Shown: positions 1 through 64,000 of the stretch, piece after piece
Numbering within the stretch: position 1 is the first letter of the stretch
Layout: the number at the start of each line of letters is the position of its first letter
Virus record (IMG/VR): IMGVR_UViG_3300045988_153198
Length of the DNA stretch: 64,000 bases
Direction: 5' to 3' (one strand)
Source: a virus
The notes under the pieces: model-generated
Told to the model about the DNA's origin: nothing
Seen by the model: the letters and a program-made list of their open reading frames with translations, nothing else
Database searches by the model: none
Made by a program: the position numbers and the translations under genes

Positions 1-19
1 ACTATAACAGACACGCTAC

Positions 20-53
20 AAAAAGAAAAGACTACTCTAGTGCAAGTAGAGTA
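20..53 (-). terminator. intrinsic terminator after small ORF 76..255
   Basis: Stem TACTCTA/TAGAGTA (33-39 and 47-53) with a 7-nt loop. A T-rich tract follows on the minus strand (plus aaaagaaaag, 21-30). Confidence 0.55.
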
Positions 54-75
54 ACCCCTTCAAAGATTAAAAACA

Positions 76-255
76 TTACAGAGAAACAGCACGTTTCTCA
101 ATAAGCTTTAACAATTTTGGATTATCTTTTACAAGTAAATAATTTGCAAAGGATACACCAGTAATCTTAGAAACATGACCATTAGAAGATGCAACTTCTA
201 AGGTATTATCAGGCTTCCAAGTAATGTTGGTAGACTTATTGAAATTAATATCCAT
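76..255 (-). CDS. hypothetical small protein (59 aa from ATG 255); stand-alone promoter-leader-ORF-terminator unit
   Basis: The track ORF 76..264 starts at GTG. The in-frame ATG at 255 sits 8 nt after GGGAGG (plus cctccc, 264-269). No family recognised. Confidence 0.5.
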   Translation of the reverse strand: MDINFNKSTNITWKPDNTLEVASSNGHVSKITGVSFANYLLVKDNPKLLKLIEKRAVSL

Positions 256-407
256 AACGAACACCTCCCTTCTGTATAGGGTTGTATAGTAAAGCTCTGG
301 TGGGAGAGCTGAACTAACTTAAACAGAACTAACCTAGACAGAACTTTCTGTAAGCAACTCTTAGGCAGAGGAAATTTGATGGTAGGACATCAAAAAATCC
401 TCCACTT

Positions 408-445
408 ATTATTATACGAGAAATCGTATGAAAGTAGGAAGTAAT
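408..445 (-). promoter_or_regulatory. conserved bipartite promoter-like element (copy A) reading leftward
   Basis: Minus-sense ATTACTTCCTA-N13-TCTCGTATAATAAT with a perfect TATAAT. The same two boxes recur with identical 13-nt spacing at 61520-61557. Confidence 0.5.
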
Positions 446-594
446 TAGCCTAATAGGAACTGCTTACAGGTTGAGAATACCTAAGACTGGACTAGGGGAG
501 GGTGGTGGGAGAGGTAAGTAGTGTTAGCGTAAATCTGAAAGCGAACAGCTTTAAGAAATCAATCTGAAAGCGTAAATCGGTAGACAGTCATATT

Positions 595-698
595 ATCAAG
601 TTATCAGAGGAGTAGGTTATCAGAGGTGTAACTTATCAGAGGGATACTGATGTAATTCATCAGAGGTGCAACTTGTCAGAAGTGCAACTTATCAGAGG
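595..698 (+). repeat. six tandem 16-bp units, consensus TG(T/C)AACTTATCAGAGG
   Basis: Units at 595-610, 611-626, 627-642, then an 8-nt gap, then 651-666, 667-682, 683-698. All are direct, and they lie about 350 bp upstream of tnsA. Confidence 0.9.
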
Positions 699-843
699 TA
701 AGGATATAGAGAATTATCTCCAAAATTCAAAAGTGGATACGACAGTTGATAGGGTAAGGTCTAAAAGTAAAGAGGATAGAACTTTTGCCTTAAAACTGAA
801 TAATCACTTTTGCCCTATGACATAGAGTATTTGCTATTATCCA

Positions 844-1028
844 TTTTTGGGAAACTCATAAATCAAGACAAAACCTCTGAAAACCCAGTAAAATCAATAC
901 TTTTAAGCAATTCCCCATTTTCCCAGAAATAATGTTTTTGGGAAGAAAAATCCCCAAAAATACGTTTTTGGGAGATTCAATCTGTTTTTGGGAACAATTT
1001 TGGGAAGTGTTACCCCATTCTGGGAATT
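844..1028. repeat. cluster of TTTTGGGAA-type motifs directly upstream of tnsA; candidate transposase-binding or operator sites
   Basis: Direct copies start near 844, 935, 965, 985 and 998, with a degenerate one at 1018. Inverted copies lie at 917-926 (degenerate) and 951-960. Three copies read (T/C)GTTTTTGGGA(A/G). Confidence 0.8.
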
Positions 1029-1051
1029 GCCAAATATCAGGAGGTGCTGCT

Positions 1052-1396
1052 ATGCGTAAGAAAGGTTACAAGGGAAGATGTGAAAAGAAGAATTTAAGTA
1101 AAAGTCAGGAAGTATGCAGAACATACGATGCAATACAATCCAACTATGCAGATATTCTTCAGAATGACAACAACATACAGGAAATCAGATGCAATGTGTT
1201 GTTAGACGGTTTATCAGAAGGAGCTTATACCTCAGACTTTGTTTGTGTCAAATCAGATGGAGATTTGATGGTCAGGGAATGTGTTTTTAGAAAGTTTCTC
1301 ACAAAGCCTATGACAGTAAAGCTTCTGGATGCTTCAAGAGATTACTGGTTAAATCATGGTGTATCAGATTGGGGGATGGTCATTGATGAAGAATAG
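1052..1396 (+). CDS. tnsA: short TnsA-like endonuclease (114 aa)
   Basis: YTSDFVCVKSDGDLMVRECVFRK...DYWLNHGVSDWGMVIDEE follows the TnsA N-domain PD-(D/E)xK pattern (YTPDF..vEvK..yW..g..f.ivte). AGGAGG precedes ATG 1052. The track start at 932 runs through the repeat array. Confidence 0.6.
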   Translation: MRKKGYKGRCEKKNLSKSQEVCRTYDAIQSNYADILQNDNNIQEIRCNVLLDGLSEGAYTSDFVCVKSDGDLMVRECVFRKFLTKPMTVKLLDASRDYWLNHGVSDWGMVIDEE

Positions 1397-3233
1397 ATTA
1401 CAAAAGAAAATTACAAAGAATCAGCTATTACAGAATGATACTCAGCTTATAAGGGTTTTGGATATAGAAGCCTACAGAGTATTTGTCATTGACTGTATCA
1501 AAAAAACTATGCCAGTCTGGACAGATGCAGAATCATTAAAAGATTATCTTCCATGTTCTGAAGATACATTACAGGAAATCACAGATACTATTCTGATTGA
1601 CCTTGATAATTTAGATTCAGAAGGAAGAAAGACAGCATATGAAAGATATACAATGATTGCCCCTTTGCTGCCTTTTGTATCAGACCAGAAAAAACGAAAA
1701 GAACTGATAAACAGCCTTGCAAATATAAACTCAGTCAGCAAACAGACAATCAGATACTACCTCTGCTTATATCTGGTTTATCAGAATATATCTATACTTA
1801 TACGCAAGCAGAGTGTGAAAGAAAGCGTTTTATCTCAGGATGAGAAGAATATGAGGTGGGCTTTAAACAAGTTCTTTTATACCAAGCACAAGAACAGTTT
1901 GCCTGTGGCATATACGCTATTACTGAAAGAAAAATATTGTGATTCACTAGGAAATCTGCTGCCTGAATATCCTTCATTTTATCAGTTCCGATACTTCTAC
2001 AGAAGAACAAAAAAGATGCAGACCTATTATATTTCAAGAGATGGGTTGAAGGACTACCAAAAAAATAACAGACCGCTGCTAGGGGATGGAATACAAGAAT
2101 ATGCTTCGTCTGTAGGTATGGGAATGTTAGATGCGACTGTGTGTGATATTTACCTTATCAATGAAGCTGGTAATTTGGTAGGCAGACCGATATTGACAGC
2201 TTGCATAGATGCCTATAGTTCTTTATGTTGTGGTTATTCTCTGTCATGGGAAGGCGGTGTGTATTCTCTCAGAGGATTGATGTTAAATATCATTTCAGAT
2301 AAACAGAAGTGGTGTAGTCAATACGGTATCAGTATTAAGAAATCACAGTGGGATGCAGACAAGCTCCCAGCAATCTTTGTAACTGATATGGGTTCTGAAT
2401 ATAAATCTGAGAACTTTGAACAGATAACAGAACTAGGAGTAACTGTGGTAAATCTTCCATCTTACAGACCCGAACTGAAAGGAGCTGTGGAGAAATTTTT
2501 TGATTTAGTACAGAATACCTACAAGCCATATTTGAAGGGAAAAGGTGTAATAGAGCCAGATTATCAAGAGAGAGGTTCGCATGATTACAGGAAGGATGCT
2601 TGCCTTACTATGGTAGATTTTGAAAAGGTCATTCTCCGATGTATCATTTATTATAACTCACAGAGGATTATAGAAAATTTCCCATATACTGAAGGAATGA
2701 TACAGAATCAGATTCAGCCATTTGCAAGCAATATCTGGGAATGGGGAAAGACACAGATAGGGGCTAATTTGATTACAGTTGATAAAGAACAGATTGTATT
2801 GACCCTTCTTCCAAGGATTACAGGTAAGTTCTCCAGATTTGGACTCAGAGTAAACAAAATGCGGTATAAGCATGAGAATTTCACAGAAAAATATCTTGCT
2901 GGTGGAGAGGTAACAGTTGCCTACAATCCAGATGATGTATCAGCGGTATGGTTGATTGACAATGGTTCTTATATTCGATTTGACTTAATAGAAAGCCGAT
3001 ATAAGGGCAAGGAATTATCAGATGTAGAAATAATGCAGAAAGGTCAGAAAGAGCTTGTAAAGGCTGCTACAGCAGATAATATACAGGCACAGATTAACCT
3101 TGCACAGTCTATAGAAATCATTGCTGCATCTGTAAATAATCCTGATAAGGTCAATATAAAATCTATCAGGAATACCAGACAGAGAGAACAGACAAAGAAT
3201 CATATTGATTATATTAGGGGGATTGAAGCATGA
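1386..3233 (+). CDS. tnsB: TnsB-like DDE transposase (Mu/rve type)
   Basis: DDE candidates are LDATVCDIY, FVTDMGSEYKS and KGAVEKFF. A Mu-transposase-C-like stretch is present (FGLRVNKMRYKHE...VTVAYNPDDVSAVWL). The start could be 1356 or 1386, and it overlaps the tnsA stop. Confidence 0.8.
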   Translation: MKNRLQKKITKNQLLQNDTQLIRVLDIEAYRVFVIDCIKKTMPVWTDAESLKDYLPCSEDTLQEITDTILIDLDNLDSEGRKTAYERYTMIAPLLPFVSDQKKRKELINSLANINSVSKQTIRYYLCLYLVYQNISILIRKQSVKESVLSQDEKNMRWALNKFFYTKHKNSLPVAYTLLLKEKYCDSLGNLLPEYPSFYQFRYFYRRTKKMQTYYISRDGLKDYQKNNRPLLGDGIQEYASSVGMGMLDATVCDIYLINEAGNLVGRPILTACIDAYSSLCCGYSLSWEGGVYSLRGLMLNIISDKQKWCSQYGISIKKSQWDADKLPAIFVTDMGSEYKSENFEQITELGVTVVNLPSYRPELKGAVEKFFDLVQNTYKPYLKGKGVIEPDYQERGSHDYRKDACLTMVDFEKVILRCIIYYNSQRIIENFPYTEGMIQNQIQPFASNIWEWGKTQIGANLITVDKEQIVLTLLPRITGKFSRFGLRVNKMRYKHENFTEKYLAGGEVTVAYNPDDVSAVWLIDNGSYIRFDLIESRYKGKELSDVEIMQKGQKELVKAATADNIQAQINLAQSIEIIAASVNNPDKVNIKSIRNTRQREQTKNHIDYIRGIEA

Positions 3234-4474
3234 TTGATTTTACAACGAAACTTCCAGAAATGAAATCAGGGAATGAACTTATATGTGCATTATCTATCAT
3301 TCCTGAATATGATGAAACCATATGCCAGCAGAACCAAGCAGTTAGATTAATGGCATTATCAGACCTGTACCAGATATATGTACCATCTCAGATGAGTATT
3401 GAAATCTATAATAAATTGTATCTTGCCTTGCTTCGTTCTATGCAAAAGAAAGGCTCTCAGATGGCTATAAAACAAAGATATGAGAACTATAAGGCAATGC
3501 AGCAGCAATCTTATAGCGGTATTCTGGGCGGTTCTGATTCATTCACAATTATCGGTACTTCAGGAATAGGTAAATCCTCTGCCATCAGCAGAGCTATATC
3601 CTTGATTACTGAAAATCGTATCATAGAAACAGACAAGCCATATACAAAGATTATCCCATGCCTGATTGTACAGTGTCCGTTTGATTCTTCAGTAAAAGGC
3701 TTGCTATTGGAAATCCTCAGAAAAGTAGATGAAGAACTGGGAACAGACCATTATATTCATGCAGTAAAATCCAGAGCTTCTACAACAGATATGCTTATAG
3801 GTGCGGTCAGCTCTATTGCATTAAATAATATTGGTATGCTGGTAGTAGATGAGATACAGAATGTTGTCAACTCCAAGAATGGAAAGAGCCTGATAGGTGC
3901 ATTGACTCAACTTATCAATAATTCGGGTATCTCTATTTGCATGGTGGGTACTCCTGAAAGTACAGTGTTTTTTGAACAGGCTATGCAGCTTGCAAGGCGG
4001 TCTGTAGGACTACAATATACAACTATGAAATATGATGAGTATTTCCAGAGCTTCTGCAAAGTGATTTTTAAATATCAATTTTTAAAAAATCATACAGAGA
4101 TAACCGCTGCTATTACAGAATGGCTATATGAACATTCTGCTGGTGTGGTTTCTGTTGTGGTATCTCTGATTCATGATGCACAGGAAATAGCAATTCTTAC
4201 AGGGAAAGAGGTTTTAAATCTGGATACTCTGAATGAAGCATACCAACAGAGATTAACATTGCTTCATGGATATATACAGCCCTCTGTGATTCAGAATAAA
4301 CCGACAACCAAAAAGAAAAAGACTGCTGCCAGTGTCAAAAAGAATCAGATACAGAGCCAGCCCAAACAGGAAAGATATTCTATCACTGAAATTGCAGAAA
4401 GAGCCAAAGCTGAGAATTTGGATGTAGTAGAATTGTTGAAAGAAGTTTATACCGTTATTGAGGTGGCAATATGA
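3230..4474 (+). CDS. tnsC: TnsC/TniB-like AAA+ ATPase
   Basis: Walker A is GTSGIGKSS and Walker B is MLVVDEIQN. There is a 4-nt overlap with tnsB and with tniQ. Confidence 0.8.
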   Translation: MIDFTTKLPEMKSGNELICALSIIPEYDETICQQNQAVRLMALSDLYQIYVPSQMSIEIYNKLYLALLRSMQKKGSQMAIKQRYENYKAMQQQSYSGILGGSDSFTIIGTSGIGKSSAISRAISLITENRIIETDKPYTKIIPCLIVQCPFDSSVKGLLLEILRKVDEELGTDHYIHAVKSRASTTDMLIGAVSSIALNNIGMLVVDEIQNVVNSKNGKSLIGALTQLINNSGISICMVGTPESTVFFEQAMQLARRSVGLQYTTMKYDEYFQSFCKVIFKYQFLKNHTEITAAITEWLYEHSAGVVSVVVSLIHDAQEIAILTGKEVLNLDTLNEAYQQRLTLLHGYIQPSVIQNKPTTKKKKTAASVKKNQIQSQPKQERYSITEIAERAKAENLDVVELLKEVYTVIEVAI

Positions 4475-5823
4475 TAACATACCTTCCTGAAATATATCCA
4501 GATGAGCTTGTATATAGTTGGTTTTGTCGGTATGCAATCCATTCAGGATATACGTCACATAAACGAGTATTACAGGAGTTGTACTGTAAAAAATCAGATA
4601 CACCGATTAAAGAATTTATTGGTAATCTCAATCCTGAAGCAAGAGAATGTATTGATAAAATGTATCCGTTGAGGGATTTAGTATTAAATCACACCATGTA
4701 TCCTCAGTATGCCAGATTCATTCCATTGGAACAAAAGAAGGATGCTTTATATAAATTGTGTTATGAGAATTGTGATGCACACCATTTATTTGCAGTTCTT
4801 CCAAGGTGTGAGAAAGAACGCTACTTGAAATATTGTCCTGTATGTGCAAGTGAGGACAGACAGAGATATGGGGAAACATATTGGCACAGAAAACACCAAA
4901 TAAGGAATATGGGGATTTGTCCAAAACATAAGTGTAAGCTTCAGGACTCCAGCGTTTCAGCTAAAAGTATGAATATATATAATTTCTCTGCTGCTGAGAT
5001 TGCTATTCCTGATTCGGAAGAATATATACCTGTTGATAATCCTTTACAGATAAGATTTGCAGAGTACACAGAACAGGTTTTTGATACTCCTGTAGATTTT
5101 GAAAAGGATGTTCCACTCAGCACTATGTTGTATTATGCCATGAAGAATACAAAATATATGAAATCAACAGGAAGATGTCGATACATGACAAAGTTTGTTT
5201 CTGACATGACACGCTTTTATGAACAAATCGAACTGAATGAGATTGCCAGTATCGGAAGGATTCAAAGGACTTTGTTATCTGGGGAAAGATACGATTTTTC
5301 TCTTACCTGTCAGATTGGTTTCTTTCTGAATATGACATCTGAAGATTTGACTGCTCCTCAGTTATCGGAAGAACAGATAAAGATAGAAGAGGAAAGCCAT
5401 TATATCAAGGGAAAGACTACACCAGATTGGGAAGAATATGACAACAAAATGTCTCTTATCTTGGAACAGGTTGCAGAAGATATTTATAGCGGTGCTGCTG
5501 ATAGCATGGGAAAGCCTGAAAAGGTAACTGAGAAATTTATATGTAGGATACTGGGAATAAAGCAGCACCAACTTGAGAATATGCCTAAAAGCAGAGCTGT
5601 ATTAGAGAGATATTCAGAATCATATCCTGAATCATGGGCTAGAAAATTGGTATGGGCTTATGAGTGGCTTGAGAACAATGAGGAAGATGTATTTTACTGG
5701 AAACATCTCAGGAAACTCACAGGAGTTAAGAAAGAGCATTTTGATGAGATTATTCCATACCTTAAAAAGTATGCAGATGAGTATGAAGTGAAAAATATCA
5801 TAAAAATAGTTATGGGAGAGTAA
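4471..5823 (+). CDS. tniQ: TniQ/TnsD-family target-selector protein
   Basis: The N-terminus LPEIYPDELVYSWFCRYAIHSGY is a TniQ-type opening. A zinc ribbon CPVC...CPKHKC follows. Confidence 0.7.
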   Translation: MITYLPEIYPDELVYSWFCRYAIHSGYTSHKRVLQELYCKKSDTPIKEFIGNLNPEARECIDKMYPLRDLVLNHTMYPQYARFIPLEQKKDALYKLCYENCDAHHLFAVLPRCEKERYLKYCPVCASEDRQRYGETYWHRKHQIRNMGICPKHKCKLQDSSVSAKSMNIYNFSAAEIAIPDSEEYIPVDNPLQIRFAEYTEQVFDTPVDFEKDVPLSTMLYYAMKNTKYMKSTGRCRYMTKFVSDMTRFYEQIELNEIASIGRIQRTLLSGERYDFSLTCQIGFFLNMTSEDLTAPQLSEEQIKIEEESHYIKGKTTPDWEEYDNKMSLILEQVAEDIYSGAADSMGKPEKVTEKFICRILGIKQHQLENMPKSRAVLERYSESYPESWARKLVWAYEWLENNEEDVFYWKHLRKLTGVKKEHFDEIIPYLKKYADEYEVKNIIKIVMGE

Positions 5824-5895
5824 TCTTAATTCTTCTTGTTTTAATAAAGCTATGATATACTTATAAGCATACGAATTAAAACAAAGGAGAGTACC

Positions 5896-6597
5896 ATGAG
5901 TTTAAAAAATAAAGAAAAGATTTCGATAATAGTTCCTATTATTGTATGTATATTGTGTTTATGTTCATGTTCTAAGAAAACACCTGATGAAAAATTGACT
6001 GATAGTTTCTTAGAGTACAGTTTGGGGAAAACTGATGGTAAATTTAATAGAGTATTTACAACATCCAACGGAACAGAAATGGTAGTGTCTGAATTACAAA
6101 AAGAAGATGCAACTTCTCCAAAAGTGATTTTATCTGTTGATATTGGAAACACCGATTTTAAAAATCAAATATATCAGTGGATAACATCTCCTGTCAATGT
6201 GCGTATGGATGATTACAGAGAATGTGCGGAAATGGTCATAAAATATGCCAAAAATGAAAACTGGGATAATGACTATTATTTATATGTCAATACCAGAAAT
6301 ATTTATGGAAGTTGTGATATTGTCTATGACTATGAGAAAGATATGATTTATATACCAAATGCAGAAAATACCTATAAAGAAATGTATGAGCAGTTTGGTA
6401 CATTCTATACGAAAGATATTACTGAAGCAGACAACGGTTCTGATTTCATAATTAACAATAATTTAGGATATTGGCAACATAACGAATTGGAAACAAAAGA
6501 TGCAACCTCATATAGCATATTTCTTCATGATGGGAAATTTTCAGAATATGAAAAAGATAAGTCTACTGTATATAGTAGAGATGATGTAAGCGAATAA
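5896..6597 (+). CDS. putative secreted lipoprotein (233 aa)
   Basis: AAGGAGAG RBS. Signal peptide IIVPIIVCILCLCSCSKK with lipobox-like cysteines. It is the only other plus-strand gene beside the tns operon. Confidence 0.6.
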   Translation: MSLKNKEKISIIVPIIVCILCLCSCSKKTPDEKLTDSFLEYSLGKTDGKFNRVFTTSNGTEMVVSELQKEDATSPKVILSVDIGNTDFKNQIYQWITSPVNVRMDDYRECAEMVIKYAKNENWDNDYYLYVNTRNIYGSCDIVYDYEKDMIYIPNAENTYKEMYEQFGTFYTKDITEADNGSDFIINNNLGYWQHNELETKDATSYSIFLHDGKFSEYEKDKSTVYSRDDVSE

Positions 6598-6612
6598 AAA
6601 ATCGTAAAAAAT

Positions 6613-6639
6613 AAGGGTGTAGCTTAATGCTACACCCTT
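6613..6639. terminator. hairpin terminator between convergent lipoprotein and ssb genes
   Basis: Stem AAGGGTGTAGC/GCTACACCCTT with a 5-nt loop. A clear T-run exists only in the minus sense (plus aaaaaat, 6605-6612). Confidence 0.65.
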
Positions 6640-6642
6640 AAA

Positions 6643-6948
6643 TTATTCTTTCTTGCTTTCACAAAATTTATGATGGTCAATTACCAAATCTATAGCATAC
6701 ACCTTCTTATTGGTGTTTTTATCCACATATGAACTTTTCTTGATTTTACCATTTACGAGTATTTTCATACCTTTATGCAAATATTTTCTTGCAAATTCAG
6801 CTTCTTTTCCAAAAGCAACACAATCAAGGAAATCAACTTTAGATTCCTTACCAAAAGGATTATCTACAGCCAAACAATATCTAACTACATTTTCACTTTT
6901 TGATTCTGGTTCATCTGTTAATCTCCCAGCTAATACAAACATATTCAT
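6643..6948 (-). CDS. ssb: single-stranded DNA-binding protein, short form (101 aa)
   Basis: OB-fold SSB pattern: MFVLAGRLTDEPE...VRYCLAV...DFLDCVAFGKEAEFARKYLHKGMKILVNGKI. There is no acidic C-terminal tip. Confidence 0.7.
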   Translation of the reverse strand: MNMFVLAGRLTDEPESKSENVVRYCLAVDNPFGKESKVDFLDCVAFGKEAEFARKYLHKGMKILVNGKIKKSSYVDKNTNKKVYAIDLVIDHHKFCESKKE

Positions 6949-6970
6949 CCAATCTGTTCCTCACATTTCT

Positions 6971-7002
6971 AAATAATAAAAAGGGGAAGATTACTCTTCC
7001 CC
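6971..7002 (-). terminator. intrinsic terminator ending the fibre/DGR/XkdX transcription unit
   Basis: Stem GGGGAAGA/TCTTCCCC (6983-7002) followed by a minus-sense T-run (plus aaataataaaaa, 6971-6982). Confidence 0.7.
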
Positions 7003-7026
7003 TAAACAGTGATAATCGAATACAAA

Positions 7027-7146
7027 TTAATATTCGTATCCAATCTCTTTCAGGTATGCTTCTACCTTCGGTTTCAGTTTCTTCGGAACATCATCAATAG
7101 TAATTTTCTCCATAATGATTTCACTAGCATACAGTCTTACTAACAT
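7027..7146 (-). CDS. XkdX-like micro-protein (39 aa)
   Basis: AAAGGAGG RBS then ATG 7146. MLVRLYASEIIMEKITIDDVPKKLKPKVEAYLKEIGYEY resembles the small XkdX/CD1375-type proteins that follow fibre genes in Firmicutes phages. Confidence 0.55.
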   Translation of the reverse strand: MLVRLYASEIIMEKITIDDVPKKLKPKVEAYLKEIGYEY

Positions 7147-7222
7147 AGCAATTTCCTCCTTTAAATGAAAAATTAATAGTATATAAATAAAAAGAGAAGC
7201 AAACATATTGTTCACCTCTCTT

Positions 7223-7357
7223 TTATTTATCTGAATTTTCAGTATTCTGTTTATCAAGTTCTGCCTGAACTTCTTTCTGTAATTTTGTTGGAACATCATC
7301 AATAGTGATTTCACCAGCAATAATTTCGTTTAAGTATAATTTCACAAGCATTTTCAT
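7223..7357 (-). CDS. XkdX-like micro-protein paralogue (44 aa), absent from the ORF track
   Basis: AAGGAGG RBS then ATG 7357. My translation is MKMLVKLYLNEIIAGEITIDDVPTKLQKEVQAELDKQNTENSDK. It shares the (K/R)LY..EII...ITIDDVP.KL core with 7027..7146. Confidence 0.55.
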   Translation of the reverse strand: MKMLVKLYLNEIIAGEITIDDVPTKLQKEVQAELDKQNTENSDK

Positions 7358-7369
7358 AATGATACCTCC

Positions 7370-7750
7370 TTATGCAAATACCACATCTGCAATTTCCATA
7401 ATGCAACCTTTAAGCATCTCATTATCACTTGATAAGGAACGATTTTCATTTAAAAGATATTCAATCTTTTCCTTGTCACTTAATTCTACTGGGAGTTCTG
7501 CATCTTTTTTTGCATACTCAATCCAAGTATCGAGATTGCTTTTAATTTCTTCGAGTAAACCAGTACGATATTTTAACTCAAAACGATATGAGTCATATTC
7601 GTAATATTCGGTTGTAGTTTCTTCATCACCCATAGACATTGTTTTTGTTAATGTATCTGAGATATTTGTATTGATAATAACGTCACACAGTCCAGCACTT
7701 GTTCTTTCAATAATGACTGATTCTGGTCTTTGATTGCTTTCTGCTCTCAT
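7370..7750 (-). CDS. hypothetical acidic protein (126 aa), translationally coupled to the RT
   Basis: AAGGAGG lies 9 nt upstream of ATG 7750. The ORF overlaps the RT 3' end by 44 nt. No family recognised. Confidence 0.55.
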   Translation of the reverse strand: MRAESNQRPESVIIERTSAGLCDVIINTNISDTLTKTMSMGDEETTTEYYEYDSYRFELKYRTGLLEEIKSNLDTWIEYAKKDAELPVELSDKEKIEYLLNENRSLSSDNEMLKGCIMEIADVVFA

Positions 7751-8849
7751 TTGCTACGACCTCCTTTAAAATTTTTATATTCACATTCTTTAGATATTTC
7801 ATATAAAAGAAATGTGAATCTGTATATTTAATAGTTCCTACATAAGAAAGACATCCAGCACATAAAGAAAAAGATAGCTTTTGGTGATTGGCTATCTTTT
7901 TGGATGCTTTATTATATTTTCTTCTAATTCGTAAAGAGGTTGCTCTACGAATTTCAATGTGGTCACGATAAAATTTATACCCCATAAAGTCAAGAAATCT
8001 TCCACGATGGATAGGTTTACCAACTTTTTGACTAGCCTTTTTATCAATATAGTCTAATCTAAATACTTGCCAGTTACTTTTGATTTCCAAACCAAGAGTA
8101 GCACAATATTTATCTAACTCACGTTTTACACGATGCAGTTCCTTTTTGTTTTTACCAAAAATACAACCATCATCCATATAAAAAATACAATACTTCACAC
8201 GAAGTTCTTCTTTTAAATAGTGACACACATAACTAATAACAAAATTACATAGCCATTGAGATGTAACACTACCAATAGGAAGCCCATCATCATAACTGTA
8301 AAGAATTGTTTCTGCTAACCATAATACCTTTTTGTTACGAATTTTTCTTTTCAATAAATCCATAACAATATCAGGCTTGATATGTTGATAGCATTTCTTA
8401 AAATCTATTTTCAGACAATACTTAGTATTTTTATGGTCAGTTTCCATCCATCTCTTTACAAATTTCCTTCCGTATGTACCACCACGATTAGGAATACTTG
8501 CACATTGATGAACATAAAATTGCTTCATAAAAATATCTTCGCAAGCCAATACAAAAATCCAATGATATATCTGAGATAACATACTTGTTGAAGCAATATC
8601 CCTTATCTTATGAGTAGATGTATCATATACTTGTGATACATGGTATTCATCAGGCTTTCGTTTTTCTAAAATTAAACTTCTTTGAATACGCTCTGCTAGA
8701 TAAGCAATTTTTATTTCAATAGTATCTCCCTTACACCAGTTTATTAAATTCTTTGTTTCTGCCCTATGCCACTTGCCTTCCAGAGCTTTATAAATAGCAG
8801 CAATTATGAAATTAATATCTGTAATATCTTTAGTCACATAAGATTTCAT
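7707..8849 (-). CDS. DGR reverse transcriptase
   Basis: LPIGSVTSQ (the IGxxxSQ variant) and YMDDG (8166-8180). I place the start at Met80 of the track ORF (ATG 8849) because the upstream 79 codons run through the TR. Confidence 0.85.
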   Translation of the reverse strand: MKSYVTKDITDINFIIAAIYKALEGKWHRAETKNLINWCKGDTIEIKIAYLAERIQRSLILEKRKPDEYHVSQVYDTSTHKIRDIASTSMLSQIYHWIFVLACEDIFMKQFYVHQCASIPNRGGTYGRKFVKRWMETDHKNTKYCLKIDFKKCYQHIKPDIVMDLLKRKIRNKKVLWLAETILYSYDDGLPIGSVTSQWLCNFVISYVCHYLKEELRVKYCIFYMDDGCIFGKNKKELHRVKRELDKYCATLGLEIKSNWQVFRLDYIDKKASQKVGKPIHRGRFLDFMGYKFYRDHIEIRRATSLRIRRKYNKASKKIANHQKLSFSLCAGCLSYVGTIKYTDSHFFYMKYLKNVNIKILKEVVANESRKQSKTRISHY

Positions 8850-9013
8850 TAAGTTCTTTCTTAATCTCAAAGATGTTTGAATAAAATAATATTCTACTAA
8901 CCTCTGCTGCACCGATGAATTTTTACCAAGCGGTATGGCAAGCCTACTCAATTTGAACTCCAAACTGGTAGGTAGATTGTGTATTAAGATTTTATGAAAA
9001 TTATTAAGAAGTG

Positions 9014-9126
9014 CGAGCAGCAATATTCCACCACGCATTACCGACATCGTTGTTGCAATTCCAATAGACAAGCCCATCGTTAGCACCGTTATTCAAATTA
9101 CCGCCAACGTACACGACACGCAGCCA
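9014..9126 (-). repeat. DGR template repeat (TR)
   Basis: 113-nt match to 9493-9605. In frame it reads LRVVYVGGNLNNGANDGLVYWNCNNDVGNAWWNIAAR, with AAY codons at the variable sites. Confidence 0.9.
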
Positions 9127-9230
9127 CCGCAATACACAAAATCCCGACAAATAAATTACCATCAATCATGTTTTTATAATTGAATCTAGTGCAATAATCA
9201 AGTTACTTTTTAATGTGTTCAAAAATAATA

Positions 9231-9290
9231 GGAGAGATGTTCGTCTTAGTACCGCCAACACTTTACTAATCCGTTTCACAACATCTCTCC
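9231..9290. other. 11-bp inverted repeat with 38-nt loop in the VR-TR gap
   Basis: Arms GGAGAGATGTT (9231-9241) and AACATCTCTCC (9280-9290). The loop contains TACCGCCAAC, which also occurs in TR and VR. Confidence 0.7.
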
Positions 9291-9445
9291 TAAATCTTCT
9301 AATCACCAAATTCAAAAACTTAAAATCCTTATTTTATCCTAGAGATTAATTTTCTCCTTTTCTATATTTTTTTGTAATTCAACTTCTTAATAAATTAACA
9401 TTGAATCTGCTATTTAGTATGATATTGTATCTGCTTTTAATAATA

Positions 9446-9466
9446 CTGGGGGTTGGTCACCCCCAG
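9446..9466 (-). promoter_or_regulatory. GC-rich hairpin just 3' of VR (candidate DGR target-recognition hairpin)
   Basis: CTGGGGG-ttggtca-CCCCCAG, 27 nt downstream of the VR end and 9 nt after the stop codon. No clean T-run follows. Confidence 0.5.
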
Positions 9467-9474
9467 ACCCCCAC

Positions 9475-11328
9475 CTACGCAGTATAGGAAAGGCGAGCAG
9501 CAATAATCCACCCCGCACTACCGACAGCGCTGCTGCAATTCCAAAAGACAAACCCAGCGAGAGCACCGTTAGGCAAACCACCGCCAACGTACACGACACG
9601 CAGCCCTGTGTTCTTCCAGTAATAATCGCAGAAATACTGGTTGGACGCACCACCGACAACAATCGGCAAACGCACGTATGGATGCTCCGCATCCCATCCG
9701 AGTTCCTTCGTCCATCCTTCGGATGAACAATTGACATAGCCAATCTGTTCATAATCTGAAGTAATAGAATTTGCAAACTTAGTTGGGTCTTTGCACACAT
9801 ATGTCTGATAATCCTGAATTAACACATCAGCCATAATAGACCACTGATTACCCCACAAATCCTCAATGTATCTATAACGCATCTGATATTTACCAGAAGT
9901 ATTTGACACCGCACTACCAGAAGGAGTAATAACAGAATCAGACCCACCAGAGAACCAACAACGAGAAGAAATATAATTTCCAACTGCTACATTAACAGCA
10001 GCTCCATCAAATACAATTGCTTTATTAGAAGCATCATATGTTTCAATAGAGGTAATTCTTCTATTGTTTGCAATCTCAGAACCATTCTTTGTTGAACCAA
10101 TAACAATTGTTTGACCAACAACATAGTTAGCTGCAATATCATTAGCACAAATAAATTTGTTTCCATTTGTTGTAGCAACAGTAACGACATCATTTGCATT
10201 ATCATATCTCATATAAGCTGCACCATACATAACATCCTGAGAGTTACGTGTTGCAAATTCTACATAGAATAACAACTCATTAATCTGTCTATCTTTTGTT
10301 GTTTCGATATGATAATTCGTACCAAGCTTACTTCTAAGTAATGACTTATAACCATCATAAGAACGACTAAGCATAGTATTAATACCACTATATGATACTG
10401 GATTACCAGAAGCATCCAGACCAATTTTATAACATGGATAATAATAAGTATCCATTACAGAACCATCCAGATTAACAAATCTTTCAGGAATTTCATAACC
10501 ATCAAGGTGCTGGTCAGAAATCCAAATTTCATAGTATGTATCAGTAAATACATATTTGTAATAGAATAAATGTCTTTCTGCATATACATTTCCATTAGAA
10601 CCATCGACTGCAAAATTTGGCTCACCTTCTACAGCAGTAACAACAAAATTTTTTCCATCCCAATGTCCATTTACTCTACGAGATTTCCAAGGCATAAGAT
10701 AATCAAAATCATTATATGCATCTACTGTATCTGTACCTACATTTGCCACTAATCCAATAGCATCACCTAAACGCTCACCTTTTGGATTAGAACCAGCGGT
10801 ATAAAGTGGAAAACGTACACCCCATTCTTTTGGACGATTAGTGGACAACACTTTTAACATAGCTTCGATTTTATTTGAACTATATGTTGTGCCAGCACCA
10901 GCCTTACTATCATTAATTCCAATTTTTTCTGCCACAATAGCTTCCGCAGCAGCAGCAGCGTTATTTGCTCTCTCTGTAGCAGTAGTGGCATTACCACTTA
11001 AAATTTCTATTTTATTGGTAAAACCATCGACAATTCCTTTAGCTTTTTCATATTCTGCAATACATTTTGCTACTTCAGCTTTCGCCAAAGTTACCTGTTC
11101 TGTAGCAGTATTGATATTTGTCTGTGAACTTGTATTTAATTCTTCAATCTTCTTCAACTGAAATACATAGCCAAGATTCTTCCAAGGGGTAGAACCATCA
11201 CCTAATTTCATATTGATATAGCCATCTGTAGTACGCTCTAAAGCTGGTTCATTTAAAGCTAAGATTCTATTTGAAGATTCCCAGTTGGCAGTTGTATCAG
11301 TTTTCAACGTAATAGTTGATGTTGCCAT
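9475..11328 (-). CDS. DGR target: tail-fibre/receptor-binding protein (617 aa)
   Basis: The N-terminus TLKTDTTANWESSNRILALNEPALE...KLGDGSTPWKNLGY is a fibre anchor motif shared with 11861..12451 and 12519..20174. The C-terminus carries the VR. Confidence 0.8.
   Translation of the reverse strand: MATSTITLKTDTTANWESSNRILALNEPALERTTDGYINMKLGDGSTPWKNLGYVFQLKKIEELNTSSQTNINTATEQVTLAKAEVAKCIAEYEKAKGIVDGFTNKIEILSGNATTATERANNAAAAAEAIVAEKIGINDSKAGAGTTYSSNKIEAMLKVLSTNRPKEWGVRFPLYTAGSNPKGERLGDAIGLVANVGTDTVDAYNDFDYLMPWKSRRVNGHWDGKNFVVTAVEGEPNFAVDGSNGNVYAERHLFYYKYVFTDTYYEIWISDQHLDGYEIPERFVNLDGSVMDTYYYPCYKIGLDASGNPVSYSGINTMLSRSYDGYKSLLRSKLGTNYHIETTKDRQINELLFYVEFATRNSQDVMYGAAYMRYDNANDVVTVATTNGNKFICANDIAANYVVGQTIVIGSTKNGSEIANNRRITSIETYDASNKAIVFDGAAVNVAVGNYISSRCWFSGGSDSVITPSGSAVSNTSGKYQMRYRYIEDLWGNQWSIMADVLIQDYQTYVCKDPTKFANSITSDYEQIGYVNCSSEGWTKELGWDAEHPYVRLPIVVGGASNQYFCDYYWKNTGLRVVYVGGGLPNGALAGFVFWNCSSAVGSAGWIIAARLSYTA
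9493..9605 (-). repeat. DGR variable repeat (VR)
   Basis: 15 mismatches to TR, 13 of them at TR coding-strand adenines. It encodes LRVVYVGGGLPNGALAGFVFWNCSSAVGSAGWIIAAR at the C-terminus of ORF 9475..11328. Confidence 0.9.
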
Positions 11329-11348
11329 AAAATCACTCCTCTCTATAA

Positions 11349-11549
11349 TTAATCAATTGCAGTACCGCCATTGATTTTTTGCTTATCAATAGAGATAGCA
11401 TCTCCAGCATCAATATAGATTCCTGTATCAATGGAAAACGCATCTCCAGCTAACAAATTGAAATAAGTTTCAGGTGAAATAGAAGAGAGGATTGCATTTC
11501 CAAACATTCCACCCGAAAACATATTACAGTCATTTGAAAATAAACCCAT
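11349..11549 (-). CDS. hypothetical 66-aa protein with (I/L)xxG(D/N)A repeats
   Basis: GAGAGGA-type RBS. Repeats LLAGDA, IDAGDA and INGGTA. Confidence 0.45.
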   Translation of the reverse strand: MGLFSNDCNMFSGGMFGNAILSSISPETYFNLLAGDAFSIDTGIYIDAGDAISIDKQKINGGTAID

Positions 11550-11563
11550 AACTTATTCCTCTC

Positions 11564-11848
11564 TTAATACATATAAATGATATTTACATCTGAATCTGTC
11601 TCAAATACAAGATTAGTAATCTGAACATAATCGAGTCCAAATTCCAACATTCCAGTAGAAGGCATAGTGATGTCAACATCATTTACAGTTACCTTTGTTT
11701 TGGCTGGTGCTTCAATAGCGATTTTTCTTACAGTGTTAAAATCAAACTGTGGATGTTTAACCTTTTCTGCTTCTTTGAATACATCAACCATATTTACATT
11801 TGCTGTAGCAGTTCCATAAAAAGAACCAAAATGTACTTTTGAAACCAT
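11564..11848 (-). CDS. hypothetical 94-aa protein in the fibre module
   Basis: GGAGGAAA RBS, tightly packed between fibre genes. Confidence 0.5.
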   Translation of the reverse strand: MVSKVHFGSFYGTATANVNMVDVFKEAEKVKHPQFDFNTVRKIAIEAPAKTKVTVNDVDITMPSTGMLEFGLDYVQITNLVFETDSDVNIIYMY

Positions 11849-11860
11849 ATATTTTCCTCC

Positions 11861-12451
11861 TTAATTCAATATACTTAGAGCATTTCCAGCATCTAATTTA
11901 TAAGGGTCAACAGTAGTAGCGTTACCACCATCAATATTTTGCACATCAAAACTTGTGGCATTACCAGCAGCTATATTTAAAACCAATCCTTCTTTTGCAG
12001 AATTAATTTCATCCAAATAACTCTGAATTTCTTTTAGCATTTGTTGTGTTGCCTGAATTAAAGAGTTGTTTACTAACTCATCAATCTCTTCACGAATTTG
12101 AACTACATGAGCTTCAGATGCAGAAATTGTAATTTCTGCTTCCTGTATATTTTTTAGTGAATCCGCAAATGATTGAGATGTTTGCTTCCATGTTGAAGAA
12201 AAAGAATCATAGAGATTCTTGGTATTTAGATAAGCATTATAAGTATTGATATATGTTTGATTAACTAAATCATAATCAAAGCTATAACCCAAATCATTCC
12301 AAGGTGTTTTTCCATCACCGATTTTTAATTTCCAAGGAGAAGCAGATTGTTGAGCTACCTCAACCGCAATCTCTCTTTCTTCTAATATAGGATTTGATTT
12401 TTTCCAGTTTTCTGCTGTATCTCCACGAATACGAATTTTAATATAAGCCAT
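11861..12451 (-). CDS. short tail-fibre-like protein (196 aa)
   Basis: GGAGG RBS before ATG 12451. The N-terminus IKIRIRGDTAENWKKSNPILEEREIAVE...KIGDGKTPWNDLGY is followed by a coiled-coil middle. The C-terminus has IAAGNA, IDGGNA and LDAGNA. Confidence 0.65.
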   Translation of the reverse strand: MAYIKIRIRGDTAENWKKSNPILEEREIAVEVAQQSASPWKLKIGDGKTPWNDLGYSFDYDLVNQTYINTYNAYLNTKNLYDSFSSTWKQTSQSFADSLKNIQEAEITISASEAHVVQIREEIDELVNNSLIQATQQMLKEIQSYLDEINSAKEGLVLNIAAGNATSFDVQNIDGGNATTVDPYKLDAGNALSILN

Positions 12452-12518
12452 AATTACCTCCATCTTATATAAAAAGAGAGTTGCCATAATAATGACAACC
12501 CTCTAGTTTTAATGAAAA

Positions 12519-15500
12519 TTATCTTGCATAAATGTCCAAATTCTTAGTCCAGTTTGTAGACACAGCATTGGCAGCAGCATAGTTGCTTAATTTTGAACAA
12601 TTGTACAATGCACCAAAATAACCAGTTGTATCAGATACAATGGCACTAAATGTGTTACCATCCCAGAAAAATGGAACAGTACCAGAGATGTTAGAACATC
12701 TATAAAATAATGCACCAATGTATTTCAACTTGGTATTCTTCAGCTCTCCATGTAAGAATCCTGAAGAAACAGATGAGATATTTGTAAATGCGAACATACC
12801 ATATGCATTAACAAGAGTATTAATACAGTTAATCATAAATGTATTAGTAATTGCTCCTGTTAAATTATCAATACCATAGAACGCTTCATTAGCATATTGT
12901 AATGCGGTCTGTTTTGCAAATAAATTCTGTGGAATACTACAAGCTGGTAATTTAAAACATTCTCTAAATATAGCAGCAATAGTAGTAAGAGCCACACATT
13001 TTGCAAACATATCAGATGCACAAATATAATCTACATCTAATGATTCATCATGATAGGCTGCATTTAATCCACGACACTTTCTAAACATACCAGAAATATC
13101 TTTCAATTCAGTATATTTATCAGTGATACTTGAAGTATAGAATATATCGTCAGGAATACCGCCTGTAAGTCCTTCACAATCATAAAATAGATAGGAAGCA
13201 CTTTTTAATTTAAGACAATCTGCCAAAAATCCTTTCTGTGTAATATTTCCTGACTCATCTTTACTTCCTGTTGGCAATTCTCCACTAAGTTCTAAGCATC
13301 CCCAGAACATATAAGAAACATCTTCCAATGTCTCTCTACATGAATTAAATAAGGATACAGGAATAGAACCCTGAAGTAATGCACAATTATAAAACAGATA
13401 TGAAGTATCTTTTAAAGAAATACATCCATCAAATAATCCTGTAGGAATAGTAAATGAATGATTACTATTAGAACCAAAGAATTGTTTTACTGTTTGTAAT
13501 TTTATACAATCTTTAAACAATTCTTTTTTAATTCCAACCATAACAGAATTATCTAAATCCGTACCACTTAACAAAGTACAGTTATCGAACATATAAGAAG
13601 CATCAATAATGTTATTCTTACATGGTTCGAAAATAGATATTATTTTTCCATTGACTTCTTTATATGGAATACAACCTTTCAATCCTTTACAATAACGGAA
13701 AGCATTAGATACATTCTGAAGTAATGGATTTCCATTAAACATATTAATTGATAAGCTGTTAGTATATTCTTTTTCTACACCGTTCTCTCTATAATAGCAA
13801 TATTTTAATGCTTCATTATTTGTACCAGAACTATGATAGAACAAATAACTTGCATCCAATAAGTTAGGAAGAGTGGCGAGAAAATCTTCAAAATATCCCT
13901 CTATTTTAGTATTACCAAAGAATCCATATAAAGTATAACGATAAGAACTCATTGGCAGATTATCTGTAATAGCTTGTCCAATTTGTTTTAAATTACTTGC
14001 ACCAATAAAGAAATCACTTTGTACATCGCCAGTTAAAGCTGTGCAATCATAGAACATTGATTTTGCAGCAGTAAGATAAGGTAATTCATTATCGTCTGAT
14101 TCTTTCACTCTAAATAACCGACTTGGCAATCCAGTTATCTTTGAACAACCAGCAAATACACCATTTGCAGTAGTCAACAATACATTTTTTGCAAAGAAAC
14201 CATTAGGTACATTTCCAGTAAGAGCTGCACAACCATAAAACATATAAGAAGCATCTTTTAAATTTACTAATGGGTCTAACATACCAGATAATCCATTTGT
14301 ATTAATCAATTTTATACAATTATGAAACATTGCATAAGTTGATGTAATGTTTGGAGTATTAGCAAAGATATTACAATTAGAATGAATAAAATTAACCAGA
14401 TTTGTACATTCACCAAACATTCTTGAAACATCAACCAAACTAACTGCTTTTTCAAATACATTCTGGTCAATAGAAACTAAATCTCTACAAACATAGAACA
14501 TATAAGAAGCATTTTGAAGTTTTGTCAGATTATCAAATAATGCTTTAGGAATCTTGGTTAATTTATTACTAATAAATGCACATGAAGCAGTAGTAATATT
14601 TGGCGTGTGTGCAAACAAATCACTAGGTATTGTCTGCTCAGTTTTACATCCCCACATAAGGTCATTAATATTCTTCAGACTTTCATCACAAGCATATAAA
14701 ACCTTTCTTGCCATAGCATATGTAGGTGTTCCACCATTACCACCATTTACATAGAACAAATAAGATATATCTGTAACACCAGCAAAATCAAATGTTAGAT
14801 TGTTAATATCTGTCAAGACATAACAATATCTAAATAAATATCTTGCCAATGATGTACATTTTAAATATCCTGTTACTCTCTGTAAAGAGTTACAACCATC
14901 AAATAATGCATCCATATTTGAAGTTACATAATTAATATTTTCAATTGCTTTGATGCTTGTACAGTTCTGAAATGAAATAGATGAAAGTTTAGATAATTGT
15001 TTCATATCACACTTTCTATCTGATTCAGCAATTTCCGCAGAACCATACTGAATAGAAATAATACTTGAACTTCGAATGTTAAGGGTTTCCAGTACATTCC
15101 AAAGTTGAGCATTACATTCTTCATCTGTTAAATTAGGATTATTGGCTTTCAAAGCAGCAACTCTATTTGCTTCATCCTGAGAAATATATTTTGGCAAACG
15201 AATATTTTTCAAAGAAGTTGAATTGCTTACATCCAATTTTTTCAATTTATACAGAGTATATAAATGCAAATCATTCATCATAGAACCATTATTGTTTGAC
15301 ATTAATAACTGATAAATATTAGGACAATTTGTTAATTCAAATGTTTCCAATACTTTACAATTACTTACATCAACACTTTGTAAATTCTTACAATTGATTG
15401 CATTAAAGATAACCACAGGTGAACCAGATAAAGACACATTTTTAATTGCAGAACAAGAATCAATAATATATTCTGTAATACTATTGCATCCATCAATATT

Positions 15501-18500
15501 CACTTCGGTTAAAAATTCAAGTGATTTAAAATATAAATTCTTAATACTTGATTTTGATAAAATAGCGGTTTGTAAATTGCTACCTTCTGCAAAGTTGACA
15601 GTTACTATTTTAGTATTTGTAATATCCAATTTTTGAATATTTTTACATCCTGTCAAATCCAAGACCTGACCACCATTAGCAGTACCAAGTTGAACAGAAC
15701 CACTACAATTCAATTCTCTAAGATATTTATTGTTACCTAAGATTAATCTACTCATACGAGATGAACCAGACAAATCAAGTTTTAAAATCTTTGTAGCATT
15801 TGCAATCGTCAAATCACGAATATTCAAATCTTCAAGTTTATTAAGTAATTGAATACCTCCAGCAGCACTAATAGTAATTTCCTTATCGGTTGCTTTTACA
15901 GGGAACGTAAATAATGTACCTTGCACTTCTCGTTTTGTATCAGGGTCAATATAAGTTGAGTTCTGTGATACATATGCAGTAATAATAGCATCACGACCAG
16001 AACCAACACTAATAGTTACATACTGAGGAGTATAGGTTAATATACCAATATAAGCTTTTAATGTACTAGCTTCATCTTTGGATTCTTCTGTATTACCTGT
16101 TAATAAATAAGCATCGGTACGTAATGAAATTTCTCCATTGATAGAATTAGTGTTATCTTCAGAATATCTATAATCAAAAATAGTATCGCAAAAATCAAGA
16201 CGTTGAGAAATCCATTGTTTAAATCTTTGCAATCTATTTCCATGTAACATTTTTAAATATTCTGTATTCGTTGCAGATGTTTGAGTAAGATATTTTGCAG
16301 CCATATCTTTATTATAGAAAATCTCACCGATTAAATCAGTTGTGTGAGCTTTATAGTATTTCATAATATAATCTACATCATAAACCGATTTCCTTAAATT
16401 TTGATAAAGCTTTTTCAACTCTTCACTATATTCTTTAGCAAAAGTATTCCAGAATTTTGAGGTTTTGGTATTGTAAGAAGCATATCTCAATTCTGTTAAA
16501 CTATTTGTTGAATAATCAGCAAATGTACCTGTAGCAACAGTAGGAGAAAGGGCTGGAATCATTTCTGCATCAACACCAATACTTTCAGTACCAGTATTTG
16601 CCAAGCCAGCTTGTGTATCCATATCATAAGGACGCACATACCATTTCTTACCATCCCATGTATCCCACATTGAGTTTTTACCAGCATTATCTACTTGACC
16701 AAACACTACCATTTGTAAATAATAAGCAGCAGCATATGTAAAGTCAAAATGCTCTGTGAAATATTCTTTAAAGGTATTATTATTTACTGCATCAGAAACA
16801 CCATTAATCATATCTCTTAATGCACCATAAGCCAGTTCTAAATCATGTTCTGTTGGATTTTCTTTATCTTCCAACTCTGAATAATCATATCTTGCTTCAA
16901 AATCGGCACTAACATAATCATATTCACTATAACTTGCCTGAAATTCGTCAAATGTTTTATAAGTGACAGCCTTTCCTTCAGGAGTTGCTTTAAAATCTTC
17001 CATAGAAAATGCATTTGCAGAAAGTCCATGTGATTTTAAATATGCTACATACGCTTCTTCATAACAATCTTCTACATAATAATTATATACGTTTCTAATT
17101 GATTCACTCAGTTTATAAAAACAACCAGCAGTATCAGAAGCGTTTGCTGTTCCTTCAAAGCTTTGACATTTGTTCTTAATTGGATTACCTTCTTCGTCAG
17201 TAAATTGTTGTCCATTTGAATCTGTTACTTTTACATCAAATCCCAATGTCTTTCCCTTTTTATCAATATTGAACATATATGAACCGACAAGAGTTAATTT
17301 TGATGTATCTTTTTCATCATCTGTATAATAAACAATAACTGGAAATCCATCAATCGCATCTTTATAACCATTTGCTTTTGCTGGACTCTGACCACCTAAA
17401 ATAGTAATTAAATCATTATAGAATTTTGCTGTAGGTGTATTATTAAGATGAGAGCTTTCCATATAATCACATTTAAGAGTAAATGTATTTTCCTTTTCCC
17501 AATCATCTTTCATTTGTACTTTAAGTTTAGAAGTATGTGCTTCGTCAGCATACAATTTTAACTTATAATTCTTTACAGGATATTGCAAAGAAGAAGTACC
17601 CTGAAGAAATACAGAAACATTCTCCCATACAGTAATTGTTCCATCTGGATTCTGAATTTCAACTACACATTCAACATATGTTTTGTTGGATGTTGCTTTA
17701 TCAGTAATAGAGTTAAGAACTTCAAAATTACTGTTATTTTCGATATTTTTTCTTTTGAATGTAATAACTGGAAGCTTATTGGTTGTTATATCATTTTTCT
17801 CTTTTAATGCATTTTGTTCTGTTAAATCATAGATAGATGAAATATAGTTCTGAAGAACCTGACTAGAATCCAAATAATGATTGTAAAGTCTAATCATTTT
17901 AATTTCACATTCACCAAAATATGATGGGATGTTTTGAACCAATGATGCATTTAACATCAGTGGATAAGCATTTCCTAAAGAATCCAAGAACTTATCATTT
18001 GTTAATGCAGTAACAGAACATAAAACACCATTGATATAAATTCTCATAGTAGGAATTGGATTCATATTTTCAATATTTGTCAAACCAACCTTTTCAAGAC
18101 TACGAATATTTCTATCAATAACAAATGTAGCGTGTACCCACTCATCTTCAGCAAAACCAAGATTTGTATTCTGAGAAGATGAACCAATATATAAATCTTC
18201 ATGTGTTACTGAAAAACCAGCGGTGTTTGTATCAACACCTTTCTGACAAGTGACAACTCTTGCTTTCATTTCTCCTACACATCTTGTTCTAAAAACAAGC
18301 TCAAGAGAATATCCTTCAGTACCATCATTAAATCCAGCTAAAGGGCAATATCTTTCGCCAGTATTCTTATTTATCATTTCACCATAAGAATTACCAGTAA
18401 ACTTCAACATCATTTCGCCAGATTCAGAATCACTCAATGATTCATCTACGTGTTTCCAACCATTTGTATTATAGTTTAAATCATGCAGTTTGATTTGATA

Positions 18501-20174
18501 CTGTGAATATTCCGAAACTTTGTTATTCCACTGGTCTGGATTTTCGACATTATTTCTCATATCATTTGCATCAAACCACGCAATCAGATTCTCCATAACA
18601 GGAGTAACACCGTCATAACTAGCTGCTTCAACTGTAAAATATCCCTCGGCAGTATCTACAGATGATTTCTGACTATCCAAAGTATATGACTTCATAGAAT
18701 ATTTATATGTACCAGCAGCAAGCTTACCAACAAACCAGTATGATGTAACACCAACTGTAGATTGCACACCAGCGTCAGGTGTTTTTGCATATTCAGTCAA
18801 AGTTTCATTAGAAGCACCATAGTTTGAAACCTTGTATAATGTACCTTTCATTAATAATAATGAAGTATTTTTACCACTTACACGATAAGGAATACTAAGA
18901 TACATATTTGTATTGATTCCATTCGGGTCTAACTCTGATACAATAGAAATTTCTCCATTTGACAAAACATTGATAGAATATGATAATGCTGAAGAAACCA
19001 ATGTATTTCCAGAAGCATCATCAATACTTGTTCCTGTATATGCCTGTAAAGTAATTGTATATGTTCCACGTTTCTTTAATCCAACATACCAAGTTCCTGT
19101 TTTTGCATAACTACCTGTATTGATAATTTCTTGAGAAGAAGTGCCATCATCCTTCATAATACGGCATAGGATTTTTACAACCTGAGAAGTATCACTACAC
19201 TTTACAGAGTATGGCACATTAATAGCAGTTGTTTCCTCAAAAACTGTATTATTAATAATAGAACCAAAGGTACTTGTTAATGTCAGACCTCCGCATACTA
19301 CTGTAAATAACAAATCTTCTGGAGCAGCAATTCCAAGATAGTCTGCACCACTAATTCTATATGTAGAAGTTCCTTCTGTAGTCAGAGTTCCTAAATCAAT
19401 GGCAATCGTACCTTTAGGAGAAGTAATTGTTTTAAGTAAAACATTGTCTTTATAAACTCTCAGTGTACAATCACCATAGGTTGTAGATGTAAAACGAACA
19501 AAAATAATTGCATTATCGCCAACACTATAATAAATTTTCTTTCCTTGTGGGAAATCAGAAGTATATGAAAGCTCTGGAACATTACCTCCACCACCGCCTG
19601 AACCACTAGAGAAAATTTCCCATCCAGTATTATCAATAGTACCAATTAACTGATATGTTTTATTGTTATTTGAATCCTCATCGTCTGTAACAACAACTAA
19701 CATACCAATTCTTCTATCGGACTCTAAAATAGCATCACGTTCTTCGATAGTGTCAACAATCTTTAAATACCCACTATCCTTTTTTAATCGTTCAAATACT
19801 CTTTCAAGATAAGCAGAAGAGTAAGTAGTGCTTGCACTTGACTCCACATCATTAATACCAATTTTGTCTGCAATAATACCATTTACCGCAGCAATAGCAT
19901 CCTGAATCTGTTGCAACTGAGTATTTGTTGTAGATTCGACATATTCAACTAATTCTGTCAATTGTTTTATATTCAAATCATATTTTTCAATTGTTGTCTG
20001 TAGAGCATTAATATCAATAACACAAGTTAAATCTTTCCATTTGGTTTTTCCATCACCAAATTTAATCATAAACTTGTCTGTACAAAATGACATTTCGCCT
20101 TCTTTAAGAACAGGATTTACCTTTTCCCAATTAGCTTTTGTGTCTCTACGGATTCTAATACTAACACAAGCCAT
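12519..20174 (-). CDS. giant tail fibre/adhesin (2551 aa): anchor - beta-rich - LamG-like - CotH-like - BspA-type LRR
   Basis: N-terminal anchor motif VSIRIRRDTKANWEKVNPVLKEGEMSF...KFGDGKTKWKDL. LamG-like region: LELVFRTRC...WVHATFVIDRN...MRIYINGVL. CotH-like region: KNYKLKL...FTLKCDYMESSH...VDNAGKNSMWDTWDGKKWYVRPYDMDTQAG. C-terminal ~1150 aa of repeats of the type DASYMF.gC..LtG.iP..lF. Confidence 0.8.
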   Translation of the reverse strand: MACVSIRIRRDTKANWEKVNPVLKEGEMSFCTDKFMIKFGDGKTKWKDLTCVIDINALQTTIEKYDLNIKQLTELVEYVESTTNTQLQQIQDAIAAVNGIIADKIGINDVESSASTTYSSAYLERVFERLKKDSGYLKIVDTIEERDAILESDRRIGMLVVVTDDEDSNNNKTYQLIGTIDNTGWEIFSSGSGGGGGNVPELSYTSDFPQGKKIYYSVGDNAIIFVRFTSTTYGDCTLRVYKDNVLLKTITSPKGTIAIDLGTLTTEGTSTYRISGADYLGIAAPEDLLFTVVCGGLTLTSTFGSIINNTVFEETTAINVPYSVKCSDTSQVVKILCRIMKDDGTSSQEIINTGSYAKTGTWYVGLKKRGTYTITLQAYTGTSIDDASGNTLVSSALSYSINVLSNGEISIVSELDPNGINTNMYLSIPYRVSGKNTSLLLMKGTLYKVSNYGASNETLTEYAKTPDAGVQSTVGVTSYWFVGKLAAGTYKYSMKSYTLDSQKSSVDTAEGYFTVEAASYDGVTPVMENLIAWFDANDMRNNVENPDQWNNKVSEYSQYQIKLHDLNYNTNGWKHVDESLSDSESGEMMLKFTGNSYGEMINKNTGERYCPLAGFNDGTEGYSLELVFRTRCVGEMKARVVTCQKGVDTNTAGFSVTHEDLYIGSSSQNTNLGFAEDEWVHATFVIDRNIRSLEKVGLTNIENMNPIPTMRIYINGVLCSVTALTNDKFLDSLGNAYPLMLNASLVQNIPSYFGECEIKMIRLYNHYLDSSQVLQNYISSIYDLTEQNALKEKNDITTNKLPVITFKRKNIENNSNFEVLNSITDKATSNKTYVECVVEIQNPDGTITVWENVSVFLQGTSSLQYPVKNYKLKLYADEAHTSKLKVQMKDDWEKENTFTLKCDYMESSHLNNTPTAKFYNDLITILGGQSPAKANGYKDAIDGFPVIVYYTDDEKDTSKLTLVGSYMFNIDKKGKTLGFDVKVTDSNGQQFTDEEGNPIKNKCQSFEGTANASDTAGCFYKLSESIRNVYNYYVEDCYEEAYVAYLKSHGLSANAFSMEDFKATPEGKAVTYKTFDEFQASYSEYDYVSADFEARYDYSELEDKENPTEHDLELAYGALRDMINGVSDAVNNNTFKEYFTEHFDFTYAAAYYLQMVVFGQVDNAGKNSMWDTWDGKKWYVRPYDMDTQAGLANTGTESIGVDAEMIPALSPTVATGTFADYSTNSLTELRYASYNTKTSKFWNTFAKEYSEELKKLYQNLRKSVYDVDYIMKYYKAHTTDLIGEIFYNKDMAAKYLTQTSATNTEYLKMLHGNRLQRFKQWISQRLDFCDTIFDYRYSEDNTNSINGEISLRTDAYLLTGNTEESKDEASTLKAYIGILTYTPQYVTISVGSGRDAIITAYVSQNSTYIDPDTKREVQGTLFTFPVKATDKEITISAAGGIQLLNKLEDLNIRDLTIANATKILKLDLSGSSRMSRLILGNNKYLRELNCSGSVQLGTANGGQVLDLTGCKNIQKLDITNTKIVTVNFAEGSNLQTAILSKSSIKNLYFKSLEFLTEVNIDGCNSITEYIIDSCSAIKNVSLSGSPVVIFNAINCKNLQSVDVSNCKVLETFELTNCPNIYQLLMSNNNGSMMNDLHLYTLYKLKKLDVSNSTSLKNIRLPKYISQDEANRVAALKANNPNLTDEECNAQLWNVLETLNIRSSSIISIQYGSAEIAESDRKCDMKQLSKLSSISFQNCTSIKAIENINYVTSNMDALFDGCNSLQRVTGYLKCTSLARYLFRYCYVLTDINNLTFDFAGVTDISYLFYVNGGNGGTPTYAMARKVLYACDESLKNINDLMWGCKTEQTIPSDLFAHTPNITTASCAFISNKLTKIPKALFDNLTKLQNASYMFYVCRDLVSIDQNVFEKAVSLVDVSRMFGECTNLVNFIHSNCNIFANTPNITSTYAMFHNCIKLINTNGLSGMLDPLVNLKDASYMFYGCAALTGNVPNGFFAKNVLLTTANGVFAGCSKITGLPSRLFRVKESDDNELPYLTAAKSMFYDCTALTGDVQSDFFIGASNLKQIGQAITDNLPMSSYRYTLYGFFGNTKIEGYFEDFLATLPNLLDASYLFYHSSGTNNEALKYCYYRENGVEKEYTNSLSINMFNGNPLLQNVSNAFRYCKGLKGCIPYKEVNGKIISIFEPCKNNIIDASYMFDNCTLLSGTDLDNSVMVGIKKELFKDCIKLQTVKQFFGSNSNHSFTIPTGLFDGCISLKDTSYLFYNCALLQGSIPVSLFNSCRETLEDVSYMFWGCLELSGELPTGSKDESGNITQKGFLADCLKLKSASYLFYDCEGLTGGIPDDIFYTSSITDKYTELKDISGMFRKCRGLNAAYHDESLDVDYICASDMFAKCVALTTIAAIFRECFKLPACSIPQNLFAKQTALQYANEAFYGIDNLTGAITNTFMINCINTLVNAYGMFAFTNISSVSSGFLHGELKNTKLKYIGALFYRCSNISGTVPFFWDGNTFSAIVSDTTGYFGALYNCSKLSNYAAANAVSTNWTKNLDIYAR

Positions 20175-20188
20175 ATTTTCACCTTCCT

Positions 20189-20881
20189 TTATCCATTATT
20201 ATTTTCACAATTTCCACCATCAATCTGGAACATATAATCAGGATTTGTATAAGCATTGCCACCATCAATGTCATATAGCAAACCATCGACAGTTTCTTTT
20301 GCTTTTAATGTTTCAGAGGTAGCCTTTTCACATTCCTGTGTTTGGTCTTTGCAAGCCTGAATAGCAGCAGCAGTAGATACCTGTCTATTTGTTTCGTTCT
20401 CTATTCTTTGATTTTCATTTGAAATACGTGTATTCTCATTTGATACACGTATTGCTTCAGCATTTTTTACTTCTTCATGGAATTGATGTACTTCTGCAAT
20501 CAAATCCTCAATGTACACAACATTTAGATTATCTACATACTCAAAATCTGTAGGTTGTGGTTTAGGTCTTACAGGTATTCTAATTACATCAACTGTTTTT
20601 CCACTTTTTTCTTTTTCATTATTTGTTCCTTTATATAAATAAACGTAAGCAGTAATAGTGTATGGTTCTCTCAATAGAGTATTTGGAACATCAACCGTAA
20701 TCACTCCATCTTTTAATACAGACTTTACTCCTAATGCACGTTCACTATTCTTGTTACAAAAATGAAAAATTGGTGCTATATCAAAATCAGAATCCTCAAT
20801 TATAAGTGATTGGTTAGTATCCCATTGAGTTAAACTTGTTACAATATCACCATTTGAATCCAAACAAGTTACTTCGTACAT
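20189..20881 (-). CDS. BppU-like baseplate/fibre protein (230 aa)
   Basis: N-terminal Ig-like segment, then SNENTRISNENQRIENETNR heptad-type repeats. C-terminal IDGGNA and IDGGNC. Confidence 0.5.
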   Translation of the reverse strand: MYEVTCLDSNGDIVTSLTQWDTNQSLIIEDSDFDIAPIFHFCNKNSERALGVKSVLKDGVITVDVPNTLLREPYTITAYVYLYKGTNNEKEKSGKTVDVIRIPVRPKPQPTDFEYVDNLNVVYIEDLIAEVHQFHEEVKNAEAIRVSNENTRISNENQRIENETNRQVSTAAAIQACKDQTQECEKATSETLKAKETVDGLLYDIDGGNAYTNPDYMFQIDGGNCENNNG

Positions 20882-20910
20882 ACACTTTTCCTCCTTTTTT
20901 CGTTCTTTTC

Positions 20911-20942
20911 GTATTTAAAATCACCCCTCATATAGAGGGGTG
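20911..20942 (-). terminator. intrinsic terminator/attenuator after 20949..21275
   Basis: Stem CACCCCTC/GAGGGGTG with a 5-nt loop and a minus-sense TTTTAAA tract. Confidence 0.5.
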
Positions 20943-20948
20943 TGCCAA

Positions 20949-21275
20949 TTAATTTTCATTTCTTTTATCAGGTCTTTTTGTTGGTAAACTCATGAATTTC
21001 TCATGAATATCATCCATAACACCATTCGCACCAAGCCCATGATATTGCTTCCAACAGTTTTCAAAATTTTCTCTTGCATAAATTGGAGCATATTCTTTTT
21101 CGCTCCATCGGTTATAATCGTTAATCATTTGACTTCTAAGCAGTGCTTGAAGTCCATATTTGACAGCTTTCGTTTCTTCGTCATTCTTTTTTAACTTCTT
21201 ATAAATCCAACCGCATACAGTAAATAATGAAGGCACTCCCAAAAGACATAGAATTTGATAAAATGTCAATGTCAT
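20949..21275 (-). CDS. small membrane protein, holin candidate (108 aa)
   Basis: N-terminal TM segment ILCLLGVPSLFTVCGWIY. Lies immediately downstream of the endolysin gene. Confidence 0.4.
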   Translation of the reverse strand: MTLTFYQILCLLGVPSLFTVCGWIYKKLKKNDEETKAVKYGLQALLRSQMINDYNRWSEKEYAPIYARENFENCWKQYHGLGANGVMDDIHEKFMSLPTKRPDKRNEN

Positions 21276-21290
21276 ATAGACTTCCTCCTA

Positions 21291-21324
21291 ATATAAAAAT
21301 TAGAGGGTGAATATATTCACCCTC
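21291..21324 (-). terminator. intrinsic terminator after the endolysin gene
   Basis: 22-nt palindrome GAGGGTGAATA/TATTCACCCTC (21303-21324) followed by minus-sense TTTTTAT. Confidence 0.6.
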
Positions 21325-21330
21325 CGATAA

Positions 21331-21347
21331 GAGTATAACCTTAACAG
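21331..21347 (-). promoter_or_regulatory. conserved 17-nt motif, copy c (CTGTTAAGGTTATACTC)
   Basis: Abuts the endolysin stop codon. Sense orientation matches the local genes. Confidence 0.6.
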
Positions 21348-23084
21348 TTACGCTCGTTTAAGATATTTGCTTGATACGAAACCTGTAATTGTTCCATACT
21401 GTACTAAATACCAGTTTGTTCCATTTACAGCAGTATAATATCCATAGCAATGTACAGTTCCACCACAAGGAATAGTAGTGATAACTTTAAAGCTTGTGCC
21501 AGCACCAGTTCTGAGATTTAATGCATCAGTTGTTTTATATGTACCAGCATAAGCAGATTTTTTAGATTCTGCATAAGATAATTTGTTTGATGAAGATGCA
21601 TTAGAGGAATTAGATGTAGATTCCTTTTTTACATATCCAGAATGAACAAATCCATACTTACCGTTATATTTAATATAATACCAAACAGAACCATCAGAAG
21701 CTTTCTGAGAAGCACATACACCAATTCTAGTTCCTTTCTTTAAAGGACTAAATGAACAAGTTTTGTTTTTTGTTCCAGCCCATGTTCTCACATTTAACTC
21801 ATCTGTTGTAATGCCATACCACTGTACAGTTTTACTTAATGTACCACTGGTTTGAGTATTATTAGATGGAGTAGAAGGAGCTGCTGGAGTAGAAGTATTT
21901 CCAGAAGAGCTGCTACTTGTTGCTTTACTTGAATATTTCGGTAAACAGAATCCTCTAATATATCTACCATTTACCGCAATTTCACGATATGCAACACGAT
22001 TATTTCTATTTCCTTCAATAACAGTAATTGTATTTCCACTAACAGAAACTACAATACCTACATGGTCTGGATAACCTGTACAATCTCCAGCACCATTATC
22101 ATTCCAGTAATACATAATAATATCGCCAACTTTAGGTACATAAGCATCGTTTTCTTCCCAACGACCAAGTTTACGATATAACTCAATCATTGCTCCACAA
22201 CCACACTCAGTTGGCATAATATCAGTTAATCCGCACTGAATTGAAATAAAGCTGACAAATGTTGCACACCAAGCATCGGTATAAGTTACTTTATAACTTC
22301 TTGCCAATGGTTTATGTGCATTATATCCATCAATAATTTTTCTGTGAGAACCATCTGCTTCATTACAACCTAAATACTTCTTAGCTGTTTCGACAACTTT
22401 CTGTCTCAATTCATTTTCCGTCATAGTCTTACCTCCTGTAGTATTTGATGTTGAAGAAGTATGTAAATACTTCTTCAGTGAGTTGTAAACCATTTTCTGC
22501 CTTGATTTATATGCACCCACCTGATTACCTGTATCGGTTTGGCAAGCTGCATACAAATTGTCTAATGTATAAGGTTTCCTTGTTTTTGCGACAACTCTCT
22601 TCATTGCGGATAAACCACCTTGATGTCTAAAATTAGCACACATCATTTGTGCTGCCACATCGGTAACACCTAATGTTGCTGCTTCATCAATGTATTTCTG
22701 CATCTGAGAATCAATTAAAGAATCCTGACATTTAATGCCTACATTAGAACTGATAATTTTCTGAATACATTTAGCTTTTGCAGACCTTTTTGATAGCTTA
22801 TAAGTAGACCAATCTTTTGAATCCAAATCACTTCCAATACCAGCAGTATCTAATTTCTTAAACAAAGCTGAATCAGTAGTGCGAATAAGTTTCAAAAGTC
22901 TTTGGGCTTCAGTTGCATACCAAGCACCGCCACCAATTGTAATTGCGTGTTCTGAAGAAGAATTAGTATATGCTTCTGTGAAATCGTCATAACGAACACC
23001 GCCATATACCTGTCCTCCAGTTTCTACCGCATAAATGATTTTTCTAATTACTTCTTTTTGTGCATTTGTAAGATTTACAGACAT
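21348..23084 (-). CDS. endolysin: N-terminal lysozyme-like region + CHAP/NlpC-type amidase + two SH3b repeats (578 aa)
   Basis: CHAP-type DAWCATFVSF...YPDHVGIVVSVSGNTITVIEGN. Two SH3b-like repeats (LNVRTWAGT...WYYIKYNGKYGFVHSGYV and LNLRTGAGT...WYLVQYGTITGFVSSKYL) separated by Ser-rich linkers. Confidence 0.75.
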   Translation of the reverse strand: MSVNLTNAQKEVIRKIIYAVETGGQVYGGVRYDDFTEAYTNSSSEHAITIGGGAWYATEAQRLLKLIRTTDSALFKKLDTAGIGSDLDSKDWSTYKLSKRSAKAKCIQKIISSNVGIKCQDSLIDSQMQKYIDEAATLGVTDVAAQMMCANFRHQGGLSAMKRVVAKTRKPYTLDNLYAACQTDTGNQVGAYKSRQKMVYNSLKKYLHTSSTSNTTGGKTMTENELRQKVVETAKKYLGCNEADGSHRKIIDGYNAHKPLARSYKVTYTDAWCATFVSFISIQCGLTDIMPTECGCGAMIELYRKLGRWEENDAYVPKVGDIIMYYWNDNGAGDCTGYPDHVGIVVSVSGNTITVIEGNRNNRVAYREIAVNGRYIRGFCLPKYSSKATSSSSSGNTSTPAAPSTPSNNTQTSGTLSKTVQWYGITTDELNVRTWAGTKNKTCSFSPLKKGTRIGVCASQKASDGSVWYYIKYNGKYGFVHSGYVKKESTSNSSNASSSNKLSYAESKKSAYAGTYKTTDALNLRTGAGTSFKVITTIPCGGTVHCYGYYTAVNGTNWYLVQYGTITGFVSSKYLKRA

Positions 23085-23158
23085 AACAATCCTCCTTTAA
23101 CACAATAAAAAAGGACGATGCTTTATCAGCACCATCCTCTTAAAACTGTTATTTTATG

Positions 23159-23551
23159 TTACTTACCAGAAGCTTTGTTGCTATCAATTACTTTTCTGAG
23201 TTCAACCAAAGCATCATCAATTGCATCATCAATGTATTTTGTCAATTCTGTCTGGTCAACAACTTTTGACAAAATAGGATATTCTTTATAAATTTCTGCA
23301 ATTACCTGAGAACGCTTAATACTTCCAGCTTTATTCCATTCTTCATAATCAACTTCTGCATCAGAAATCTTTTTAAGAATAACCTGTTTAATCTGAGCTT
23401 TAGCAATTTTAATTTTTTCATCATCACTTTTACTCAAATAGTCCTGTGTTTTCTTTACAATACCAACAATCAAACCAGCACACACCAGAATAGTAGTCCA
23501 GTTATCATTGATAATATTAAGAAAATTTTGTAATCCTGTAAGAAAATTCAT
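23159..23551 (-). CDS. membrane protein, holin candidate (130 aa)
   Basis: One TM segment (WTTILVCAGLIVGIV) followed by a charged tail. Lies upstream of the endolysin. Confidence 0.4.
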   Translation of the reverse strand: MNFLTGLQNFLNIINDNWTTILVCAGLIVGIVKKTQDYLSKSDDEKIKIAKAQIKQVILKKISDAEVDYEEWNKAGSIKRSQVIAEIYKEYPILSKVVDQTELTKYIDDAIDDALVELRKVIDSNKASGK

Positions 23552-23563
23552 ATATAAATCCTC

Positions 23564-23983
23564 CTATCCTTGAGCATCAGAAGAACTTGATTCTTCTGAA
23601 TTATTTTGACTATTCTCAATATCCAATTGAGCCATAGCGGTTTCATACACAATTCCACCAGATGTATTTTCAGCTTTAGATTTACTGTAGTACCCCCAAA
23701 TAATAGGAGCTAAAGCTACAGGAATACCAATTAATACATACATAGAACTTGTATCCATAAGTTTTAACATTGCGTATTCACAGAATATTACAATTTCAAC
23801 ACATAATAGAATAATTCCCAAGAGAACAATTTTACTCATAGAAAAAGTTTTCTTCTTAGGCTTACCCTTTTTTCGTTCTTCTTTTAATTCTGCTTTTCGC
23901 TTTTTGGTTAAATTTGCTGCCCTGATTCTTTTCATCTGAGCATTAAATTCTTTTTCTGAAAGATATTTCATTGGAATCACCAC
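23564..23983 (-). CDS. two-TM membrane protein in the lysis cassette (139 aa)
   Basis: Basic N-terminus, TM segments IVLLGIILLCVEIVIFC and VLIGIPVALAPIIWGYY. Confidence 0.4.
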   Translation of the reverse strand: MVIPMKYLSEKEFNAQMKRIRAANLTKKRKAELKEERKKGKPKKKTFSMSKIVLLGIILLCVEIVIFCEYAMLKLMDTSSMYVLIGIPVALAPIIWGYYSKSKAENTSGGIVYETAMAQLDIENSQNNSEESSSSDAQG

Positions 23984-23985
23984 CT

Positions 23986-24222
23986 TTAACTTTCAGACTT
24001 GTCCTTTTCAATATCCTTATCTAAATCTTCCTGTTCTTTTGCAATAGCCTGTTCATACTGAAGTTTATCAATTTCATACTGCCTTTTTGAAGCAGCATGA
24101 GCTTCCTGTAAAAATGTACTTAAAATAGGCTCTATTACAAAAGGTGGAAGTCCAGATGTATTAATAATTTCTGCCAACTTTGTTTTGGTTTCTTCTATAA
24201 CCAATGTAACAGGTTTTTTCAT
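23986..24222 (-). CDS. hypothetical 78-aa protein
   Basis: Tightly packed ORF with an RBS. No family recognised. Confidence 0.45.
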   Translation of the reverse strand: MKKPVTLVIEETKTKLAEIINTSGLPPFVIEPILSTFLQEAHAASKRQYEIDKLQYEQAIAKEQEDLDKDIEKDKSES

Positions 24223-24239
24223 ATTGTCACCTCGCCTTA

Positions 24240-27200
24240 TTATTTGCCTTCTAATTTTTTGATTCTATTTTCTAAATCATCCAATTTATCTTCAACGTCT
24301 ATTTTATTTCGTCCAATAACTAATCGACTAGGTATTTTTACTCGACCAAATCTTAAAGAACCAAATTCAGATGCGGATGATTCTGTTAATAGTGTATTTG
24401 ATTCTTTGCCTATTACTAATTCAAAATAATGTGAACCAACTGCACCATCATACAGATTAAGATACATAAGCTTACTATATGAATCAATTCCATAACTATT
24501 AACATAAAAATAAATACTATCCTGTACTTTAAAATCCGTTGCGGTTATTTCTCCCATAACAACCGCACCATTGGAATATAACTTACCATCATGACCAACT
24601 CTGAACTTTGCATCAGAACCATCAGCTAAACTACCTCCAGCATAAAAAGCCATTGCAATACCAGATGAACCGATTCCTGAATATAAATTATTTTTATCTT
24701 TATATCTCAAATATCCGTTTCCAATATCCCAATTAGCAATTTTACCCTTTGATGAATATAACTCTCCATAGATAATTGCATTACTAGCTTGTAACAATCC
24801 TATTGAAGAAACCGAAAATCCTGTTGCACCATCTGAAGGTGTTTTACCAATTGTTCCATCAGTTTTTATATAAGCATCTAAACTTGGTGTTCCTTCCAAA
24901 TCAGAATATTTTCCGCTAAAAGCAACATCTGATAATCCACTGATATGTTCTGCATTAATTTCTGTATCATCCAAAAGAGTTAATTTTGTAGCAGTTATTT
25001 CACCAACAACTACTAAATTTCCAGATTTATCAAATGATAATACATTTCCATCTTTATTTTTTATATTAAAAATGGAACTTGCATTTGGGTTAATAGATAC
25101 AGTATCAACACCATTCGTCACCTGAAATCCGTTATTATCAAAAGTAAGATTTCCACTTTCATTATAAATTCCCAATTCTTTTCCAAGCAATAATCGTCCA
25201 ATAACCACTTCAGCATTAATACCATAAGCATTTTTTAATTCGCCTGTAATTGGGTCATTATAATAAAAATTACCGATTGCTGTCTTGGTAGTTTCCCAAT
25301 CATCATCAGTAATAGCAAGAGTAGAATTAATGATTTTTAACTGAGTCTTATCATAAGAATCGGTTATATCATTATACCTTCTGAATAGCATACCATGTTC
25401 ATCCCAAGTTTGAGTTTGATTATCTGCACCGCCAACAATCTTTGTATTTGTTGCATCTAATCCATTTTCAAACCATGATTTAAGTACATTATTACTATTT
25501 TCTCCTTGTGCTGCTTGCCTTTTGACTGAATCATAAGAAGTAGCCATAGAAGATGCTTTTGATAAAACATCTTGTATATCGGTTATACCAGAAGGAATTT
25601 TGGTTACATCCGAAAACTGAACAGAAGATAATTTTTCAAAATCATCAAAATCTATTTCATATTCTAATAAGCGTAATTTATAAACAGTATCATCTACTTG
25701 TACTCTAATCCAGTTTCCAACCTCAAAATGTTTTCTTAGAGGTTTAAATTTCTCTATTGTCAAAATATTTTTTAACGAAGCAGAAATTGAATGTTGTAGT
25801 TCTGCTGATTTATAAATTTCTTTATTTGCAACCTCAATAAATTCTAATGCCTTTTTAAATAACTCTACATTGCTCAATCCATCAGAAACATAATTGTCAT
25901 TTGAATATTTATCATCTCTTCTAAAAGAACAAAATTCTAACCATAAATTTTCTCCTAAATATTTTTGAAAATTAAGAGTATCTTGAATTTTATTTTTTTC
26001 TTTTAAAAGTAAAGTTTGAAATCCATCGGTTTTTAAAACACTATTCTCATCATATACTCCCAAAACAGAATCAATTTCTTTCTGTCTAACTGACATTTCA
26101 GCTTCAATTGCTTTTAGCTTATTAAAATATGGAGTATATAAATCACTGTACAAATTTGGTGTTTTTCCTGACCAAGTTTTTGAATCTGCAACACCTTGTT
26201 CAATCAAAATATCAATACAAGATTGACAAGCATCATGAAAACTATTCAAGGTATCGAGACAATATTTTTTTAATTCAGAACAAAAATCATTGTATTCTTT
26301 TTTGAATACTCCAGAAATACTCACATCTTCTGTATTCCCCTTATTAAGAGATTTTTCGATTTTTTGTTGTACATAAGTTTTATAATCATCATTCACAACA
26401 ATAGATACGGTATCACTTATTGCTGTATCTTCTTCATCAGAATAATTTGTGACTACAAAATTACCAGTCCAAACCTGATTCCATCTTTCAGAAGATAAGC
26501 TTGAAGTATTTACTTTTACTCTATATCTTGAATCAACGACTATTTTTGCCATTGCTAATACTACGTTATCAGCAGTAGCAACAGAAATATTACTTATATC
26601 CGAAACCGCAACAGGAGATATATTAGCTACTGTAAGTAATTTTGCTTGTTCGGCAGCAGTAGTATCACCCATTTTTGAATCAGGCATAAGCATTGACTTT
26701 AAATAACCACCCATATCAACTGTGTCATAATAGGCGGTCATAAGAGCAGAATATCCCTTAATAGGAATAGAAACTTCTTGTAAATCAGAATTGTATTTCT
26801 GATATTTTTTAACCAATGTATTGTATTGAGAAATATATGAACTATCAATTGATGCAACATAATCTGATTGATATGTCTGATATAAAGTATTATAAGATTC
26901 AATCTTTTCTAATAATTCATCTGACATATCTTCTTTTACATCATCTGAAAAATACCATATATAATCAGTTCCATTTGGATTGCAGTTTCTTATAGTGGCG
27001 GTCATTAAATCGTCACCAGCTTCAAGCTTAAAACAGTTTTTTACAGAATCAGTATCCGTTGTAAACTGAATATCTGCTCCACATTCATCTGAAGAAATAA
27101 AAATAGATGTATCTATACCATATCCTTCATTAATGTTTGTACTTTTACATTTAGGACAACTACCTGTAAATTCACCCCTATATCCACACTGATTACAATT

Positions 27201-27851
27201 TGATTCCAAATCATAAACAGCAATAGTTCTTAATATATTTCCATTTTCATCTGAAGCAGAATCAAATACAAACAAACAACCAATTTCTTCAGCAATTTGT
27301 TGTAATGCATCATAAATAGAAACACCATCAAAAGAAAATGTTCTTTGTATATTTGCGATTGTAGAATCTACATGAGTTATTTTATAATGCGGTGCTTTCT
27401 CTAATATACGATGTAAAAGAGAAGCTTCGGGATTTTTCTCTCTATATAATACTGTAGGAATTTTATAATCATCTCTAGCAATATCATCTTCTGTATTGAT
27501 TTCAATTGTATATAGTTGTATTTGAGACAATTCTGCTTGTCCAAGTCGAGTGCAATATACGGTTTTTACTGTTTCATTCGATTCATCCAACTCAACTCTT
27601 AATTGAAACCATATATCTTGTTCTTGCCACCAAGCTAATCGGAAATCTTTTATCTTATTCCATAAATGATTCTTTTTCCCATTAAGATATTTATTTACAT
27701 TAAAAGTAATTTCTGCTGCGTCTTTCATAGAATCTTTAATAGAAATTCCAGATGCAACAATTAATCCTAATTTCTTTCCTGTTTTTGTTGCCAGAATAAG
27801 AGTTGGATTTTCAGGACGATTAGTGGTATCAAAACGTATTTTCATTCCCAT
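24240..27851 (-). CDS. tail-associated protein (Tal-like minor structural protein, 1203 aa)
   Basis: Lies directly after the Dit-like gene and downstream of the TMP. Contains a central zinc ribbon (CNQCGYRGEFTGSCPKCKS) and a long beta-rich C-terminus. Confidence 0.5.
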   Translation of the reverse strand: MGMKIRFDTTNRPENPTLILATKTGKKLGLIVASGISIKDSMKDAAEITFNVNKYLNGKKNHLWNKIKDFRLAWWQEQDIWFQLRVELDESNETVKTVYCTRLGQAELSQIQLYTIEINTEDDIARDDYKIPTVLYREKNPEASLLHRILEKAPHYKITHVDSTIANIQRTFSFDGVSIYDALQQIAEEIGCLFVFDSASDENGNILRTIAVYDLESNCNQCGYRGEFTGSCPKCKSTNINEGYGIDTSIFISSDECGADIQFTTDTDSVKNCFKLEAGDDLMTATIRNCNPNGTDYIWYFSDDVKEDMSDELLEKIESYNTLYQTYQSDYVASIDSSYISQYNTLVKKYQKYNSDLQEVSIPIKGYSALMTAYYDTVDMGGYLKSMLMPDSKMGDTTAAEQAKLLTVANISPVAVSDISNISVATADNVVLAMAKIVVDSRYRVKVNTSSLSSERWNQVWTGNFVVTNYSDEEDTAISDTVSIVVNDDYKTYVQQKIEKSLNKGNTEDVSISGVFKKEYNDFCSELKKYCLDTLNSFHDACQSCIDILIEQGVADSKTWSGKTPNLYSDLYTPYFNKLKAIEAEMSVRQKEIDSVLGVYDENSVLKTDGFQTLLLKEKNKIQDTLNFQKYLGENLWLEFCSFRRDDKYSNDNYVSDGLSNVELFKKALEFIEVANKEIYKSAELQHSISASLKNILTIEKFKPLRKHFEVGNWIRVQVDDTVYKLRLLEYEIDFDDFEKLSSVQFSDVTKIPSGITDIQDVLSKASSMATSYDSVKRQAAQGENSNNVLKSWFENGLDATNTKIVGGADNQTQTWDEHGMLFRRYNDITDSYDKTQLKIINSTLAITDDDWETTKTAIGNFYYNDPITGELKNAYGINAEVVIGRLLLGKELGIYNESGNLTFDNNGFQVTNGVDTVSINPNASSIFNIKNKDGNVLSFDKSGNLVVVGEITATKLTLLDDTEINAEHISGLSDVAFSGKYSDLEGTPSLDAYIKTDGTIGKTPSDGATGFSVSSIGLLQASNAIIYGELYSSKGKIANWDIGNGYLRYKDKNNLYSGIGSSGIAMAFYAGGSLADGSDAKFRVGHDGKLYSNGAVVMGEITATDFKVQDSIYFYVNSYGIDSYSKLMYLNLYDGAVGSHYFELVIGKESNTLLTESSASEFGSLRFGRVKIPSRLVIGRNKIDVEDKLDDLENRIKKLEGK

Positions 27852-27863
27852 AACTAATCCTCC

Positions 27864-28673
27864 TTAAAAACTCATTTTAACAACAGGCGAATATTTCAAC
27901 TTAATAGTACATGGAAGTGAGATAGTTAAATCATTTTTCTTATACTTGAATGTATTTGCAATACGAAAAAACACCCAGTTAAAATCATTCTCTAAATGAT
28001 GAGATGAGATAGAAGATGAGATTACTGGATAATCTAATTTGATAACCTCTCCAACAATGCAATTTTTAATTACCATTGTTCTATCCTCAATGGCATTATA
28101 AATACTCAACGTGCCAGCTTCATTTATTGTAATTTCTGTTTCTGGATAAATAAAACCTTCTTCATCTGATATATCATGAATAGTTTTCTTGCCATTTTTA
28201 ATCAGGTTTTTTACAATAATCTGTCTTGGTTCACGCAAAGCAAAAGGTCTATTGGTTGTTACTGCAAGTTCAAGTCCATATACTTTTCCATTTAGTTCAA
28301 TACGACTTACATTAAAACTTGCTTCAAAATATAAATCCAAATAATCACCATCAAGAAATTTGAGTTTATGAAATTCTTTTCTATTCAACCAACTCATTAA
28401 ATCTCTCAATTCTTTAAAAGGTATTTCCATATCATCTCCTAAACATGGATTTTTACAAATTTGAATAGTGGTTTCTAAACATTCGCCATATTCACTACTT
28501 GTTTGTTCATATTTAGAACCATTCAATGTAGAAGTTGTATTGAAGGTTATTTGTGAACCATTGGATACAGTTTGTGAACTTTCAGCATCAAACTGACAGA
28601 TTATATAACCCATATCACTTAAACACAAACCATCATATTCAAAATCATACGATTTCACACATATCACCTCCAA
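27864..28673 (-). CDS. distal tail protein (Dit-like, 269 aa)
   Basis: Synteny TMP - small ORF - this gene - Tal, with a size typical of siphovirus Dit. Confidence 0.45.
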   Translation of the reverse strand: MEVICVKSYDFEYDGLCLSDMGYIICQFDAESSQTVSNGSQITFNTTSTLNGSKYEQTSSEYGECLETTIQICKNPCLGDDMEIPFKELRDLMSWLNRKEFHKLKFLDGDYLDLYFEASFNVSRIELNGKVYGLELAVTTNRPFALREPRQIIVKNLIKNGKKTIHDISDEEGFIYPETEITINEAGTLSIYNAIEDRTMVIKNCIVGEVIKLDYPVISSSISSHHLENDFNWVFFRIANTFKYKKNDLTISLPCTIKLKYSPVVKMSF

Positions 28674-28681
28674 TTTAATTT

Positions 28682-28999
28682 TTATCTTAATAACAACCTA
28701 ATCAATCTCCACTTACCTTTAAAAACAGTTTGATTCATAACCATTTTCATTTGTCTCAAATCTTCGATTAAACGAGTGTATTCTTCTCGTCTTTCACTTA
28801 AATCATCAATTACCTCATATAATTCAGTTCGAATATCTGTAATAGAATCAATAAGTTCAGTACGTTTTTCACTGTCAATCTCCAATTCAGAAATAGAAGA
28901 TTTCAATTTCTCAATTTCATCAAGTTGTCGCAATACAATCTTTTTTTGTGTTTCATATTTTTTTTCATACCTGTTTGTTTTTCTTCGATTCTTCTTCAT
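28682..28999 (-). CDS. basic N-terminus/coiled-coil protein (105 aa)
   Basis: AAGGTGG RBS before ATG 28999 (MKKNRRKTNRY...). Confidence 0.45.
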   Translation of the reverse strand: MKKNRRKTNRYEKKYETQKKIVLRQLDEIEKLKSSISELEIDSEKRTELIDSITDIRTELYEVIDDLSERREEYTRLIEDLRQMKMVMNQTVFKGKWRLIRLLLR

Positions 29000-29069
29000 A
29001 TAAACCACCTTACAAAAATAGGGTTGCACACAATATAGTGGCAACCCATTTACAAAATACTATATATTG

Positions 29070-32000
29070 CTATCTTATTGCATTTCGTTTAGATAAAGAA
29101 CTTTTTCCAGCAACTCTATCAATAGTCATAGATAAAATCAGCTTTTCAAAATTCTTATCCTTTTGCATTTCACGTAAAAGTTGTTCGTAATTTTTGATAT
29201 TAGGGAAACTAAATACAACACTTTCCAAATTCTGATTATATACATTCTGAGAAGAACCATTGTTAGGTATATTTTGTGTAGCACCTAAATCAAGATTATC
29301 ACGAATAAAATCAGAAGGATTATTAGCCATATTCCAAATATTTCCACTTGCTTCATGATTCAAAACACTTCCCTTTTTGGCAATAGGAGTAAGAATAGCA
29401 CCATCAGACTTTCTAATAATGTATTCTTCCTTATTACCTTCCTGAGTCCATGCAAGTTCACTATTCGGCAAGTTTTTAACACCAGTTGCATATCCACTAA
29501 TCTGACTCAATTTCAACCAACCCAAGTCACCAGAGCCAAGTCTTTTACCTGTACTAATATGATATGGATATGGAGAACCCTTGTGTATTTTTGTAATGTA
29601 AACACTTCCTCCTCGATTGTGAGAACCATGTCTACCTCCACCATAAGAATCTTCATAATAGATACCACTATTGTACTTAACCTTATCACCAACTTCAGCT
29701 TTACCATTTCCAGAACCAGTTTTAGGTGTGGATGGCTTAGAAGGAGTAGATGGCTTAGAAGGAGTAGTGGATGGTTTAGATTGTGGTGAATTTGCAGCAG
29801 ATAAAGAAGCTGCTGATTGAGCTTTAGTATTAGCAAGTGTATTCAATTGTCCAATCATAGTAGCCAAATTGGTATTTATCATTCCAATCGCACTATTAAC
29901 AGTGGTTGCAGCAGATGAAATACCATTTTGAATATTTTGACCATAAGTTGTCAACACAGTTGTTATTTTAGTAGAATTTGTATCCCAAATGGTAGTCATA
30001 GACTCCGACAGGGTATAACCAACAGAATCAGCTTTCTCAGACAAAGTGGTACTAATTGTACCAGCATTAGTATTAATTTGTCCTATCATATCTGTGATTA
30101 ACGCATCCAGATTATCCAATCTTTGATTAAGAATAGTCTCATATTCATTATATAAATCATCCAATAATTGTTTCTGGTCAGAAATATATTTATCATACTG
30201 AGTATCTTCCAAATCACTCTTGGCATCCTCAAGAGAAACTTTTAATTTCTGAATTTTGGCTTTTGTTTCCTCGGAATCATCACCTTCATAAGCAGACATT
30301 TGTTTCTCAATAGAAGCTATTTCTTTTGTTTGTTCTGCAACCTTTTTCTGATAATCATACAAATCTTTTTGTCTATCCAAAGCATCTGTATATTTATCAA
30401 TCAATTCCTGTAAGGCATCTAATTCTAATTCAATACCTTCTTTTACCATATCTCGGATAGCTTCTTTTTCATCTTCAGCAGCAAGAATCATTTCCTGTTG
30501 CAATTCAAGAAGCTCCTGTCTACGTTGAGCGAGGTCTTGATTATATGGGTCTTTTGCAAGGTCTTTATCTATTTTCGCTATTTCTTGAGCATACTTATCA
30601 GCTTGAGCCATATACACATTGTAATTTACACCATGTAAACCCATAGTTGATTTCCCTTCATTCGTCAATTGTCCTTTATCATCATAAAGTTTATCATTCT
30701 CCATCAAATTGATTAAGAAATCTGCTTCGGTTGTGATATAGGAAATACGTTCTTGAAGAAGGTCAAATACTTGCCAATCAACTTCTCTGATAGATTTATT
30801 CAATTCAAGAACAGTTGTATTTGCCTGTTCAATAGATAAAGTAACTTCATCAATTTGATTTACCATTTCATACCATGCTTCAGAACCCTGTTTAATAGTT
30901 CCACTATTCACACCATTCTGAAGGGCGGTAAGTAAGTTGGCTTTTTCATTTTGAAGTTCTTTGATATTTTTCTTTTCCGCACTAATCTGTGCTTTATAAT
31001 AATTAGCACTTGTAATATATCCTTTTGCTTCTGATTGACTTATATACTCATCTAACATACTCTTTTCATGGTCAATAACACCAAGTATGCCTTCATATTT
31101 GGTTGCTACATTATCAAAAGCAGTTTTGTATAATTCTGCTTGTGTCTCTTTTAATTCCTCAATGGCATCTTTACAATCCAAAGCCTTTTCATACCATTCC
31201 TGATATTCCTTAATTTTATCTTGTAAGTTTTTATCTGAAATAGTATCAATATCAACTTTGCCTTCACGTACTTTTTTAGCCCAATCCGCAGATAATCCAA
31301 CAGATTTTGCCTGTTGAATATATCTATTGTAACCTTTTGACTGCAAATCTATTTCATTACCAATTTCAGAAATCTGACTTTTCAATGCAGAATTACGAGT
31401 ACCCCAAGATTTATATACGCTACTTGCCTTTAAATCTAAACGTGAAATAGCACGTTCCAATCTATCAATAGCAGTCTCAATCCAATCAAATGTTTCTTTA
31501 TCATCTTTTGAAGATGAAGAAGATGAACTACTTGATTTTCCACCCGAAGAACCACCGCCAGATTTGGAACTACCTCTACCACCACCACCAGATGTAGTAT
31601 GTTTAGTCTTTCCACCACTGGTAAATCTACCAGAACCACTTGAGAAAGCAGTACCTTCAGCTAAAGCTTTTCCTCTACCCGTACCATGAGTTATTTTTCC
31701 TTTTTCGAAAATTTCTTTTGTTTGGGCTGCATTAAAAATAATGTCACCTTTTTGATATTTAAAAAACTCAGCAGATTTATCACCAATTGTAAAGAATTTA
31801 CCATTCCTTACAACTAATTCCTGACCAAGTTCACCACCTAAAGCAACACCATTTTCTTTTGTACCCCAGTCACCTTGAGCAAAAGCAGTACCATTTGCAT
31901 GAGCTGTTCCATCTACACCAGCCACCTTTTTTGTGACAGTAGTAGCGGTAACAGTTTTGCTATATAATGAATCAATGGCAGACTTTAATGAACGAACCGC

Positions 32001-35000
32001 AGCAGTACCAAAAACATTTGCACCAACAGAAACCGTTTTGTTATATAAATTGTCAATTGCAGTTTTTAATGCTACAACTAAATTTGTGCCAACTACTTTT
32101 GCAGTAGAAGTAACAGTTTTATTATATAAACTATCTATAGATTTTTTCAGTGCATCTACACCATCTTTGCCGACAGGAGTAGCGGTGGCAGTTACATTTT
32201 TATTTGTTAAATTTGTTGTTGCTGTTTTTAAACCTTTGATAGAATCTTTGCCGACAGCAGTAGCGGTAATAGTCACATTCTTATCTTTGATACCATCAAT
32301 AGCTGATTTCAAATTATCAATAGCTTCGTTTCCAGAAGTTGTAACATTTACTTTTACATCTTGTCCGTTAATAGATGAAATTTCTGTCTCTGCCTGAGAA
32401 GTATCAGCAGATACAGGGATTTTTACATCTCCACTAGATATTTTTGATTTTATATCCTCAACACTATCATCTGCTTCAAGACCAATTTTTGTTTTTGTTT
32501 CTGCTGGCAAATCTTTAATTTTACCAGCAAGCTCATCAACCTTACCTTTAGCAGCTTCAATTTCAGATGTGTCAGCACCTTTAATTTGTAAAGCATTAAG
32601 ATTATTTACAGCATTTTGATATTCCTGTAATGTACCAAGAGAACCTTGTAATTCAGAATCTACTTGAGATACATCAATTGTCATAAATGCTGGTTGATTG
32701 ACCTTTGCCACCAAAACATCAATCTTTGCATAAGCATCATCCAACTGAGCAGTCTTTACCTCTACACTGGCATCACTGTCGTTGATTTCCTGAATTTTAC
32801 CTTTTGCCTTTTCAAGCTCTGCTTCTGCATCAGTAGCATTAACATCAATATCAACAGGTTCTTGTCCTAACTCTTTTAATTTACCTTCCGTTTCTTCGAT
32901 TTTGGATTTTAATTCATCTACAGATGTATACGCAGAATCAAGTTTAATATCAAAACCATAATCAGAAAGTTTTCGCATCAGAATTTGAACTTCTTCTGTT
33001 GACATTTGCAATCCTGTCATATCAGAAATTGCCTTCGCTATTTCTTCATCGTTACCAATGCCAAAATTAATATCCCATGAACCATCTGAGTTCATATGTG
33101 CCCATTCAGAATTTAAACTCTCAACATCCTTTAAGAAATTGATACATCCATCAGAACTATCTTGGAAATATTTCTGCATAGTAGGATAACCAGATTCATA
33201 TACAGAAATAAGTTTATCAATATTGGCAGTTGATAAATCTTCATTAGTCATCATCTGTACAGCACTTCTAAATGCATTTGTACCTACAAGACCATCATCA
33301 TACAGCTTTTTAATATCTTCCAAAGAACCAGTGATATTATCATACATATCACCCTCTTCACCAGCAGACTGAGCCATAACCCATTTATTATAAGCAGAAG
33401 TTAATCCTTCATATTGTGCTGCAAGTGTCTGAACATTCTCAATGTCAGCAAGAATATCATCTGTACTTCTTAATCCCTTATCAGACAAAGCTTTATTATA
33501 AGCTTCTGTACCCTTTGTAAGACCCTCAACAGCTTTTGCACTGTCATTATATTCTTGTTTTAAATCCTGTAATCTTTCCTGTATTCCTAATTTAGTAGTA
33601 GACTCATACTGTGACTGCAAAGCACGAAGGGCAGTAGTATTCAAATGAATACCATGCTCTGTACGTTCAAACAATACAGAAGGGTCATACCCTTTTAAAC
33701 CAGAAAACATTGCTTCAACATTTTTAATACCTTCTGTACTCAAACCTGTTCCAGAAACAGATTCTTTCATAGCATCGTATAAATTATTGAATTTTTCAAT
33801 TTCAGCATCTATATCAAAATTCCAACCGCTTGTATTACCAATTGCATTTAGCATCTCTCTGAGACTTTCTAATGCACTGGCAGCAGCAGTACCATCACCA
33901 CCAAGAGCCTTTATTTGACTATCAATTTCCTCATTTATACCCTGATTAGAAGTGTCAATCAAGGAAGCGATAGCAGCTCTTAATGAATCTATATCCCCTG
34001 TATGTCCAGCCAATTCAGGAAAATCTAAAGCAAGACTTACCTTTTCCGTATCAGTAAGTTCACCTGTATCTATTTTAGTCAGGGCATCCTTTAAAGATTG
34101 AACTTTATCCAAATAGTCATTTACTTTATCTGAAAAATTACCATCTTCAGTATTATTCATCACATCATAGAATGACTGTAATGATTCTTCTGAAGTTTTT
34201 CCAGCAGCAGACATATCTGAAAGTTCTTGTTTCCATTTAGATAATGTCCATAAAGTTGTATCGTCAGATTTTACACTTATTTCATATATTAATTGTTTAT
34301 CATCATCTGAAAGAGAATCAAACCAATCAGATATATCATTACTCTGAAATGTATTTTTTAAAGACTCTAATTGTTCTTTTGTAGCTTTCGTGGCATTTTC
34401 AGCACTATCTCCAACATCGTTAAAAAATTGAGATAATTCTGGAATGTCAGAAAGAGTATTGGTTATAGCATCATTGATTTGGTCTTGAGAACCAACAAAG
34501 TTTTGATTCTCTTTGGCAGCATCGACCATAGATTGTTTTAAAGCGTCAAATTGCTCTTTACTTTGAGGAACACCATCTGTCTTAACAATATCCATATATT
34601 GAAGTTGAGCTGCAACGTCATTGATTTTATCAACATAATCCAAAACATTTTTGTATTCATCTTCAAAATCACCAATCTTACCATTGATTGATTTATATAA
34701 ATCATTTTGTGCTAACTCTTCACGACTATAATCATCTCCGATACCTTCCTCAAGAGCTGTTCGCATATCTTTTAATTTTTCATATGCTTTCATAATTCCT
34801 TCAAGAGTAGAAGTATCGCCTATATCAATAGTTGTTCCTTGATAACCACCAAAATATGAAAAATTATCAGATGCTTTAAATCCAGCCTTTTCCAAAGCTT
34901 TAACATATGCATCTTCTTTGTAAGCACCATTTTGTTTGCTGAAGTCTATTGTACCAAAATCTTTTAAAATACCATCTTTTGTTTTATCTTTCAGCTCATC

Positions 35001-38000
35001 AATAGCTGCTTCATAACCAGAAGTAAGCTCGGACAATTTATCTTTTAAAGAATCCATAGTAACCTGATTAATTGCTTCATCAAGCCCACCATATTCTTCT
35101 TTAAGCTTTTGTATCTGAGACTCCTCAATACCTAAAGCAGAAAGTAATGAATCTGTGGCAGCTTCAAGACTCTCTTTTGAACCTGTATTTGATTCATAGG
35201 CAGCATTGGCAGAAGAGTATGCGTTATATAATTCAATAATATTAGAAGCAGAATCTTTAGCAGCATTTCCTGTTTCAAGAGCAGCATCTCTGGCTTCTTT
35301 TTCTGCATTAACCCATTTACTTATCATTGAAATAAGTCCAGAAATAGCCATAGAAATTCCCATTGTAATAGCCACATTTAATGCCATCGTTGCTGCCTGT
35401 AAAGCGATAGAAGCTGCCTTTGCACCAACTAATGATGTTACATAACCAGCAAGAGAACCCTTCGCACCATTCAAACCAGAAAGATATTTTGCCAAACCAG
35501 AATTTGACTGACCAACTGCTTTTAAGAAATCAGTTTGAGCTAAACCAGAATTTCTACACTGATTATTATAATCATTGATTAAAGCTTTCGCAGTAACCAA
35601 CGATTTAGACTGTGCTTTTGCAGTTACCGCAGCCATTTTCTGCTTTGTAGCAAATTCATCTGTTGATAACGAACTTGCTTCCATACTTGTAACATATTCA
35701 ACCGCAGATTGACTTGCGGTTAAAAGGCAATTCTTTAAAGCTTCTACAGGTGGAGTTCCACTTGCAACCGCAGCTTTAAAATTATTAATACAAGCAATAT
35801 CATTTTGTAACTGAGCATTAAACTCTGTTCCAAAAGAAAATGTAGAATTAGTTTTTAATGCAGCAAAAGCCTGTGAGAAAATATTAGTAATACGTAATCC
35901 AGAAGCAGAAGCTTCATCTTCAATTGTCTTAAAGATGCCGACATTTTTTACAGAAAGAGCAGCAGTAATCCCACCAATTAATGTAGGTAATACTTCAACT
36001 TTATTAATAACTGCATCAAGTCCACTCAGAAAAGAAGTTAATCCTTCCAAAGCACCAGACAGAAAATCGGATGATAAGAAACTATTTGATAACGCTTGCC
36101 AAGCAGCAGTTAAAGTATCCAGATGTCCTTTTAAACTCTGCATGTACTTTTCGTTCTCAGCAGAAGCAGTTCCTTCTGCATCTGTGGCAGCTTGCATAGC
36201 AGAACGTACCTGTTCCCAGTTATTTAACAAGGCAGCAACTTCAGAAGCTCTATTTTTACCAGCAATAGTTTCAAGCAAAGAAGCCTTGTCTGTATCACGC
36301 ATTTCTTTCCATTCTTCATAAATACCATCCATGATTTCATATGTAGATTTAAAATCACCATTGTCAGTCATAATATCTACATTTGATAAATCTTGGATAG
36401 TATCACGAAGTTTACCTGTGTTTGAAATCAAACCATCAGTATCTTCGCCTAATTCTTCAAGGTCTTTTGCTTCTGTACCTCTTAATCTCATGGATAAGAT
36501 TTTTAATGCACTACCAGCTTTGTCTGCATTTTGCGTTACTTCGGTAATACCTGTTGCCATAGCAGAAGTTTCCTGAATAGAGTTTCCAGCAACTTCCATA
36601 GCAGAAGCACATTTGGTTAATGCACTACCAACATCAGCAGCAGTAACAGCGTACTCATTACCAAGTTTGTCGAAAATATCTGCAACATATTCAATAGCTT
36701 TTGTAGAATCGCCATTAAACATATTCATTAATTGGTCTTGATAACCCTTATATGCAGTTACTAAGTTTTCTACAGCAGTAGCGTTATCCAAATCGGTAAC
36801 GTGTTGATACATAGCTGTAATTTCAGAAAGTCTTTCCGCATCACCAGCATTAAAACCAAGTCTTACCCAATCGGCAGTAGAAGTAATAATATCTGATAAT
36901 GTCGCACCGTATTCTTTTGCAGATGAAATCATCTGGTCATATAAAGCACTATATTGATTTGCACTTAAATCAGTAACACGATATAAACCAGTCATAGCGG
37001 TATCGACATCTACAACATTATCATACATAGAACGTAATCCTCGGATTGTCTGTGTAATCATCATTGTTGCAGAGAAATACGTTCCTAATTTAGATAACTG
37101 ATTTTTTAATCTATCACCAAATGTTAATGTAGCTTTTCCAGCCAATTCAGCTTGTCTAGTTATTTCTTGAAATTCAGCTTTAATACTACCAAAAGATGTA
37201 GCATCACAAGATTGTAACCGTACTTTCAATTGGTCAATTTGAGTACCAAATTGACTAGCAGCAGCAGAATTTTCTCTTAACCAAACATCCATTTGTGAAG
37301 AAAGAGCAGTCTTAGCAGATGCTAATTTCTCAGAATTTGCCAATTCTCTTTCTTTCTGAATCATAATATCCACTTGGTTAGTAGTAGATTTTAATGCAGT
37401 TTGATATTGTTGATATGAAGTTATTAAACCTTGCATATCCCCACTGGCTACAGCAGATTTCATATTACTCAAAGCCTGTCTTACTGCATCTATATCTGTA
37501 ATAACACTTTTTCCAGATGTACTTAACTTATTAAAATTAGTTTCAAGCGTAGTCAACTGTTTATCAAAAGAACCAGTGTTTACTTTTACCTGAATATCAC
37601 TAGCCAATTTTGCTTTTGTATCAGCTACTTTAGCATCTAATTGAGCAAGCTTGTCTCTGGTATCGTATATAATATTTCCAAGATTAGTTAATTGGGTAGG
37701 AGATAACTGACCTTGAAAAGAAGTGGCTAAATTCTGATAAGTTGATTGAAGAAGCTGTAATTGACTTTCCAATTCGGCAATTTCATTACTATGTCCTCCA
37801 ATACTTTTCAATCCACCAATTTTTAGTTCTATATTGCTGATTTGCTTTGAAACTGCAAGCAACTCTTTATAAGCAGCTTCTTGCGATTTAATAGCAGAAG
37901 TATCTGCCATTTTTGCATCTAAAGCAGTAATTTTATTATTGGTTGTTTCAAAAGCCCGATTCAAATTATCAAGTTGGTCAGTAGAAAAGCTTCTATTAAA

Positions 38001-38402
38001 TGTTTGATATAAATTATTATAATCTGCCATCAAACGATTTAATTGACCACTTAATTCTGTAATCTGACGAGTATTTTTTGTTCCATCTAACCCACCCATT
38101 TGAATACGGATAGAACTAATTCTTTTTTGCAAATTCATTAAATCACTGTAAGCTCTATTTACTTCAGCAACAGTTCTTTGAATACCTCCAGCATTACCGC
38201 CCGAACCACCATTTAAAGTGATTTTGATATTACTCAAACTTTGAATCTGCTTTTTTATACCATTAATCTGAGATTGTACATTTTGTGTATCAATCTTTAA
38301 TTTAATAGGATTTGTCTGTAAATTATTTATTTGGCTTTTTATGGCATCAAGTTCTCCAGACTTGAGTTCAGCACCAAGTAAGACTTTAAATTCTTCAGCC
38401 AT
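29070..38402 (-). CDS. tail tape measure protein (3110 aa)
   Basis: Long coiled-coil sequence with a TP901-type TMP core (AIEYVADIFDKLGNEYAVTAADVGSALTKCASAMEVAGNSIQETSAMATGITEV...AGSALKILSMRLRG). Five ~22-aa tandem repeats, a Gly/Ser-rich tract and a PSKPST linker. Confidence 0.85.
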   Translation of the reverse strand: MAEEFKVLLGAELKSGELDAIKSQINNLQTNPIKLKIDTQNVQSQINGIKKQIQSLSNIKITLNGGSGGNAGGIQRTVAEVNRAYSDLMNLQKRISSIRIQMGGLDGTKNTRQITELSGQLNRLMADYNNLYQTFNRSFSTDQLDNLNRAFETTNNKITALDAKMADTSAIKSQEAAYKELLAVSKQISNIELKIGGLKSIGGHSNEIAELESQLQLLQSTYQNLATSFQGQLSPTQLTNLGNIIYDTRDKLAQLDAKVADTKAKLASDIQVKVNTGSFDKQLTTLETNFNKLSTSGKSVITDIDAVRQALSNMKSAVASGDMQGLITSYQQYQTALKSTTNQVDIMIQKERELANSEKLASAKTALSSQMDVWLRENSAAASQFGTQIDQLKVRLQSCDATSFGSIKAEFQEITRQAELAGKATLTFGDRLKNQLSKLGTYFSATMMITQTIRGLRSMYDNVVDVDTAMTGLYRVTDLSANQYSALYDQMISSAKEYGATLSDIITSTADWVRLGFNAGDAERLSEITAMYQHVTDLDNATAVENLVTAYKGYQDQLMNMFNGDSTKAIEYVADIFDKLGNEYAVTAADVGSALTKCASAMEVAGNSIQETSAMATGITEVTQNADKAGSALKILSMRLRGTEAKDLEELGEDTDGLISNTGKLRDTIQDLSNVDIMTDNGDFKSTYEIMDGIYEEWKEMRDTDKASLLETIAGKNRASEVAALLNNWEQVRSAMQAATDAEGTASAENEKYMQSLKGHLDTLTAAWQALSNSFLSSDFLSGALEGLTSFLSGLDAVINKVEVLPTLIGGITAALSVKNVGIFKTIEDEASASGLRITNIFSQAFAALKTNSTFSFGTEFNAQLQNDIACINNFKAAVASGTPPVEALKNCLLTASQSAVEYVTSMEASSLSTDEFATKQKMAAVTAKAQSKSLVTAKALINDYNNQCRNSGLAQTDFLKAVGQSNSGLAKYLSGLNGAKGSLAGYVTSLVGAKAASIALQAATMALNVAITMGISMAISGLISMISKWVNAEKEARDAALETGNAAKDSASNIIELYNAYSSANAAYESNTGSKESLEAATDSLLSALGIEESQIQKLKEEYGGLDEAINQVTMDSLKDKLSELTSGYEAAIDELKDKTKDGILKDFGTIDFSKQNGAYKEDAYVKALEKAGFKASDNFSYFGGYQGTTIDIGDTSTLEGIMKAYEKLKDMRTALEEGIGDDYSREELAQNDLYKSINGKIGDFEDEYKNVLDYVDKINDVAAQLQYMDIVKTDGVPQSKEQFDALKQSMVDAAKENQNFVGSQDQINDAITNTLSDIPELSQFFNDVGDSAENATKATKEQLESLKNTFQSNDISDWFDSLSDDDKQLIYEISVKSDDTTLWTLSKWKQELSDMSAAGKTSEESLQSFYDVMNNTEDGNFSDKVNDYLDKVQSLKDALTKIDTGELTDTEKVSLALDFPELAGHTGDIDSLRAAIASLIDTSNQGINEEIDSQIKALGGDGTAAASALESLREMLNAIGNTSGWNFDIDAEIEKFNNLYDAMKESVSGTGLSTEGIKNVEAMFSGLKGYDPSVLFERTEHGIHLNTTALRALQSQYESTTKLGIQERLQDLKQEYNDSAKAVEGLTKGTEAYNKALSDKGLRSTDDILADIENVQTLAAQYEGLTSAYNKWVMAQSAGEEGDMYDNITGSLEDIKKLYDDGLVGTNAFRSAVQMMTNEDLSTANIDKLISVYESGYPTMQKYFQDSSDGCINFLKDVESLNSEWAHMNSDGSWDINFGIGNDEEIAKAISDMTGLQMSTEEVQILMRKLSDYGFDIKLDSAYTSVDELKSKIEETEGKLKELGQEPVDIDVNATDAEAELEKAKGKIQEINDSDASVEVKTAQLDDAYAKIDVLVAKVNQPAFMTIDVSQVDSELQGSLGTLQEYQNAVNNLNALQIKGADTSEIEAAKGKVDELAGKIKDLPAETKTKIGLEADDSVEDIKSKISSGDVKIPVSADTSQAETEISSINGQDVKVNVTTSGNEAIDNLKSAIDGIKDKNVTITATAVGKDSIKGLKTATTNLTNKNVTATATPVGKDGVDALKKSIDSLYNKTVTSTAKVVGTNLVVALKTAIDNLYNKTVSVGANVFGTAAVRSLKSAIDSLYSKTVTATTVTKKVAGVDGTAHANGTAFAQGDWGTKENGVALGGELGQELVVRNGKFFTIGDKSAEFFKYQKGDIIFNAAQTKEIFEKGKITHGTGRGKALAEGTAFSSGSGRFTSGGKTKHTTSGGGGRGSSKSGGGSSGGKSSSSSSSSSKDDKETFDWIETAIDRLERAISRLDLKASSVYKSWGTRNSALKSQISEIGNEIDLQSKGYNRYIQQAKSVGLSADWAKKVREGKVDIDTISDKNLQDKIKEYQEWYEKALDCKDAIEELKETQAELYKTAFDNVATKYEGILGVIDHEKSMLDEYISQSEAKGYITSANYYKAQISAEKKNIKELQNEKANLLTALQNGVNSGTIKQGSEAWYEMVNQIDEVTLSIEQANTTVLELNKSIREVDWQVFDLLQERISYITTEADFLINLMENDKLYDDKGQLTNEGKSTMGLHGVNYNVYMAQADKYAQEIAKIDKDLAKDPYNQDLAQRRQELLELQQEMILAAEDEKEAIRDMVKEGIELELDALQELIDKYTDALDRQKDLYDYQKKVAEQTKEIASIEKQMSAYEGDDSEETKAKIQKLKVSLEDAKSDLEDTQYDKYISDQKQLLDDLYNEYETILNQRLDNLDALITDMIGQINTNAGTISTTLSEKADSVGYTLSESMTTIWDTNSTKITTVLTTYGQNIQNGISSAATTVNSAIGMINTNLATMIGQLNTLANTKAQSAASLSAANSPQSKPSTTPSKPSTPSKPSTPKTGSGNGKAEVGDKVKYNSGIYYEDSYGGGRHGSHNRGGSVYITKIHKGSPYPYHISTGKRLGSGDLGWLKLSQISGYATGVKNLPNSELAWTQEGNKEEYIIRKSDGAILTPIAKKGSVLNHEASGNIWNMANNPSDFIRDNLDLGATQNIPNNGSSQNVYNQNLESVVFSFPNIKNYEQLLREMQKDKNFEKLILSMTIDRVAGKSSLSKRNAIR

Positions 38403-38427
38403 CTATGTAATCACTCCTTTCTGGTGC

Positions 38428-38452
38428 ATTAAAAAACGCACCACCAAAGGTG
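38428..38452 (-). terminator. second intrinsic terminator between integrase and TMP genes
   Basis: Stem CGCACC/GGTGCG with a 6-nt loop, then minus-sense TTTTTT. Confidence 0.6.
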
Positions 38453-38463
38453 CGATAATGTTC

Positions 38464-38498
38464 AAAATAAAAAGCGATATGGATTTACTCCATATCGC
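38464..38498 (-). terminator. intrinsic terminator overlapping the integrase stop codon
   Basis: 10-bp stem GCGATATGGA/TCCATATCGC with a 5-nt loop, then minus-sense TTTTTATTTT. Confidence 0.65.
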
Positions 38499-39555
38499 CA
38501 TTTTCAATCTCATCAAGTTCAGCTTTAAAAGATTCTTCTTCTAAAGCTGCTTTCAACTTATCAAGATTTTTCCATTTTCTATCTTTGGCAGTTGCATCAT
38601 TATAAATGTCAACCAAAGCATCACTTGACCATTTCTGTAATTCCTGAATAAGTTCTTTTTCAAGACCAATACTCAGAAGATATGTAGTCCAGAAATGTCT
38701 ACCAGCATGAGGATACCAATGTTTATCAAGAACATCATCCCATTTTTCCATCCAACTACGAATAGTTGAAATCAATGCTGGTTCTCCGTCAGGACGAATA
38801 AATATAAAATTATGGTCTTTTCCAGTTTCTTTCATAATCTGTTCTCTAACTGGAAGCCACTGTTTATAATAAGGAAGAAAAATATCCTTAATTAAGTATC
38901 GAGGAATATACTTTCCGTTTACTCCACGACCTTTAACACGAACATCCTCTGTAGTTTCCAGAAACAATCCTTCAAAAGCAGTATGATTTTCGTCAATCAT
39001 ATCTGTAGTGAATCGTAATAATTCACTTGCTCTTGAACCAGAGGACATAATTAAAGCCAACAAACATTGTTCGTTGACTTTACCCTGTTCGCCAAGCCAA
39101 TCCATTAGCTTGTCCAATTCTTCTTTTTTAAATACAGATTTCTTTCGAACTGCTTCTTTTGGCAGTTTTTCAATCTTAGGAAGTAAATTCCTAAATGTTG
39201 GATATTTTTCATCGTAAATATTTTCAATCCATGTACTAAAGCTTGATAAACAACTATGCATTTGAGCATAACGATTTGAACCCCATTTCAGCTCAGTAAC
39301 ACAAAAATCAAAGAAATCCATTAATTCATATTTCTTTATATCTACAAAAAACTTATTCTCATTCCAAAGAATGTTCCAACACATAAAGATATTTAAGTTT
39401 GAACGATAACTAATTACAGAATTAGGAGAGCGTTTGGTGGCAAAATTTTTCAAAAATCTATCAGCCAACTGTTGATTTTTTGGATTTATTTGAGCAATCA
39501 GTTCTGGTGAAGTAATCACTTTTCTGAATGTCTCTCGACCTTTTCTTCTTGCCAT
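38485..39555 (-). CDS. int: tyrosine recombinase/integrase (356 aa)
   Basis: Catalytic-domain signatures SGSRASELLRF (Arg), HAGRHFWTTYL (HxxR) and LVDIYND (Tyr). An N-terminal SAM-like domain is present. Confidence 0.8.
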   Translation of the reverse strand: MARRKGRETFRKVITSPELIAQINPKNQQLADRFLKNFATKRSPNSVISYRSNLNIFMCWNILWNENKFFVDIKKYELMDFFDFCVTELKWGSNRYAQMHSCLSSFSTWIENIYDEKYPTFRNLLPKIEKLPKEAVRKKSVFKKEELDKLMDWLGEQGKVNEQCLLALIMSSGSRASELLRFTTDMIDENHTAFEGLFLETTEDVRVKGRGVNGKYIPRYLIKDIFLPYYKQWLPVREQIMKETGKDHNFIFIRPDGEPALISTIRSWMEKWDDVLDKHWYPHAGRHFWTTYLLSIGLEKELIQELQKWSSDALVDIYNDATAKDRKWKNLDKLKAALEEESFKAELDEIENGDME

Positions 39556-39579
39556 TGAATCATCTCCCTTCTATAGAAT

Positions 39580-40029
39580 TTACGCTAAAGGAATACCAGC
39601 ATCAATAAGCATACGTTTTAAAATATTGTATGCTTCAGAACTAAGAATACCAATCGGTTCATCCCAAATGGCAGTACCACTTGCATATCCTCCATGAGAA
39701 CCATGAGCAGCAGCAGTAAGTGTTTTTTCTTCTGACCAACCTTTGTTTGGTACAGTAACACTACCAATAGTTTTCATAGCATAATCCAAAGCACCAATAT
39801 CAAAATAAACACAAGCTTCATATCCATTACCTGTAGATTTAATATCTGATTTTACCAAAGACCTATACAATTGATATGTTCTTTCGTAAACTTCAGGAGA
39901 AAATTCTGCATAGTATTCTTTAACAAATCTATCAATAACCTGATAAACCTGTTCTTGTGCTTTTTGAACTGCTGGTTGCATACGTGATAAAATGTAACTT
40001 TTAAGTGCATCAACTGAATCAAAAGTCAT
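39580..40029 (-). CDS. hypothetical protein (149 aa)
   Basis: Packed ORF in the tail region. No family recognised. Confidence 0.45.
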   Translation of the reverse strand: MTFDSVDALKSYILSRMQPAVQKAQEQVYQVIDRFVKEYYAEFSPEVYERTYQLYRSLVKSDIKSTGNGYEACVYFDIGALDYAMKTIGSVTVPNKGWSEEKTLTAAAHGSHGGYASGTAIWDEPIGILSSEAYNILKRMLIDAGIPLA

Positions 40030-40041
40030 TTATATCACTCC

Positions 40042-40650
40042 TTATTTTGTGGCAGCCTTTTTAATTGCTGCATCATGATTCTGTCTTTTCTGTTCTTTTT
40101 CATAAATTCTATTCTTAAACATATCTGTTTCTGAATAAGCTTGTAATATTCTCTCAGGAGTAAGCTCATCAGAAATACTATTTAATTTCATTGCCATTTC
40201 CATCATACCTTCAGTATCAACATCGTTAATTTTCTGTTCTACCGTATGAAGTAATGATGTTAAAGCATCTTCCAGAGTATTCTTGTGAATACCTGTACGA
40301 TACTCAATATTTTCATCAACTGCCTTCTCTAATTCAGCAATTAGCTTTTTATCAACATTTGCTTTGACAATTTCTACAATATTTGTATCATCCAGAAATT
40401 CCTCAATAATACTAATTGGACTTGGTGAATCCTGAAGTTCAGGAACAACAACATCTGTAAAGACATTGACAATCTGAAAATCAAACACCAAATCACGAAT
40501 AACTGAATAATAATTTGTATCAATCAAAGTATCACAAACTGCATTGATAAATTTAATCTTATCTACCGCACGAAGTTCGGTGTAAAAATTAAAAGGAATA
40601 CTTTCGTTTTTATAAGTGTATGCACCTGTTTTAACATTCTTTGTAATCAT
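40042..40650 (-). CDS. hypothetical protein (202 aa)
   Basis: Packed ORF with a GGAGG RBS. No family recognised. Confidence 0.45.
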   Translation of the reverse strand: MITKNVKTGAYTYKNESIPFNFYTELRAVDKIKFINAVCDTLIDTNYYSVIRDLVFDFQIVNVFTDVVVPELQDSPSPISIIEEFLDDTNIVEIVKANVDKKLIAELEKAVDENIEYRTGIHKNTLEDALTSLLHTVEQKINDVDTEGMMEMAMKLNSISDELTPERILQAYSETDMFKNRIYEKEQKRQNHDAAIKKAATK

Positions 40651-40661
40651 AGAATTACCTC

Positions 40662-41186
40662 CTACATATGAATCTCTGACATAAATTTCTCTACATCATA
40701 TTTATAATTACTTCTCATTAATTGTTGGTCAATTCTGACCCCTTTATTTTTAAATACATCGGCTTCATTAAAACTTTTTTTTGTGGAATCTTTTGTCATT
40801 TCGAGAAAATCTGAAATAGACTGAAAATATGTATGATTGGTATATCTGAAATTATATATAAATCCAGACACTATCGAAAAACGATTAATTTTTTGCAATC
40901 CTTGAATCTGATTTTTTCTAATCATAAAAGTTTGCTTTTTACTTTTATCCTCAAAATCTTCTCTCCAATAAGAGATAGAAGTATTCTGTGTACTTTTTAA
41001 TTCCAATGCATACATAGTTTTGGTATCTGGATTATAAAGAAAAATATCACAAGGATTTTGTATTGTGAATCTCAATCCAGTTTTAATAGAAGAGAAGCTT
41101 TCTGCTGGGTCTGGTATCCTAAAGTAATATACATTTTCAGGAACAGAATTTTTAAAAGCTAACTCAAATTTTTTACCTTCGTTCAT
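40662..41186 (-). CDS. RecU-like PD-(D/E)xK Holliday-junction resolvase (174 aa)
   Basis: GKKFELAFKN...CDIFLYNPDTKTMYALELKST...IRKNQIQGLQKI...SGFIYNF follows the RecU pattern G..fE / D / ElK / Q...L. Confidence 0.55.
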   Translation of the reverse strand: MNEGKKFELAFKNSVPENVYYFRIPDPAESFSSIKTGLRFTIQNPCDIFLYNPDTKTMYALELKSTQNTSISYWREDFEDKSKKQTFMIRKNQIQGLQKINRFSIVSGFIYNFRYTNHTYFQSISDFLEMTKDSTKKSFNEADVFKNKGVRIDQQLMRSNYKYDVEKFMSEIHM

Positions 41187-41403
41187 TATCTTCTTTCTGA
41201 ATCTGGCTATTTTTCCACAAAAGTTTTAATCGTTCATGGTCTGCTTTAGTGAATACAAAAACAAAATGCATTTTATCATCTACAAAAATATCAACTAAAG
41301 TAGCCCCATGAAAACAGTAAAATGCCGATTGTAAAGTATTTCTGAAGAATACATGGTTTTCATCTTCATAATACTTTCCAGTAATAGCACTTTTTGATTT
41401 CAT
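41173..41403 (-). CDS. hypothetical 76-aa protein
   Basis: ORF overlapping the next gene by 14 nt. Confidence 0.4.
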   Translation of the reverse strand: MKSKSAITGKYYEDENHVFFRNTLQSAFYCFHGATLVDIFVDDKMHFVFVFTKADHERLKLLWKNSQIQKEDNERR

Positions 41404-41499
41404 ATATTCACCTTTCCGTAAAAAAAAAGGAAAACACTAAAACACAAAATGTGAATAATATTTTCCTTTTATTATTTTTCAACTAAACACTATTCACAC

Positions 41500-41892
41500 T
41501 TAATCATTTAAAGTGGGAACAGTATCTTTTTCTGTTTCCACTACGTTAGCAGACTTTTTCTTTCGAACTGCTTTTTTAGGCTTTTCTTCGTCAACCGTAT
41601 TTTCTTCTAAAATAGATTGTTCAACATAATCCATAATTTTATGGATTGCAGCCTTCACCTCTGGTCTAAAGGTATCAACATCAGATAAATCAACTAACTG
41701 TAGTTTTTCTTTTGCTTCTTTATCACTATATACACCTGTAGTATGTCCATGCAAAATCTGGTAAATTTTGTAATGCTCAGATGTATCTGTATGAAGTTGC
41801 CAAGGTCTTAATCTCACCATATCTTTGCAAGAAAGACACATATGATAACCCTTTCCGCATATCATACAATTTGCATTAATATTTTCTGCCAT
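41500..41892 (-). CDS. zinc-finger protein with Lys-rich tail (130 aa)
   Basis: CMICGKGYHMCLSCK near the N-terminus and KPKKAVRKKKS near the C-terminus. Confidence 0.45.
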   Translation of the reverse strand: MAENINANCMICGKGYHMCLSCKDMVRLRPWQLHTDTSEHYKIYQILHGHTTGVYSDKEAKEKLQLVDLSDVDTFRPEVKAAIHKIMDYVEQSILEENTVDEEKPKKAVRKKKSANVVETEKDTVPTLND

Positions 41893-41959
41893 TACAATTA
41901 CCTCCAGTTAAAATAGGGCATAGGAGCAAAAGTCACTACACCCTATCTTTTATGAAAAA

Positions 41960-42772
41960 TTAGTCCTGTGCAACAATGATTGTAAAGAGCTTATCTTCAC
42001 CTTCATCTGAACAGTAATCTTTCATCATAGTAAACTCAAATGCGTGTTTACCTGTTGAGGTAAGAGCAAGTTCAACCTGTTCTGGATTAAGCTTTGCTCT
42101 AGGACAAATAATCTTTCCAGAATATACAGTGTTTTCATCACACTTATCTCTAAAGTAAGCGTAAATAACAAGACTACAAGCTTTCGGAAACTCAGAAGCT
42201 TTGTTGACAATTTCAATTGCCTTTTCTGTTTCATACTGATACTCTACATACACCTTACTTCCGTTTAATCCAGATGGAAGTGTAATTTCTTTACCACTAA
42301 TGCTAAATGTAACATCATTTTCTTTTGTTGGTGCTGTAGCAGCAGCAGTATATGCAGTTCCAATTTCACCGCCTACAACACTATAAACATATTTTAATGT
42401 TGAAGTATCGTTTTCTTTGACAGGTTCATTGTTTAAAGTAACTTTTCCTCCTGAAACTGTAAGAATCTCATAAGTCCAATCAACAATCTTAGAAGTTGAT
42501 GAAGCAACCTTCTTTTCAGCACCATACTGATGAGCAGCAAGGTCAAGAGAAATCAGAGAGTTTGTAGCAGAGAAAGTAGCTTTCTTTGCACGATATAAAG
42601 TTGTAATTACTGCACCAATAGCATCAGTAACCTCTTCTCCTTCAGCTGTACACTGAAGAGAAGGCTCTTCAAGAGAAGTTAATCTGAAAAGTAATTTTCC
42701 AGTTGCAATATCATGTGTAACTAAAGAACGAACTCTGTCCAGAATCAACTCATTTTTATTAAAATCAGCCAT
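41960..42772 (-). CDS. major tail protein candidate (270 aa)
   Basis: GGAGG lies 8 nt before ATG 42772 (MADFNKNEL...). Beta-rich sequence preceded and followed by hairpin terminators, consistent with a highly expressed unit. Confidence 0.45.
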   Translation of the reverse strand: MADFNKNELILDRVRSLVTHDIATGKLLFRLTSLEEPSLQCTAEGEEVTDAIGAVITTLYRAKKATFSATNSLISLDLAAHQYGAEKKVASSTSKIVDWTYEILTVSGGKVTLNNEPVKENDTSTLKYVYSVVGGEIGTAYTAAATAPTKENDVTFSISGKEITLPSGLNGSKVYVEYQYETEKAIEIVNKASEFPKACSLVIYAYFRDKCDENTVYSGKIICPRAKLNPEQVELALTSTGKHAFEFTMMKDYCSDEGEDKLFTIIVAQD

Positions 42773-42801
42773 TTTGTTTTCCTCCATTTTTCTAAATTTT
42801 T

Positions 42802-42828
42802 GCAAAAAAATAGAACCTACTTAGGTTC
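42802..42828 (-). terminator. hairpin plus T-run upstream of the major tail gene
   Basis: Stem GAACC/GGTTC, extendable to 7 bp, overlapping the upstream stop codon, then minus-sense TATTTTTTTGC. Confidence 0.45.
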
Positions 42829-43651
42829 AAATATCTCCAGTCCAATCTAATCGAGATTTGTCGATTCCTTTTAGACTGGCAAATCCAGAATATGCACCTT
42901 GCAAAAGTAACTCTGCATCCTGAATTTTATTAACTCTTTTTATGTTGTCAAAAAACATATTTATCTTCATGTTCCAAATTCTATCATCACCACATTGATT
43001 GCACTTGACAGTCAAAGAAGATACTAAAGGCTTTAAAACACTTTTATAAGGTCTTTGCATAGCTGCGAAAGCTTCATCTCTTGCATCTTCAATCAAATCC
43101 ATTTTCGTACGTTCATTTGCTGGCTTTTGATTATTTCTTTTGAATCCATGAATTTTTCGAACAACATCAACAATTTGAGAATAAATACATCTGTCAATTG
43201 TGATGTCATTATTACTATCATATAAAATTCTTTCTTCACTATCCTTTAATTTACACAATGAAAAATTTGCTAAGTCAACATCCTTTAAAACCAATTCTAA
43301 AGGATTAATCAACATTTCTTGCAAATCTTCTTCTGAAATAGAAGAAAGTTCATTCTGATATTTTTCAGGATGTTCAGTCAGTTCTTTATATATAGTTTTT
43401 TTACTTGCCACCATTTGCCAAAGCAGAGTAGTAAACAAATCATAATCATTAATTTTAGTATAATCTTTCCCCATATCCCACAACTGCCATTTCATATCAG
43501 CACCAACACTGACAAGTGTATGTACCGCACTGAAATATCGTCTTTCACCAAATTTTTCAATTTGGTCAAGTGTAGGTTGAGTCACAATTATTTTGGGAGT
43601 AATTTGAATATCGCTCCCACGATATATTTTTAATTCATCAAATTCAACCAT
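42827..43651 (-). CDS. hypothetical protein (274 aa)
   Basis: GAGAGGTG RBS before ATG 43651. The track start at 43666 is a TTG. Confidence 0.45.
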   Translation of the reverse strand: MVEFDELKIYRGSDIQITPKIIVTQPTLDQIEKFGERRYFSAVHTLVSVGADMKWQLWDMGKDYTKINDYDLFTTLLWQMVASKKTIYKELTEHPEKYQNELSSISEEDLQEMLINPLELVLKDVDLANFSLCKLKDSEERILYDSNNDITIDRCIYSQIVDVVRKIHGFKRNNQKPANERTKMDLIEDARDEAFAAMQRPYKSVLKPLVSSLTVKCNQCGDDRIWNMKINMFFDNIKRVNKIQDAELLLQGAYSGFASLKGIDKSRLDWTGDI

Positions 43652-43662
43652 ATTCACACCTC

Positions 43663-44151
43663 TCAATCATCTTTGTCACACAAAGAATCATTCACATCTT
43701 TTGTAGTGAATACCATTTTTCTGTAAACATAATCCTGTTGATATGAACCTTCCACATTTGATGCTAATTGCAATTCTCCAATACCAAAATCAGAACGACC
43801 ATTTAACTTTGCATCAATAAGCTCAGATAAATAATCATTCCTATTTTCAGTAATCTTTGGAATATTATCTACAATCATATGTTTTTCATGTGAAATAATC
43901 CAGATTTCAATAGTAGGATATATATATACTTTTTCAGTATAAGATTGTGGAATATGTACTTGAACAGTAATAAAAGTTTGAACAGTATTAATTGTATTTG
44001 GATTTTGGTGATAATCAAATATATGTGTTCCCTTTAGCTTCTCAGGGGATGTGATTTCAGAACTGTTAATGGCTTGCACAATATTTTTATCCTTAATAAA
44101 TTCCTTAATGATTTTATTTTTTGCTCTTTTGATAATTGAACTATTTGCCAT
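43663..44151 (-). CDS. hypothetical head-tail region protein (162 aa)
   Basis: Start overlaps the upstream stop codon. Confidence 0.45.
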   Translation of the reverse strand: MANSSIIKRAKNKIIKEFIKDKNIVQAINSSEITSPEKLKGTHIFDYHQNPNTINTVQTFITVQVHIPQSYTEKVYIYPTIEIWIISHEKHMIVDNIPKITENRNDYLSELIDAKLNGRSDFGIGELQLASNVEGSYQQDYVYRKMVFTTKDVNDSLCDKDD

Positions 44152-45212
44152 TACAACAATGATTCAATTCTAACAATCAAAGTAGAAGAGTAGTTTCCAT
44201 CTTCGTCAGACAAAACTAACTTAATATCTTCATCAACATATTGGTCATTATCAATACCAATAATTATCTGATTGTCAGACTTACTTACCTCCAAAACATC
44301 TTTAAAGCCACAGACAATATCCCATTTGCATGAAATGTCTGTAATTTCATTTCCTTTATCATCGTAGAATTTACCTATAAATGTTTGTGCATCACCGCCA
44401 GATTTAATAACCGTAGTGTCATATATAATGACGGATTTAGAAATAAGCAAATTATCTGAATTATCTGACTTTATATCAGATTTATCAATATAATCACAAA
44501 TACCTAAATCAATCCTATCAGTTTTAGAATTACTGGCATATTCCATAACAGTCAGTTTTACCAATCCCTTTTTACCATAGTTATAACTGGTTGAGTCATT
44601 TTGAGTAATGATAAATGATGTAGGACTTTCTTTATTTTTATCCAAAAAGAATCTTTGAGGACTGCTTAGACCTACCGTATTCTCATCACAGGGTAATGTC
44701 AACATATGTTGAGATGAACCAACCGTGAACTGTTTATTTGATTGTTCTCCAGAGTTGTATTGAGTAGCATTTATATCTGTACATGGATATTCCAAAATAT
44801 CCCCAGATTTATTTTGCCATCTCAAAATCCAATTACAAAATGTAAATCTTCCTTGCCAATGAATTGTATCAATATTGAAAGATTCCGTACAAATCCAATA
44901 TTCATCAGATACAGAATCATACACAATATCTCCAACAATTACAGGAGTATCAATCAAAGTCTGAAACTTCATTGTAATACCATTAGCATTAGAAAATTTC
45001 CTATCATAAAATCTTACCTTTATCTGTTCTTTTTCTTCGTAAGATTTTAGTCCTAATTCCCAAAAATAAATTCCAACAGCACAAGCAGCATCATCAGCAA
45101 ATGTAGCTTCCAATAACTGTTTGCTATTGTTGATATTTTCGTTCCTTAACGAACCGCCATTACGTTCCATTTTGGCTACAAATCTATCCAAACATTTCAA
45201 CGATGCCACCAC
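44151..45212 (-). CDS. hypothetical structural protein (353 aa)
   Basis: Long ORF with a GTG start. Start position uncertain. Confidence 0.4.
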   Translation of the reverse strand: MVASLKCLDRFVAKMERNGGSLRNENINNSKQLLEATFADDAACAVGIYFWELGLKSYEEKEQIKVRFYDRKFSNANGITMKFQTLIDTPVIVGDIVYDSVSDEYWICTESFNIDTIHWQGRFTFCNWILRWQNKSGDILEYPCTDINATQYNSGEQSNKQFTVGSSQHMLTLPCDENTVGLSSPQRFFLDKNKESPTSFIITQNDSTSYNYGKKGLVKLTVMEYASNSKTDRIDLGICDYIDKSDIKSDNSDNLLISKSVIIYDTTVIKSGGDAQTFIGKFYDDKGNEITDISCKWDIVCGFKDVLEVSKSDNQIIIGIDNDQYVDEDIKLVLSDEDGNYSSTLIVRIESLL

Positions 45213-45224
45213 CTTTCAAATTTA

Positions 45225-45689
45225 TTATGGTTTTAATTTATCTTTCTTATATCCACCAAACGAAACACCATTTTCTTTTGCACTCATCCAAGCATAGCGA
45301 GAGAGTAGTGTTTCGTTTTCAGCCAAATAAGTTTTGTGCATTGCCATCAATTTATCCAACATATTTGCTGGTGAAAAAGCGTTGAAATCGCTTGAGCTTA
45401 AATTGACTTTTAACAAAGTTGGGGTACGAACATAAGTAGAATCAATATATTCCAAGAGTACATAATTACTAAGAATCTCAATTTCTGTGTCAGATAATTC
45501 TGAATTAAATTGCTCTTTAGTATCATCTCTATCGTTTAAATCTTTCCGACAAATATGAAATCTTGAAATCGCTGGAATAAAATAATCATGCAAATATTCC
45601 TTAACCTCTTCTTCGGTCATAAGAGGGATTTCATAACTCTTGAACTTAGGTAAAAGATTCTCATATATTTTTTCATATGGAGTAGGCAT
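45225..45689 (-). CDS. hypothetical head-tail connector region protein (154 aa)
   Basis: Position downstream of the capsid gene. Confidence 0.4.
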   Translation of the reverse strand: MPTPYEKIYENLLPKFKSYEIPLMTEEEVKEYLHDYFIPAISRFHICRKDLNDRDDTKEQFNSELSDTEIEILSNYVLLEYIDSTYVRTPTLLKVNLSSSDFNAFSPANMLDKLMAMHKTYLAENETLLSRYAWMSAKENGVSFGGYKKDKLKP

Positions 45690-45712
45690 GATTATTCACC
45701 CCCTTTTCTTAC

Positions 45713-46273
45713 TTAAATAAAAGAAATCAGGTCAATATCCAGATGCTTTTCAATTGCTTTAATTACAGACACATCAGAAACATCTCCGTTGATAACCAAA
45801 TCTTTAATCTTATTACAGATTGCAAATTTAAGTCCGTTAGGAGTAGCATCAATAGAAGCAATTATTTCATCAATTTTGTCTCTGGTGTAATTGGATTCAT
45901 CCATCAAATACTCATATTTTTCGTAAGTTCTTGTTAAACCAAACTGATTAATAATTCTATCATCCATTGGTTTTAACCAAAGATTTCTGAAATAACCTTT
46001 ATGATTTCTCCACATATTTTTGATTGTTTCAACAGTCATTAATTCTGAATGACCAACTTCATCCCATTCGTACATATCATTTGTACGATTATCTTTATAT
46101 GAAACATTTGAAATAAGAGACACAACTTCAATTTCATCTGAATCACGTAAAGGTTCTACCTTTTTTGTTTCTTTTGTGGTTGTTTTAACTTCATCTACTG
46201 AAGAATTGTCAGATGCCACCTTTGTAGCATCTGACTCAACAGTAGACTTAGTTGCAGCTTTAGTTCTTGGCAT
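45713..46273 (-). CDS. hypothetical protein (186 aa)
   Basis: AAAGGAG RBS. Preceded by 17-nt motif copy b. Confidence 0.45.
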   Translation of the reverse strand: MPRTKAATKSTVESDATKVASDNSSVDEVKTTTKETKKVEPLRDSDEIEVVSLISNVSYKDNRTNDMYEWDEVGHSELMTVETIKNMWRNHKGYFRNLWLKPMDDRIINQFGLTRTYEKYEYLMDESNYTRDKIDEIIASIDATPNGLKFAICNKIKDLVINGDVSDVSVIKAIEKHLDIDLISFI

Positions 46274-46300
46274 ACTAAATCTCCTTTCTTCTTACATATA

Positions 46301-46317
46301 GCGTATAACTTTAATAG
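46301..46317 (-). promoter_or_regulatory. conserved 17-nt motif, copy b (CTATTAAAGTTATACGC)
   Basis: Starts 3 nt after the capsid gene stop codon and 27 nt before the next start codon. Confidence 0.6.
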
Positions 46318-46320
46318 CTT

Positions 46321-47355
46321 TTAAGCAAATGTAAATACTCCAAAATACTGAGGAAGCATCAGACCAATACCCATAAGGGTCTGTAACTGAATATCAACAG
46401 TCATATCGTTGTATTTCTTTCCTGTGGTATCCATATCAGTACGAGTATCACCGATAAACTCTAATTTAATAGGTTTAACATCTCCACCCATAATAAACAG
46501 TTTACTATCATCAAGAGCAAGCTCAAATGTACCAGATTTAAGTGTCTGAGGGATAATCATTAACTTATTACCTTCCCAATCACCAATAGAACCTGTATTT
46601 GCTTTTGCTTCTTTCTGACTATCAGCAAACATTTTATCAGGAATAATACCAGCAAGCTTTCTTAATGCTCCTTTAGTACCAGCGATAGTTAATGAATCAT
46701 AACCACCAGCAGCCTGTACTAAATCACAAAGACTACCAACTGCTTCCTCACTGTTACCATTTTTAGAAAACTCAGTAGGAACTGCATTTGCTACATTCTG
46801 GAACTGTACATACAGTCTATCCTGAATATATTTATTGATAGATTTATAAATCTTATCTGTAAGCTTCTCAAGAGTAGTAATACCCAGTAAGAATCTCTCA
46901 AGCTCTTCGTAAACATGAATAAAAATCCACTCTTTTGGAAGTGTAATTTCTTCTCCAAGGTCTACAGCCTGTCTATTTGTATCCCAGTGATTTCCAGCAA
47001 AAGAAGCCACTGAAAGTAATCCACCTTCAGAATAAAATGCTGTTCTATCTCCAAGATAACGGTTTTTCATTTCAACGAAAGCATCAATAAAAGGAGAACT
47101 AAGTACATTCTCACTGATGGTTACGTTTGTAATTTCTTCAACAATTTCAAACATAACAATATTGTTACGTCTATAAGCCTGATAAAGTGATGCACCTTTC
47201 AGAATGTCATTGTTGATTTTATTTCTTAAATAATCCTCAAGGTCTTTACGACCAACCTTTTCTTTATCAACATGAAGAGCAAACTCACCTCTTGCTAAAT
47301 CAAGAGCAAGGTCATATACTTTTGTCTCTTCAGCACTAAAATTAGTTCTAGGCAT
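46321..47355 (-). CDS. major capsid protein candidate (344 aa)
   Basis: Size and position after the portal, protease/scaffold and small head genes. No motif-level identification. Confidence 0.5.
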   Translation of the reverse strand: MPRTNFSAEETKVYDLALDLARGEFALHVDKEKVGRKDLEDYLRNKINNDILKGASLYQAYRRNNIVMFEIVEEITNVTISENVLSSPFIDAFVEMKNRYLGDRTAFYSEGGLLSVASFAGNHWDTNRQAVDLGEEITLPKEWIFIHVYEELERFLLGITTLEKLTDKIYKSINKYIQDRLYVQFQNVANAVPTEFSKNGNSEEAVGSLCDLVQAAGGYDSLTIAGTKGALRKLAGIIPDKMFADSQKEAKANTGSIGDWEGNKLMIIPQTLKSGTFELALDDSKLFIMGGDVKPIKLEFIGDTRTDMDTTGKKYNDMTVDIQLQTLMGIGLMLPQYFGVFTFA

Positions 47356-47379
47356 ATTATTGTTCCTCCTTCATCAAAA

Positions 47380-47922
47380 TTAAGCTAATGTTTTTACTTT
47401 AGCTTCGTAAATTGTTCTGGAATATCCATAGTTATGAGCAGCAGTAGCAATAGTACCACCTGTGATACGTTTTCTCTCTACAGTTGCTTCCATGATTGCA
47501 GATGCAGTTGTAGTTTCAGAAGCTACTAACTTACCTGTCGTATCAATTGTTAAGAAAGCTTTTTCTTTAAGCTTCTCTCTAGTTTCAGCAGTAATTCCCT
47601 CTGCTGTAATACCAAACTCATCGTTCTTCTTAACAACACGTACTCTGAAAGGAACACCAGCTTCATTAATAAACTTATCCTTTCTCTGATTTGTAATACG
47701 ACAAGTATCAGCATCCCATGCTGGCTGGTCTACAACAACAACAGGTTCGCCCTCTTTAGTACCAGCTACAAATTTGTAAATATTACTTTCACCATCTGCG
47801 AGTCCATCCAAATAACCAAAAGTACCATTCTCTACATCAGTTGTTGCAACTGCATCAAAAATTCTTTCTGCGTAGTGAGTAGAACCCATATTTGTTGACT
47901 CAAATACTGTATAAATAGCCAT
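47380..47922 (-). CDS. head protein in the scaffold/decoration position (180 aa)
   Basis: AAGGAGGT lies 8 nt before ATG 47922. The track start at 47928 is a TTG. Confidence 0.35.
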   Translation of the reverse strand: MAIYTVFESTNMGSTHYAERIFDAVATTDVENGTFGYLDGLADGESNIYKFVAGTKEGEPVVVVDQPAWDADTCRITNQRKDKFINEAGVPFRVRVVKKNDEFGITAEGITAETREKLKEKAFLTIDTTGKLVASETTTASAIMEATVERKRITGGTIATAAHNYGYSRTIYEAKVKTLA

Positions 47923-47942
47923 ATTCAATTACCTCCTTGATT

Positions 47943-49433
47943 TTATCGTCTACTTACAGGGATATTTCCATATTTTGTAGAAACATATCCTTCGTCACCA
48001 GTTGTATCATCCATAACACCAACAGTTAAGCCCTGTGAGTTAGACTTTGTGTAATTTGTCTGTGCAAGATTTTTTCTTGCATATAAGATTGCACATTTTC
48101 CTTCAATATCCTCTAAAGACATATCTGCCTTTGAGGTTTTCAGAGATTCAAATTCTGTATCTCCAGAAAGAGCTGCTTCATAACGTGCAAATTCCGCATC
48201 TTTCTTTTTGTCAATTTCATCGTCAATTCTAGCCTGTTCTGCACGAACAAATTCATCATACTTAGGCTTTAATTCATCATAATCAGCTTTTACCTGACTA
48301 TAATTTGTCTCTGCTTCAGCTTTTGCTGTCTCAGCAGTTGTTACCTTTGCTTCCGCATCTGTAACTTTTGAGTATGCAACATTCTCAATTTCAGAAATGT
48401 GTGTTCCAAAATCAAAGCTTCCTTCTGGAGCAACTTCTCCTTCTTCGTAGTTGACATACTGTGTTTTCTTTCTATTTCCTTTGGTAAAGTCAATTGTTGC
48501 CTTATCACCACTCATAGTGAATGGAAAACCATAAAACTGATAATTATTTACTCTATCAACAACAATTACTTCGTTATCCTGAATATCTCTGAGGTAATAG
48601 CGAGGTACTTCATCCCCCCATCTATCCTTCATAGTCTCAGCCTGACGAACCATAGTGGAAATATCTGCAAACTGTTCCATAACAGTCTGTGTGAAGTCTG
48701 TATTTGGCATAGTTCCAATACCTCCTTTAGTATTTTTCTCATTCACCAATTTGGTGAAAGTTGTAAATTTATCGTTTAATTCACTCTGGATATTCTTAAC
48801 AAAATCACTAATAGTGAATTGAACTTCAACAGTTGAATTAATCATTGCTGGCTCATAATCTTTTCCTAAAATACAAGCAGCTCTGAATGAAAATTTGGTA
48901 AAATGAAAAATTCCATTTTCGTCCTCATAGCCCTCTACAGATGAACCATCATCCCACAATTCCATTGATTGTGATTTAATCAAATCTCTATTGATAATGT
49001 TTGAGCTATCTTCGAACATATTCCAAACTAATCCATCAACAACTAAAAATGTTCGTGTTTCTCCATCATCACAAAGCCTTTCTTCATAATGAGCGTTGTT
49101 ATCCGCACCAGAAGTAATTACACCATATGCAACACCCTGATATTTTCTACGAACACCTTTTTCATCTTTTGTGATAATATATCTATGGTCAGAACAGTCC
49201 TGTTCTCCAGAACGATTGTTTTCAATAAACGCTACAATAGGAATATATCCCAATGTAGGTAACGCATCATCAACAACTGATTTTTCAAAAACACTTCCGT
49301 TATAATTCTGACCAAGATGCATTAACCAAATTTTTACTTTTGTAAATCGACAATCTGAATTTTCAATTTCCTCAGTTTTTTGAAACATGACAGGAAAGGA
49401 TAATACAGATTTTTTAATTTTTGAATCAGCCAT
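47943..49433 (-). CDS. prohead protease/scaffold-like protein (496 aa)
   Basis: N-terminal region resembles XkdF-type phage proteases (FPVMFQK...KIWLMHLGQNYNGSVF...LGYIPIV). C-terminal Ala/Glu/Lys coiled coil. Lies immediately after the portal gene. Confidence 0.4.
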   Translation of the reverse strand: MADSKIKKSVLSFPVMFQKTEEIENSDCRFTKVKIWLMHLGQNYNGSVFEKSVVDDALPTLGYIPIVAFIENNRSGEQDCSDHRYIITKDEKGVRRKYQGVAYGVITSGADNNAHYEERLCDDGETRTFLVVDGLVWNMFEDSSNIINRDLIKSQSMELWDDGSSVEGYEDENGIFHFTKFSFRAACILGKDYEPAMINSTVEVQFTISDFVKNIQSELNDKFTTFTKLVNEKNTKGGIGTMPNTDFTQTVMEQFADISTMVRQAETMKDRWGDEVPRYYLRDIQDNEVIVVDRVNNYQFYGFPFTMSGDKATIDFTKGNRKKTQYVNYEEGEVAPEGSFDFGTHISEIENVAYSKVTDAEAKVTTAETAKAEAETNYSQVKADYDELKPKYDEFVRAEQARIDDEIDKKKDAEFARYEAALSGDTEFESLKTSKADMSLEDIEGKCAILYARKNLAQTNYTKSNSQGLTVGVMDDTTGDEGYVSTKYGNIPVSRR

Positions 49434-49441
49434 ATATCCTC

Positions 49442-50995
49442 CTACCTATCTTTATTGCTATCACGATTTTTAGTTACTTCTCCGCTAACATCCAAAGTTT
49501 TCCCTTGAGATTCATTAGTAGGTCTACCAGCTTCTCCACCATTATATGAAGAGGAGAGAGGGATAAAATTATTGTAAAAATCAAAAATATCTTGGTGAAT
49601 AATTTTTGCCCCCAAAGTTCTTGAAGGAGTCATATCTAAAGTAGCAAGCCATTTATCAATGACATTCGCACCAAGAGTACAAGCTTCTTTATATCTTTTT
49701 GATACATTATCACGATTAAATATCGTTATATCTAAAAGATAAAAATAGAACTTAAATGTTGACTTATTATATTTTCTCAGTTTGATATATCTGTTCATCC
49801 ATCGTTCAAACTGACGATATAATCCATAAATGAATCCAGAATCATTTTCCACAGAAAATGTAACCGCTGTACCAGAAGAAGAACCATTAAATAGTTCTTT
49901 TGTTTCTCCAGATGCATTGTATATTTCATCAATAGCATCTGAAACATTGTTTCTGGTATTGCTTGAGTCTTTAAAACTAATTGCTTCCCCATCAGAACCA
50001 AGGGTATGAATTAAACCAATATCATCACTCATACTTTCTCTGTTGATTTCCGCAAAAATTCCAAGAGTGTCTGGGGTTAATAATGGTTTGTCAACCGTTG
50101 TTTCATCAATTGGAACTTTAACCATAATTGCCTTATAGTTATCAGTTCTTGCAGATTGCAATTTGAGTTTTTTATAAACATCTAAATCTAAAATATCCCT
50201 AACCAATCCAATAAGAAGAGGGTAGGGATATGTCCACTGACTATTCAATTTTACACAAATCTGCCTGTCTGCTGGTGGATAATACCAATTGCTACTCAAC
50301 TTTCCATCCTGAAAATCAAGATAAGCCTTTTGAACGTAATCAGGATAAGCTGACAACTTCTGAGGTTGAATAGCAGAAAGATTAATAATAAAATTATATA
50401 ATCCATCTTGAACCTCATATAATCGACATATTTTATAATTTATTTGTTGAATAAAAAAATCAGTTTGATTTTCAACAAGTAAACCACAATATATATCTTG
50501 ATAAGGAATTACCTTCATAATTTTAGCAAATTCATGTTTTAGATTCATTGTTTCAAGCTTTGCAGCCAAATTTCCATATAGTTTTTTTATAGTAGTGATA
50601 TTGGCATTTTCCTTGACATCATATAAATCAATCCACCAACAAAATAATGCCATATTACTATAAAGACTATTTAAACGAAAATAATGTGGAGAAATATGCA
50701 TAAGTTCTTCAGAAATAGCCAATAAGATTCTCCAACCCTGTTTAGGGTATTTTAGAGCCAATTCAGCATCTTCCAATTTTACTTCACCAATATAGCCTGT
50801 TTCTATAATATGTGAATTTGTACACAAATCTCTTAACATCAAACGCTGAAAAGCACTCCAATTTATCTTTCCATTTTTCTCGCTTTTAGAAAACTCACGT
50901 TCATCTTTTTCATAGTCTGCTTTTGAATACACAGGAACATAAGCATATTTTTTCTGAGAATTTTGAGACTTGTTTCTGTTTCGTTTTCTACTCAT
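49442..50995 (-). CDS. portal protein candidate (517 aa)
   Basis: Directly downstream of the large terminase, with an appropriate size. Confidence 0.55.
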   Translation of the reverse strand: MSRKRNRNKSQNSQKKYAYVPVYSKADYEKDEREFSKSEKNGKINWSAFQRLMLRDLCTNSHIIETGYIGEVKLEDAELALKYPKQGWRILLAISEELMHISPHYFRLNSLYSNMALFCWWIDLYDVKENANITTIKKLYGNLAAKLETMNLKHEFAKIMKVIPYQDIYCGLLVENQTDFFIQQINYKICRLYEVQDGLYNFIINLSAIQPQKLSAYPDYVQKAYLDFQDGKLSSNWYYPPADRQICVKLNSQWTYPYPLLIGLVRDILDLDVYKKLKLQSARTDNYKAIMVKVPIDETTVDKPLLTPDTLGIFAEINRESMSDDIGLIHTLGSDGEAISFKDSSNTRNNVSDAIDEIYNASGETKELFNGSSSGTAVTFSVENDSGFIYGLYRQFERWMNRYIKLRKYNKSTFKFYFYLLDITIFNRDNVSKRYKEACTLGANVIDKWLATLDMTPSRTLGAKIIHQDIFDFYNNFIPLSSSYNGGEAGRPTNESQGKTLDVSGEVTKNRDSNKDR

Positions 50996-51011
50996 GCATA
51001 TCTCACCTCCT

Positions 51012-52793
51012 TTAATAAGCTCTAGGCTTTTTATTTAATTTCCGTAATTTACTAGCATATTCTTCGGCATTAAATCCACTCTTAGGTTTCCTCAACATCT
51101 CTCTTTCAAGTTGACATTGAACCCAATAGTTATATGCCAAAGAACTATATCTATCCTTACGCATACCGCTTTTTTCTGTGATTTTAATATTTGTTCCCTT
51201 GATTTCATGTTCCAGATTGATTAACTCATATACAAGAAGAGTAGTCTGAACATAAGGCATTTTATATTGCATTTGTTCATAAGGAAGCATTTTATTAAAT
51301 CCTTTAATTCTATCTTTCAAAATCTCTTCAGATTCAAATTCAGAAACCAAAAGATTTATTTTTCCTAATTGGAAACCACTTCTTAATAAAATACAAGCTT
51401 CATTATTAAAGTTGGCATTAGCTTTTATAGACCAAATAACTTTTGGAGCATTTTCAACTTTACATCTTTCTGCCATGAGCTTGTCGTTACAACAAGATAA
51501 TGCTGGATACAGCTCACCTGTTTCATGGTCTAACATATCTTGAACAAGAGCATCGTATACACCAAGACCAACACCGTTTGTATCAATAACTAAATCAGTA
51601 CATTTATATTGATGATATAATCTTCGAACTATCAACGCTAATTCATCAGTTGTTAAACCTTCATGATTTTCAAGGAATACAATATTTGACAAATAATTAT
51701 TGTTACTTGTTGGAATGGCACTATTGATAATAATAGAGCTGGCATCATTTTTGTTTTTCTTTGATGCCATTAACGCAACGTCAACTGATAATATTCGTCT
51801 TTCATTTGGAAGTAATTCAGGAATTTTTAACAATCTACTATTACCAGTTATACTTGGTGGGTATATAGCAGTTTGTAATTTCCTACGTTGAGTAATATCA
51901 TCAAATGTAAAGAAAGCACCATCTGTATCTCCATACCATAAACATTCCATTTCCATAGAAAACTTTGTCTCATCAAAATCGCTTTCGGACATTTCATCTT
52001 CAATCTGTTCTCTTGAGAGCAAACCTTCCATAATAGAAATTTGGTATGGTAGTCCACAAATAAAATATTTTTTCTTATCATCTAATGTATTAACTACATA
52101 TGCTTTTGCTTTTTCGAAACTCCAATGACTTTTATACCATGCAGAACTCATATAGATTTCTTTGTTTCGCTCAAGCAAATGAGCATACTTAGGATTGTTT
52201 AAATAATTTGGCTGTCTAGGTGCAGTTAAGAATCTTTTTAAAACTGTATTAATAGTATCCAAATCAACCATTCGGAACTCATCAATAATCAGAATATTTG
52301 CACGATTACCACGACCACTATCAGCAGCAGTAACAACCTTTATCCAAGAACCATTCTTAAACTCAATAACAGCTTTATTGTTACCAACAACACTGTACGA
52401 AATTTCGTTCTTTAAATTTTCAGACCCCCATCCATAGTTTTTCATAAAATCATCTGTGATTTTAGACAAAACTTCATTTGCCTGTGGTCTGGTTGCAGAA
52501 GCTATACATATTTTAGTCTTAGGGAATAAAATACATCGGACGATACAAAATAGGGCGGTAAGCCACGTTTTTCCTTGTCCTCTGGCAGCTACATACATAA
52601 AATAGTTGTTACGCATCATTTCAAAAAGCAATATCTTTTGAAATAATTTTAAATTTATATTCAAATAATCCTTTACAAATCTTTGAGGATTACACCTGTA
52701 AAATGAAGCCCAAATTGCAATTCCTTCCATTAAACGCTGGGCTTTTTCTTTTATAATCTGTTTTTCAGATTTTTTTCGGGATGTTTCTGCCAT
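51012..52793 (-). CDS. terL: terminase large subunit (593 aa)
   Basis: Walker A-like AARGQGKTW, Walker B NILIIDEF, and a C-terminal nuclease-type SVDVALMASKKNKNDAS. Confidence 0.75.
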   Translation of the reverse strand: MAETSRKKSEKQIIKEKAQRLMEGIAIWASFYRCNPQRFVKDYLNINLKLFQKILLFEMMRNNYFMYVAARGQGKTWLTALFCIVRCILFPKTKICIASATRPQANEVLSKITDDFMKNYGWGSENLKNEISYSVVGNNKAVIEFKNGSWIKVVTAADSGRGNRANILIIDEFRMVDLDTINTVLKRFLTAPRQPNYLNNPKYAHLLERNKEIYMSSAWYKSHWSFEKAKAYVVNTLDDKKKYFICGLPYQISIMEGLLSREQIEDEMSESDFDETKFSMEMECLWYGDTDGAFFTFDDITQRRKLQTAIYPPSITGNSRLLKIPELLPNERRILSVDVALMASKKNKNDASSIIINSAIPTSNNNYLSNIVFLENHEGLTTDELALIVRRLYHQYKCTDLVIDTNGVGLGVYDALVQDMLDHETGELYPALSCCNDKLMAERCKVENAPKVIWSIKANANFNNEACILLRSGFQLGKINLLVSEFESEEILKDRIKGFNKMLPYEQMQYKMPYVQTTLLVYELINLEHEIKGTNIKITEKSGMRKDRYSSLAYNYWVQCQLEREMLRKPKSGFNAEEYASKLRKLNKKPRAY

Positions 52794-52807
52794 ATAAGCA
52801 ACACCCC

Positions 52808-53800
52808 CTATTCAGAATCATGATTGCCAAAAATTGCATCAAAAATAACTTCTGAACTATCATCACTATCATATTCGGGTTTATTAACCGTATATTTTTT
52901 GATGAATTTTGTATATAAATTGGAAAATGCATTTTTAATTCCCATCATCTTAGAAAGATGCCCTCTAAAAAATACATCCATATAGAGTCCGATTTTATCA
53001 ACATCTTGTAGTTGTTCATCTATCTCTGGAAGAGGACGAGTATTTTCCCATTTATCAATCAAAGTACCAAATGTTTGAGCGTCAGACATTGTATCTGAAG
53101 AATTTTGTTTTGGTTGCAATTTTGCTGTATCCAACAGTTTTCTAAATGTCTCTGTCAAATCCTTGGTATCCTGTTTTGCTTTAGTTGCTTTTAAAAGTTC
53201 AAGCTGAGTAAAACATATTTGTTTAAAAACCTCTTCTTGAGCTTTTGTATTACACTCATGTCGAGTAGTCCAATCATCATATTGCTCTTGAAGAAATTCA
53301 TAATCTTCATCTGGAAATCCTTCTCCCCAAAATCTTCGGGTTTTCTTATTGATTCTTGAACCAGTCTTTTTATACGAACTATCATCATCTGCATTACTCT
53401 TTTCGTAATCAAATAGAGTAGTATCATAATTCTTTTTTCGATATTGTCGTAAATTTACCAACTGAAAATAGGAAGAAACCAATGATTGATTAGGCTGATT
53501 CTGAGAATTTCTATTTGCAGTATCAAAAATAGCATCACTATAATAAATGTTTAATCCCATGCATAAACGCTTGATGGCTTTCTGCTCTGGGAAATCACAA
53601 CCTTCTGAAGCATATTTCTCAACATAATGCGTATAAATTTCATTTATACAATTTTTACAATATGGTATTTTTCCAGAACCCTGAAAAAACACACTATTAG
53701 AATCATAAAATTCAGTTTCTTCATAATCTGTTTTACAATTACAACATTGAAGTGTCGTAACCGTAGGTTTTTTGCTCATTGCTTTTGAAGGTCTACCCAT
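52808..53800 (-). CDS. possible terminase small subunit / zinc-ribbon DNA-binding protein (330 aa)
   Basis: AAGGTGG lies 7 nt before ATG 53800 (MGRPSKAMSKK...). Contains CCNCK...CKNC. Position is upstream of terL. Confidence 0.35.
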   Translation of the reverse strand: MGRPSKAMSKKPTVTTLQCCNCKTDYEETEFYDSNSVFFQGSGKIPYCKNCINEIYTHYVEKYASEGCDFPEQKAIKRLCMGLNIYYSDAIFDTANRNSQNQPNQSLVSSYFQLVNLRQYRKKNYDTTLFDYEKSNADDDSSYKKTGSRINKKTRRFWGEGFPDEDYEFLQEQYDDWTTRHECNTKAQEEVFKQICFTQLELLKATKAKQDTKDLTETFRKLLDTAKLQPKQNSSDTMSDAQTFGTLIDKWENTRPLPEIDEQLQDVDKIGLYMDVFFRGHLSKMMGIKNAFSNLYTKFIKKYTVNKPEYDSDDSSEVIFDAIFGNHDSE

Positions 53801-53849
53801 TACGACACCACCTTTCCATAAAAATAAGAGTGAATATAAAAATTCACTC

Positions 53850-55193
53850 TTACTCAAAATTTGTCATTATAATATTTTTTAGACCTTTATTTTTATCCCA
53901 AATAAAACACTGACACTTTTTAACTGCACCAACATAACCACTATTATGATGCCAAGCATCTGTTCCTGTAAAAGAAGATAAATTTCTAATAATGATTCCA
54001 TTTACCTCTCTTACGTGTTCACTATGTAAATGCCCCATATGTATTTCATGAAACTTAGTCCTTCCCCAAGCTTCTCTGGCTTCAATCTGCATTAATCCTT
54101 CAATACGTTTCTTTTCTTTATCACCATGAGTAAATCCAATAAGATTATTTCCGTATTCAATATACTTTCTAGGCGATGTATCTGTATTAACAATTACATT
54201 TCCATTATTATGGAAGAAACATTGTAAAGAACAGATTGCATGATACGAAGAAAGAAAATCATGGTTTCCATTTATACAAAACACTTCAACTGGAGCAAGT
54301 TGAGATAATTTAAGAATATTTTCAATTAAACATTCCAACCCATATTTGAAAATTAATTGTGGACTTAAATCTGTATCCTGTCTTGTGCCAGCAGTAGTAG
54401 TACAATTTACATTATCTACATGAAAGAAATCAGAACCAACAGGAAAAATAATTTTTTCAAATTTCATTCCTGAAACATTTGATATAATATTATCAACAAC
54501 AGAATTTACACATTCTTTTGCCAAATTATAATTATATGGTTCTGCAACATCTTCAGACATACTTAATTTTCCAAAATGCACATCTTCTATAGGTACTTCT
54601 AGCATTAATTCACTCTGAGAAGGTTTTAAAGCCTTAACAATAGGAGAGGTGTATTTATTCACCAACTCACTATAAAATGCATCTATCTGCTCCAGAGTTA
54701 AATCTACTATAGGTTTCACCGTAATAAAACTTGCATACAAAGTAACAATACCATCTTGTTTGCTAATTACTTGGCGAATATTATTTCTTGCACTAACAAT
54801 TTTCCAACAAGCAGTATCAAAACCATGTGCCTTTAAAATGAATGAAGGGTCTTTTGAATCTTCCTCATTCATAATCAAAAGCTTGTTAGATGAATATGTA
54901 CCATCTTTATTAATAGATGTTTCAGAATTAAAATTCTTTTGCATTTTTGCAATAGCATCATCATCTGATGTATCTTCTTTTTGATTGAAATATTCTGCAA
55001 CAAAAGCACCACCGAAAATTGTTCCATTTGCTTTTCGAAGCGTATCTGCTGAAATCTGCAAGTTATACTTATTACAAATTTCTTGCCAATCAATATCATT
55101 GATATTGTTTTTTTTATCAATAATTAACTGGACACACTCTTCATACTGCTCAGAGGTTAATCCAAGTTTAGATATTTCATCTGTTAGATTCAT
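53850..55193 (-). CDS. calcineurin-like metallophosphoesterase (447 aa)
   Basis: Motifs VGSDFFHVDN, INGNHDF, GFTHGDKE and HMGHLHSEH. Confidence 0.6.
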   Translation of the reverse strand: MNLTDEISKLGLTSEQYEECVQLIIDKKNNINDIDWQEICNKYNLQISADTLRKANGTIFGGAFVAEYFNQKEDTSDDDAIAKMQKNFNSETSINKDGTYSSNKLLIMNEEDSKDPSFILKAHGFDTACWKIVSARNNIRQVISKQDGIVTLYASFITVKPIVDLTLEQIDAFYSELVNKYTSPIVKALKPSQSELMLEVPIEDVHFGKLSMSEDVAEPYNYNLAKECVNSVVDNIISNVSGMKFEKIIFPVGSDFFHVDNVNCTTTAGTRQDTDLSPQLIFKYGLECLIENILKLSQLAPVEVFCINGNHDFLSSYHAICSLQCFFHNNGNVIVNTDTSPRKYIEYGNNLIGFTHGDKEKKRIEGLMQIEAREAWGRTKFHEIHMGHLHSEHVREVNGIIIRNLSSFTGTDAWHHNSGYVGAVKKCQCFIWDKNKGLKNIIMTNFE

Positions 55194-55226
55194 TTTCTCA
55201 GTCCTTTCATTGCATAATTTTAATAG

Positions 55227-55316
55227 CGGAAGCGAAGGGATTCGAACCCCTATGCCGATTCACACCGACCTATCTGTTTTCAGGACAGACCTCTTCACCA
55301 GTTTGAGTACACTTCC
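55227..55316 (-). tRNA. tRNA-Ser: tRNA-Ser(UGA), class II
   Basis: Acceptor GGAAGTG/CGCTTCC, anticodon stem TCTGT/ACAGA, loop CCUGAAA (C rather than U at position 33), long variable arm, T-loop GGTTCGAATCC. Confidence 0.7.
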
Positions 55317-55321
55317 ATAAA

Positions 55322-55396
55322 CATCCGTATTCGGATTCGAACCGAAAACAACCGCTTTAGAAGAGCGATGCTCTAATTCCATTGAGCTATACGGAT
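55322..55396 (-). tRNA. tRNA-Arg: tRNA-Arg(UCU)
   Basis: Acceptor ATCCGTA/TACGGAT, D arm GCTC..GAGC, anticodon loop CUUCUAA. Confidence 0.8.
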
Positions 55397-55399
55397 ACA

Positions 55400-55471
55400 A
55401 GCATTATATGGGAATCGAACCCATATCGTCTGATTGGAAATCAGAAATCATAGCCTTTAGACCAATAATGC
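55400..55471 (-). tRNA. tRNA-Gly: tRNA-Gly(UCC)
   Basis: Acceptor GCATTAT/ATAATGC, anticodon stem TCTGA/TCAGA, loop UUUCCAA. Confidence 0.8.
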
Positions 55472-55474
55472 ATA

Positions 55475-55546
55475 AGCTCCCACACAGATTCGAACTGTGA
55501 CTAATTGATTACAAGTCAAACGTGCTACCATTATCACTATAGGAGC
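55475..55546 (-). tRNA. tRNA-Thr: tRNA-Thr(UGU)
   Basis: Acceptor GCTCCTA/TGGGAGC, anticodon loop CUUGUAA, T arm CACAG-TTCGAAT-CTGTG. Confidence 0.75.
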
Positions 55547-55551
55547 AATAG

Positions 55552-55623
55552 TGGATGTGAAAGGACTTGAACCTTCGATATACTGGTTAAAAGCCAGTTG
55601 CCATACCGCTTGGCTACACATCC
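55552..55623 (-). tRNA. tRNA-Lys: tRNA-Lys(UUU)
   Basis: Acceptor GGATGTG/CACATCC, anticodon stem ACTGG/CCAGT, loop CUUUUAA. Confidence 0.8.
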
Positions 55624-55627
55624 AAAA

Positions 55628-55700
55628 TGGAACTGGTGGGATTTGAACCCACAACCTTCTGCTTGCAAAGCAGTTATTCTCCCATTAGAACTACAATCCC
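55628..55700 (-). tRNA. tRNA-Ala: tRNA-Ala(UGC)
   Basis: Acceptor GGGATTG/CAGTTCC with a G3:U70 wobble (the Ala identity pair). Anticodon loop UUUGCAA. Confidence 0.8.
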
Positions 55701-55703
55701 ATA

Positions 55704-55786
55704 CGGAAAGCATTAGAATCGAACTAAATACCTTTCGGTACGCACTGTTTAGCAGACAGGCTCTATACCATATAGATTTACTCTCC
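55704..55786 (-). tRNA. tRNA-Ser: tRNA-Ser(GCU), class II
   Basis: Acceptor GGAGAGT/GCTTTCC, anticodon loop CUGCUAA, long variable arm GTGCGTACCGAAAGGTAT. Confidence 0.7.
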
Positions 55787-55790
55787 AAAA

Positions 55791-55862
55791 GGTGTATTGA
55801 AGGAATTGAACCCTCAACCATAGAATCACAATCTAGCGTTTTACCATTAAACTAAATACACC
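55791..55862 (-). tRNA. tRNA-His: tRNA-His(GUG) with encoded G-1
   Basis: An extra 5' G pairs with C73. Acceptor GTGTATT/AATACAC, D stem GTTT/AAAC, anticodon loop UUGUGAU. Confidence 0.8.
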
Positions 55863-55866
55863 ATAA

Positions 55867-55939
55867 TGACTTCGGAGGGAATCGAACCCATCAATCCCAC
55901 CTTGAAAGAGTGGTGTCTTAACCATTTGACCACGAAGCC
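55867..55939 (-). tRNA. tRNA-Glu: tRNA-Glu(UUC)
   Basis: Acceptor GGCTTCG/CGAAGTC, anticodon loop CUUUCAA. Confidence 0.8.
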
Positions 55940-56014
55940 ATAATTAAGGTCATTGCCTACCTTAATGCAGTAGGTTTTCATCTGCTATAACTCCGCAAAG
56001 TTATACCATTATTA

Positions 56015-56087
56015 ATGCGGAAGTGAGATTCGAACTCACGACACCCAGCTTATGAGACTGGTAAGCTAACCGCTGCTTTATTCCGCA
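56015..56087 (-). tRNA. tRNA-Met: tRNA with CAU anticodon (Met, or Ile if lysidine-modified)
   Basis: Acceptor TGCGGAA/TTCCGCA, D arm AAGC..GCTT, anticodon stem CCAGT/GCTGG, loop CUCAUAA. Confidence 0.75.
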
Positions 56088-56095
56088 ATAGAAAT

Positions 56096-56164
56096 AGAAT
56101 GTGTCAGATTTGAACTGCTCCCCATGACCCCAAATCACGTATGCTACCATTACACCACACACTC
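56096..56164 (-). tRNA. tRNA-Pro: tRNA-Pro(UGG)-like, short with a weak T stem
   Basis: Acceptor GAGTGTG/CACATTC, anticodon stem CGTGA/TCATG, loop UUUGGGG (G37). Only 69 nt, and I can pair just 3 bp of the T stem. Confidence 0.5.
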
Positions 56165-56199
56165 TAAAATAAAGGTTCTCATTATGTAGAGAAGCACAA

Positions 56200-56282
56200 T
56201 GCTGGTGACGAGATTTGAACTCGTACTGCTATATGCAATTGGGGCTTAAACCCAATGTGTCTGCCAATTCCACCACACCAGC
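56200..56282 (-). tRNA. tRNA-Leu: tRNA-Leu(UAA), class II
   Basis: Acceptor GCTGGTG/CACCAGC, anticodon stem TTGGG/CCCAA, loop UUUAAGC, long variable arm, T arm ACGAG-TTCAAAT-CTCGT. Confidence 0.8.
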
Positions 56283-56287
56283 AAATT

Positions 56288-56367
56288 AGTGAAAGAGAGG
56301 ATTTGAACCTCTACCTTCCGTTGTCTTATTCATAAATTCGGATATTCTACTTTTAAAATACTTTCAC
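56288..56367 (-). ncRNA. tRNA-like element with non-canonical core (possible pseudo-tRNA)
   Basis: Perfect acceptor GTGAAAG/CTTTCAC and T arm AGAGG-TTCAAAT-CCTCT. The 48 nt between them gave me no 5-7-5 anticodon arm or normal D arm. Confidence 0.35.
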
Positions 56368-56373
56368 TATAAG

Positions 56374-56454
56374 TGGGAGAGGTAGGACTTGAACCTACAA
56401 TGCCGAAGCCACGATTTTACAGACCGCTGCAATACCAATTCTGCTCACTCGCCC
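56374..56454 (-). tRNA. tRNA-Tyr: tRNA-Tyr(GUA), class II
   Basis: Acceptor GGGCGAG/CTCTCCC (one C:U mismatch), anticodon loop CUGUAAA, variable arm GGCTTCGGCATT. Confidence 0.75.
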
Positions 56455-56459
56455 ATAAA

Positions 56460-56531
56460 CAGGAAGTTAAGGATTCGAACCCTAATCTTACAGTTTTGGA
56501 GACTGTTGTGTTTCCATTACACCAACTTCCT
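56460..56531 (-). tRNA. tRNA-Trp: tRNA-Trp(CCA)
   Basis: Acceptor AGGAAGT/ACTTCCT, D arm GTGT..ACAC, anticodon stem ACAGT/ACTGT, loop CUCCAAA. Confidence 0.8.
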
Positions 56532-56536
56532 ATAAG

Positions 56537-56609
56537 CTCCCCCAACAGGACTTGAACCTGTGACATTCTGATTAACAGTCAGACGCTCTACCAACTGAGC
56601 TATAAGGGA
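56537..56609 (-). tRNA. tRNA-Asn: tRNA-Asn(GUU)
   Basis: D arm GCTC-AGTTGGTA-GAGC, anticodon stem TCTGA/TCAGA, loop CUGUUAA. Confidence 0.8.
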
Positions 56610-56658
56610 ATAATTAGAATGAAAACATCCAACTTTTATTGAACTACATTCTAATAAG

Positions 56659-56730
56659 CGACTCTATTGGGAATCGAACCCAAATCTTCCGAGAGACAGT
56701 CGGATATAATTGCCTTTATACCATAGAGCC
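56659..56730 (-). tRNA. tRNA-Asp: tRNA-Asp(GUC)
   Basis: Acceptor GGCTCTA/TAGAGTC, anticodon stem TCCGA/TCGGA, loop CUGUCUC, T arm TTGGG-TTCGATT-CCCAA. Confidence 0.75.
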
Positions 56731-56841
56731 AAAGTCGGGTGTATGTACACCCTCATTAAGAAAGGTTAAATATGAATGTAAGAAGTAACCACAAGAATCA
56801 ACAGGTGGTTTTATATAAACAGTTTAACTGCTTATAACAAA

Positions 56842-57156
56842 TTAAGAATTAATCTTTTCCTGATAATTGCGTGTAATATTAGCTTTCACTTTAATATGTT
56901 CCGCAACAGTAATGTTCTTTCCAGTAAGGTTATTTTTCTTAACCTTCTCAGGAACATGAGAACTTTCAAGAGTAATTCCTTCAAATAATTTTACTGAAAC
57001 ATCTGTCTCAGGTGTAGCATAAGCAAGTGCTTCAACTACAGTATCTTCTAAAGAGTTATATATAGAACGTACAAGAGCAATATCTTTATGCTCTGCATCC
57101 GCAATACGCTTAATAAGACGTTCTTTTGTGAACTTTTCTTTATTAACTGTACCCAT
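56842..57156 (-). CDS. HU/IHF-family DNA-binding protein (104 aa)
   Basis: FTKERLIKRIA...VKLFEGITLESSHVPEKVKKNNLTGKNITVAEHIKVKANITRNYQEKI follows the HU fold pattern (helical N-terminus, beta-arm, C-terminal strand). GGAGG RBS. Confidence 0.65.
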   Translation of the reverse strand: MGTVNKEKFTKERLIKRIADAEHKDIALVRSIYNSLEDTVVEALAYATPETDVSVKLFEGITLESSHVPEKVKKNNLTGKNITVAEHIKVKANITRNYQEKINS

Positions 57157-57250
57157 TGGTATAACCTCCTTCTTACTTAAATTTCATGGGAATTTTTTAA
57201 AACTACACAAATTAGCTTGTTTTCCCCCTAATGAACATTTCAAAAAATTT

Positions 57251-57275
57251 AAAAGCCCTTAAAACAAGGGCTTTT
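57251..57275. terminator. hairpin terminator after the RNA polymerase gene
   Basis: Stem AAAAGCCCTT/AAGGGCTTTT with a 5-nt loop. A/T runs on both sides make it potentially bidirectional. Confidence 0.7.
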
Positions 57276-57292
57276 AAAAATTCTTAATTTTG

Positions 57293-57309
57293 GCATATAA
57301 CCTTAATTG
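57293..57309 (-). promoter_or_regulatory. conserved 17-nt motif, copy d (CAATTAAGGTTATATGC)
   Basis: Lies 8 nt after the RNAP stop codon and upstream of the 57251-57275 hairpin. Confidence 0.6.
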
Positions 57310-57317
57310 TAAGAGTT

Positions 57318-60167
57318 TTATAAAATTTTTTGACCCGACTTCATTTTGTTTCTTCTTGCTCTTTGAGTCTCTAATTTACGATTTTTTCTATATTCTTCAT
57401 AACAATCTGGACATCTGCAAGTATTATTATTTTTTGTCAACACATCAAACCATTCTCCGCAATCTACACACTGAATACTTTTATGATTATTTTTACATCC
57501 ATTTTCTTTTATATTTTCATAAATGATATTTCCATAACATAACCATAATGCAACTTTGTGTTTACTTTTCTTAATTCCGTATAAATATTTTACAAGTATA
57601 TCGGCTATTTCTGATTCACTATATCCAAATTCAGACAAAGCTGTTTTTATTTCATTTGAAATATTTTTATATAATAAATCCTGTACTATTTGAGAATGTT
57701 TCATTAAATCAGGAGAAAGATTTTCTTTATAATTTAGATTGATTTGAAAATGATGTTTGCTACTCAACTCACAATATTTTACAATCAAGGGGTCAGTCTT
57801 TTCCTTTATTAATTTTCCTCTATCAGTAAAATCAACACGACATTCAATATCGGGATTGTGCATAAGCAACTTATAATCTATAGCTCCTAATTTTAATGAC
57901 CTACAATTAATTCTCGGATTGGGGATAATGCTATTTAGCTTGTTTACAAAACTTGCATTTATATTTGAAACCTGTACTTCATCCTTATCTTTTGCATATT
58001 TGAAAAAATGAGGAACATTCTCTTTGGTGTGAGCAATGATTTTTTCATGAACATCTTTTGGACGTTGCGGTTTATATAAAGTTTTCGCATAATCAATGAC
58101 AAAGTTATTTTCCATACAAAGTAGTTTAACAAGGTCAATAGCTTCTTGTTTTTCCTCTGGTGTTCCTGAAATAAATACTTCACTGTTCCAAATTTTAGAA
58201 ATATTATTACTATACAATCCAATATTTCCACCTGTAAAAGCAGCCACCAATCCATTATAAATATTCTCAGATGTTAGAAGAGTGGGGGATGCTTTTCGCA
58301 TATTGTAATACAAAGGAACAATCCCTTTCATATTTCTTTCTGCGACTTCAATAAATTTCCTGTCAGACACCACAAGAGACTTATCTCCATCTACATCAAA
58401 CTGAAGAATTTTACTAATTAAGTCATGGCAACTGGTATAAATGGCATCAGTATCAAACCATTCTCTTATAAGTTTTTGACGTTCATTTTTACAATACGCA
58501 ATATTTTTTCTTATTGCGTGTTCTTTGTAAAGATGAGGAGAACGTAAACAATCCAACTTATCCGATTTTCTAAACAACCAACAAAATACTTCTTGGTCAG
58601 CCAATAATCCTTCAGGGTCTTTTATTCCCTGAAACCAATATTGACAAGCTGCATAAAAATCAGGAAGTAAAAAAGTATATTTTCCATAAATCTGTAATTT
58701 TCCAGACTTATACTGTTTTATCATGCTATCTTTAGTATTCCTCAGTTGTGTTTTTACATATTCGTCATTCAATAGGTCAGGATATAACTCTACAGACTTT
58801 TGAAACGAATTTTTATGTAAATTATAAGGGGTAATACCAAATGCATCTTTAATGTTCTCAACAGAAGAACAAAGATTTTGCAATTTATTGATAGATGGTT
58901 TTGCAATTTCCAATATCTCCTCATCAGTAATATCAGTTAATGTCTGAAGCATTTGATAATTGATTTTTGCATTTCTTATTCTATCCTCTTCAAGATTAGT
59001 ATATCCAGCAGTACAATGATATTTTTTATAATACTCTTTGTATTGCTCCCATGAATCATAATACTTCCACATCTTAAATTGTGATTTTGTAAATATGATT
59101 TCAATGCCTTCTGTGATAATATCATGTTCTTTTCCATAAATGTCCTTGATGATAGAAGAACAACCATTAACTTCTATAAAATGAACATAATCAAATTTTC
59201 CAAGTAGTCCTTTTACCCAAGGTAGGCGAACCATTCTGTTTTTACCCATATGAGGTAACATCATTCCAGCTCCATCGGTATGAGTAATTGGCACATAATC
59301 TGATACACGCTTGATAGAATAGTCTGCATCATCTACCAAGTCATATGTTCCAAACACATTTGTCTCAAAATCATCAATAACAATCGTCTTGTCAATATCA
59401 AATTCTTCCCATGCATCTGTAGCAGAGTTAGTTAATGCGGTGTATGCCAAATGCTTATTAGGATTATTACCACCTTTTGAATTAATGACATCTATTGTTA
59501 GTCCACACATAATTGTTTTTTCATATTTTTTCCATGTTGATTCTTTAATGAATACAGTTTTCTTTGTTCGAATTTGACCAGCAGAAGAAGTAAAGTAAAT
59601 ATACTTTTCTCCTTTATATGTAAATCCGTAATATATTAAATCTTTGATTATATCAAAATAATATACCTGAACAACCATAAAATCTTCTGACAGTTCATTA
59701 GGTTGTGCGTGTATCATTCTTGTAAAAGAAGAATCAAACACAGAAATTATTTTTTTATCAGAAACATCATTTTCCTTTAATTCACGAATATGATGCTTTC
59801 CATCAGAAACAATATTTGCATTGACTTTATTTTCCAGAAGTTGCAAAAGAGTATCTTTGCTGTACTTGATTTTTCTGTTTTTCATGGCAATTAATTCTTT
59901 AAGGTTGACATATTCATTTCCAAGAGATTGAATACGTTCTGTATCTTCGCCCCAACTTGAATAATCATATTCAGATTTTAACATTGTATCCAAATCACTT
60001 TGCTCAATTCCGTATTTAAAAAGTTCACTGGCTATATCTTTTGATTTTTGCACCAAAGCATTTCTTTCGGAACGCAATTTGTGATTTAACCAGTGTAGAT
60101 GAGCTTCGTGATTACTATAAAAGTTACCTGTATCCACACTATATATATTGATTTGAGTATCTAACAT
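57318..60167 (-). CDS. single-chain two-barrel RNA polymerase of the YonO / cellular-RdRP family (949 aa)
   Basis: Ordered motifs YFTSSAGQIRTKK, THTDGAGMM, RLPWVKGLLG, CLRSPHLYKEH and FDVDGDKSLVV (DxDGD encoded at 58383-58397). C-terminal CVDC...CPDC zinc ribbon and basic tail. Confidence 0.7.
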   Translation of the reverse strand: MLDTQINIYSVDTGNFYSNHEAHLHWLNHKLRSERNALVQKSKDIASELFKYGIEQSDLDTMLKSEYDYSSWGEDTERIQSLGNEYVNLKELIAMKNRKIKYSKDTLLQLLENKVNANIVSDGKHHIRELKENDVSDKKIISVFDSSFTRMIHAQPNELSEDFMVVQVYYFDIIKDLIYYGFTYKGEKYIYFTSSAGQIRTKKTVFIKESTWKKYEKTIMCGLTIDVINSKGGNNPNKHLAYTALTNSATDAWEEFDIDKTIVIDDFETNVFGTYDLVDDADYSIKRVSDYVPITHTDGAGMMLPHMGKNRMVRLPWVKGLLGKFDYVHFIEVNGCSSIIKDIYGKEHDIITEGIEIIFTKSQFKMWKYYDSWEQYKEYYKKYHCTAGYTNLEEDRIRNAKINYQMLQTLTDITDEEILEIAKPSINKLQNLCSSVENIKDAFGITPYNLHKNSFQKSVELYPDLLNDEYVKTQLRNTKDSMIKQYKSGKLQIYGKYTFLLPDFYAACQYWFQGIKDPEGLLADQEVFCWLFRKSDKLDCLRSPHLYKEHAIRKNIAYCKNERQKLIREWFDTDAIYTSCHDLISKILQFDVDGDKSLVVSDRKFIEVAERNMKGIVPLYYNMRKASPTLLTSENIYNGLVAAFTGGNIGLYSNNISKIWNSEVFISGTPEEKQEAIDLVKLLCMENNFVIDYAKTLYKPQRPKDVHEKIIAHTKENVPHFFKYAKDKDEVQVSNINASFVNKLNSIIPNPRINCRSLKLGAIDYKLLMHNPDIECRVDFTDRGKLIKEKTDPLIVKYCELSSKHHFQINLNYKENLSPDLMKHSQIVQDLLYKNISNEIKTALSEFGYSESEIADILVKYLYGIKKSKHKVALWLCYGNIIYENIKENGCKNNHKSIQCVDCGEWFDVLTKNNNTCRCPDCYEEYRKNRKLETQRARRNKMKSGQKIL

Positions 60168-60190
60168 AATTTCACCTTTCTTGCTATTAA

Positions 60191-60207
60191 GCGTATAACC
60201 TTAATAG
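60191..60207 (-). promoter_or_regulatory. conserved 17-nt motif, copy a (CTATTAAGGTTATACGC)
   Basis: Lies between the stop of 60212..60394 and the RNAP start. Here it forms an 8-bp hairpin CTATTAAG-gttatacg-CTTAATAG. Confidence 0.6.
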
Positions 60208-60211
60208 TTAA

Positions 60212-60394
60212 TTATAATTCATACATTTCTTCCTCTTCACACATATCATTATAATCTTGTGCAAATTCTTCATAACTATCTCCATCAGTATTCAACACAC
60301 CAGAACGAAAAGTGCGTTTATCTTCTGGAGGGTAAAAATCTCGTTCTGATAATTCATAATAACTATCAGAAATTTTATTTGCTAAAGTATCCAC
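60212..60394 (-). CDS. small acidic protein (60 aa)
   Basis: GTG start 8 nt after AAAGGAG, and 3 nt after the upstream stop codon. Confidence 0.45.
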   Translation of the reverse strand: MDTLANKISDSYYELSERDFYPPEDKRTFRSGVLNTDGDSYEEFAQDYNDMCEEEEMYEL

Positions 60395-60397
60395 ATT

Positions 60398-61282
60398 CTA
60401 ATCTCCTTTGATTCCAATTTTTTGTTTTTTATTTGCTATTTCAGTAATCCAGTATGATTCTGAATCAGTGAGTAGATAATCACGCTCTCGTTTATAGGAA
60501 TTACAAAATATAGTATGATTGGTTTTCCATTTTACTTTTCCATCGTCAGTTATATATTTTGTTCTTCCAATTTCCTCAAACTGAATCAAATGTAATTCAT
60601 CCCTGAGACAATTTACAATTTTTCCAAATGTGCGTACAGACACTCCCAATTCTTCAGCCATATCTTTATAATAATCATTATAAGCTTCAGGAAATTGTAT
60701 TTGCTTTTCCAGAATATCTTCATCTAATCTATACTGATTAGACCTTCGCATAATCGACATTCGTAAATAAGCAAATACCAACAATAACGAAAAACTGTTT
60801 AAATACACATCTTTAGGATTACCCTGATAATTCATAATAGCTTTTATCTCGTCAAGATAAATAATAGCAAATCTATTATGATTATTTTCTTGTGCAGCAC
60901 TAACTGTGTCAAAAGAAGCTTCTACAAATTGTTCCCAAATAGGAGCAGTACCTTTACTTGTTTTCGTAAACACATCTTCTGGATATGTTAAATACCCCAA
61001 GTCTTTCAAGTCACTAATTACACCAAGTAATTTATCATTGATACGTCCTTTATTCCTGTTGGGCTTTTTATTGAACCAATGTATCATTGCATTGATTGAA
61101 AAATATAAACAACTGTCTAATCCTCTTCGAAACATAAAAAATGAATAAGCTGCAACACGCATGACATCCATATCCTTGTTTAAGATAATAGAAGATGGGA
61201 TAGTAATATACTTCCCAGCATCCCCTGTTAATTGCACAGGTATGTATTCACTTTTTGTTTCAGCAATGTTAATCACCTCCAA
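60398..61282 (-). CDS. hypothetical protein, possible replication initiator/DNA-binding protein (294 aa)
   Basis: First gene downstream of the operator/iteron region. The start codon is uncertain (TTG 61282 or GTG 61276). No motif-level identification. Confidence 0.35.
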   Translation of the reverse strand: MEVINIAETKSEYIPVQLTGDAGKYITIPSSIILNKDMDVMRVAAYSFFMFRRGLDSCLYFSINAMIHWFNKKPNRNKGRINDKLLGVISDLKDLGYLTYPEDVFTKTSKGTAPIWEQFVEASFDTVSAAQENNHNRFAIIYLDEIKAIMNYQGNPKDVYLNSFSLLLVFAYLRMSIMRRSNQYRLDEDILEKQIQFPEAYNDYYKDMAEELGVSVRTFGKIVNCLRDELHLIQFEEIGRTKYITDDGKVKWKTNHTIFCNSYKRERDYLLTDSESYWITEIANKKQKIGIKGD

Positions 61283-61345
61283 TCGCCAAGAAAGATAATA
61301 TATTTCACTATCAAATAATCACATTGTAGGTAAAACGCAATAGCT

Positions 61346-61362
61346 GGTACAAATCTTGTACC
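61346..61362. promoter_or_regulatory. operator-like palindrome O1 (GGTACAA-ATC-TTGTACC)
   Basis: Perfect 7-3-7 inverted repeat. The 18-mer AGCTGGTACAAATCTTGT recurs at 61385-61402. Confidence 0.65.
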
Positions 61363-61388
61363 TGCTTTTTCTCAAGGTATGAAAAGCT

Positions 61389-61405
61389 GGTACAAATCTT
61401 GTCAC
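61389..61405. promoter_or_regulatory. operator-like site O2 (GGTACAAATCTTGTCAC)
   Basis: Second copy, with two changes in the right arm. A looser third copy, GGTCAAAAATCTTGTTGCC, lies at 61475-61493. Confidence 0.55.
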
Positions 61406-61519
61406 GTTTTTGCAGTTCTAAACATATAAGATACCTATTACAATAAGAATAGTTATCTCTCTGGCGAGAGATGAGGTCAAAAATCTTGTTGCCATGTGAC
61501 ATTAAAAGTGATGCCTAAA

Positions 61520-61557
61520 ATTATTATACGAGATTTTTCTCAAATTTAGGAAGTAAT
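61520..61557 (-). promoter_or_regulatory. conserved bipartite promoter-like element (copy B) reading leftward into the early operon
   Basis: Minus-sense ATTACTTCCTA-N13-TCTCGTATAATAAT. The three operator-like sites lie between it and the first gene. Confidence 0.55.
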
Positions 61558-61581
61558 CAATGTAAAGTAATCAAAGTATTT

Positions 61582-61774
61582 GATGAATAGTTAAGAATGA
61601 ATAGATACTTAACGAATAGATACTTATTGGATACTTTATGAATAACTTCGAAAATGATTGAAAATAACGGTAAAAATCATATTGCTTTATTTTGTGCAAA
61701 ATCGAATTAGACGGTAAAAATTTAGAAAGTATTAAAATTAAAGTAAAATATAAATTAACGGAAAGAATTAACGG
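61582..61774. repeat. iteron-like short direct repeats in AT-rich DNA (candidate origin)
   Basis: GAATAGATACTTA occurs twice (61599-61611 and 61614-61626). AACGGTAAAAAT / ACGGTAAAAAT occur at 61667 and 61711. ATTAACGG occurs at 61754 and 61767. Confidence 0.5.
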
Positions 61775-61860
61775 TAGAAGCAAAAATAAAGCTTTATTTT
61801 AAATACTTTTTAATAAGGATTCTGTTAAATAAAATTCTCTGGCAGAGGATTAAAATATAC

Positions 61861-62400
61861 TTGTAGTTAGAATGTAGTTGATATTGGATTGTTTCATATG
61901 ATTAATTTGAGCTATTTGAATTGGTTCTGGTAAGAGAGATAGAGGAAGAATAAAAGAGGGATAATAATATTCTGGATATTAAGTTTGGATATTTGGAACT
62001 ATTTAAGAGTGTTGAAATGGGATTAAATTAGTATTATAAATTAGGCATTTTAGATAGGATAAGATAAGAGGATATTTGTTAGGCTTGAAATAGAATGAGA
62101 TTAGATTGGTATATTGATTGTAGTGTAAATAGGTTAAATTGAATTGTAATTTGGAATATGATTCAGGAAAAACAGATGGTTTCTGATAGATAATTTGGTA
62201 AATAAGAGAGTAAGAGATGAGTTTGTACCGTTGATTGTACCGTTGTGCATAAAGATATATGTTGATATGGTAAAGGGAGAATGTTGGATTGTATGTTGAG
62301 ATAATGTTAGGTTATATGTTGATGATTTTTAGTAATTTGGGATGATTTAGAATGATTTAGAATGAAAGATAAGTGTAAAAATTTTTTTGGTTGGGAAGAG
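61861..62400. other. C-depleted, G/A/T-only block
   Basis: My manual count is about 15 C in 540 nt, against abundant G. No credible ORF. Confidence 0.85.
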
Positions 62401-62580
62401 TTTTATCAGACAGTCGGCTGCTGGTCGGCTCAAATCGAAAAATATTTGTAAAATAGCCCCCTACCCCCTTATTTTAAGGATTTAATTTTTTCAATGTGAA
62501 AGACTGTAATTTTTTCACATTCATTTTATATAAATACCCCCTCCAATAGTATAGTAAAATGTTTCATGTAGTATTCATAA

Positions 62581-63240
62581 CTATATGTATAACAAATATA
62601 GAAGTTTTCAGAAAATAATAACGATTATTATTTTATTCTTTCCAGCTCAAAAAATTTATATAGATACTTCCATAACCCCACAAATTAAACCCCTTTACAC
62701 CCTCCACCCCCTTCCAAACTTTCCAGAACTCCACCCACTCCCACATAAAAAAGCAGCTAAAACCCACAAAAAACTCCTATTTTTCCATACTTTCCCCCAC
62801 TTTTATATAAATATAATCCCATATAATACCATACAACCCCACAAATACACCCAAACAAGCCCACAAACAACTCTATAAACTCCACTTTATACCCTTATAC
62901 AGTCCACCACTCCACCCCATACCATACCCCATAAACCCAAACAATAAAGCAATTATATTTTCTTTTCTTCTTTTCTCTTTTCCTTCTTTCCAGCTCCACC
63001 CTTGAAGCCCTTTTATATCCCTTGTATGCTGCCTTATATCCCTTTTATATCATTGTACAACCTTATACACCTATACAACCCTTATTATATACCCTTATAC
63101 CCCTTTAAAAGCCTTTAAAGCCCTATACAGTCAATACAACCCCATAACCCTATATAATATACATTAAAGCAATAAAAGCCCTTTAAAGCTCAAATAAACC
63201 CCATAGAAAAGAAAAGCAGAAACAAACTATATATAATAAT
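62581..63240. other. G-depleted, C/A/T-only block (mirror of 61861-62400)
   Basis: My manual count is about 30 G in 660 nt, against abundant C. Many CC(C)TT(T)TATA(C/T) short repeats. The only ORF there is low-complexity. Confidence 0.85.
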
Positions 63241-63303
63241 CTGGAAAGAATAAAAGCAGAAAAGCAGCTCTAAAAATAAATTGAAAAAAATATAAATTTG
63301 TAG

Positions 63304-63332
63304 TTGACAACTACATAAAAGCATGATAATAT
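63304..63332 (+). promoter_or_regulatory. sigma-A-type promoter P1
   Basis: TTGACA (63304-63309), 17-nt spacer, TAATAT (63327-63332). Confidence 0.65.
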
Positions 63333-63454
63333 AAAGCTACAAACAAACAAGACAACGCAAGAAAACAAAGCGAAGTTTTGAAGCACCTTGAAAATATCAT
63401 ATAAAAGCAGTTGAAAAGTACAAAAAACTTTTTCAAAAAAGTTAAAATAACTAC

Positions 63455-63483
63455 TTGACAACTACATAAAGATATGATAGTAT
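63455..63483 (+). promoter_or_regulatory. sigma-A-type promoter P2 (duplicate of P1)
   Basis: TTGACA (63455-63460), 17-nt spacer, TAGTAT (63478-63483). The flanks TTGACAACTACATAAA..ATGATA.TATAAAG.TACAAA are shared with P1. Confidence 0.65.
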
Positions 63484-63658
63484 AAAGGTACAAAGAACAA
63501 AGCGAAGCAATCAAGCGAAGCGAAGTTGTTTGTAAAACCTTTGAACCTTGATAATTTAATAAGTGCCTGAAGTAGTCCGTATAAAGTGTGACTTGTCCAC
63601 TTTAGAAAGTAACGCTTCGGGAAAGTGAATATTCCTTTTCCTTTTATCTTTTTACTAA

Positions 63659-63675
63659 CTGATAAGGTTATACAC
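63659..63675 (+). promoter_or_regulatory. conserved 17-nt motif, copy e (CTGATAAGGTTATACAC), plus strand
   Basis: In sense orientation for the plus-strand gene at 63845. Its first 8 nt are complementary to CTTATCAG about 85 nt downstream. Confidence 0.55.
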
Positions 63676-63844
63676 TAAAATAGTTGAGTGCTACCCATGT
63701 GGTTATAAGTTGCGTATATACTATTTGCAATACGTGTAAAATCTTATCAGGGTTAAACATACCGAAGGCGGTCACAAGTCCGATTGTAAAAATGTGAGTG
63801 GCTACAAAGTAAAAAGAGATTATAAAAAAGGAAGGTATAAAATT

Positions 63845-64000
63845 ATGATGAAAGTTGAAAACATGACAAGCTCAAGAAGTGGTAGAGAAGTAGCAAATCA
63901 GTTTATTATCAGAGATGATACTAGAATTGTATTCCAGTCTTATGACAGCACTATTGCAATCATTGACAACTCAAAAAAGGGAGCTGCAAGGCTCACACTG
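63845..64000 (+). CDS. 5' part of a plus-strand gene running off the window
   Basis: AAGGAAGG RBS then ATG 63845. My translation is MMKVENMTSSRSGREVANQFIIRDDTRIVFQSYDSTIAIIDNSKKGAARLTL, open to the window end. Confidence 0.5.
   Translation, partial: MMKVENMTSSRSGREVANQFIIRDDTRIVFQSYDSTIAIIDNSKKGAARLTL

Follow-up and report, generated by a model that had tools for sequence, protein, structure and literature searches.

The tnsABC-tniQ operon and its phage setting

The window considered here is a stretch of 64,000 nt, one strand of the virus record IMGVR_UViG_3300045988_153198. Portal and large terminase genes among its ORFs identify it as phage DNA, and all ORFs between 6643 and 61282, these two and an exonuclease gene included, lie on the minus strand, as described in an earlier sequence-only reading. 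That reading had also recognized, within the phage DNA, a Tn7-family tnsA-tnsB-tnsC-tniQ operon of four overlapping plus-strand ORFs (1052-1396, 1356/1386-3233, 3230-4474 and 4471-5823), as well as a motif shared by about 406-445 and 61519-61560; both are real, and profile, structure and PDB matches agree on the operon. The features of the region are the following:

1-822, plus strand: right-hand 822 nt of a mini-transposon cassette, delimited by inverted repeats and by identity to solo cassettes
76-264, minus strand: cassette cargo ORF, 62 aa, which accompanies the cassette into chromosomal ppdK sites
598-698, plus strand: 16-nt repeat (..ACTTATCAGAGG) present six times within the cassette
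775-822, minus strand: inner inverted repeat, two 24-nt TnsB-type units ending in ...TTTTGCCCTATGACA, the top two position weight matrix (PWM) matches in the window
823-1051, plus strand: 5-nt spacer TAGAG, TTTTTGGGAA array, then the tnsA ribosome-binding site
1052-1396, plus strand: short TnsA, 114 aa, catalytic domain only (AlphaFold model, structure match, deep profile)
1386-3233, plus strand: TnsB, DDE transposase, 615 aa (PDB match, Pfam Mu-transpos_C)
3230-4474, plus strand: TnsC, AAA+ regulator, 414 aa (PDB match, Pfam TniB)
4471-5823, plus strand: TniQ/TnsD-type target selector, 450 aa (PDB match, Pfam TniQ)
5896-6597, plus strand: lipoprotein-like gene, 233 aa

The last of these is probably a variable phage gene outside the module, since a different gene occupies its position in a 98.5% identical relative (L206) and in two 80% relatives (L209 and L210). 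The phage also carries a tyrosine integrase gene (38485-39555). Among GenBank phages and PLSDB plasmids no close relative was found, the only match being Tn7 itself at about 30%. The reported lack of cas genes near tniQ was confirmed by the Pfam matches of the neighbors, which include no cas domain, and CRISPR repeat families stayed below threshold in an Rfam search of L001 (the locus used as coordinate frame, in which 2562-2609 corresponds to window 775-822), L012 and other loci.

The four transposition proteins

The Pfam profiles Mu-transpos_C, TniB/AAA_22 and TniQ matched TnsB, TnsC and TniQ, respectively, as the initial assignments implied, whereas PF08722 did not match the putative TnsA. 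For TnsB, the best PDB match is Tn7 TnsB (7pik, E 3e-41), whose DDE triad aligns with D, D and E of the phage protein, and precomputed domain matches add HTH_TnsB. TnsC has its best PDB match in Tn7 TnsC (8glu, E 6e-20), matches PF05621 at 7e-14, and contains a Walker A motif (GxSGxGKS) and a Walker B motif (VVDEIQ). TniQ matches PF06527 at 2e-18 and Tn7 TnsD (8glu_X) at E 3e-19. In a comparison of two phage copies, dN/dS of the four genes is 0.04-0.14; all of them are under purifying selection, which contradicts the suggestion that the module is decaying.

The 114-aa protein has no Pfam or NCBIfam match, and with PF08722 silent its assignment to TnsA is based on a structure model and a deep profile. 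An initial model from a shallow alignment (pLDDT 60) gave meaningless matches, a problem cured by a deeper alignment. The resulting AlphaFold model (pLDDT 96) has Tn7 TnsA as its top three PDB matches (E 3e-5, TM 0.80), and the deep profile matches 1f1z (E 0.004); the protein accordingly has the TnsA catalytic fold. In a profile alignment with Tn7 TnsA, whose catalytic residues are E63, D114 and K132, D62 corresponds to D114, E76 to Q130 and V78 to K132. Across the family D62 is invariant, no lysine is conserved at the V78 position and the equivalent of E63 is not conserved, so that the catalytic set of Tn7 TnsA is incomplete in the short protein. E76 is conserved along with D62, and two lysines, K12 and K17, are invariant. 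A loss of nuclease activity is suggested, although K12 or K17 might replace the missing lysine, in which case TnsA may still cut.

A mini-transposon cassette upstream of tnsA

Immediately upstream of the operon lies a mini-transposon cassette of about 1.8 kb, bounded by two inverted repeats with their tips outward. It begins about 984 nt to the left of window base 1, 58 nt after the phage gmk gene, and its outer inverted repeat (L001:806-853) is located outside the window. The inner repeat ends in a transposon tip (...ATGACA-3') at window position 822, and tnsA starts 230 nt outside this tip. Each end carries two to three of the 24-nt units, and a PWM scan found no third repeat site in the 64-kb window. 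In five metagenome contigs, the sequence diverges exactly past the tip ACA, and 5-bp target duplications surround the cassette. The module has inverted ends that each carry several transposase sites, as well as a 5-bp duplication, and both ends lie upstream of tnsA, leaving the transposition genes outside them. The sequence-only reading had taken the repeat arrays near tnsA for a Tn7 right end and the element for a one-ended one; the true end is formed by the 24-nt repeats at 775-822, and the two ends face each other across the cassette.

The inverted repeat pair was found upstream of tnsA in about 30 distinct family members, and there is one pair per replicon; a 122.8-kb phage contig and an 11.6-kb contig (L019) each have one repeat at each contig end. 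Such contig ends near tnsA were considered as genome termini, but assembly breaks at the inverted repeats explain them better. The positions of the repeat motif are conserved across the family and the spacer positions show no covariation, which indicates protein-binding sites rather than an RNA stem; the 24-nt units are of the TnsB-binding type. An RNA stem or small RNA formed by the repeat pair was rejected on the same lack of spacer covariation and the lack of an Rfam match.

Two repeat families accompany these ends. The copy number of the 16-nt repeat differs among cassette copies. In the adjacent array, TTTTTGGGAA occurs five times on the plus strand within about 842-1006 (sites 843, 934, 964, 984 and 996) and twice in inverted orientation (919-930 and 951-960). 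Both families had been noted correctly, and the window contains no further cluster of either motif. The TTTTTGGGAA motif is similar to the TTTTAGGGCAA core found in the 24-nt units, and the position of the array is kept in all relatives, which lack the motif elsewhere. These features are consistent with a role of the array as TnsB operator or assembly sites.

The cassette carries two small ORFs, a 71-aa one to the left of the window and the 62-aa one at 76-264, which has no Pfam or PHROG match and is 98-100% identical in cassettes at chromosomal ppdK sites. The left flank (76-445), previously read as native phage DNA, is cargo of the mini-transposon, which is also found after ppdK in bacterial chromosomes. 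Two transcription signals are real, namely a promoter directed into the outer repeat and a terminator within the cassette. The phage promoter/leader CAAGGTT, considered as an attachment site, is unsupported in the window.

A conventional left end was not found in the window and about 80 related loci by searches for inverted TTTTTGGGAA copies, shared 9-mers, BLAST-short matches and PWM hits, in line with the earlier failure to recognize a far end in the window. One weak PWM match (6986-7009, minus strand) was discarded, as it overlaps a terminator hairpin and is lost with a family-wide PWM; it coincides with a homology break relative to L209 and L210. Homology breaks between near-identical bacterial elements were also considered as an end, and these fall inside cargo genes.

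Cassettes and junctions in bacterial DNA

In gut metagenomes, cassettes occur alone or in tandem in DNA of higher G+C content, 9-15 nt after full-length bacterial ppdK, and are flanked by perfect 5-bp duplications (TATAA, GACAA, TGTTG and AAATT). The cassette is mobile on its own. Solo cassettes after ppdK share 94-95% identity with window segments 62-512 and 669-824, tandem copies are separated by 4-5 nt, and tns genes are missing from most of the chromosomal copies found, which are solo or tandem cassettes. Across the family, insertions lie 5-20 nt after the stop codon of guaA or ppdK, always in a single orientation, and the type of TniQ correlates with the target gene. The TniQ of the window shares 53-56% full-length identity with the TniQ of ppdK-linked elements and 29-35% with that of guaA-linked ones, and by this measure is assigned to the ppdK-associated type.

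Left junctions, in which the stop of the host gene is followed by the outer tip, the cassette and the tns genes, occur in numerous bacterial genomes, among them the complete chromosome of Sporomusa ovata (NZ_CP146301.1), and also in L219 (Ga0129310_1002900) and L224. Two contigs connect the phage itself with host-type DNA. In L217 (ERZ827117 NODE_3192), ppdK is followed by the cassette, tnsABCQ and genes 94-99% identical to those of this phage, the ppdK portion being 95 nt only. In L172 (IMGVR_UViG_3300029253_000329), sequence 93% identical to the L012 phage extends through the cassette up to the inner tip and is followed by a host galactokinase gene (galK), with G+C rising from 0.325 to 0.45 at this right junction. 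Left and right junctions were observed in different relatives; among the contigs examined, none shows an integrated phage with both of its junctions, and the 10-kb flanks of chromosomal elements did not reach a second cassette at their far end. The cassette constitutes a 0.4-2.9 kb repeat common to phage and chromosome, and for this reason L217 or L172 could be chimeric joins. In a 168-kb viral contig (L230), about 40 nt from the 3' end of ppdK occur together with a cassette. L209 and L210 abut ppdK without a cassette or tns genes, a pattern that may reflect integrase-based entry at this site.

Proposed copy-and-join entry of the phage into the chromosome

These observations suggest that copy-and-join transposition, and not the usual integrase route, is probably how this gut phage enters the host chromosome. 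Specifically, we favor, with some reserve, a mechanism in which the cassette is transposed replicatively to a site chosen by TniQ and the entire phage circle thereby becomes fused into the chromosome. As a TnsD homologue of the ppdK-associated type, TniQ would recognize the 3' end of host ppdK, TnsB would be recruited by TnsC, and TnsB would join both cassette tips to the DNA 9-15 nt after the ppdK stop, giving rise to the 5-bp duplication. As the short TnsA lacks the catalytic lysine, the 5' strands would probably remain uncut; Tn7-type elements without TnsA cutting form cointegrates (bioRxiv 10.1101/2024.11.13.623437). Replicative transposition from the circular donor would then yield a cointegrate of the order ppdK, cassette-tnsABCQ-whole phage-cassette, host DNA, that is, a prophage between two direct cassette copies, which may represent the lysogenic state. 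Recombination between the copies would free a phage circle with one cassette and leave a solo cassette at ppdK. In the phage circle, the cassette is flanked by CTCCA on its left and by TAGAG on its right and so lacks a duplication, as a donor regenerated from a cointegrate should. If this model is right, it also explains the one-ended look of these elements and the way small cassettes pile up behind ppdK in gut Clostridia.

Alternatively, the phage might be a mere donor or vector that delivers the small cassette and its two tiny genes to ppdK, any cointegrates being short-lived and no prophage being maintained in this way. The predominance of solo and tandem cassettes lacking tns genes, the conserved cargo ORFs and the phage's own tyrosine integrase would all suit this explanation. 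However, L217 and L172 join phage to host-type DNA exactly at the cassette tips, many bacterial genomes stably keep the cassette, tns genes and cargo after guaA or ppdK, and cut-and-paste transposition from the phage would break its genome; we therefore regard it as unlikely. Less probable still is that an ordinary Tn7-like transposon rides in the phage as a passenger, with its right end upstream of tnsA, its left end lost, unrecognizable or beyond the window, and the cassette an unrelated MITE. Such a transposon would account for the absence of a left end in 64 kb, for right-end-oriented TTTTTGGGAA sites beginning 5-20 nt past the cassette tip, and for the same 4-5 nt spacing between tandem cassettes. 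Against it, the inner tip-tns junction (GACA-TGGTG-ATATT) is conserved in both guaA- and ppdK-type elements, which argues that the cassette is not an independent MITE insertion; moreover, every family member has exactly one cassette upstream of tnsA, complete small and large circles contain no other end, and the genes are under strong purifying selection.

Extended beyond this locus, the replicative fusion model would hold that gut Clostridia phages of 120-220 kb, as a widespread group, lysogenize by TnsD-type targeted replicative transposition of a mini-cassette, using a nuclease-dead mini-TnsA, with fusion of the replicon after ppdK or guaA, and that plasmid- and ICE-like circles share the module; we consider the chances of this broader proposal to be about evenly balanced. 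If true, it would represent a third way into the chromosome, distinct from integrases and Mu, with Tn7 machinery rearranged so that it moves an entire replicon rather than itself alone. It would also provide a compact, protein-guided, site-specific system with small parts for inserting very large DNA (over 100 kb), and a natural test of how a lysine-less TnsA behaves.

Comparison with known transposition systems

An intact TnsB triad, TnsC/TniB, TniQ/TnsD, the TnsA fold and site- and orientation-specific insertion place the module among Tn7-like systems. Tn7 itself (TnsABC+D, attTn7 downstream of glmS) has the same gene order and provides the best matches of all four proteins. Both systems insert in one orientation a few nucleotides after the stop of a conserved gene by means of a TnsD-type selector, and both have multiple transposase sites per end, T(G/A)T...ACA tips and a 5-bp target duplication. 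In contrast to Tn7, the module has a TnsA reduced to a 114-aa catalytic domain without an equivalent of K132, a TnsC (414 aa) without the C-terminal part, ppdK or guaA as targets, and both ends upstream of tnsA with the transposition genes outside.

The chemistry expected here, namely TnsB-only cleavage, a Shapiro intermediate and a donor-target cointegrate, is the same as in the TnsA-less Tn5053/Tn402 elements and type V-K CRISPR-associated transposons. In those systems, the ends enclose the genes, and any cointegrates formed are by-products, either resolved (TniR) or tolerated, whereas the phage module keeps a TnsA-fold protein, has no linked resolvase and appears to have the cointegrate as its purpose. 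Telomeric Tn7-like transposons of Streptomyces and cyanobacteria keep a TnsA whose active-site residues deviate and favor replicative outcomes (Hsieh et al., bioRxiv 10.1101/2024.11.13.623437). They resemble the module in their unconventional end arrangement, but combine one end with a telomere on linear replicons, whereas the two ends of the module lie next to each other on circular replicons, either phages or plasmid-like. IS26 is comparable in that a circle carrying a single copy of a small element is fused into a target, with a direct copy of the element on either side of it afterwards; the IS26 transposase is encoded inside the element and IS26 has no specific target, while the module relies on a four-protein Tn7 machine located outside the cassette and directed to ppdK.

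Like phage Mu, the phage studied here would enter the chromosome through a MuA/TnsB-type DDE transposase with an AAA+ partner, although Mu has its ends at the genome termini, lacks a target selector and integrates nearly at random. Among the options offered by the sequence-only reading, a phage lifestyle driven by Tn7 machinery came closest to the present findings; its Mu-like geometry did not hold, since the ends are located away from the phage genome termini. It is very improbable that left and right ends enclose the entire genome and that it replicates and integrates by transposition: TnsB and TnsC are homologous to MuA and MuB and the module sits at the join of two gene blocks, but this reading is contradicted by the end geometry, in which both ends are adjacent, point outward from a short cassette and have phage DNA on either side instead of being terminal, while the contigs are circularly permuted around the module and a large terminase is present.

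Phage Setting and Proteins of the tns Block

On its right, the tns block is followed by ORFs spanning 6643-61282, including those for a portal protein, a large terminase, an exonuclease and a tyrosine recombinase; as the sequence-only reading had stated, all of these lie on the minus strand, opposite to the tns genes. On its left, human-gut contigs with an identical TnsC continue the window into plus-strand genes of nucleotide metabolism (RlaP, ADP-ribosylglycohydrolase, CCA-adding enzyme, ThyA, DHFR, DUF1653 and guanylate kinase), so the block is bordered by phage DNA on either side. Its four ORFs overlap one another.

Features of the tns block and its repeats
L001:806-853: outer repeat, outside the window on a contig reaching further left; 1.76 kb upstream of the inner repeat, 58 nt past gmk
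775-822: inner repeat
1052-1396, plus strand: tnsA-type ORF (ORF call)
1356/1386-3233, plus strand: tnsB ORF (Pfam Mu-transpos_C)
3230-4474, plus strand: tnsC ORF (Pfam TniB/AAA_22)
4471-5823, plus strand: tniQ ORF (Pfam TniQ)

Pfam supported the earlier assignments of TnsB, TnsC and TniQ and gave no match for the TnsA ORF. When compared with solved structures, these three sequences match the prototype Tn7 proteins best: TnsB aligns with 7pik (3e-41), with all three catalytic acidic residues present, TnsC with 8glu (6e-20), with Walker A and Walker B present, and TniQ with Tn7 TnsD (8glu_X, 3e-19) in a match spanning the N-terminal TniQ domain. Taken gene by gene in operon order, dN/dS between two phage-borne copies, those of the window and L008, is 0.11, 0.04, 0.06 and 0.14. 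The module is being maintained, contrary to the suggestion that it might be decaying.

The 114-aa TnsA-type protein is one of a large group of short relatives, which form 1810 clusters at 90% identity and 733 at 50% and have no family name in Pfam, NCBIfam or PHROG. Its structure model was poor with a shallow alignment and reached a pLDDT of 96 with a diverse alignment of 36 sequences. The top three PDB matches of this model are all Tn7 TnsA (E 3e-5, TM 0.80), and the profile of the 36-sequence alignment matches TnsA at E 0.004, placing D62 opposite D114, E76 opposite Q130 and V78 opposite the catalytic K132. The protein therefore has the TnsA fold, but the catalytic lysine is missing throughout its family. 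Activity may persist via another lysine, K12 or K17, both of which are invariant in the alignment. Deviant TnsA active sites have been described in another unconventional Tn7 group (bioRxiv 10.1101/2024.11.13.623437).

The operon has relatives in three settings: further large viral contigs (120-220 kb), with the block located after ThyA-DHFR; small circle-like contigs such as L019 (11.6 kb); and 66 bacterial genome loci in Oscillospiraceae, Lachnospiraceae and Negativicutes, including a complete Sporomusa ovata chromosome. A third phage-associated module clade is found in viral contigs of 100-211 kb (L109, L111, L123, L134, L160, L165, L176 and L187), with identities of 54% for TnsA, 57% for TnsB, 48% for TnsC and 28% for TniQ, and with the promoter, CAACAAGGTT leader and outer repeat arranged as in the window-type module.

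Repeats and Transposon Ends

The two repeat families noticed previously proved real and local. Six direct copies of the 16-nt repeat lie at 598-698, inside the cassette beside its inner end, and TTTTTGGGAA sites occur in both orientations at 842-1006; neither clusters elsewhere in the 64-kb window. The 16-nt repeats, whose copy number varies among cassette copies, could serve as a recombination or regulatory site.

In all family members, the order upstream of tnsA is outer repeat, terminator hairpin, inner repeat, 5-nt spacer, TTTTTGGGAA array and tnsA. The outer repeat, directly behind a consensus phage promoter in L001, starts with T(G/A)TC..AGGGCAA, and the inner repeat is its reverse complement, ending in ..TTGCCC...GACA; each contains two or three units of 24 nt. 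Motif positions are kept in about 30 distinct elements, and spacer positions are often unlike between the arms of one element. This pattern fits protein-binding sites and speaks against an RNA stem. Since the tips of the repeats face away from each other, the pair bounds a short segment, and the tns genes lie outside it.

No third repeat site was detected in the 64-kb window, in up to 10 kb of downstream sequence at any locus checked, or in a 122.8-kb phage contig and L019, both of which look like complete circles. These two have one repeat arm at each contig end, and the frequent contig ends at repeats are best explained as assembly breaks at inverted repeats.

The Cassette as an Independent Transposon

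A metagenome scan with the inner 21-mer of the window as query returned 14 contigs, five of which show the donor arrangement (inner tip, TAGAG, tnsA); two of these five, L218 and L223, have gmk upstream. In L212/L216, L215, L221 and L222, the same cassette sits 9-15 nt past the ppdK stop codon, with no tns genes beside it. These ppdK-site cassettes carry the ORF at 76-264 and/or a 71-aa ORF at 92-100% identity, and G+C is clearly higher in the DNA past the cassette of L212/L216. The sequence switches precisely at both tips, and perfect 5-bp duplications surround the cassette (TATAA, GACAA and TGTTG, as well as AAATT in the tandem array of L213). The cassette is itself a transposon. Because window positions 62-512 are 95% identical to a chromosomal copy, the left flank of the tns block, previously read as phage DNA, is transposon cargo.

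TniQ Type and Target Gene

At bacterial loci, the block begins 5-20 nt past the guaA or ppdK stop codon. TniQ of ppdK-linked elements is 53-56% identical to the window TniQ over its full length, versus 29-35% for guaA-linked elements; unlike TniQ, the other three proteins show no split by target gene. TniQ type thus tracks the target. The related elements L009 and L019 are close to the window in TnsA and TnsC (88-98%; 98% and 91%, respectively, in L009) and in TnsB (83-94%), yet share only 31-32% in TniQ, so this target selector has been swapped as a module between otherwise close elements. L009 also encodes ArdC and a serine resolvase.

Junctions with Host DNA

In bacterial genomes, the left junction as a rule runs from host gene through outer tip, cassette and inner tip to the tns genes, as it also does in contigs L219 (preceded by 11 kb of host DNA) and L224. 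Contig L217 contains the ppdK end, cassette, tnsABC-tniQ, SSB, orf97 and orf126, in this order. Given its identities to the window's Tns proteins (TnsA 98%, TnsB 96%, TnsC 97%, TniQ 94%) and phage genes (SSB 99%, orf97 98%, orf126 98%), it appears to be the window's phage adjoining ppdK. L172 is 93% identical to a related phage type (L012) over 7 kb, as far as the inner tip, past which a galactokinase gene follows and G+C changes from 0.325 to 0.45; it probably represents a right junction.

A complete cassette is present at each junction and only one in free forms, the structure expected of a cointegrate. Replicative transposition of the cassette from a circular donor would generate such a product, with the cassette at both junctions, and Tn7-type elements without TnsA cleavage form cointegrates (bioRxiv 10.1101/2024.11.13.623437). 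No duplication flanks the cassette in the phage circle (CTCCA left, TAGAG right), which fits the possibility that recombination between two cassette copies would regenerate the donor circle. The inferred integration mechanism is well motivated.

The left and right junctions come from different relatives, and no single contig has both. Because the cassette is a repeat common to phage and chromosome, L217/L172-type joins are possibly chimeric; the ppdK stretch in L217 spans only 95 nt. Fragments of the ppdK 3' end can also sit on mobile DNA, as the 168-kb viral contig L230 (IMGVR_UViG_3300045988_157637) shows. Its region 1300-1950 holds a ppdK 3' fragment of about 40 nt (..LAAAQAAIAEKAN*) fused to unrelated sequence, then a cassette flanked by an AAATT duplication, then a second, degenerate cassette. 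This arrangement may act as a decoy attachment site carried by viral or otherwise mobile DNA.

In the 80% relatives L209 (133 kb) and L210 (171 kb), the end of the phage beside orf97 abuts a host-like ppdK 3' end in the same orientation; this ppdK matches a Blautia contig at 92% identity. Both lack the cassette, the tns genes and SSB, and a different secreted-protein gene replaces 5896-6597. They may be deletion derivatives or users of the tyrosine recombinase.

Comparison with Known Elements

The components are those of Tn7 and the target logic is of the TnsD type, the expected chemistry is like that of TnsA-less relatives such as Tn5053 and type V-K elements, and the outcome resembles replicon fusion by IS26. 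Two defining Tn7-like features fail, namely a complete TnsA triad and a gene location between the ends, so the element is not an ordinary member of the group. This anatomy of module and cassette is firmly established and unusual; the searchable literature yielded no account of phage genomes carrying Tn7-type genes or of Tn7 elements targeting ppdK.

Other Features of the Phage Genome

The tyrosine recombinase (38485-39555, minus strand; Phage_integrase, PHROG integrase) lies among structural genes, distant from the tns module, and could be a cointegrate resolver or a separate integration route. An RVT_1 reverse transcriptase gene (7707-9086, minus strand) is closely preceded by an Rfam RT-18 RNA (about 8854-8935, minus strand; L001:10641-10722), with proteins that have Mtd_N matches downstream (11861-20174, minus strand). 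This combination resembles a diversity-generating retroelement whose targets would be tail-fibre-like proteins, and it lies in a region where several contigs break. Two minus-strand ORFs are giant, one of 3110 aa (29070-38402) and one of 2551 aa (12519-20174), the latter with an Mtd_N match. In L018, another tns-carrying viral contig, an Rfam RT-2 RNA (2843-3069, 128 bits) adjoins a reverse transcriptase. At 61300-63840, 2.5 kb is devoid of ORFs of at least 90 aa except one short frame, and strand composition shifts strongly from G/T-rich to C/A-rich. Two near-identical promoters, TTGACAACTACA..TA(A/G)TAT, lie at about 63300 and 63465, and the same type reads into the outer repeat of the cassette.

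Follow-up and report, generated by a model that had tools for sequence, protein, structure and literature searches.

A strand-specific sequence motif in the 64-kb stretch of phage DNA that we analysed (the window) is real and phage-specific, and it is distinct both from box2, an element downstream of yonO homologues, and from SPBRE, the repressor element of Bacillus phage SPβ. By analogy it most resembles the repressor stoperators of mycobacteriophages, and the reading that we favour, tentatively, is that its copies are oriented binding sites of a putative phage regulator that would block transcription, as a roadblock or operator layer of the stoperator type. An earlier sequence-only reading correctly described the motif as non-random, strand-specific and intergenic and correctly linked it to gene expression; its interpretation is overall partly supported.

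Sequence and distribution of the motif

All five reported copies of the 17-nt motif were recovered in the window at the same positions and strands. Allowing up to two mismatches, these five matches compare with 0.21 expected, and none of 100 dinucleotide shuffles reached five. The full conserved element is 20 nt long, TAACTATTAAGGTTATACAY (TAACTnTTAAGGTTATACry). Its 10-nt core alone, with one mismatch allowed, showed no enrichment in the window (11 found versus 9.6 expected), so the signal is carried by the full-length element. A matrix scan of the window and 6 kb of its own contig returned seven sites that score no less than 25.6 bits, whereas the second-ranking group starts at 10 bits and the best scores of shuffled sequences range from 9 to 22 bits; sites of at least 25 bits were taken as true. 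The five copies and the terminators beside two of them are as follows.

60191..60210, minus strand: motif copy TAACTATTAAGGTTATACGC, 31.4 bits, between a 60-aa gene and the YonO-type polymerase gene
57293..57312, minus strand: motif copy TTACAATTAAGGTTATATGC, 25.9 bits, between the polymerase gene and a canonical terminator
46301..46320, minus strand: motif copy AAGCTATTAAAGTTATACGC, 25.6 bits, 3' of a YonB-family (capsid-like) gene
21331..21350, minus strand: motif copy TAACTGTTAAGGTTATACTC, 29.7 bits, its TAA being the endolysin stop codon, followed by a terminator
63656..63675, plus strand: motif copy TAACTGATAAGGTTATACAC, 29.9 bits, in the leader of the rightward early operon
57248..57278, minus strand: intrinsic terminator, 14-bp stem and T-run, between the polymerase gene and an HU-like gene
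about 21303..21325, minus strand: intrinsic terminator GGAGGGTGAA/TTCACCCTC and T-run, 3' of the endolysin gene and motif

The surroundings of the copies also agreed with the earlier description. Four lie within about 10 nt of an upstream stop codon: that of the capsid-like gene (3 nt), the 60-aa gene (4 nt), the polymerase gene (8 nt) and the endolysin gene (CHAP and SH3 domains), which abuts its copy. A ribosome-binding site (RBS) and ATG follow the copies at 60191 (23 nt) and 46301 (27 nt), and canonical hairpin terminators follow two others, one of them 14 nt after the 57293 copy. The fifth lies in a leader downstream of twin sigma-A promoters, 166 nt from the second. In sister strains the 46301 site reads TTAAGG.

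Across the same phage at least 24 sites were found in about 130 kb, with bimodal matrix scores. The sense orientation claimed for the window copies extends to 23 of these 24 sites, both divergent arms included (binomial P = 1.5e-6), and nearly all sites lie in short intergenic gaps, the upstream stop codon often lying within the motif. Most copies stand directly 5' of the RBS of genes inside long co-oriented arrays, at a distance of 4-24 nt. The early/DNA-metabolism arm carries about one site per 2.5 kb, and the late genes carry two in about 50 kb, 3' of the capsid-like gene and of the last lysis gene. The single antisense site, an orphan, is fully conserved.

The phage is a human-gut phage related to SPβ. 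In viral collections the exact 17-mer is restricted to this phage group (20 viral stretches). Metagenomic contigs with multiple matches belong to the same group, and singletons were either small pieces of the same phage or unrelated contigs, the number and flanking bases of the latter looking like chance. Relatives whose proteins are only 56-70% identical carry an identical core. The motif accompanies the lineage of polymerases that share at least 57% identity with that of the window, and the copy after the polymerase gene is also kept in relatives whose polymerase is 57-70% identical.

Phage polymerase, box2 and host-type promoters

The features that bear on transcription initiation are these.

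57318..60167, minus strand: YonO-type single-chain two-barrel RNA polymerase, 949 aa, matching PF05183 (Pfam RdRP)
57218..57234, minus strand: box2 TCATTAGGGGGAAAACA, present once in the window and found family-wide downstream of yonO homologues
63304..63332, plus strand: early sigma-A promoter 1, TTGACAACTACA...TGATAATAT, belonging to the SPBRE-like promoter family
63455..63483, plus strand: early sigma-A promoter 2, a duplicate of promoter 1

The polymerase is 43% identical to SPβ YonO and 52% to that of Clostridium phage D-1873; with its PF05183 match and YonO homology it is not a T7-like enzyme. In SPβ, transcription by YonO is confined to the late operon, whose 37 genes are served by a single start site (PMC5467207). 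Box2, conserved throughout the YonO family, separates the polymerase gene from the late genes and is similar to the sequence at the mapped SPβ start site; by this family-wide presence and likeness, box2 rather than the motif appears the best candidate for a YonO-type promoter. Likeness between the motif and box2, which are only about 60 nt apart 3' of the polymerase gene, did not exceed chance: it ranked at the 57th percentile in the window and, in some relatives, reached about the top 3% at best.

The early/DNA-metabolism arm contains at least nine strong host-type promoters resembling SPBRE. The twin sigma-A promoters go with a 102-nt tandem duplication. In all four independent cases in which a strong sigma-A promoter and the motif share one gap, the motif lies downstream (+2, +29, +38 and +166 nt), with no ORF between. 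A good sigma-A promoter was located near only 3 of 22 motif sites, the rate at control positions being 6%; most SPBRE sites, which served as the positive control, have one nearby. Neither sigma-A hexamers nor a bipartite -35/-10 layout was found at the motif. Taken together, the nature of the enzyme, the late-only single-start transcription by SPβ YonO, the better placed box2, the density of the motif in an arm with host promoters and its position downstream of them weaken the earlier proposal of T7-style promoters, and the motif is probably not a promoter of the phage's own RNA polymerase.

In SPβ, SPBRE is a multi-copy, sense-oriented repressor element bound by MrpR; this target, shown experimentally, adjoins the RBS and promoters of early operons and also occurs upstream of the yonP-yonO operon (PMC10516654). 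The motif shares the phage family, multiple copies (about 10 for SPBRE) and sense orientation, whereas SPBRE carries or adjoins sigma-A hexamers and motif sites are mostly without them. By sequence and position the counterpart of SPBRE here is a separate promoter family, TTGACAACTACATAGA...TGGTATCAT, which aligns with SPBRE (shuffle p = 0.0008), in contrast to the motif, which shows no sequence similarity to it (shuffle p = 0.71). Given these values, the distant YopR (MrpR-like) homologue encoded by the phage more probably binds the SPBRE-like family than the motif.

RNA pairing and alternative readings

No shared fold was found around motif sites (mean folding z-score -0.5), and recognition at the level of DNA or protein, as preferred previously, is more likely. 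Hairpin potential accordingly does not stand as a general property; it does stand for a subset of sites with a conserved downstream complement, most sites being without a partner. One such complement, that of the leader copy, came from a repeat search.

63734..63750, plus strand: complement of the leader motif, GTGTAAAATCTTATCAG, 88% complementary

The leader motif and its complement are inverted relative to each other, with 58 nt inserted between them, and their pairing is kept in four strain haplotypes and one diverged relative through three compensatory double changes; the loop ranges from 21 to 150 nt, and the extended stem has G.U pairs. At the pre-polymerase copy, CTATTAAG pairs with CTTAATAG at 60184-60191, so that two inverted arms of 8 bp flank a spacer of 8 bp; strains differ in the 3' arm only by A to G changes opposite U, so that U.G pairs are kept. 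A site at 70 kb retains TTAAGG/CCTTAA pairing with its inner hairpin swapped between strains. The copy that follows the polymerase gene shows complementarity, in relatives, to the terminator's 5' arm, a layout like that of an attenuator. For the leader and pre-polymerase hairpins, compensatory changes and G.U pairs are suggestive of pairing at the RNA level.

It seems doubtful that the motif represents a second class of promoters for the YonO-type polymerase, comparable to the class II promoters of T7, with host polymerase covering only short units next to the divergent region and the phage enzyme starting at motif copies, ignoring hairpin terminators and taking over where host transcription stops. 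In T7, promoters are present ahead of the host terminator TE. A compact, contiguous, asymmetric, highly conserved, sense-oriented and intergenic motif near the RBS, free of sigma-A hexamers, phage-specific and tied to the polymerase lineage would suit such a role, and the conserved antisense orphan could drive a small RNA. Copies just 5' of the terminators ending the polymerase operon and lysis module would make sense for an enzyme that lacks the flap domain (PMC5467207); the SPβ late operon has many annotated stem-loops, and the YonO promoter is not defined in the literature (PMC5467207). Phage-polymerase promoters (T7 class II/III, and P23-45, where distinct motifs serve two single-subunit two-barrel polymerases; PMC10770324) are likewise compact, conserved, oriented, intergenic and present in many copies. 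Here, however, the polymerase is YonO-type, and SPβ YonO is limited to its 37 late genes from one start site, the only one mapped, at an element resembling the family-wide, single-copy box2, which the motif does not resemble beyond chance. The motif is concentrated in an arm already served by the nine or more host-type promoters, lies downstream of them in four of four cases, and would be redundant about 60 nt from box2 after the polymerase gene.

Less probable still is a function in RNA, in which the motif would be a single-stranded site in polycistronic transcripts where a phage RNA-binding protein or endoribonuclease shuts off, processes or attenuates early/middle messages, a complementary "anti-motif" masking it at key points. 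Lambda nut, RAT/PyrR sites and T4 RegA/RegB targets are sense-strand RNA signals in leaders or between genes, often just before terminators or RBSs and in some cases specific to early messages, and the proposed function may be compared with RegA/RegB or with TRAP/PyrR-type attenuation. Sense-only placement downstream of promoters and between stop codons and RBSs would fit, as would the compensated leader complement, the U.G-preserving pre-polymerase arm, the retained pairing at 70 kb and the attenuator-like layout in relatives. Nevertheless, most sites have neither partner nor shared fold, the left arm varies without compensation, and template-switch mutation can likewise maintain palindrome symmetry. 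The known signals are structured (boxB, RAT, PyrR loop) or very short (GGAG), whereas a 20-nt linear recognition site is unusual for RNA, and the fully conserved antisense orphan would be absent as a motif from sense RNA. No candidate RNA-binding protein or nuclease was found among the best 25 of 57 families and the small regulatory-region proteins. Improbable, finally, is any of three further roles. A terminator or attenuator of the phage polymerase would recall the conserved 26-nt terminator motif of the P23-45 two-barrel polymerases (PMC10770324) and suit the two late-operon copies, but copies before an RBS inside co-oriented arrays would silence those genes. A promoter for host polymerase redirected by a putative phage sigma factor or activator is opposed by the missing -35/-10 layout and by the lack of a strong sigma-factor match (84 ORFs, best 25 of 57 families). 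A tyrosine-recombinase-type site bounding modules would suit the 8-bp arms and spacer of the pre-polymerase site and the tyrosine-recombinase-fold proteins that the phage encodes, yet direct-repeat sites would delete the genes between them. Of the roles raised by the sequence-only reading, an RNA processing or stability site and a termination-type signal are still plausible.

Oriented sites and a proposed role in the prophage state

The stoperator-type reading is drawn from the census, the sense orientation, the intergenic and insulator-like placement, the order downstream of promoters, the general lack of a promoter at the sites themselves, the early-arm density, the phage specificity, the match to L5-type stoperators and the precedent of SPBRE in the phage family. 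To our knowledge, stoperators are documented only in actinobacteriophages, as 13-mers. Those of L5, bound by gp71 in cluster A mycobacteriophages, number more than 20; they are asymmetric, occur in promoters and in short gaps between genes, and have an orientation that is correlated with transcription and required for repression (PMC9283540). The motif likewise has many asymmetric sites that track transcription in both arms; some immediately follow a promoter, and most have none. Unlike L5 stoperators, it is 20 rather than 13 nt long, a subset of its sites has a conserved complement, and it belongs to a large SPβ-like phage with its own RNA polymerase in a Firmicutes gut bacterium; no L5-type repressor was found here.

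Several arguments weigh against a roadblock. Core identity across relatives exceeds the conservation usual for immunity specificities, a roadblock just 5' of an intrinsic terminator would be superfluous, and the compensatory changes and G.U pairs at the leader and pre-polymerase hairpins are suggestive of RNA-level pairing. Nor was a motif-binding protein found: the small proteins of the regulatory regions showed no DNA-binding domain, and the MrpR-like protein fits the SPBRE-like family better. One neighbouring gene product deserves mention.

60398..61282, minus strand: 294-aa Rep-initiator-like protein, predicted dual winged-helix fold (pLDDT 91)

Its structure matches RepE, Rep-iteron and RctB proteins and it co-occurs with the motif lineage; judged from the model, replication initiation is its most likely role, and the motif matrix found no sites in the repeat block adjoining its gene.

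The motif also follows units that are likely to be expressed in lysogeny. The Rep-like operon is separated from the polymerase gene by one site. Another site follows the MrpR-like gene at a distance of two genes, that gene having a strong, motif-free promoter of its own. The antisense site and a sense site, each pointing outward, flank a block in which a GmrSD-like gene occurs together with three strong promoters. The MrpR-like gene, an integrase-family match and SPβ-like synteny suggest a phage with a prophage state. We infer that a protein binds the motif and thereby blocks elongation, and we assume which units stay on. In the prophage, possibly a plasmid-prophage, a few units would be kept on, namely the operon of the Rep-like initiator, the gene for the MrpR/YopR-like repressor and the block with the GmrSD-like defence gene. 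The putative regulator would act on transcribing RNA polymerase in an orientation-dependent manner, which would in effect make the motif a termination-type signal that depends on a factor. On its way out of these units, or after leaking from SPBRE-like early promoters, host RNA polymerase would run into a bound motif that points the way it travels and be halted before the lytic genes, including the YonO-type polymerase gene, which two sites bracket; in the main early leader, the motif and its complement would act as a double, inverted site. Late genes would need few sites, given their dependence on the phage polymerase, which probably starts at box2.

Extent, census and distribution of the motif

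The five intergenic copies described in a sequence-only reading were all recovered where it had placed them, on the same strands, as CTNTTAAGGTTATACNC with at most two mismatches; 0.21 copies were expected, and no dinucleotide shuffle gave five. The intergenic position and sense orientation claimed for them relative to the flanking genes also held for 5/5 window copies. The motif was therefore retained as real, but its proposed length of 17 nt was not, as the conserved block extends over 20 nt (TAACTnTTAAGGTTATACry). Scanning the window plus 6 kb of its own contig (overlap 100% identical) with the position weight matrix of the motif yielded seven sites of at least 25.6 bits, with the runner-up at 10 bits, within the noise of shuffled sequences. 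The 10-nt core by itself was not enriched, which together with the gap between 25.6 and 10 bits indicates that the element is all-or-none at full length. The census was extended by 43.5 kb beyond the window, taken from a near-identical 130-kb genome, where 17 further sites were found and confirmed by another 21-kb stretch; this brings the total to at least 24 across about 130 kb, and the matrix scores are bimodally distributed. The strand specificity asserted for the first copies persisted in this larger set, in which 23 of the 24 sites lie on the gene-sense strand rather than on both strands alike (P = 1.5e-6).

Nearly all sites fall between genes or extend over a stop codon, the upstream stop often being the TAA within the motif itself, and the usual order is stop, motif, 4-24 nt, GGAGG and ATG. 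In the rightward arm the sites recur roughly every 2.5 kb; this arm encodes a RecD2-like helicase, an NAD-dependent ligase, NrdD, a glycosylase, NAD-salvage enzymes, an SSB and a methylase, while the late operon (~50 kb) holds two sites only. The sole full-strength copy in antisense orientation, which was located in loci of relatives (L-numbers), is kept in three strains. The gap that it occupies, 153 nt long, forms the left border of a block comprising three strong promoters together with a GmrSD-like gene, and in the sense RNA this copy would appear as a perfect "anti-motif."

Antisense motif copy (outside the window, ~71 kb on the window scale)
L387 3895, minus strand
L234 5232, plus strand
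L281 3999, plus strand

Relatives gathered around yonO homologues numbered 79 loci from genomes and 80 viral ones. Those whose polymerase is 57-70% identical to that of the window share the core TAAGGTTATA in orthologous places (right after the polymerase stop, often right before its start, and in the divergent-operon leader), whereas it was not found in the more distant YonO lineages among the collected loci. A search of these lineages for any comparable multi-copy motif was also negative, a weak test covering exact 10-mers present at least four times in the 10 kb flanking the polymerase gene on each side. In the entire viral collection, exact matches to the 17-mer AACTATTAAGGTTATAC are confined to 20 stretches, all from this phage group, and the metagenome contigs with multiple matches belong to the same group and come from human gut samples. 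Single metagenome matches came from short pieces of this phage or from unrelated contigs, and their number and flanking bases resemble chance. A host-encoded reader, i.e., a host protein recognizing the motif, was rejected given that no chromosomal use of the 17-mer appeared in the metagenomes, although this evidence is weak as it covers exact matches only. Searching the literature for the motif sequence returned nothing relevant, and within the literature searched the motif is undescribed.

The YonO-type polymerase and the box2 element

The T7-like nature proposed for the 949-aa polymerase (57318..60167, minus strand) was rejected on the basis of its match to the Pfam RdRP family PF05183 and its 43% identity to SPβ YonO; it is also 52% identical to a protein of Clostridium phage D-1873. 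Among the best 25 families listed for the 84 other ORFs, no strong match to a T7-type polymerase family was observed. YonO-type enzymes are single-chain relatives of the cellular multisubunit RNA polymerases. The genes downstream are syntenic with the SPβ late operon, with an equivalent of the HU-like yonN followed by the YonG, TerL, YonD and YonB families. [quoted passage not shown] 2017, PMC5467207); no later paper defining it was found in the literature searched.

A separate element, box2 (consensus aATcGyCTaTAAGGGAgA), lies 70-160 nt 3' of the polymerase stop in roughly 85 of the 107 non-redundant members of the family, ranging from Bacillus and Paenibacillus to Clostridia, usually directly after the terminator of the polymerase gene and ahead of the HU-like gene. 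In the window, it is box2, not the motif, that forms the sole element directly preceding the HU-tRNA-late array.

Positions of box2
57218-57234, minus strand: single copy in the window
NC_001884 about 61224-61246, minus strand: copy in the SPβ record, between yonO and yonN
Loci L003-L161: copies in the relatives

The SPβ YonO start site (genome coordinate 2225998) could be placed only by a primer bracket of 240 nt, derived from the primer-extension primers in the supplement of the SPβ paper and corresponding to positions 60330-60573 of the SPβ record. This bracket contains GATAATAGTCATTTATGAGGGTG, which is conserved in other Bacillus prophages and whose core CATTTATGA(A/G)GGT has just two occurrences on the SPβ late strand. 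Compared with SPβ's own box2 (GATAATCGTCATAAGGGAG), GATAATAGTCATTTATGAGGGTG agrees at 11 of 12 upstream positions, ranking in the top 0.6% of windows. This likeness at the mapped start site is suggestive and not proof, and box2, which occupies the position predicted for a YonO promoter, emerges as a concrete candidate for it.

The motif, when compared with the box2 matrix, scored between -5 and +4 bits in ungapped alignment; gapped alignment placed it at the 57th percentile for the window and, in some relatives, no higher than roughly the top 3%. The possibility of the motif being a box2 variant was hence rejected: CTAT-AAGG-A-ACAC is common to both by eye, but the resemblance is not significant, ungapped or gapped. 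Nor does the motif combine the two properties looked for in a YonO promoter, likeness to the SPβ start-site element and a place upstream of the late operon. A motif copy directly 5' of a tRNA gene was also considered as an indicator of promoter function and discarded, as ARAGORN gave no confirmation.

Several other features were recorded around the polymerase and its operon. The non-coding gap of 1.7 kb between yonN and yonK in SPβ contains long inverted repeats, CGGATAATAGTCATTTAT...ATAAATGGCTATTATCGG and CTAATGTTCATTTA...TAAATGAATATTAG, whose 5' arms harbor both copies of the SPβ start-site element (NC_001884 60380-60610, minus strand). Distant YonO lineages (loci L011-L025, L063 and L110) carry two same-stem hairpins after the polymerase stop, such as GTCCA/TGGAC twice, followed by a T-run; the resulting 1:2/3:4 versus 2:3 layout is attenuator-like and stands ahead of box2. 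The tRNA array separates the HU-like gene from the structural genes, and relatives have 1-8 tRNAs at this position. A DGR module was found downstream of the endolysin gene, and at the left end of the window transposition genes run on the opposite strand, with a TniQ-family match among the ORFs near them; these genes may represent an inserted mobile element or the phage end.

Other features of the window
55226-56730, minus strand: 15-16 tRNA genes
7707-20174, minus strand: DGR module
12519-20174, minus strand: 2551-aa DGR protein with Mtd_N domain
9475-11328, minus strand: 617-aa DGR protein with Mtd_N domain
7707-9086, minus strand: DGR reverse transcriptase
8854-8935: RT-18 RNA (RF03021), in the DGR module
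1356-4474, plus strand: transposase-like (phrog_310) and DNA-transposition-protein-like (phrog_296) genes

Host-type promoters, the Rep-like protein and candidate readers

At least nine strong sigma-A promoters belong to one family, sTAsTTGACAACTACATAGA...TGGTATcAT (the TTGACAACTACATAGA promoters), in which the -35 flank and the spacer are conserved and the -35 lies within the near-palindrome GTAGTTGACAACTAC.

SPBRE-like sigma-A promoters
63304-63332 and 63455-63483, plus strand: window
4472, 6765, 8041, 9832 and 16934: locus L387
6194: locus L290
2441: locus L292

This family aligns with the promoter-operator of SPβ known as SPBRE, the repeated element bound by MrpR (YopR), with a shuffle p of 0.0008 (0.05 for spacers alone), whereas the motif compared with SPBRE gave 0.71. 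A good sigma-A promoter was present near only 3 of 22 motif sites, and where promoter and motif share one gap, the motif was downstream in 4/4 independent cases, at +2 to +166 nt. The motif was consequently rejected as an SPBRE/MrpR operator, having neither sequence similarity nor promoter association, and the SPBRE-like promoters fit this role better. It was likewise dismissed as a host sigma-A promoter, since no conserved -10/-35 hexamers occur in or near it; the last position of its -10-like hexamer, a T for sigma-A, is unconserved. A 317-aa protein was recognized as a distant YopR/MrpR homologue (25% identity, 124 colinear residues, E = 3e-6), and its gene has a strong SPBRE-like promoter of its own. 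By analogy with MrpR of SPβ (PMC10516654), the target of this putative repressor is most likely the SPBRE-like promoter family.

The 294-aa Rep-like protein p294 (60398..61282, minus strand) adjoins the polymerase gene and co-occurs with the motif lineage. Its structure model (pLDDT 91) supports a dual winged-helix, Rep-like fold and matches RepE/Rep-iteron/RctB initiators. The motif sites are dispersed, without the clustering of direct repeats at an origin beside the rep gene that defines iterons, and in the block 62640-63240 beside the p294 gene the motif matrix peaks at -5 bits. Given the RepE/RctB-like fold and the absence of the motif from this adjacent repeat block, p294 was rejected as a motif reader acting through an iteron system, though it may bind the motif in some other way, and its modeled fold leads us to read it as a probable replication initiator adjoining an origin-like region. 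Between the divergent operons lies a 2.5-kb gene-poor region (61283-63845), which, especially at 62660-63200, holds a skewed block whose plus strand is almost without G, with TATACCCTTATAC-type repeats (TATAAGGG-type words on the minus strand). Because this region adjoins the Rep-like gene, it constitutes a candidate replication origin, or else a candidate pac region, a role suggested for yonP-yonR in SPβ. As regards other readers, no strong sigma-factor match or DNA-/RNA-binding candidate appeared in the families listed for the 84 ORFs, and the small regulatory-region proteins gave no convincing sigma factor or DNA-/RNA-binding domain.

Possible roles of the motif

The 22 solid sites showed a mean folding z-score of -0.5, with two below -2 and no common fold; the left arm of the motif varies without compensation, and at the gathering threshold Rfam returned only tRNAs and RT-18, so that neither a shared hairpin nor a curated RNA family was found for it. 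A complementary partner is conserved at a subset of sites only. Motif and complement surround an insert of 21, 24, 58 or 150 nt in the early leader, across strains and one diverged relative, and their pairing is kept through three compensatory double substitutions and G.U pairs. The hairpin preceding the polymerase gene shows exclusively A-to-G changes, opposite U; strains have exchanged the inner hairpin of the 70-kb site yet retain its TTAAGG/CCTTAA pairing; and in relatives the post-polymerase copy and the 5' arm of the terminator are complementary. There is thus real evidence of pairing at the partnered sites, whether in the RNA or through a palindrome maintained in the DNA. A "convergent pair" in locus L390, considered for distinguishing promoter from end-of-gene function, proved to be the leader inverted pair. 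A site acting at the RNA level would account for the compensatory pairings, but it leaves unexplained both the orphan antisense copy and the absence of a common fold, and we regard it as unlikely. Somewhat less doubtful, though still improbable, is the use of the motif by the YonO-type polymerase as a second class of promoter, which would explain the copies right before terminators as well as the orphan antisense copy; against it stand box2, the SPβ precedent and the promoter-then-motif order, all of which fit it poorly, and the motif-dense arm is already served by nine or more strong promoters of host type. Even taken together, a terminator specific to the polymerase, a redirected host polymerase and a recombinase site seem very improbable.

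The stoperators of L5-type mycobacteriophages are many asymmetric sites located in short intergenic spaces and promoter regions, whose orientation follows transcription and is required for repression (PMC9283540). The motif resembles them in the many genome-wide copies of one asymmetric site (at least 24 in about 130 kb), in its position in short intergenic gaps with orientation along transcription in both arms, and in its place directly downstream of a strong sigma-A promoter in four cases; the motif sites are without promoters of their own. As copy number, placement and orientation are those defining stoperators, we tentatively favor an orientation-dependent roadblock or operator layer, at somewhat less than even probability, for which we infer the binding, the blocking and the identity of the reader. 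A reader bound at the motif would block RNA polymerase moving in the direction of the motif. The fine-scale placement of the sites is in keeping with an insulating function: one site separates the Rep-like operon from the polymerase gene, another follows the polymerase gene, and one lies two genes after the MrpR-like gene; the antisense site and a sense site flank, pointing outward, the block with three strong promoters and the GmrSD-like gene; and the main early leader carries a double inverted site.

Under such a roadblock layer, a gut phage of SPβ type with a YonO-type polymerase, perhaps a plasmid-prophage, may employ a 20-nt site and a putative reader, with paired motif/anti-motif sites that would stand at key switches. 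If this is right, what is new is stoperator-like control outside actinobacteriophages, in a phage with a YonO-type polymerase. We consider it slightly better than an even chance that the motif represents either an independently evolved stoperator-like roadblock layer or the first YonO-family promoter, as a second class beside box2. The locus and its ~160 relatives provide two sharp candidate signals, the family-wide box2 and the lineage-specific 20-mer with its at least 24 copies, and box2 makes the YonO promoter question directly testable independently of how the motif is read. Should the motif be a promoter, it would give the first promoter consensus for the YonO polymerase family and a potential new orthogonal expression part. 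Should it be a roadblock, stoperator control would reach from mycobacteriophages to large Firmicutes gut phages, and the motif would show how a prophage insulates the gene of its own processive polymerase from neighbors that stay on.

Follow-up and report, generated by a model that had tools for sequence, protein, structure and literature searches.

A YonO-family RNA polymerase, predicted to serve late genes, from an uncultured phage of the gut or rumen

The window (the whole 64,000-nucleotide stretch of viral DNA analysed here) encodes, on its minus strand, a 949-aa protein that is very probably an orthologue-grade relative of YonO, the RNA polymerase of Bacillus subtilis prophage SPbeta (Forrest et al. 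2017, Nat Commun 8:15774), with two barrels, one active site and the phage late genes as its transcription targets. The source is an uncultured gut or rumen phage with a dsDNA genome, whose host is probably a gut clostridial bacterium and not Bacillus. Judging from homologues and gene order, the protein is most likely a rifampicin-insensitive, DNA-dependent RNA polymerase for late genes. It is a new relative within an already characterised family, so that the identification made in the earlier note is correct but ordinary. The gene and the element that follows it are:

57318 to 60167, minus strand: RNA polymerase gene, YonO family, 949 aa (ATG-initiated ORF; Pfam, PHROG, tblastn, AlphaFold2 and Foldseek)
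57248 to 57278, minus strand: terminator-like hairpin, 14 bp plus T-run, directly 3' of the polymerase stop codon

The bounds of the ATG-initiated reading frame in the ORF listing coincide exactly with 57318 to 60167 (minus strand), and an RBS-like AAAGGTG lies 7 nt 5' of the start codon. At 2.85 kb in a genome of 32% G+C, and with homologues numbering in the thousands, this ORF is far above chance expectation. All five peptides quoted in the earlier note occur in it in the order given there: YFTSSAGQIRTKK (covering residues 194-203), THTDGAGMM (from H296), RLPWVKGLLG (from R314), CLRSPHLYKEH (containing L541-L546) and FDVDGDKSLVV (from F590).

Assignment to the family shared by YonO and cellular RNA-dependent RNA polymerases (RdRPs), as first proposed from motifs, holds up in profile, pairwise and structural searches. 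The protein scores 36.7 bits with Pfam RdRP (PF05183), whose gathering cutoff is 23.8 (E 2.7e-9), and matches PHROG 8308 at E 8e-245. In tblastn, SPbeta YonO aligns with residues 2-922 at 42.9-43.4% identity (97% coverage, E=0), while homologues in Clostridium phage D-1873 and Psychrobacillus phage Perkons show 52% and 42% identity, respectively. No NCBIfam model matches the protein, and phmmer against PDB sequences found no match. A 45-sequence profile of the family run against the PDB reached RDR2 at best, with a non-significant E of 0.27, although in that alignment the SSAGQIR and DVDGD motifs of the phage protein fall on SASQLR and DLDGD of RDR2. No significant similarity to beta/beta' or Rpb1/Rpb2 domains was found, Pol II chains matching at E ~2 over ~80 columns.

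A first AlphaFold model, built from a shallow 57-sequence alignment (at least 68% identity), was discarded for its pLDDT of 64 and disordered catalytic core. Deepening the alignment to 116 sequences, down to 33% identity, gave a good AlphaFold2 model (pLDDT 94.4, pTM 0.88), with clusters of beta-strands at residues 261-360 and 495-600 around the catalytic motifs. Foldseek searches of the PDB with this model returned significant matches only to RDR2 and QDE-1 (E 7e-18 to 6e-12); the top matches had TM-scores of ~0.45-0.50 over 800-960 alignment columns and a whole-chain probability of 1.00. Viral models labelled RdRP in BFVD matched at E 5e-32. The two strand clusters, together with these matches, point to two double-psi beta-barrel domains in a single predicted chain, the arrangement the earlier note had expected.

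The predicted active site and C-terminus comprise the following segments:

59208 to 59282, minus strand: first-barrel segment HTDG...RLPWVKG, residues 296-320, with D298, R314 and K319 (invariance)
58530 to 58547, minus strand: LRSPHL, residues 541-546, with R542 and P544 as the R-x-P of two-barrel RNA polymerases
58380 to 58400, minus strand: FDVDGDK, residues 590-596, with the Asp triad D591/D593/D595 (invariance, YonO alignment)
57402 to 57470, minus strand: C-terminal CxxC...CxxC zinc ribbon with C900, C903, C919 and C922
57321 to 57401, minus strand: basic helix after the zinc ribbon (model)

Four alignments were used: A1 (MAFFT, 4 sequences), A2 (57), A4 (45) and A5 (116). D298, R314, K319, R542, P544 and the triad are invariant in the 116 homologues, down to 33% identity, so that the DxDGD aspartates are conserved in orthologues as the earlier reading demands; D298, R314, K319 and the triad are also invariant in A1, A2 and A4. 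The triad aligns with FDNDGDK of SPbeta YonO in A1 and with DLDGD of RDR2 in the profile alignment, and its mutation in YonO (3D>3N) gives an inactive enzyme, showing that it is essential there (Forrest 2017). Eight residues have been proposed as universal for two-barrel RNA polymerases, with R738/K743 (spacing 5) and R962/P964 (spacing 2) among their QDE-1 equivalents (Ruprich-Robert and Thuriaux 2010). The spacings in the phage protein, 5 for R314-K319 and 2 for R542-P544, equal those of QDE-1, which suggests a residue mapping drawn from spacing and invariance rather than from structural superposition. On this mapping, D298, R314 and K319 would belong to the first barrel, and R542, P544 and a Mg-binding triad of D591/D593/D595 to the second. 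The zinc ribbon and basic tail described earlier are also in place: each of the four cysteines is kept in at least 90% of the A5 sequences and YonO has them too, the model shows a long helix after two beta-hairpins at 895-910, and the 27-residue tail after C922 contains 10 K/R. The Pfam Zn_ribbon_8 match to the ribbon is weak (E 0.012).

These residues bear on whether the protein might be a degenerate, non-catalytic relic with a structural or DNA-binding role. Nothing specific to the window protein speaks for such a relic, and we give the idea almost no credence: the mapped catalytic residues are all intact and invariant, the ORF is uninterrupted, and the identical sequence is found on at least 20 contigs, with 489 members in its 90% identity cluster.

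A second alternative concerns the template. In Pfam and the PDB, eukaryotic RdRPs alone match significantly, and several GenBank homologues are annotated as RNA-dependent RNA polymerases, as would suit an enzyme that copies phage or host RNA, for example in regulatory-RNA amplification or counter-defence. That label follows the Pfam name and not data, other relatives in public records being unnamed. YonO, which is 43% identical over its full length and lies in the same gene order, strongly prefers DNA over RNA templates, and its deletion silences the SPbeta late genes (Forrest 2017); moreover, the phage genome is dsDNA and no RNA-silencing partners are evident. We therefore regard an RNA-copying enzyme as very improbable, and favour DNA-dependent transcription.

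The family is larger than the earlier note supposed in calling it rare in phages, since it comprises 1,260 clusters at 50% identity, with 39 phage records (tblastn) and 79 genome loci. The accompanying description, poorly characterised, stands in part. Because YonO has been characterised biochemically (Forrest 2017), the phrase now fits mainly the promoter, accessory factors and structure.

The setting of the gene points to its likely targets. The features on either side of it are:

56842 to 57156, minus strand: HU/IHF-like DNA-binding protein gene, counterpart of SPbeta yonN (Pfam, PHROG)
60212 to 60394, minus strand: acidic 60-aa ORF, co-oriented, directly 5' of the polymerase gene
60398 to 61282, minus strand: 294-aa ORF, co-oriented, 5' of the polymerase gene
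61339 to 61402, no strand: two 21-bp direct repeats, 43 bp apart, each with the palindrome GGTACAAATCTTGTACC (family D16, 95% identity)

The HU-like protein scores 32.9 bits against Pfam Bac_DNA_binding (cutoff 22.4) and belongs to PHROG 379. Of the 81 related loci, at least 42 have a co-oriented HU-like ORF 3' of the polymerase gene, at a median distance of 228 nt, and 1 has it upstream; the order polymerase then HU also occurs in SPbeta, D-1873, Perkons, PMBT24 and TR-TP1. SPbeta also has an annotated stem-loop after yonO, in the position of the hairpin at 57248-57278. The 294-aa and 60-aa ORFs are kept 5' of the polymerase only in the clade of the window (29-47% identity) and have no significant Pfam, PHROG or NCBIfam match. 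Just upstream of the 294-aa ORF, the paired repeats look like operators for the polymerase operon. Separately, the polymerase unit is preceded by a repeat-rich, origin-like non-coding region at 61.5-63.7 kb.

Downstream, the polymerase gene faces the late genes, with the HU-like gene between it and the packaging and structural operon:

6643 to 55193, minus strand: co-directional block, 48.5 kb, at least 36 ORFs (ORF map, PHROG, GC skew)
55226 to 56730, minus strand: tRNA array, 16 genes, within the late-block leader (ARAGORN, Rfam)

An exonuclease, a YonG-like protein, the large terminase and the portal are identified in the block from PHROG matches and from Pfam YonG_N/YonG_C and terminase labels on a near-identical contig (L007). 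Two giant ORFs (3110 aa and 2551 aa) are also present, an integrase-like gene and a retroelement lie at the far end, and GC skew is negative throughout. The order polymerase, HU, leader, exonuclease, YonG, terminase, portal is common to the window and SPbeta, where the counterparts run yonO, yonN, leader, yonK/J, yonG, yonF. In SPbeta, YonO is a strict DNA-dependent RNA polymerase, 37 late genes depend on it from one start site 3' of yonN, and these 37 are the phage genes that lose expression when yonO is deleted (Forrest 2017). The block is the presumed target of the phage polymerase. No strong terminator-like site was found between 55.2 and 38.5 kb; several strong terminator-like hairpins do occur inside the block, at 38.4-38.5 kb and in the 6.6-26 kb stretch, so that a single transcript over the 48 kb is not assured.

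These internal hairpins are among the observations that would fit an active DNA-dependent polymerase whose main job lies elsewhere, whether in the tRNA array only, in replication primers or R-loops at 61.5-63.7 kb, or in middle genes. Such a role would also suit the tRNA array immediately downstream and, immediately upstream, the origin-like region and the 294-aa protein, a possible DNA-binding protein. Against it, linkage of the polymerase to packaging genes is conserved across the family, including in loci that lack tRNAs, and it was the 37 late genes that the yonO deletion affected. A main role outside the late operon is therefore improbable in our estimate, and transcription of the late block remains the preferred assignment.

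In the window, the tRNA array, for which ARAGORN finds 15 genes and Rfam adds one at 56288-56367, occupies the place of the YonO-dependent start site and ~1.2-kb non-coding leader of SPbeta. It is preceded by a conserved intergenic element:

56731 to 56841, minus strand: conserved non-coding element from the HU gene to the first tRNA (10 clade members)
56820 to 56830, minus strand: hairpin 1, followed by TTTATATA
56787 to 56810, minus strand: hairpin 2 with a T-rich run
56759 to 56778, minus strand: conserved block CATTCATATTTAACCTTTCT
56737 to 56752, minus strand: hairpin 3, GC-rich

The architecture of this element is kept in 10 clade members whose HU proteins, where tblastn detected them, are only 32-53% identical to that of the window, and 8 of the 17 predicted base pairs show compensatory changes. 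Its T/C-rich block reads CATTCAT...ACCTTTCT, has a single copy in the window and was not detected beyond the clade. Run with the training loci and four near-identical contigs excluded, an nhmmer profile of it had no significant match in the other loci searched and none in SPbeta. The element is a candidate for a pair of terminators with a promoter or leader for the late genes after it. A 21-codon antisense ORF with RBS and ATG, on the reverse complement of the conserved block, is not favoured, because one clade member (L016) lacks the ATG and covariation in the flanking stems preserves structure and not codons.

The SPbeta start site lies at about 9305-9499 of the SPbeta record (L001), as placed from the primer-extension primers in the Forrest 2017 supplement. 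A match between this stretch and the window leader, 'ATGAGGGTG', recurs only in SPbeta-like genomes and the near-identical relatives of the window; as a promoter motif it is anecdotal and lacks statistical support. The strongest resemblance, 15 of 17 positions matched by eye, is between SPbeta 9340-9356 (L001) and the block in another locus (L028). Because SPbeta has no defined promoter for comparison, none is recognisable in the window. Rfam matches in the yonN-yonK leader of SPbeta are limited to a DUF3800-VIII motif, with no large known RNA, and the literature searched contained no post-2017 study of the promoter or structure of YonO.

The more specific proposal that the element at 56731-56841 serves a YonO-type polymerase as promoter or initiation region, with the tRNA array transcribed as a late leader and HU acting as architectural cofactor, is possible but tentative, and we would sooner bet against it. 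If true, it would describe a two-barrel single-chain polymerase that makes tRNAs, and comparison within this abundant clade of gut phages would be a tractable way into the promoter problem left by Forrest et al. 2017.

Taken with the favoured late-gene role, these features suggest a likely order of events. Soon after infection or induction, host RNA polymerase would transcribe the unit of 294-aa, 60-aa and polymerase genes, and perhaps also the HU gene, possibly under control of the operator-like repeats at 61339-61402. The phage polymerase would then initiate 3' of the HU gene and transcribe the array of 16 tRNA genes along with the genes for packaging and head, possibly the whole 48-kb block. 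Phage-specific promoters and host-independent transcription, which the earlier note had put forward, would likewise follow from homology and synteny. What the analysis itself shows is family membership, fold, synteny and the conservation of the catalytic residues, whereas catalytic activity, DNA template preference, timing, target genes and start site are what we infer. DNA-dependent, processive RNA synthesis that lacks transcript cleavage and is needed for late-gene expression is known for SPbeta YonO only (Forrest 2017).

The results leave knowledge of the enzyme class unchanged. They do widen the YonO family, from prophages of Bacillus to a clade that recurs among uncultured phages of the gut and rumen, probably with clostridial hosts. 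They also supply a structural model, predicted with high confidence, where the PDB copy searched had no entry for the family detectable by sequence. YonO, as a minimal relative of the cellular enzymes, is interesting from an evolutionary standpoint. Promoter and cofactors may be sought in the conserved linkage to the HU-like gene, in the leader with its tRNA genes and in the intergenic element specific to the clade.

Compared with YonO, the window polymerase is collinear over its full length at 43% identity and has the same Asp triad, first-barrel D/R/K, R-x-P, SSAGQIRTKK and C-terminal zinc ribbon; each gene has a terminator-like hairpin and then an HU-like gene on its 3' side, and both lie 5' of yonJ/yonG/terminase homologues. 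It differs in being ~110 residues longer, mainly through a longer N-terminal coiled coil (~residues 48-100), in three short insertions near 664-673, 786-799 and 826-838, and in a triad motif of DVDGD where YonO has DNDGD. Its leader carries 16 tRNA genes rather than ~1.2 kb of non-coding DNA, and its upstream partners are the 294-aa and 60-aa ORFs rather than yonP.

Among cellular enzymes, Neurospora QDE-1 and plant RDR2 share PF05183 and, by the mapping given above, the eight catalytic-core residues, at a sequence identity of 12-14%. Eukaryotic RdRPs use mainly RNA templates and serve silencing pathways; for the phage enzyme a DNA template is expected, as for YonO. Multisubunit RNA polymerases (bacterial beta/beta', Pol II Rpb1/Rpb2) follow the same two-barrel logic in the active site, where one barrel supplies D-x-D-x-D and its partner the basic residues. 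YonO-type enzymes, as described in the literature, differ in consisting of one chain of ~110 kDa, as against ~400 kDa, in which neither a trigger loop nor a flap/SBHM insert is detectable. The RNA polymerases of T7-type phages, the N4 and crAss-like virions and jumbo phages fill the same role of freeing part of the programme from host RNA polymerase; those of T7 and N4 have an unrelated right-hand polymerase fold, while those of jumbo phages are multisubunit and beta/beta'-like.

The 949-aa ORF at 57318-60167 on the minus strand encodes an RNA polymerase (RNAP) that is an additional member of a known, experimentally characterised polymerase type. The earlier note, made without database searches, had read a two-barrel RNAP of the YonO/cellular RdRP type at exactly these coordinates, and this identity proved correct on the evidence of Pfam, YonO homology and fold. 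Of the searches it had suggested, the RdRP profile (PF05183) matched at 36.7 bits, above its gathering cutoff of 23.8 (E 2.7e-9), and tblastn aligned SPbeta/SPBc2 YonO and its Bacillus relatives across query residues 2-922 at about 43% identity (E=0). The protein also matched PHROG 8308, a family of unknown function, end to end (E 8e-245); no NCBIfam model matched it. Among 50,697 phage records, tblastn found 39 with a relative, the best being Clostridium phage D-1873 (52% identity), with Psychrobacillus phage Perkons at 42% and the Enterocloster, Thomasclavelia and c-st phages more remote (23-28%). Homologues are labelled inconsistently in GenBank (MT325768, OQ326496, PQ571309), as 'RNA-dependent RNA polymerase', 'DNA-directed RNA polymerase' or 'hypothetical protein'.

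A four-way alignment of the window RNAP, YonO, D-1873 and Perkons proteins is collinear throughout. All five peptides singled out in the earlier note occur in the order it gave, each motif within an invariant block, and the zinc ribbon and basic tail are likewise present (C900-x2-C903...C919-x2-C922, then a 27-residue tail with 10 K/R). YonO has the same four zinc-ribbon cysteines, but the window RNAP is about 110 residues longer, mostly through an N-terminal coiled coil extension (around residues 48-100), with further short insertions near 664-673, 786-799 and 826-838. Based on order, spacing and invariance, the catalytic core maps to D298 (HTDG), R314 and K319 (RLPWVKG, spacing 5), R542 and P544 (LRSPHL, spacing 2) and D591/D593/D595, eight residues that probably correspond to those of QDE-1. 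All eight are 100% invariant in each of four alignments (57 close homologues, 45 diverse homologues, the four phage proteins, and 116 sequences down to 33% identity), so that the DxDGD aspartates, on whose conservation the initial reading depended, are retained throughout. These aspartates align with the YonO triad, whose 3D>3N substitution abolished RNA extension (Forrest 2017).

A shallow-MSA AlphaFold2 model predicted the catalytic core poorly (pLDDT 64) and was replaced by one built from the 116-sequence MSA (pLDDT 94.4, pTM 0.88; below 50 at residues 815-824 only). The predicted model places beta-strand clusters around the first-barrel (261-360) and second-barrel (495-600) motifs, consistent with the two DPBB domains anticipated for this protein. 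All nine significant Foldseek matches in the PDB were cellular RdRPs, including maize RDR2 (7W82; E 6.7e-18, TM 0.50, 869 alignment columns), Arabidopsis RDR2 (7RQS, 7EU1_M, 7ROZ) and QDE-1 (7Y7T, 7Y7P); Pol II Rpb1 fragments came next and were not significant (E ~2). The best BFVD matches were uncultured-phage proteins labelled RdRP (E 5e-32 and 3e-28). Searching a PDB copy with the protein sequence found no entry, indicating that solved relatives are undetectable by sequence in that copy.

The family had been described as rare and poorly characterised in phages. YonO has been characterised experimentally (Forrest 2017), and the family is not rare: HMMER, run in full against 1.84 billion cluster representatives, returned 1,260 relatives at E <= 1e-3 (362 at E <= 1e-30). 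A word-indexed search found more than 4,000 proteins, the best 120 at 66-99% identity. The exact window protein carries no name in the records; at least 20 contigs, up to 268 kb long, encode it, and the 90% identity cluster to which it belongs has 489 members. The nearest genome matches (64-66% identity) lie in gut and rumen MAGs, on contigs that reach 156 kb and mostly bear the labels Clostridia or Lachnospiraceae. Isolates of Mediterraneibacter hominis, Lientehia hominis and Faecalicatena contorta have prophage copies (54-57%), and the Paenibacillus and Bacillus copies are more distant (38-46%). These counts and this taxon spread indicate that the family is widespread in Bacillota phages.

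The gene is intact in the window and interrupted or split in several relatives. In Goe11 and Goe14 it is annotated as yonO_1 and yonO_2 with another gene between (split cases fall among phage records H3-H5, H8, H9 and H25), BUCT083 has a GIY-YIG nuclease beneath the RNAP match, another ORF parts the N- and C-terminal halves in phage c-st (L005), and matches extend over 3.1-5.2 kb in four further loci (L070, L074, L077, L083).

The window is arranged around the RNAP gene as follows, in the direction of its transcription.

61339-61359 and 61382-61402: paired operator-like direct repeats, 21 bp, 95% identity, palindrome GGTACAAATCTTGTACC in each, just upstream of the 294-aa/60-aa/RNAP string
Between repeats and RNAP gene: 294-aa ORF, then 60-aa ORF
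57318-60167, minus: RNAP, ATG start, with RBS-like AAAGGTG 7 nt 5' of the ATG
57248-57278: terminator-like hairpin, 14 bp and T-run, after the RNAP stop
56842-57156: HU-like gene, after this hairpin
Between HU-like gene and tRNA genes: conserved non-coding leader element, 111 nt
Leader part 1: short hairpin, then TTTATATA
Leader part 2: longer hairpin, then T-rich run, resembling a terminator
Leader part 3, 56759-56778: block TTCTTTTCATTCATTTTT...ACCTTTCT
Leader part 4: GC-rich hairpin, then tRNA genes
55226-56730, minus: array of 16 tRNA genes (15 from ARAGORN, one from Rfam only at 56288-56367), within the leader of the late block
Downstream of tRNA genes: exonuclease, YonG-like protein, large terminase, portal
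38437-38499, coding strand: two strong terminator-like hairpins, after the integrase-like gene and before the 3110-aa ORF
To 6643: end of the 48.5-kb co-directional block that holds the exonuclease to portal genes and the remainder

The paired repeats look like repressor operators. Beyond them, 61550-63700 is a 2-kb non-coding region of strong strand asymmetry with many short C-rich repeats (e.g. CCCTTATAC, ACAACCCCA) and a tandem duplication of about 150 nt (63250-63351 and 63401-63502), each copy with a predicted sigma-70-like, extended -10 promoter on the plus strand (TTGACA-17-TAATAT and TTGACA-17-TAGTAT). Possible roles are those of an origin, a pac site or a region of divergent early promoters; the pac region proposed for SPbeta is upstream of yonP.

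The co-directional block has negative GC skew throughout. Its structural region holds two giant minus-strand ORFs, of 3110 aa (29070-38402) and 2551 aa (12519-20174), and a tyrosine-recombinase/integrase-like gene lies mid-block (38437-39555, minus; PHROG 1, E 6e-29). At 7707-11328 (minus) the sequence resembles a diversity-generating retroelement, with a reverse transcriptase (RT; 7707-9086, Pfam RVT_1) and a 121-nt repeat adjoining it (9005-9125) and at the 3' end of a 617-aa ORF (9485-9605); in the repeat core, 14 of 18 mismatches are A in the RT-proximal copy and another base in the ORF copy. Three successive plus-strand genes at 1356-5823, with Mu-transposase C-terminal (TnsB-like), TniB (AAA+) and TniQ domains, are a Tn7-like transposition module that runs towards the end of the block, and the two meet at a bidirectional terminator-like hairpin (6612-6640).

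YonO is a strict DNA-dependent RNAP without detectable transcript cleavage, on which 37 SPbeta late genes depend, apparently as a single operon starting upstream of yonK (Forrest 2017). By homology and synteny, the window RNAP most likely serves its phage in late-gene transcription, which it would start somewhere between the HU gene and the tRNA array. Its family, fold, residues and gene order are shown by the analysis, whereas its activity, preferred template, timing, target genes and start site are inferred. The coding strand is free of strong terminator-like sites from 55.2 to 38.5 kb. Between 6.6 and 26 kb there are 18 terminator-like sites on both strands together (vs 5.7 expected), with the coding strand carrying 8 of the 9 strongest (>=4 G-C pairs in the stem). 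Given such sites within the block, a single 48-kb transcript would need terminator read-through; otherwise there would be further transcription units.

Across the clade of closer relatives, the stretch from HU to the first tRNA has one architecture (10 loci, whose HU proteins, where detected by tblastn, are 32-53% identical to that of the window). RNAalifold recovered the first two leader hairpins; in a rough alignment, 8 of 17 pairs show compensatory changes. The block TTCTTTTCATTCATTTTT...ACCTTTCT occurs once in the window, and an nhmmer profile of it gave no significant match in other lineages, SPbeta included; the element is clade-specific. The leader element may plausibly mark where an early unit ends, with a late promoter or leader after it. 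That it is a YonO-type promoter, with the RNAP transcribing the tRNA array and HU serving as its cofactor, seems to us rather unlikely as a combined proposal. A stretch shared with the SPbeta start-site region, 'ATGAGGGTG', does not generalise. Read on the plus strand (56759-56790), the reverse complement of the block gives AGAAAGGT, 5 nt and an ATG that opens a 21-codon antisense ORF. Similar short ORFs occur in most clade members, L016 excepted; the reading frame may be a small antisense gene or mere coincidence.

Clade members carry 0 to 16 tRNAs at this position. Two contigs near-identical to the window, L007 (10680-10951) and L008 (7057-7328), are without 12 of the tRNAs, with the junction inside the GGGTTCGAATCC T-arm common to tRNA-Trp and tRNA-Ser, either through a real deletion or through assembly collapse. 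Two Rfam matches in relatives have no counterpart in the window: a DUF3800-VIII RNA motif in the yonN-yonK leader of SPbeta (L001 10381-10446), and a drum RNA that follows the D-1873 RNAP gene by a few kb (L002 12353-12460).

Two linkages recur among RNAP-related loci from species-representative genomes. At least 42 of 81 have a same-strand HU-like ORF within 3 kb downstream of the RNAP gene (median 228 nt), against one upstream, and in many lineages the RNAP gene is followed within a few kb by homologues of YonG and terminase. From the primer-extension primers in the supplement of Forrest 2017, we place the SPbeta YonO-dependent start at about L001 9305-9499, some 280-480 nt beyond yonN and about 1.2 kb before yonK. 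Gene order in D-1873 and Perkons is similar to that of the window, and the order in SPbeta matches it: yonP, yonO, a stem-loop, yonN (HU), a 1.7-kb non-coding gap, yonK, yonJ (exonuclease), yonG and yonF (terminase).
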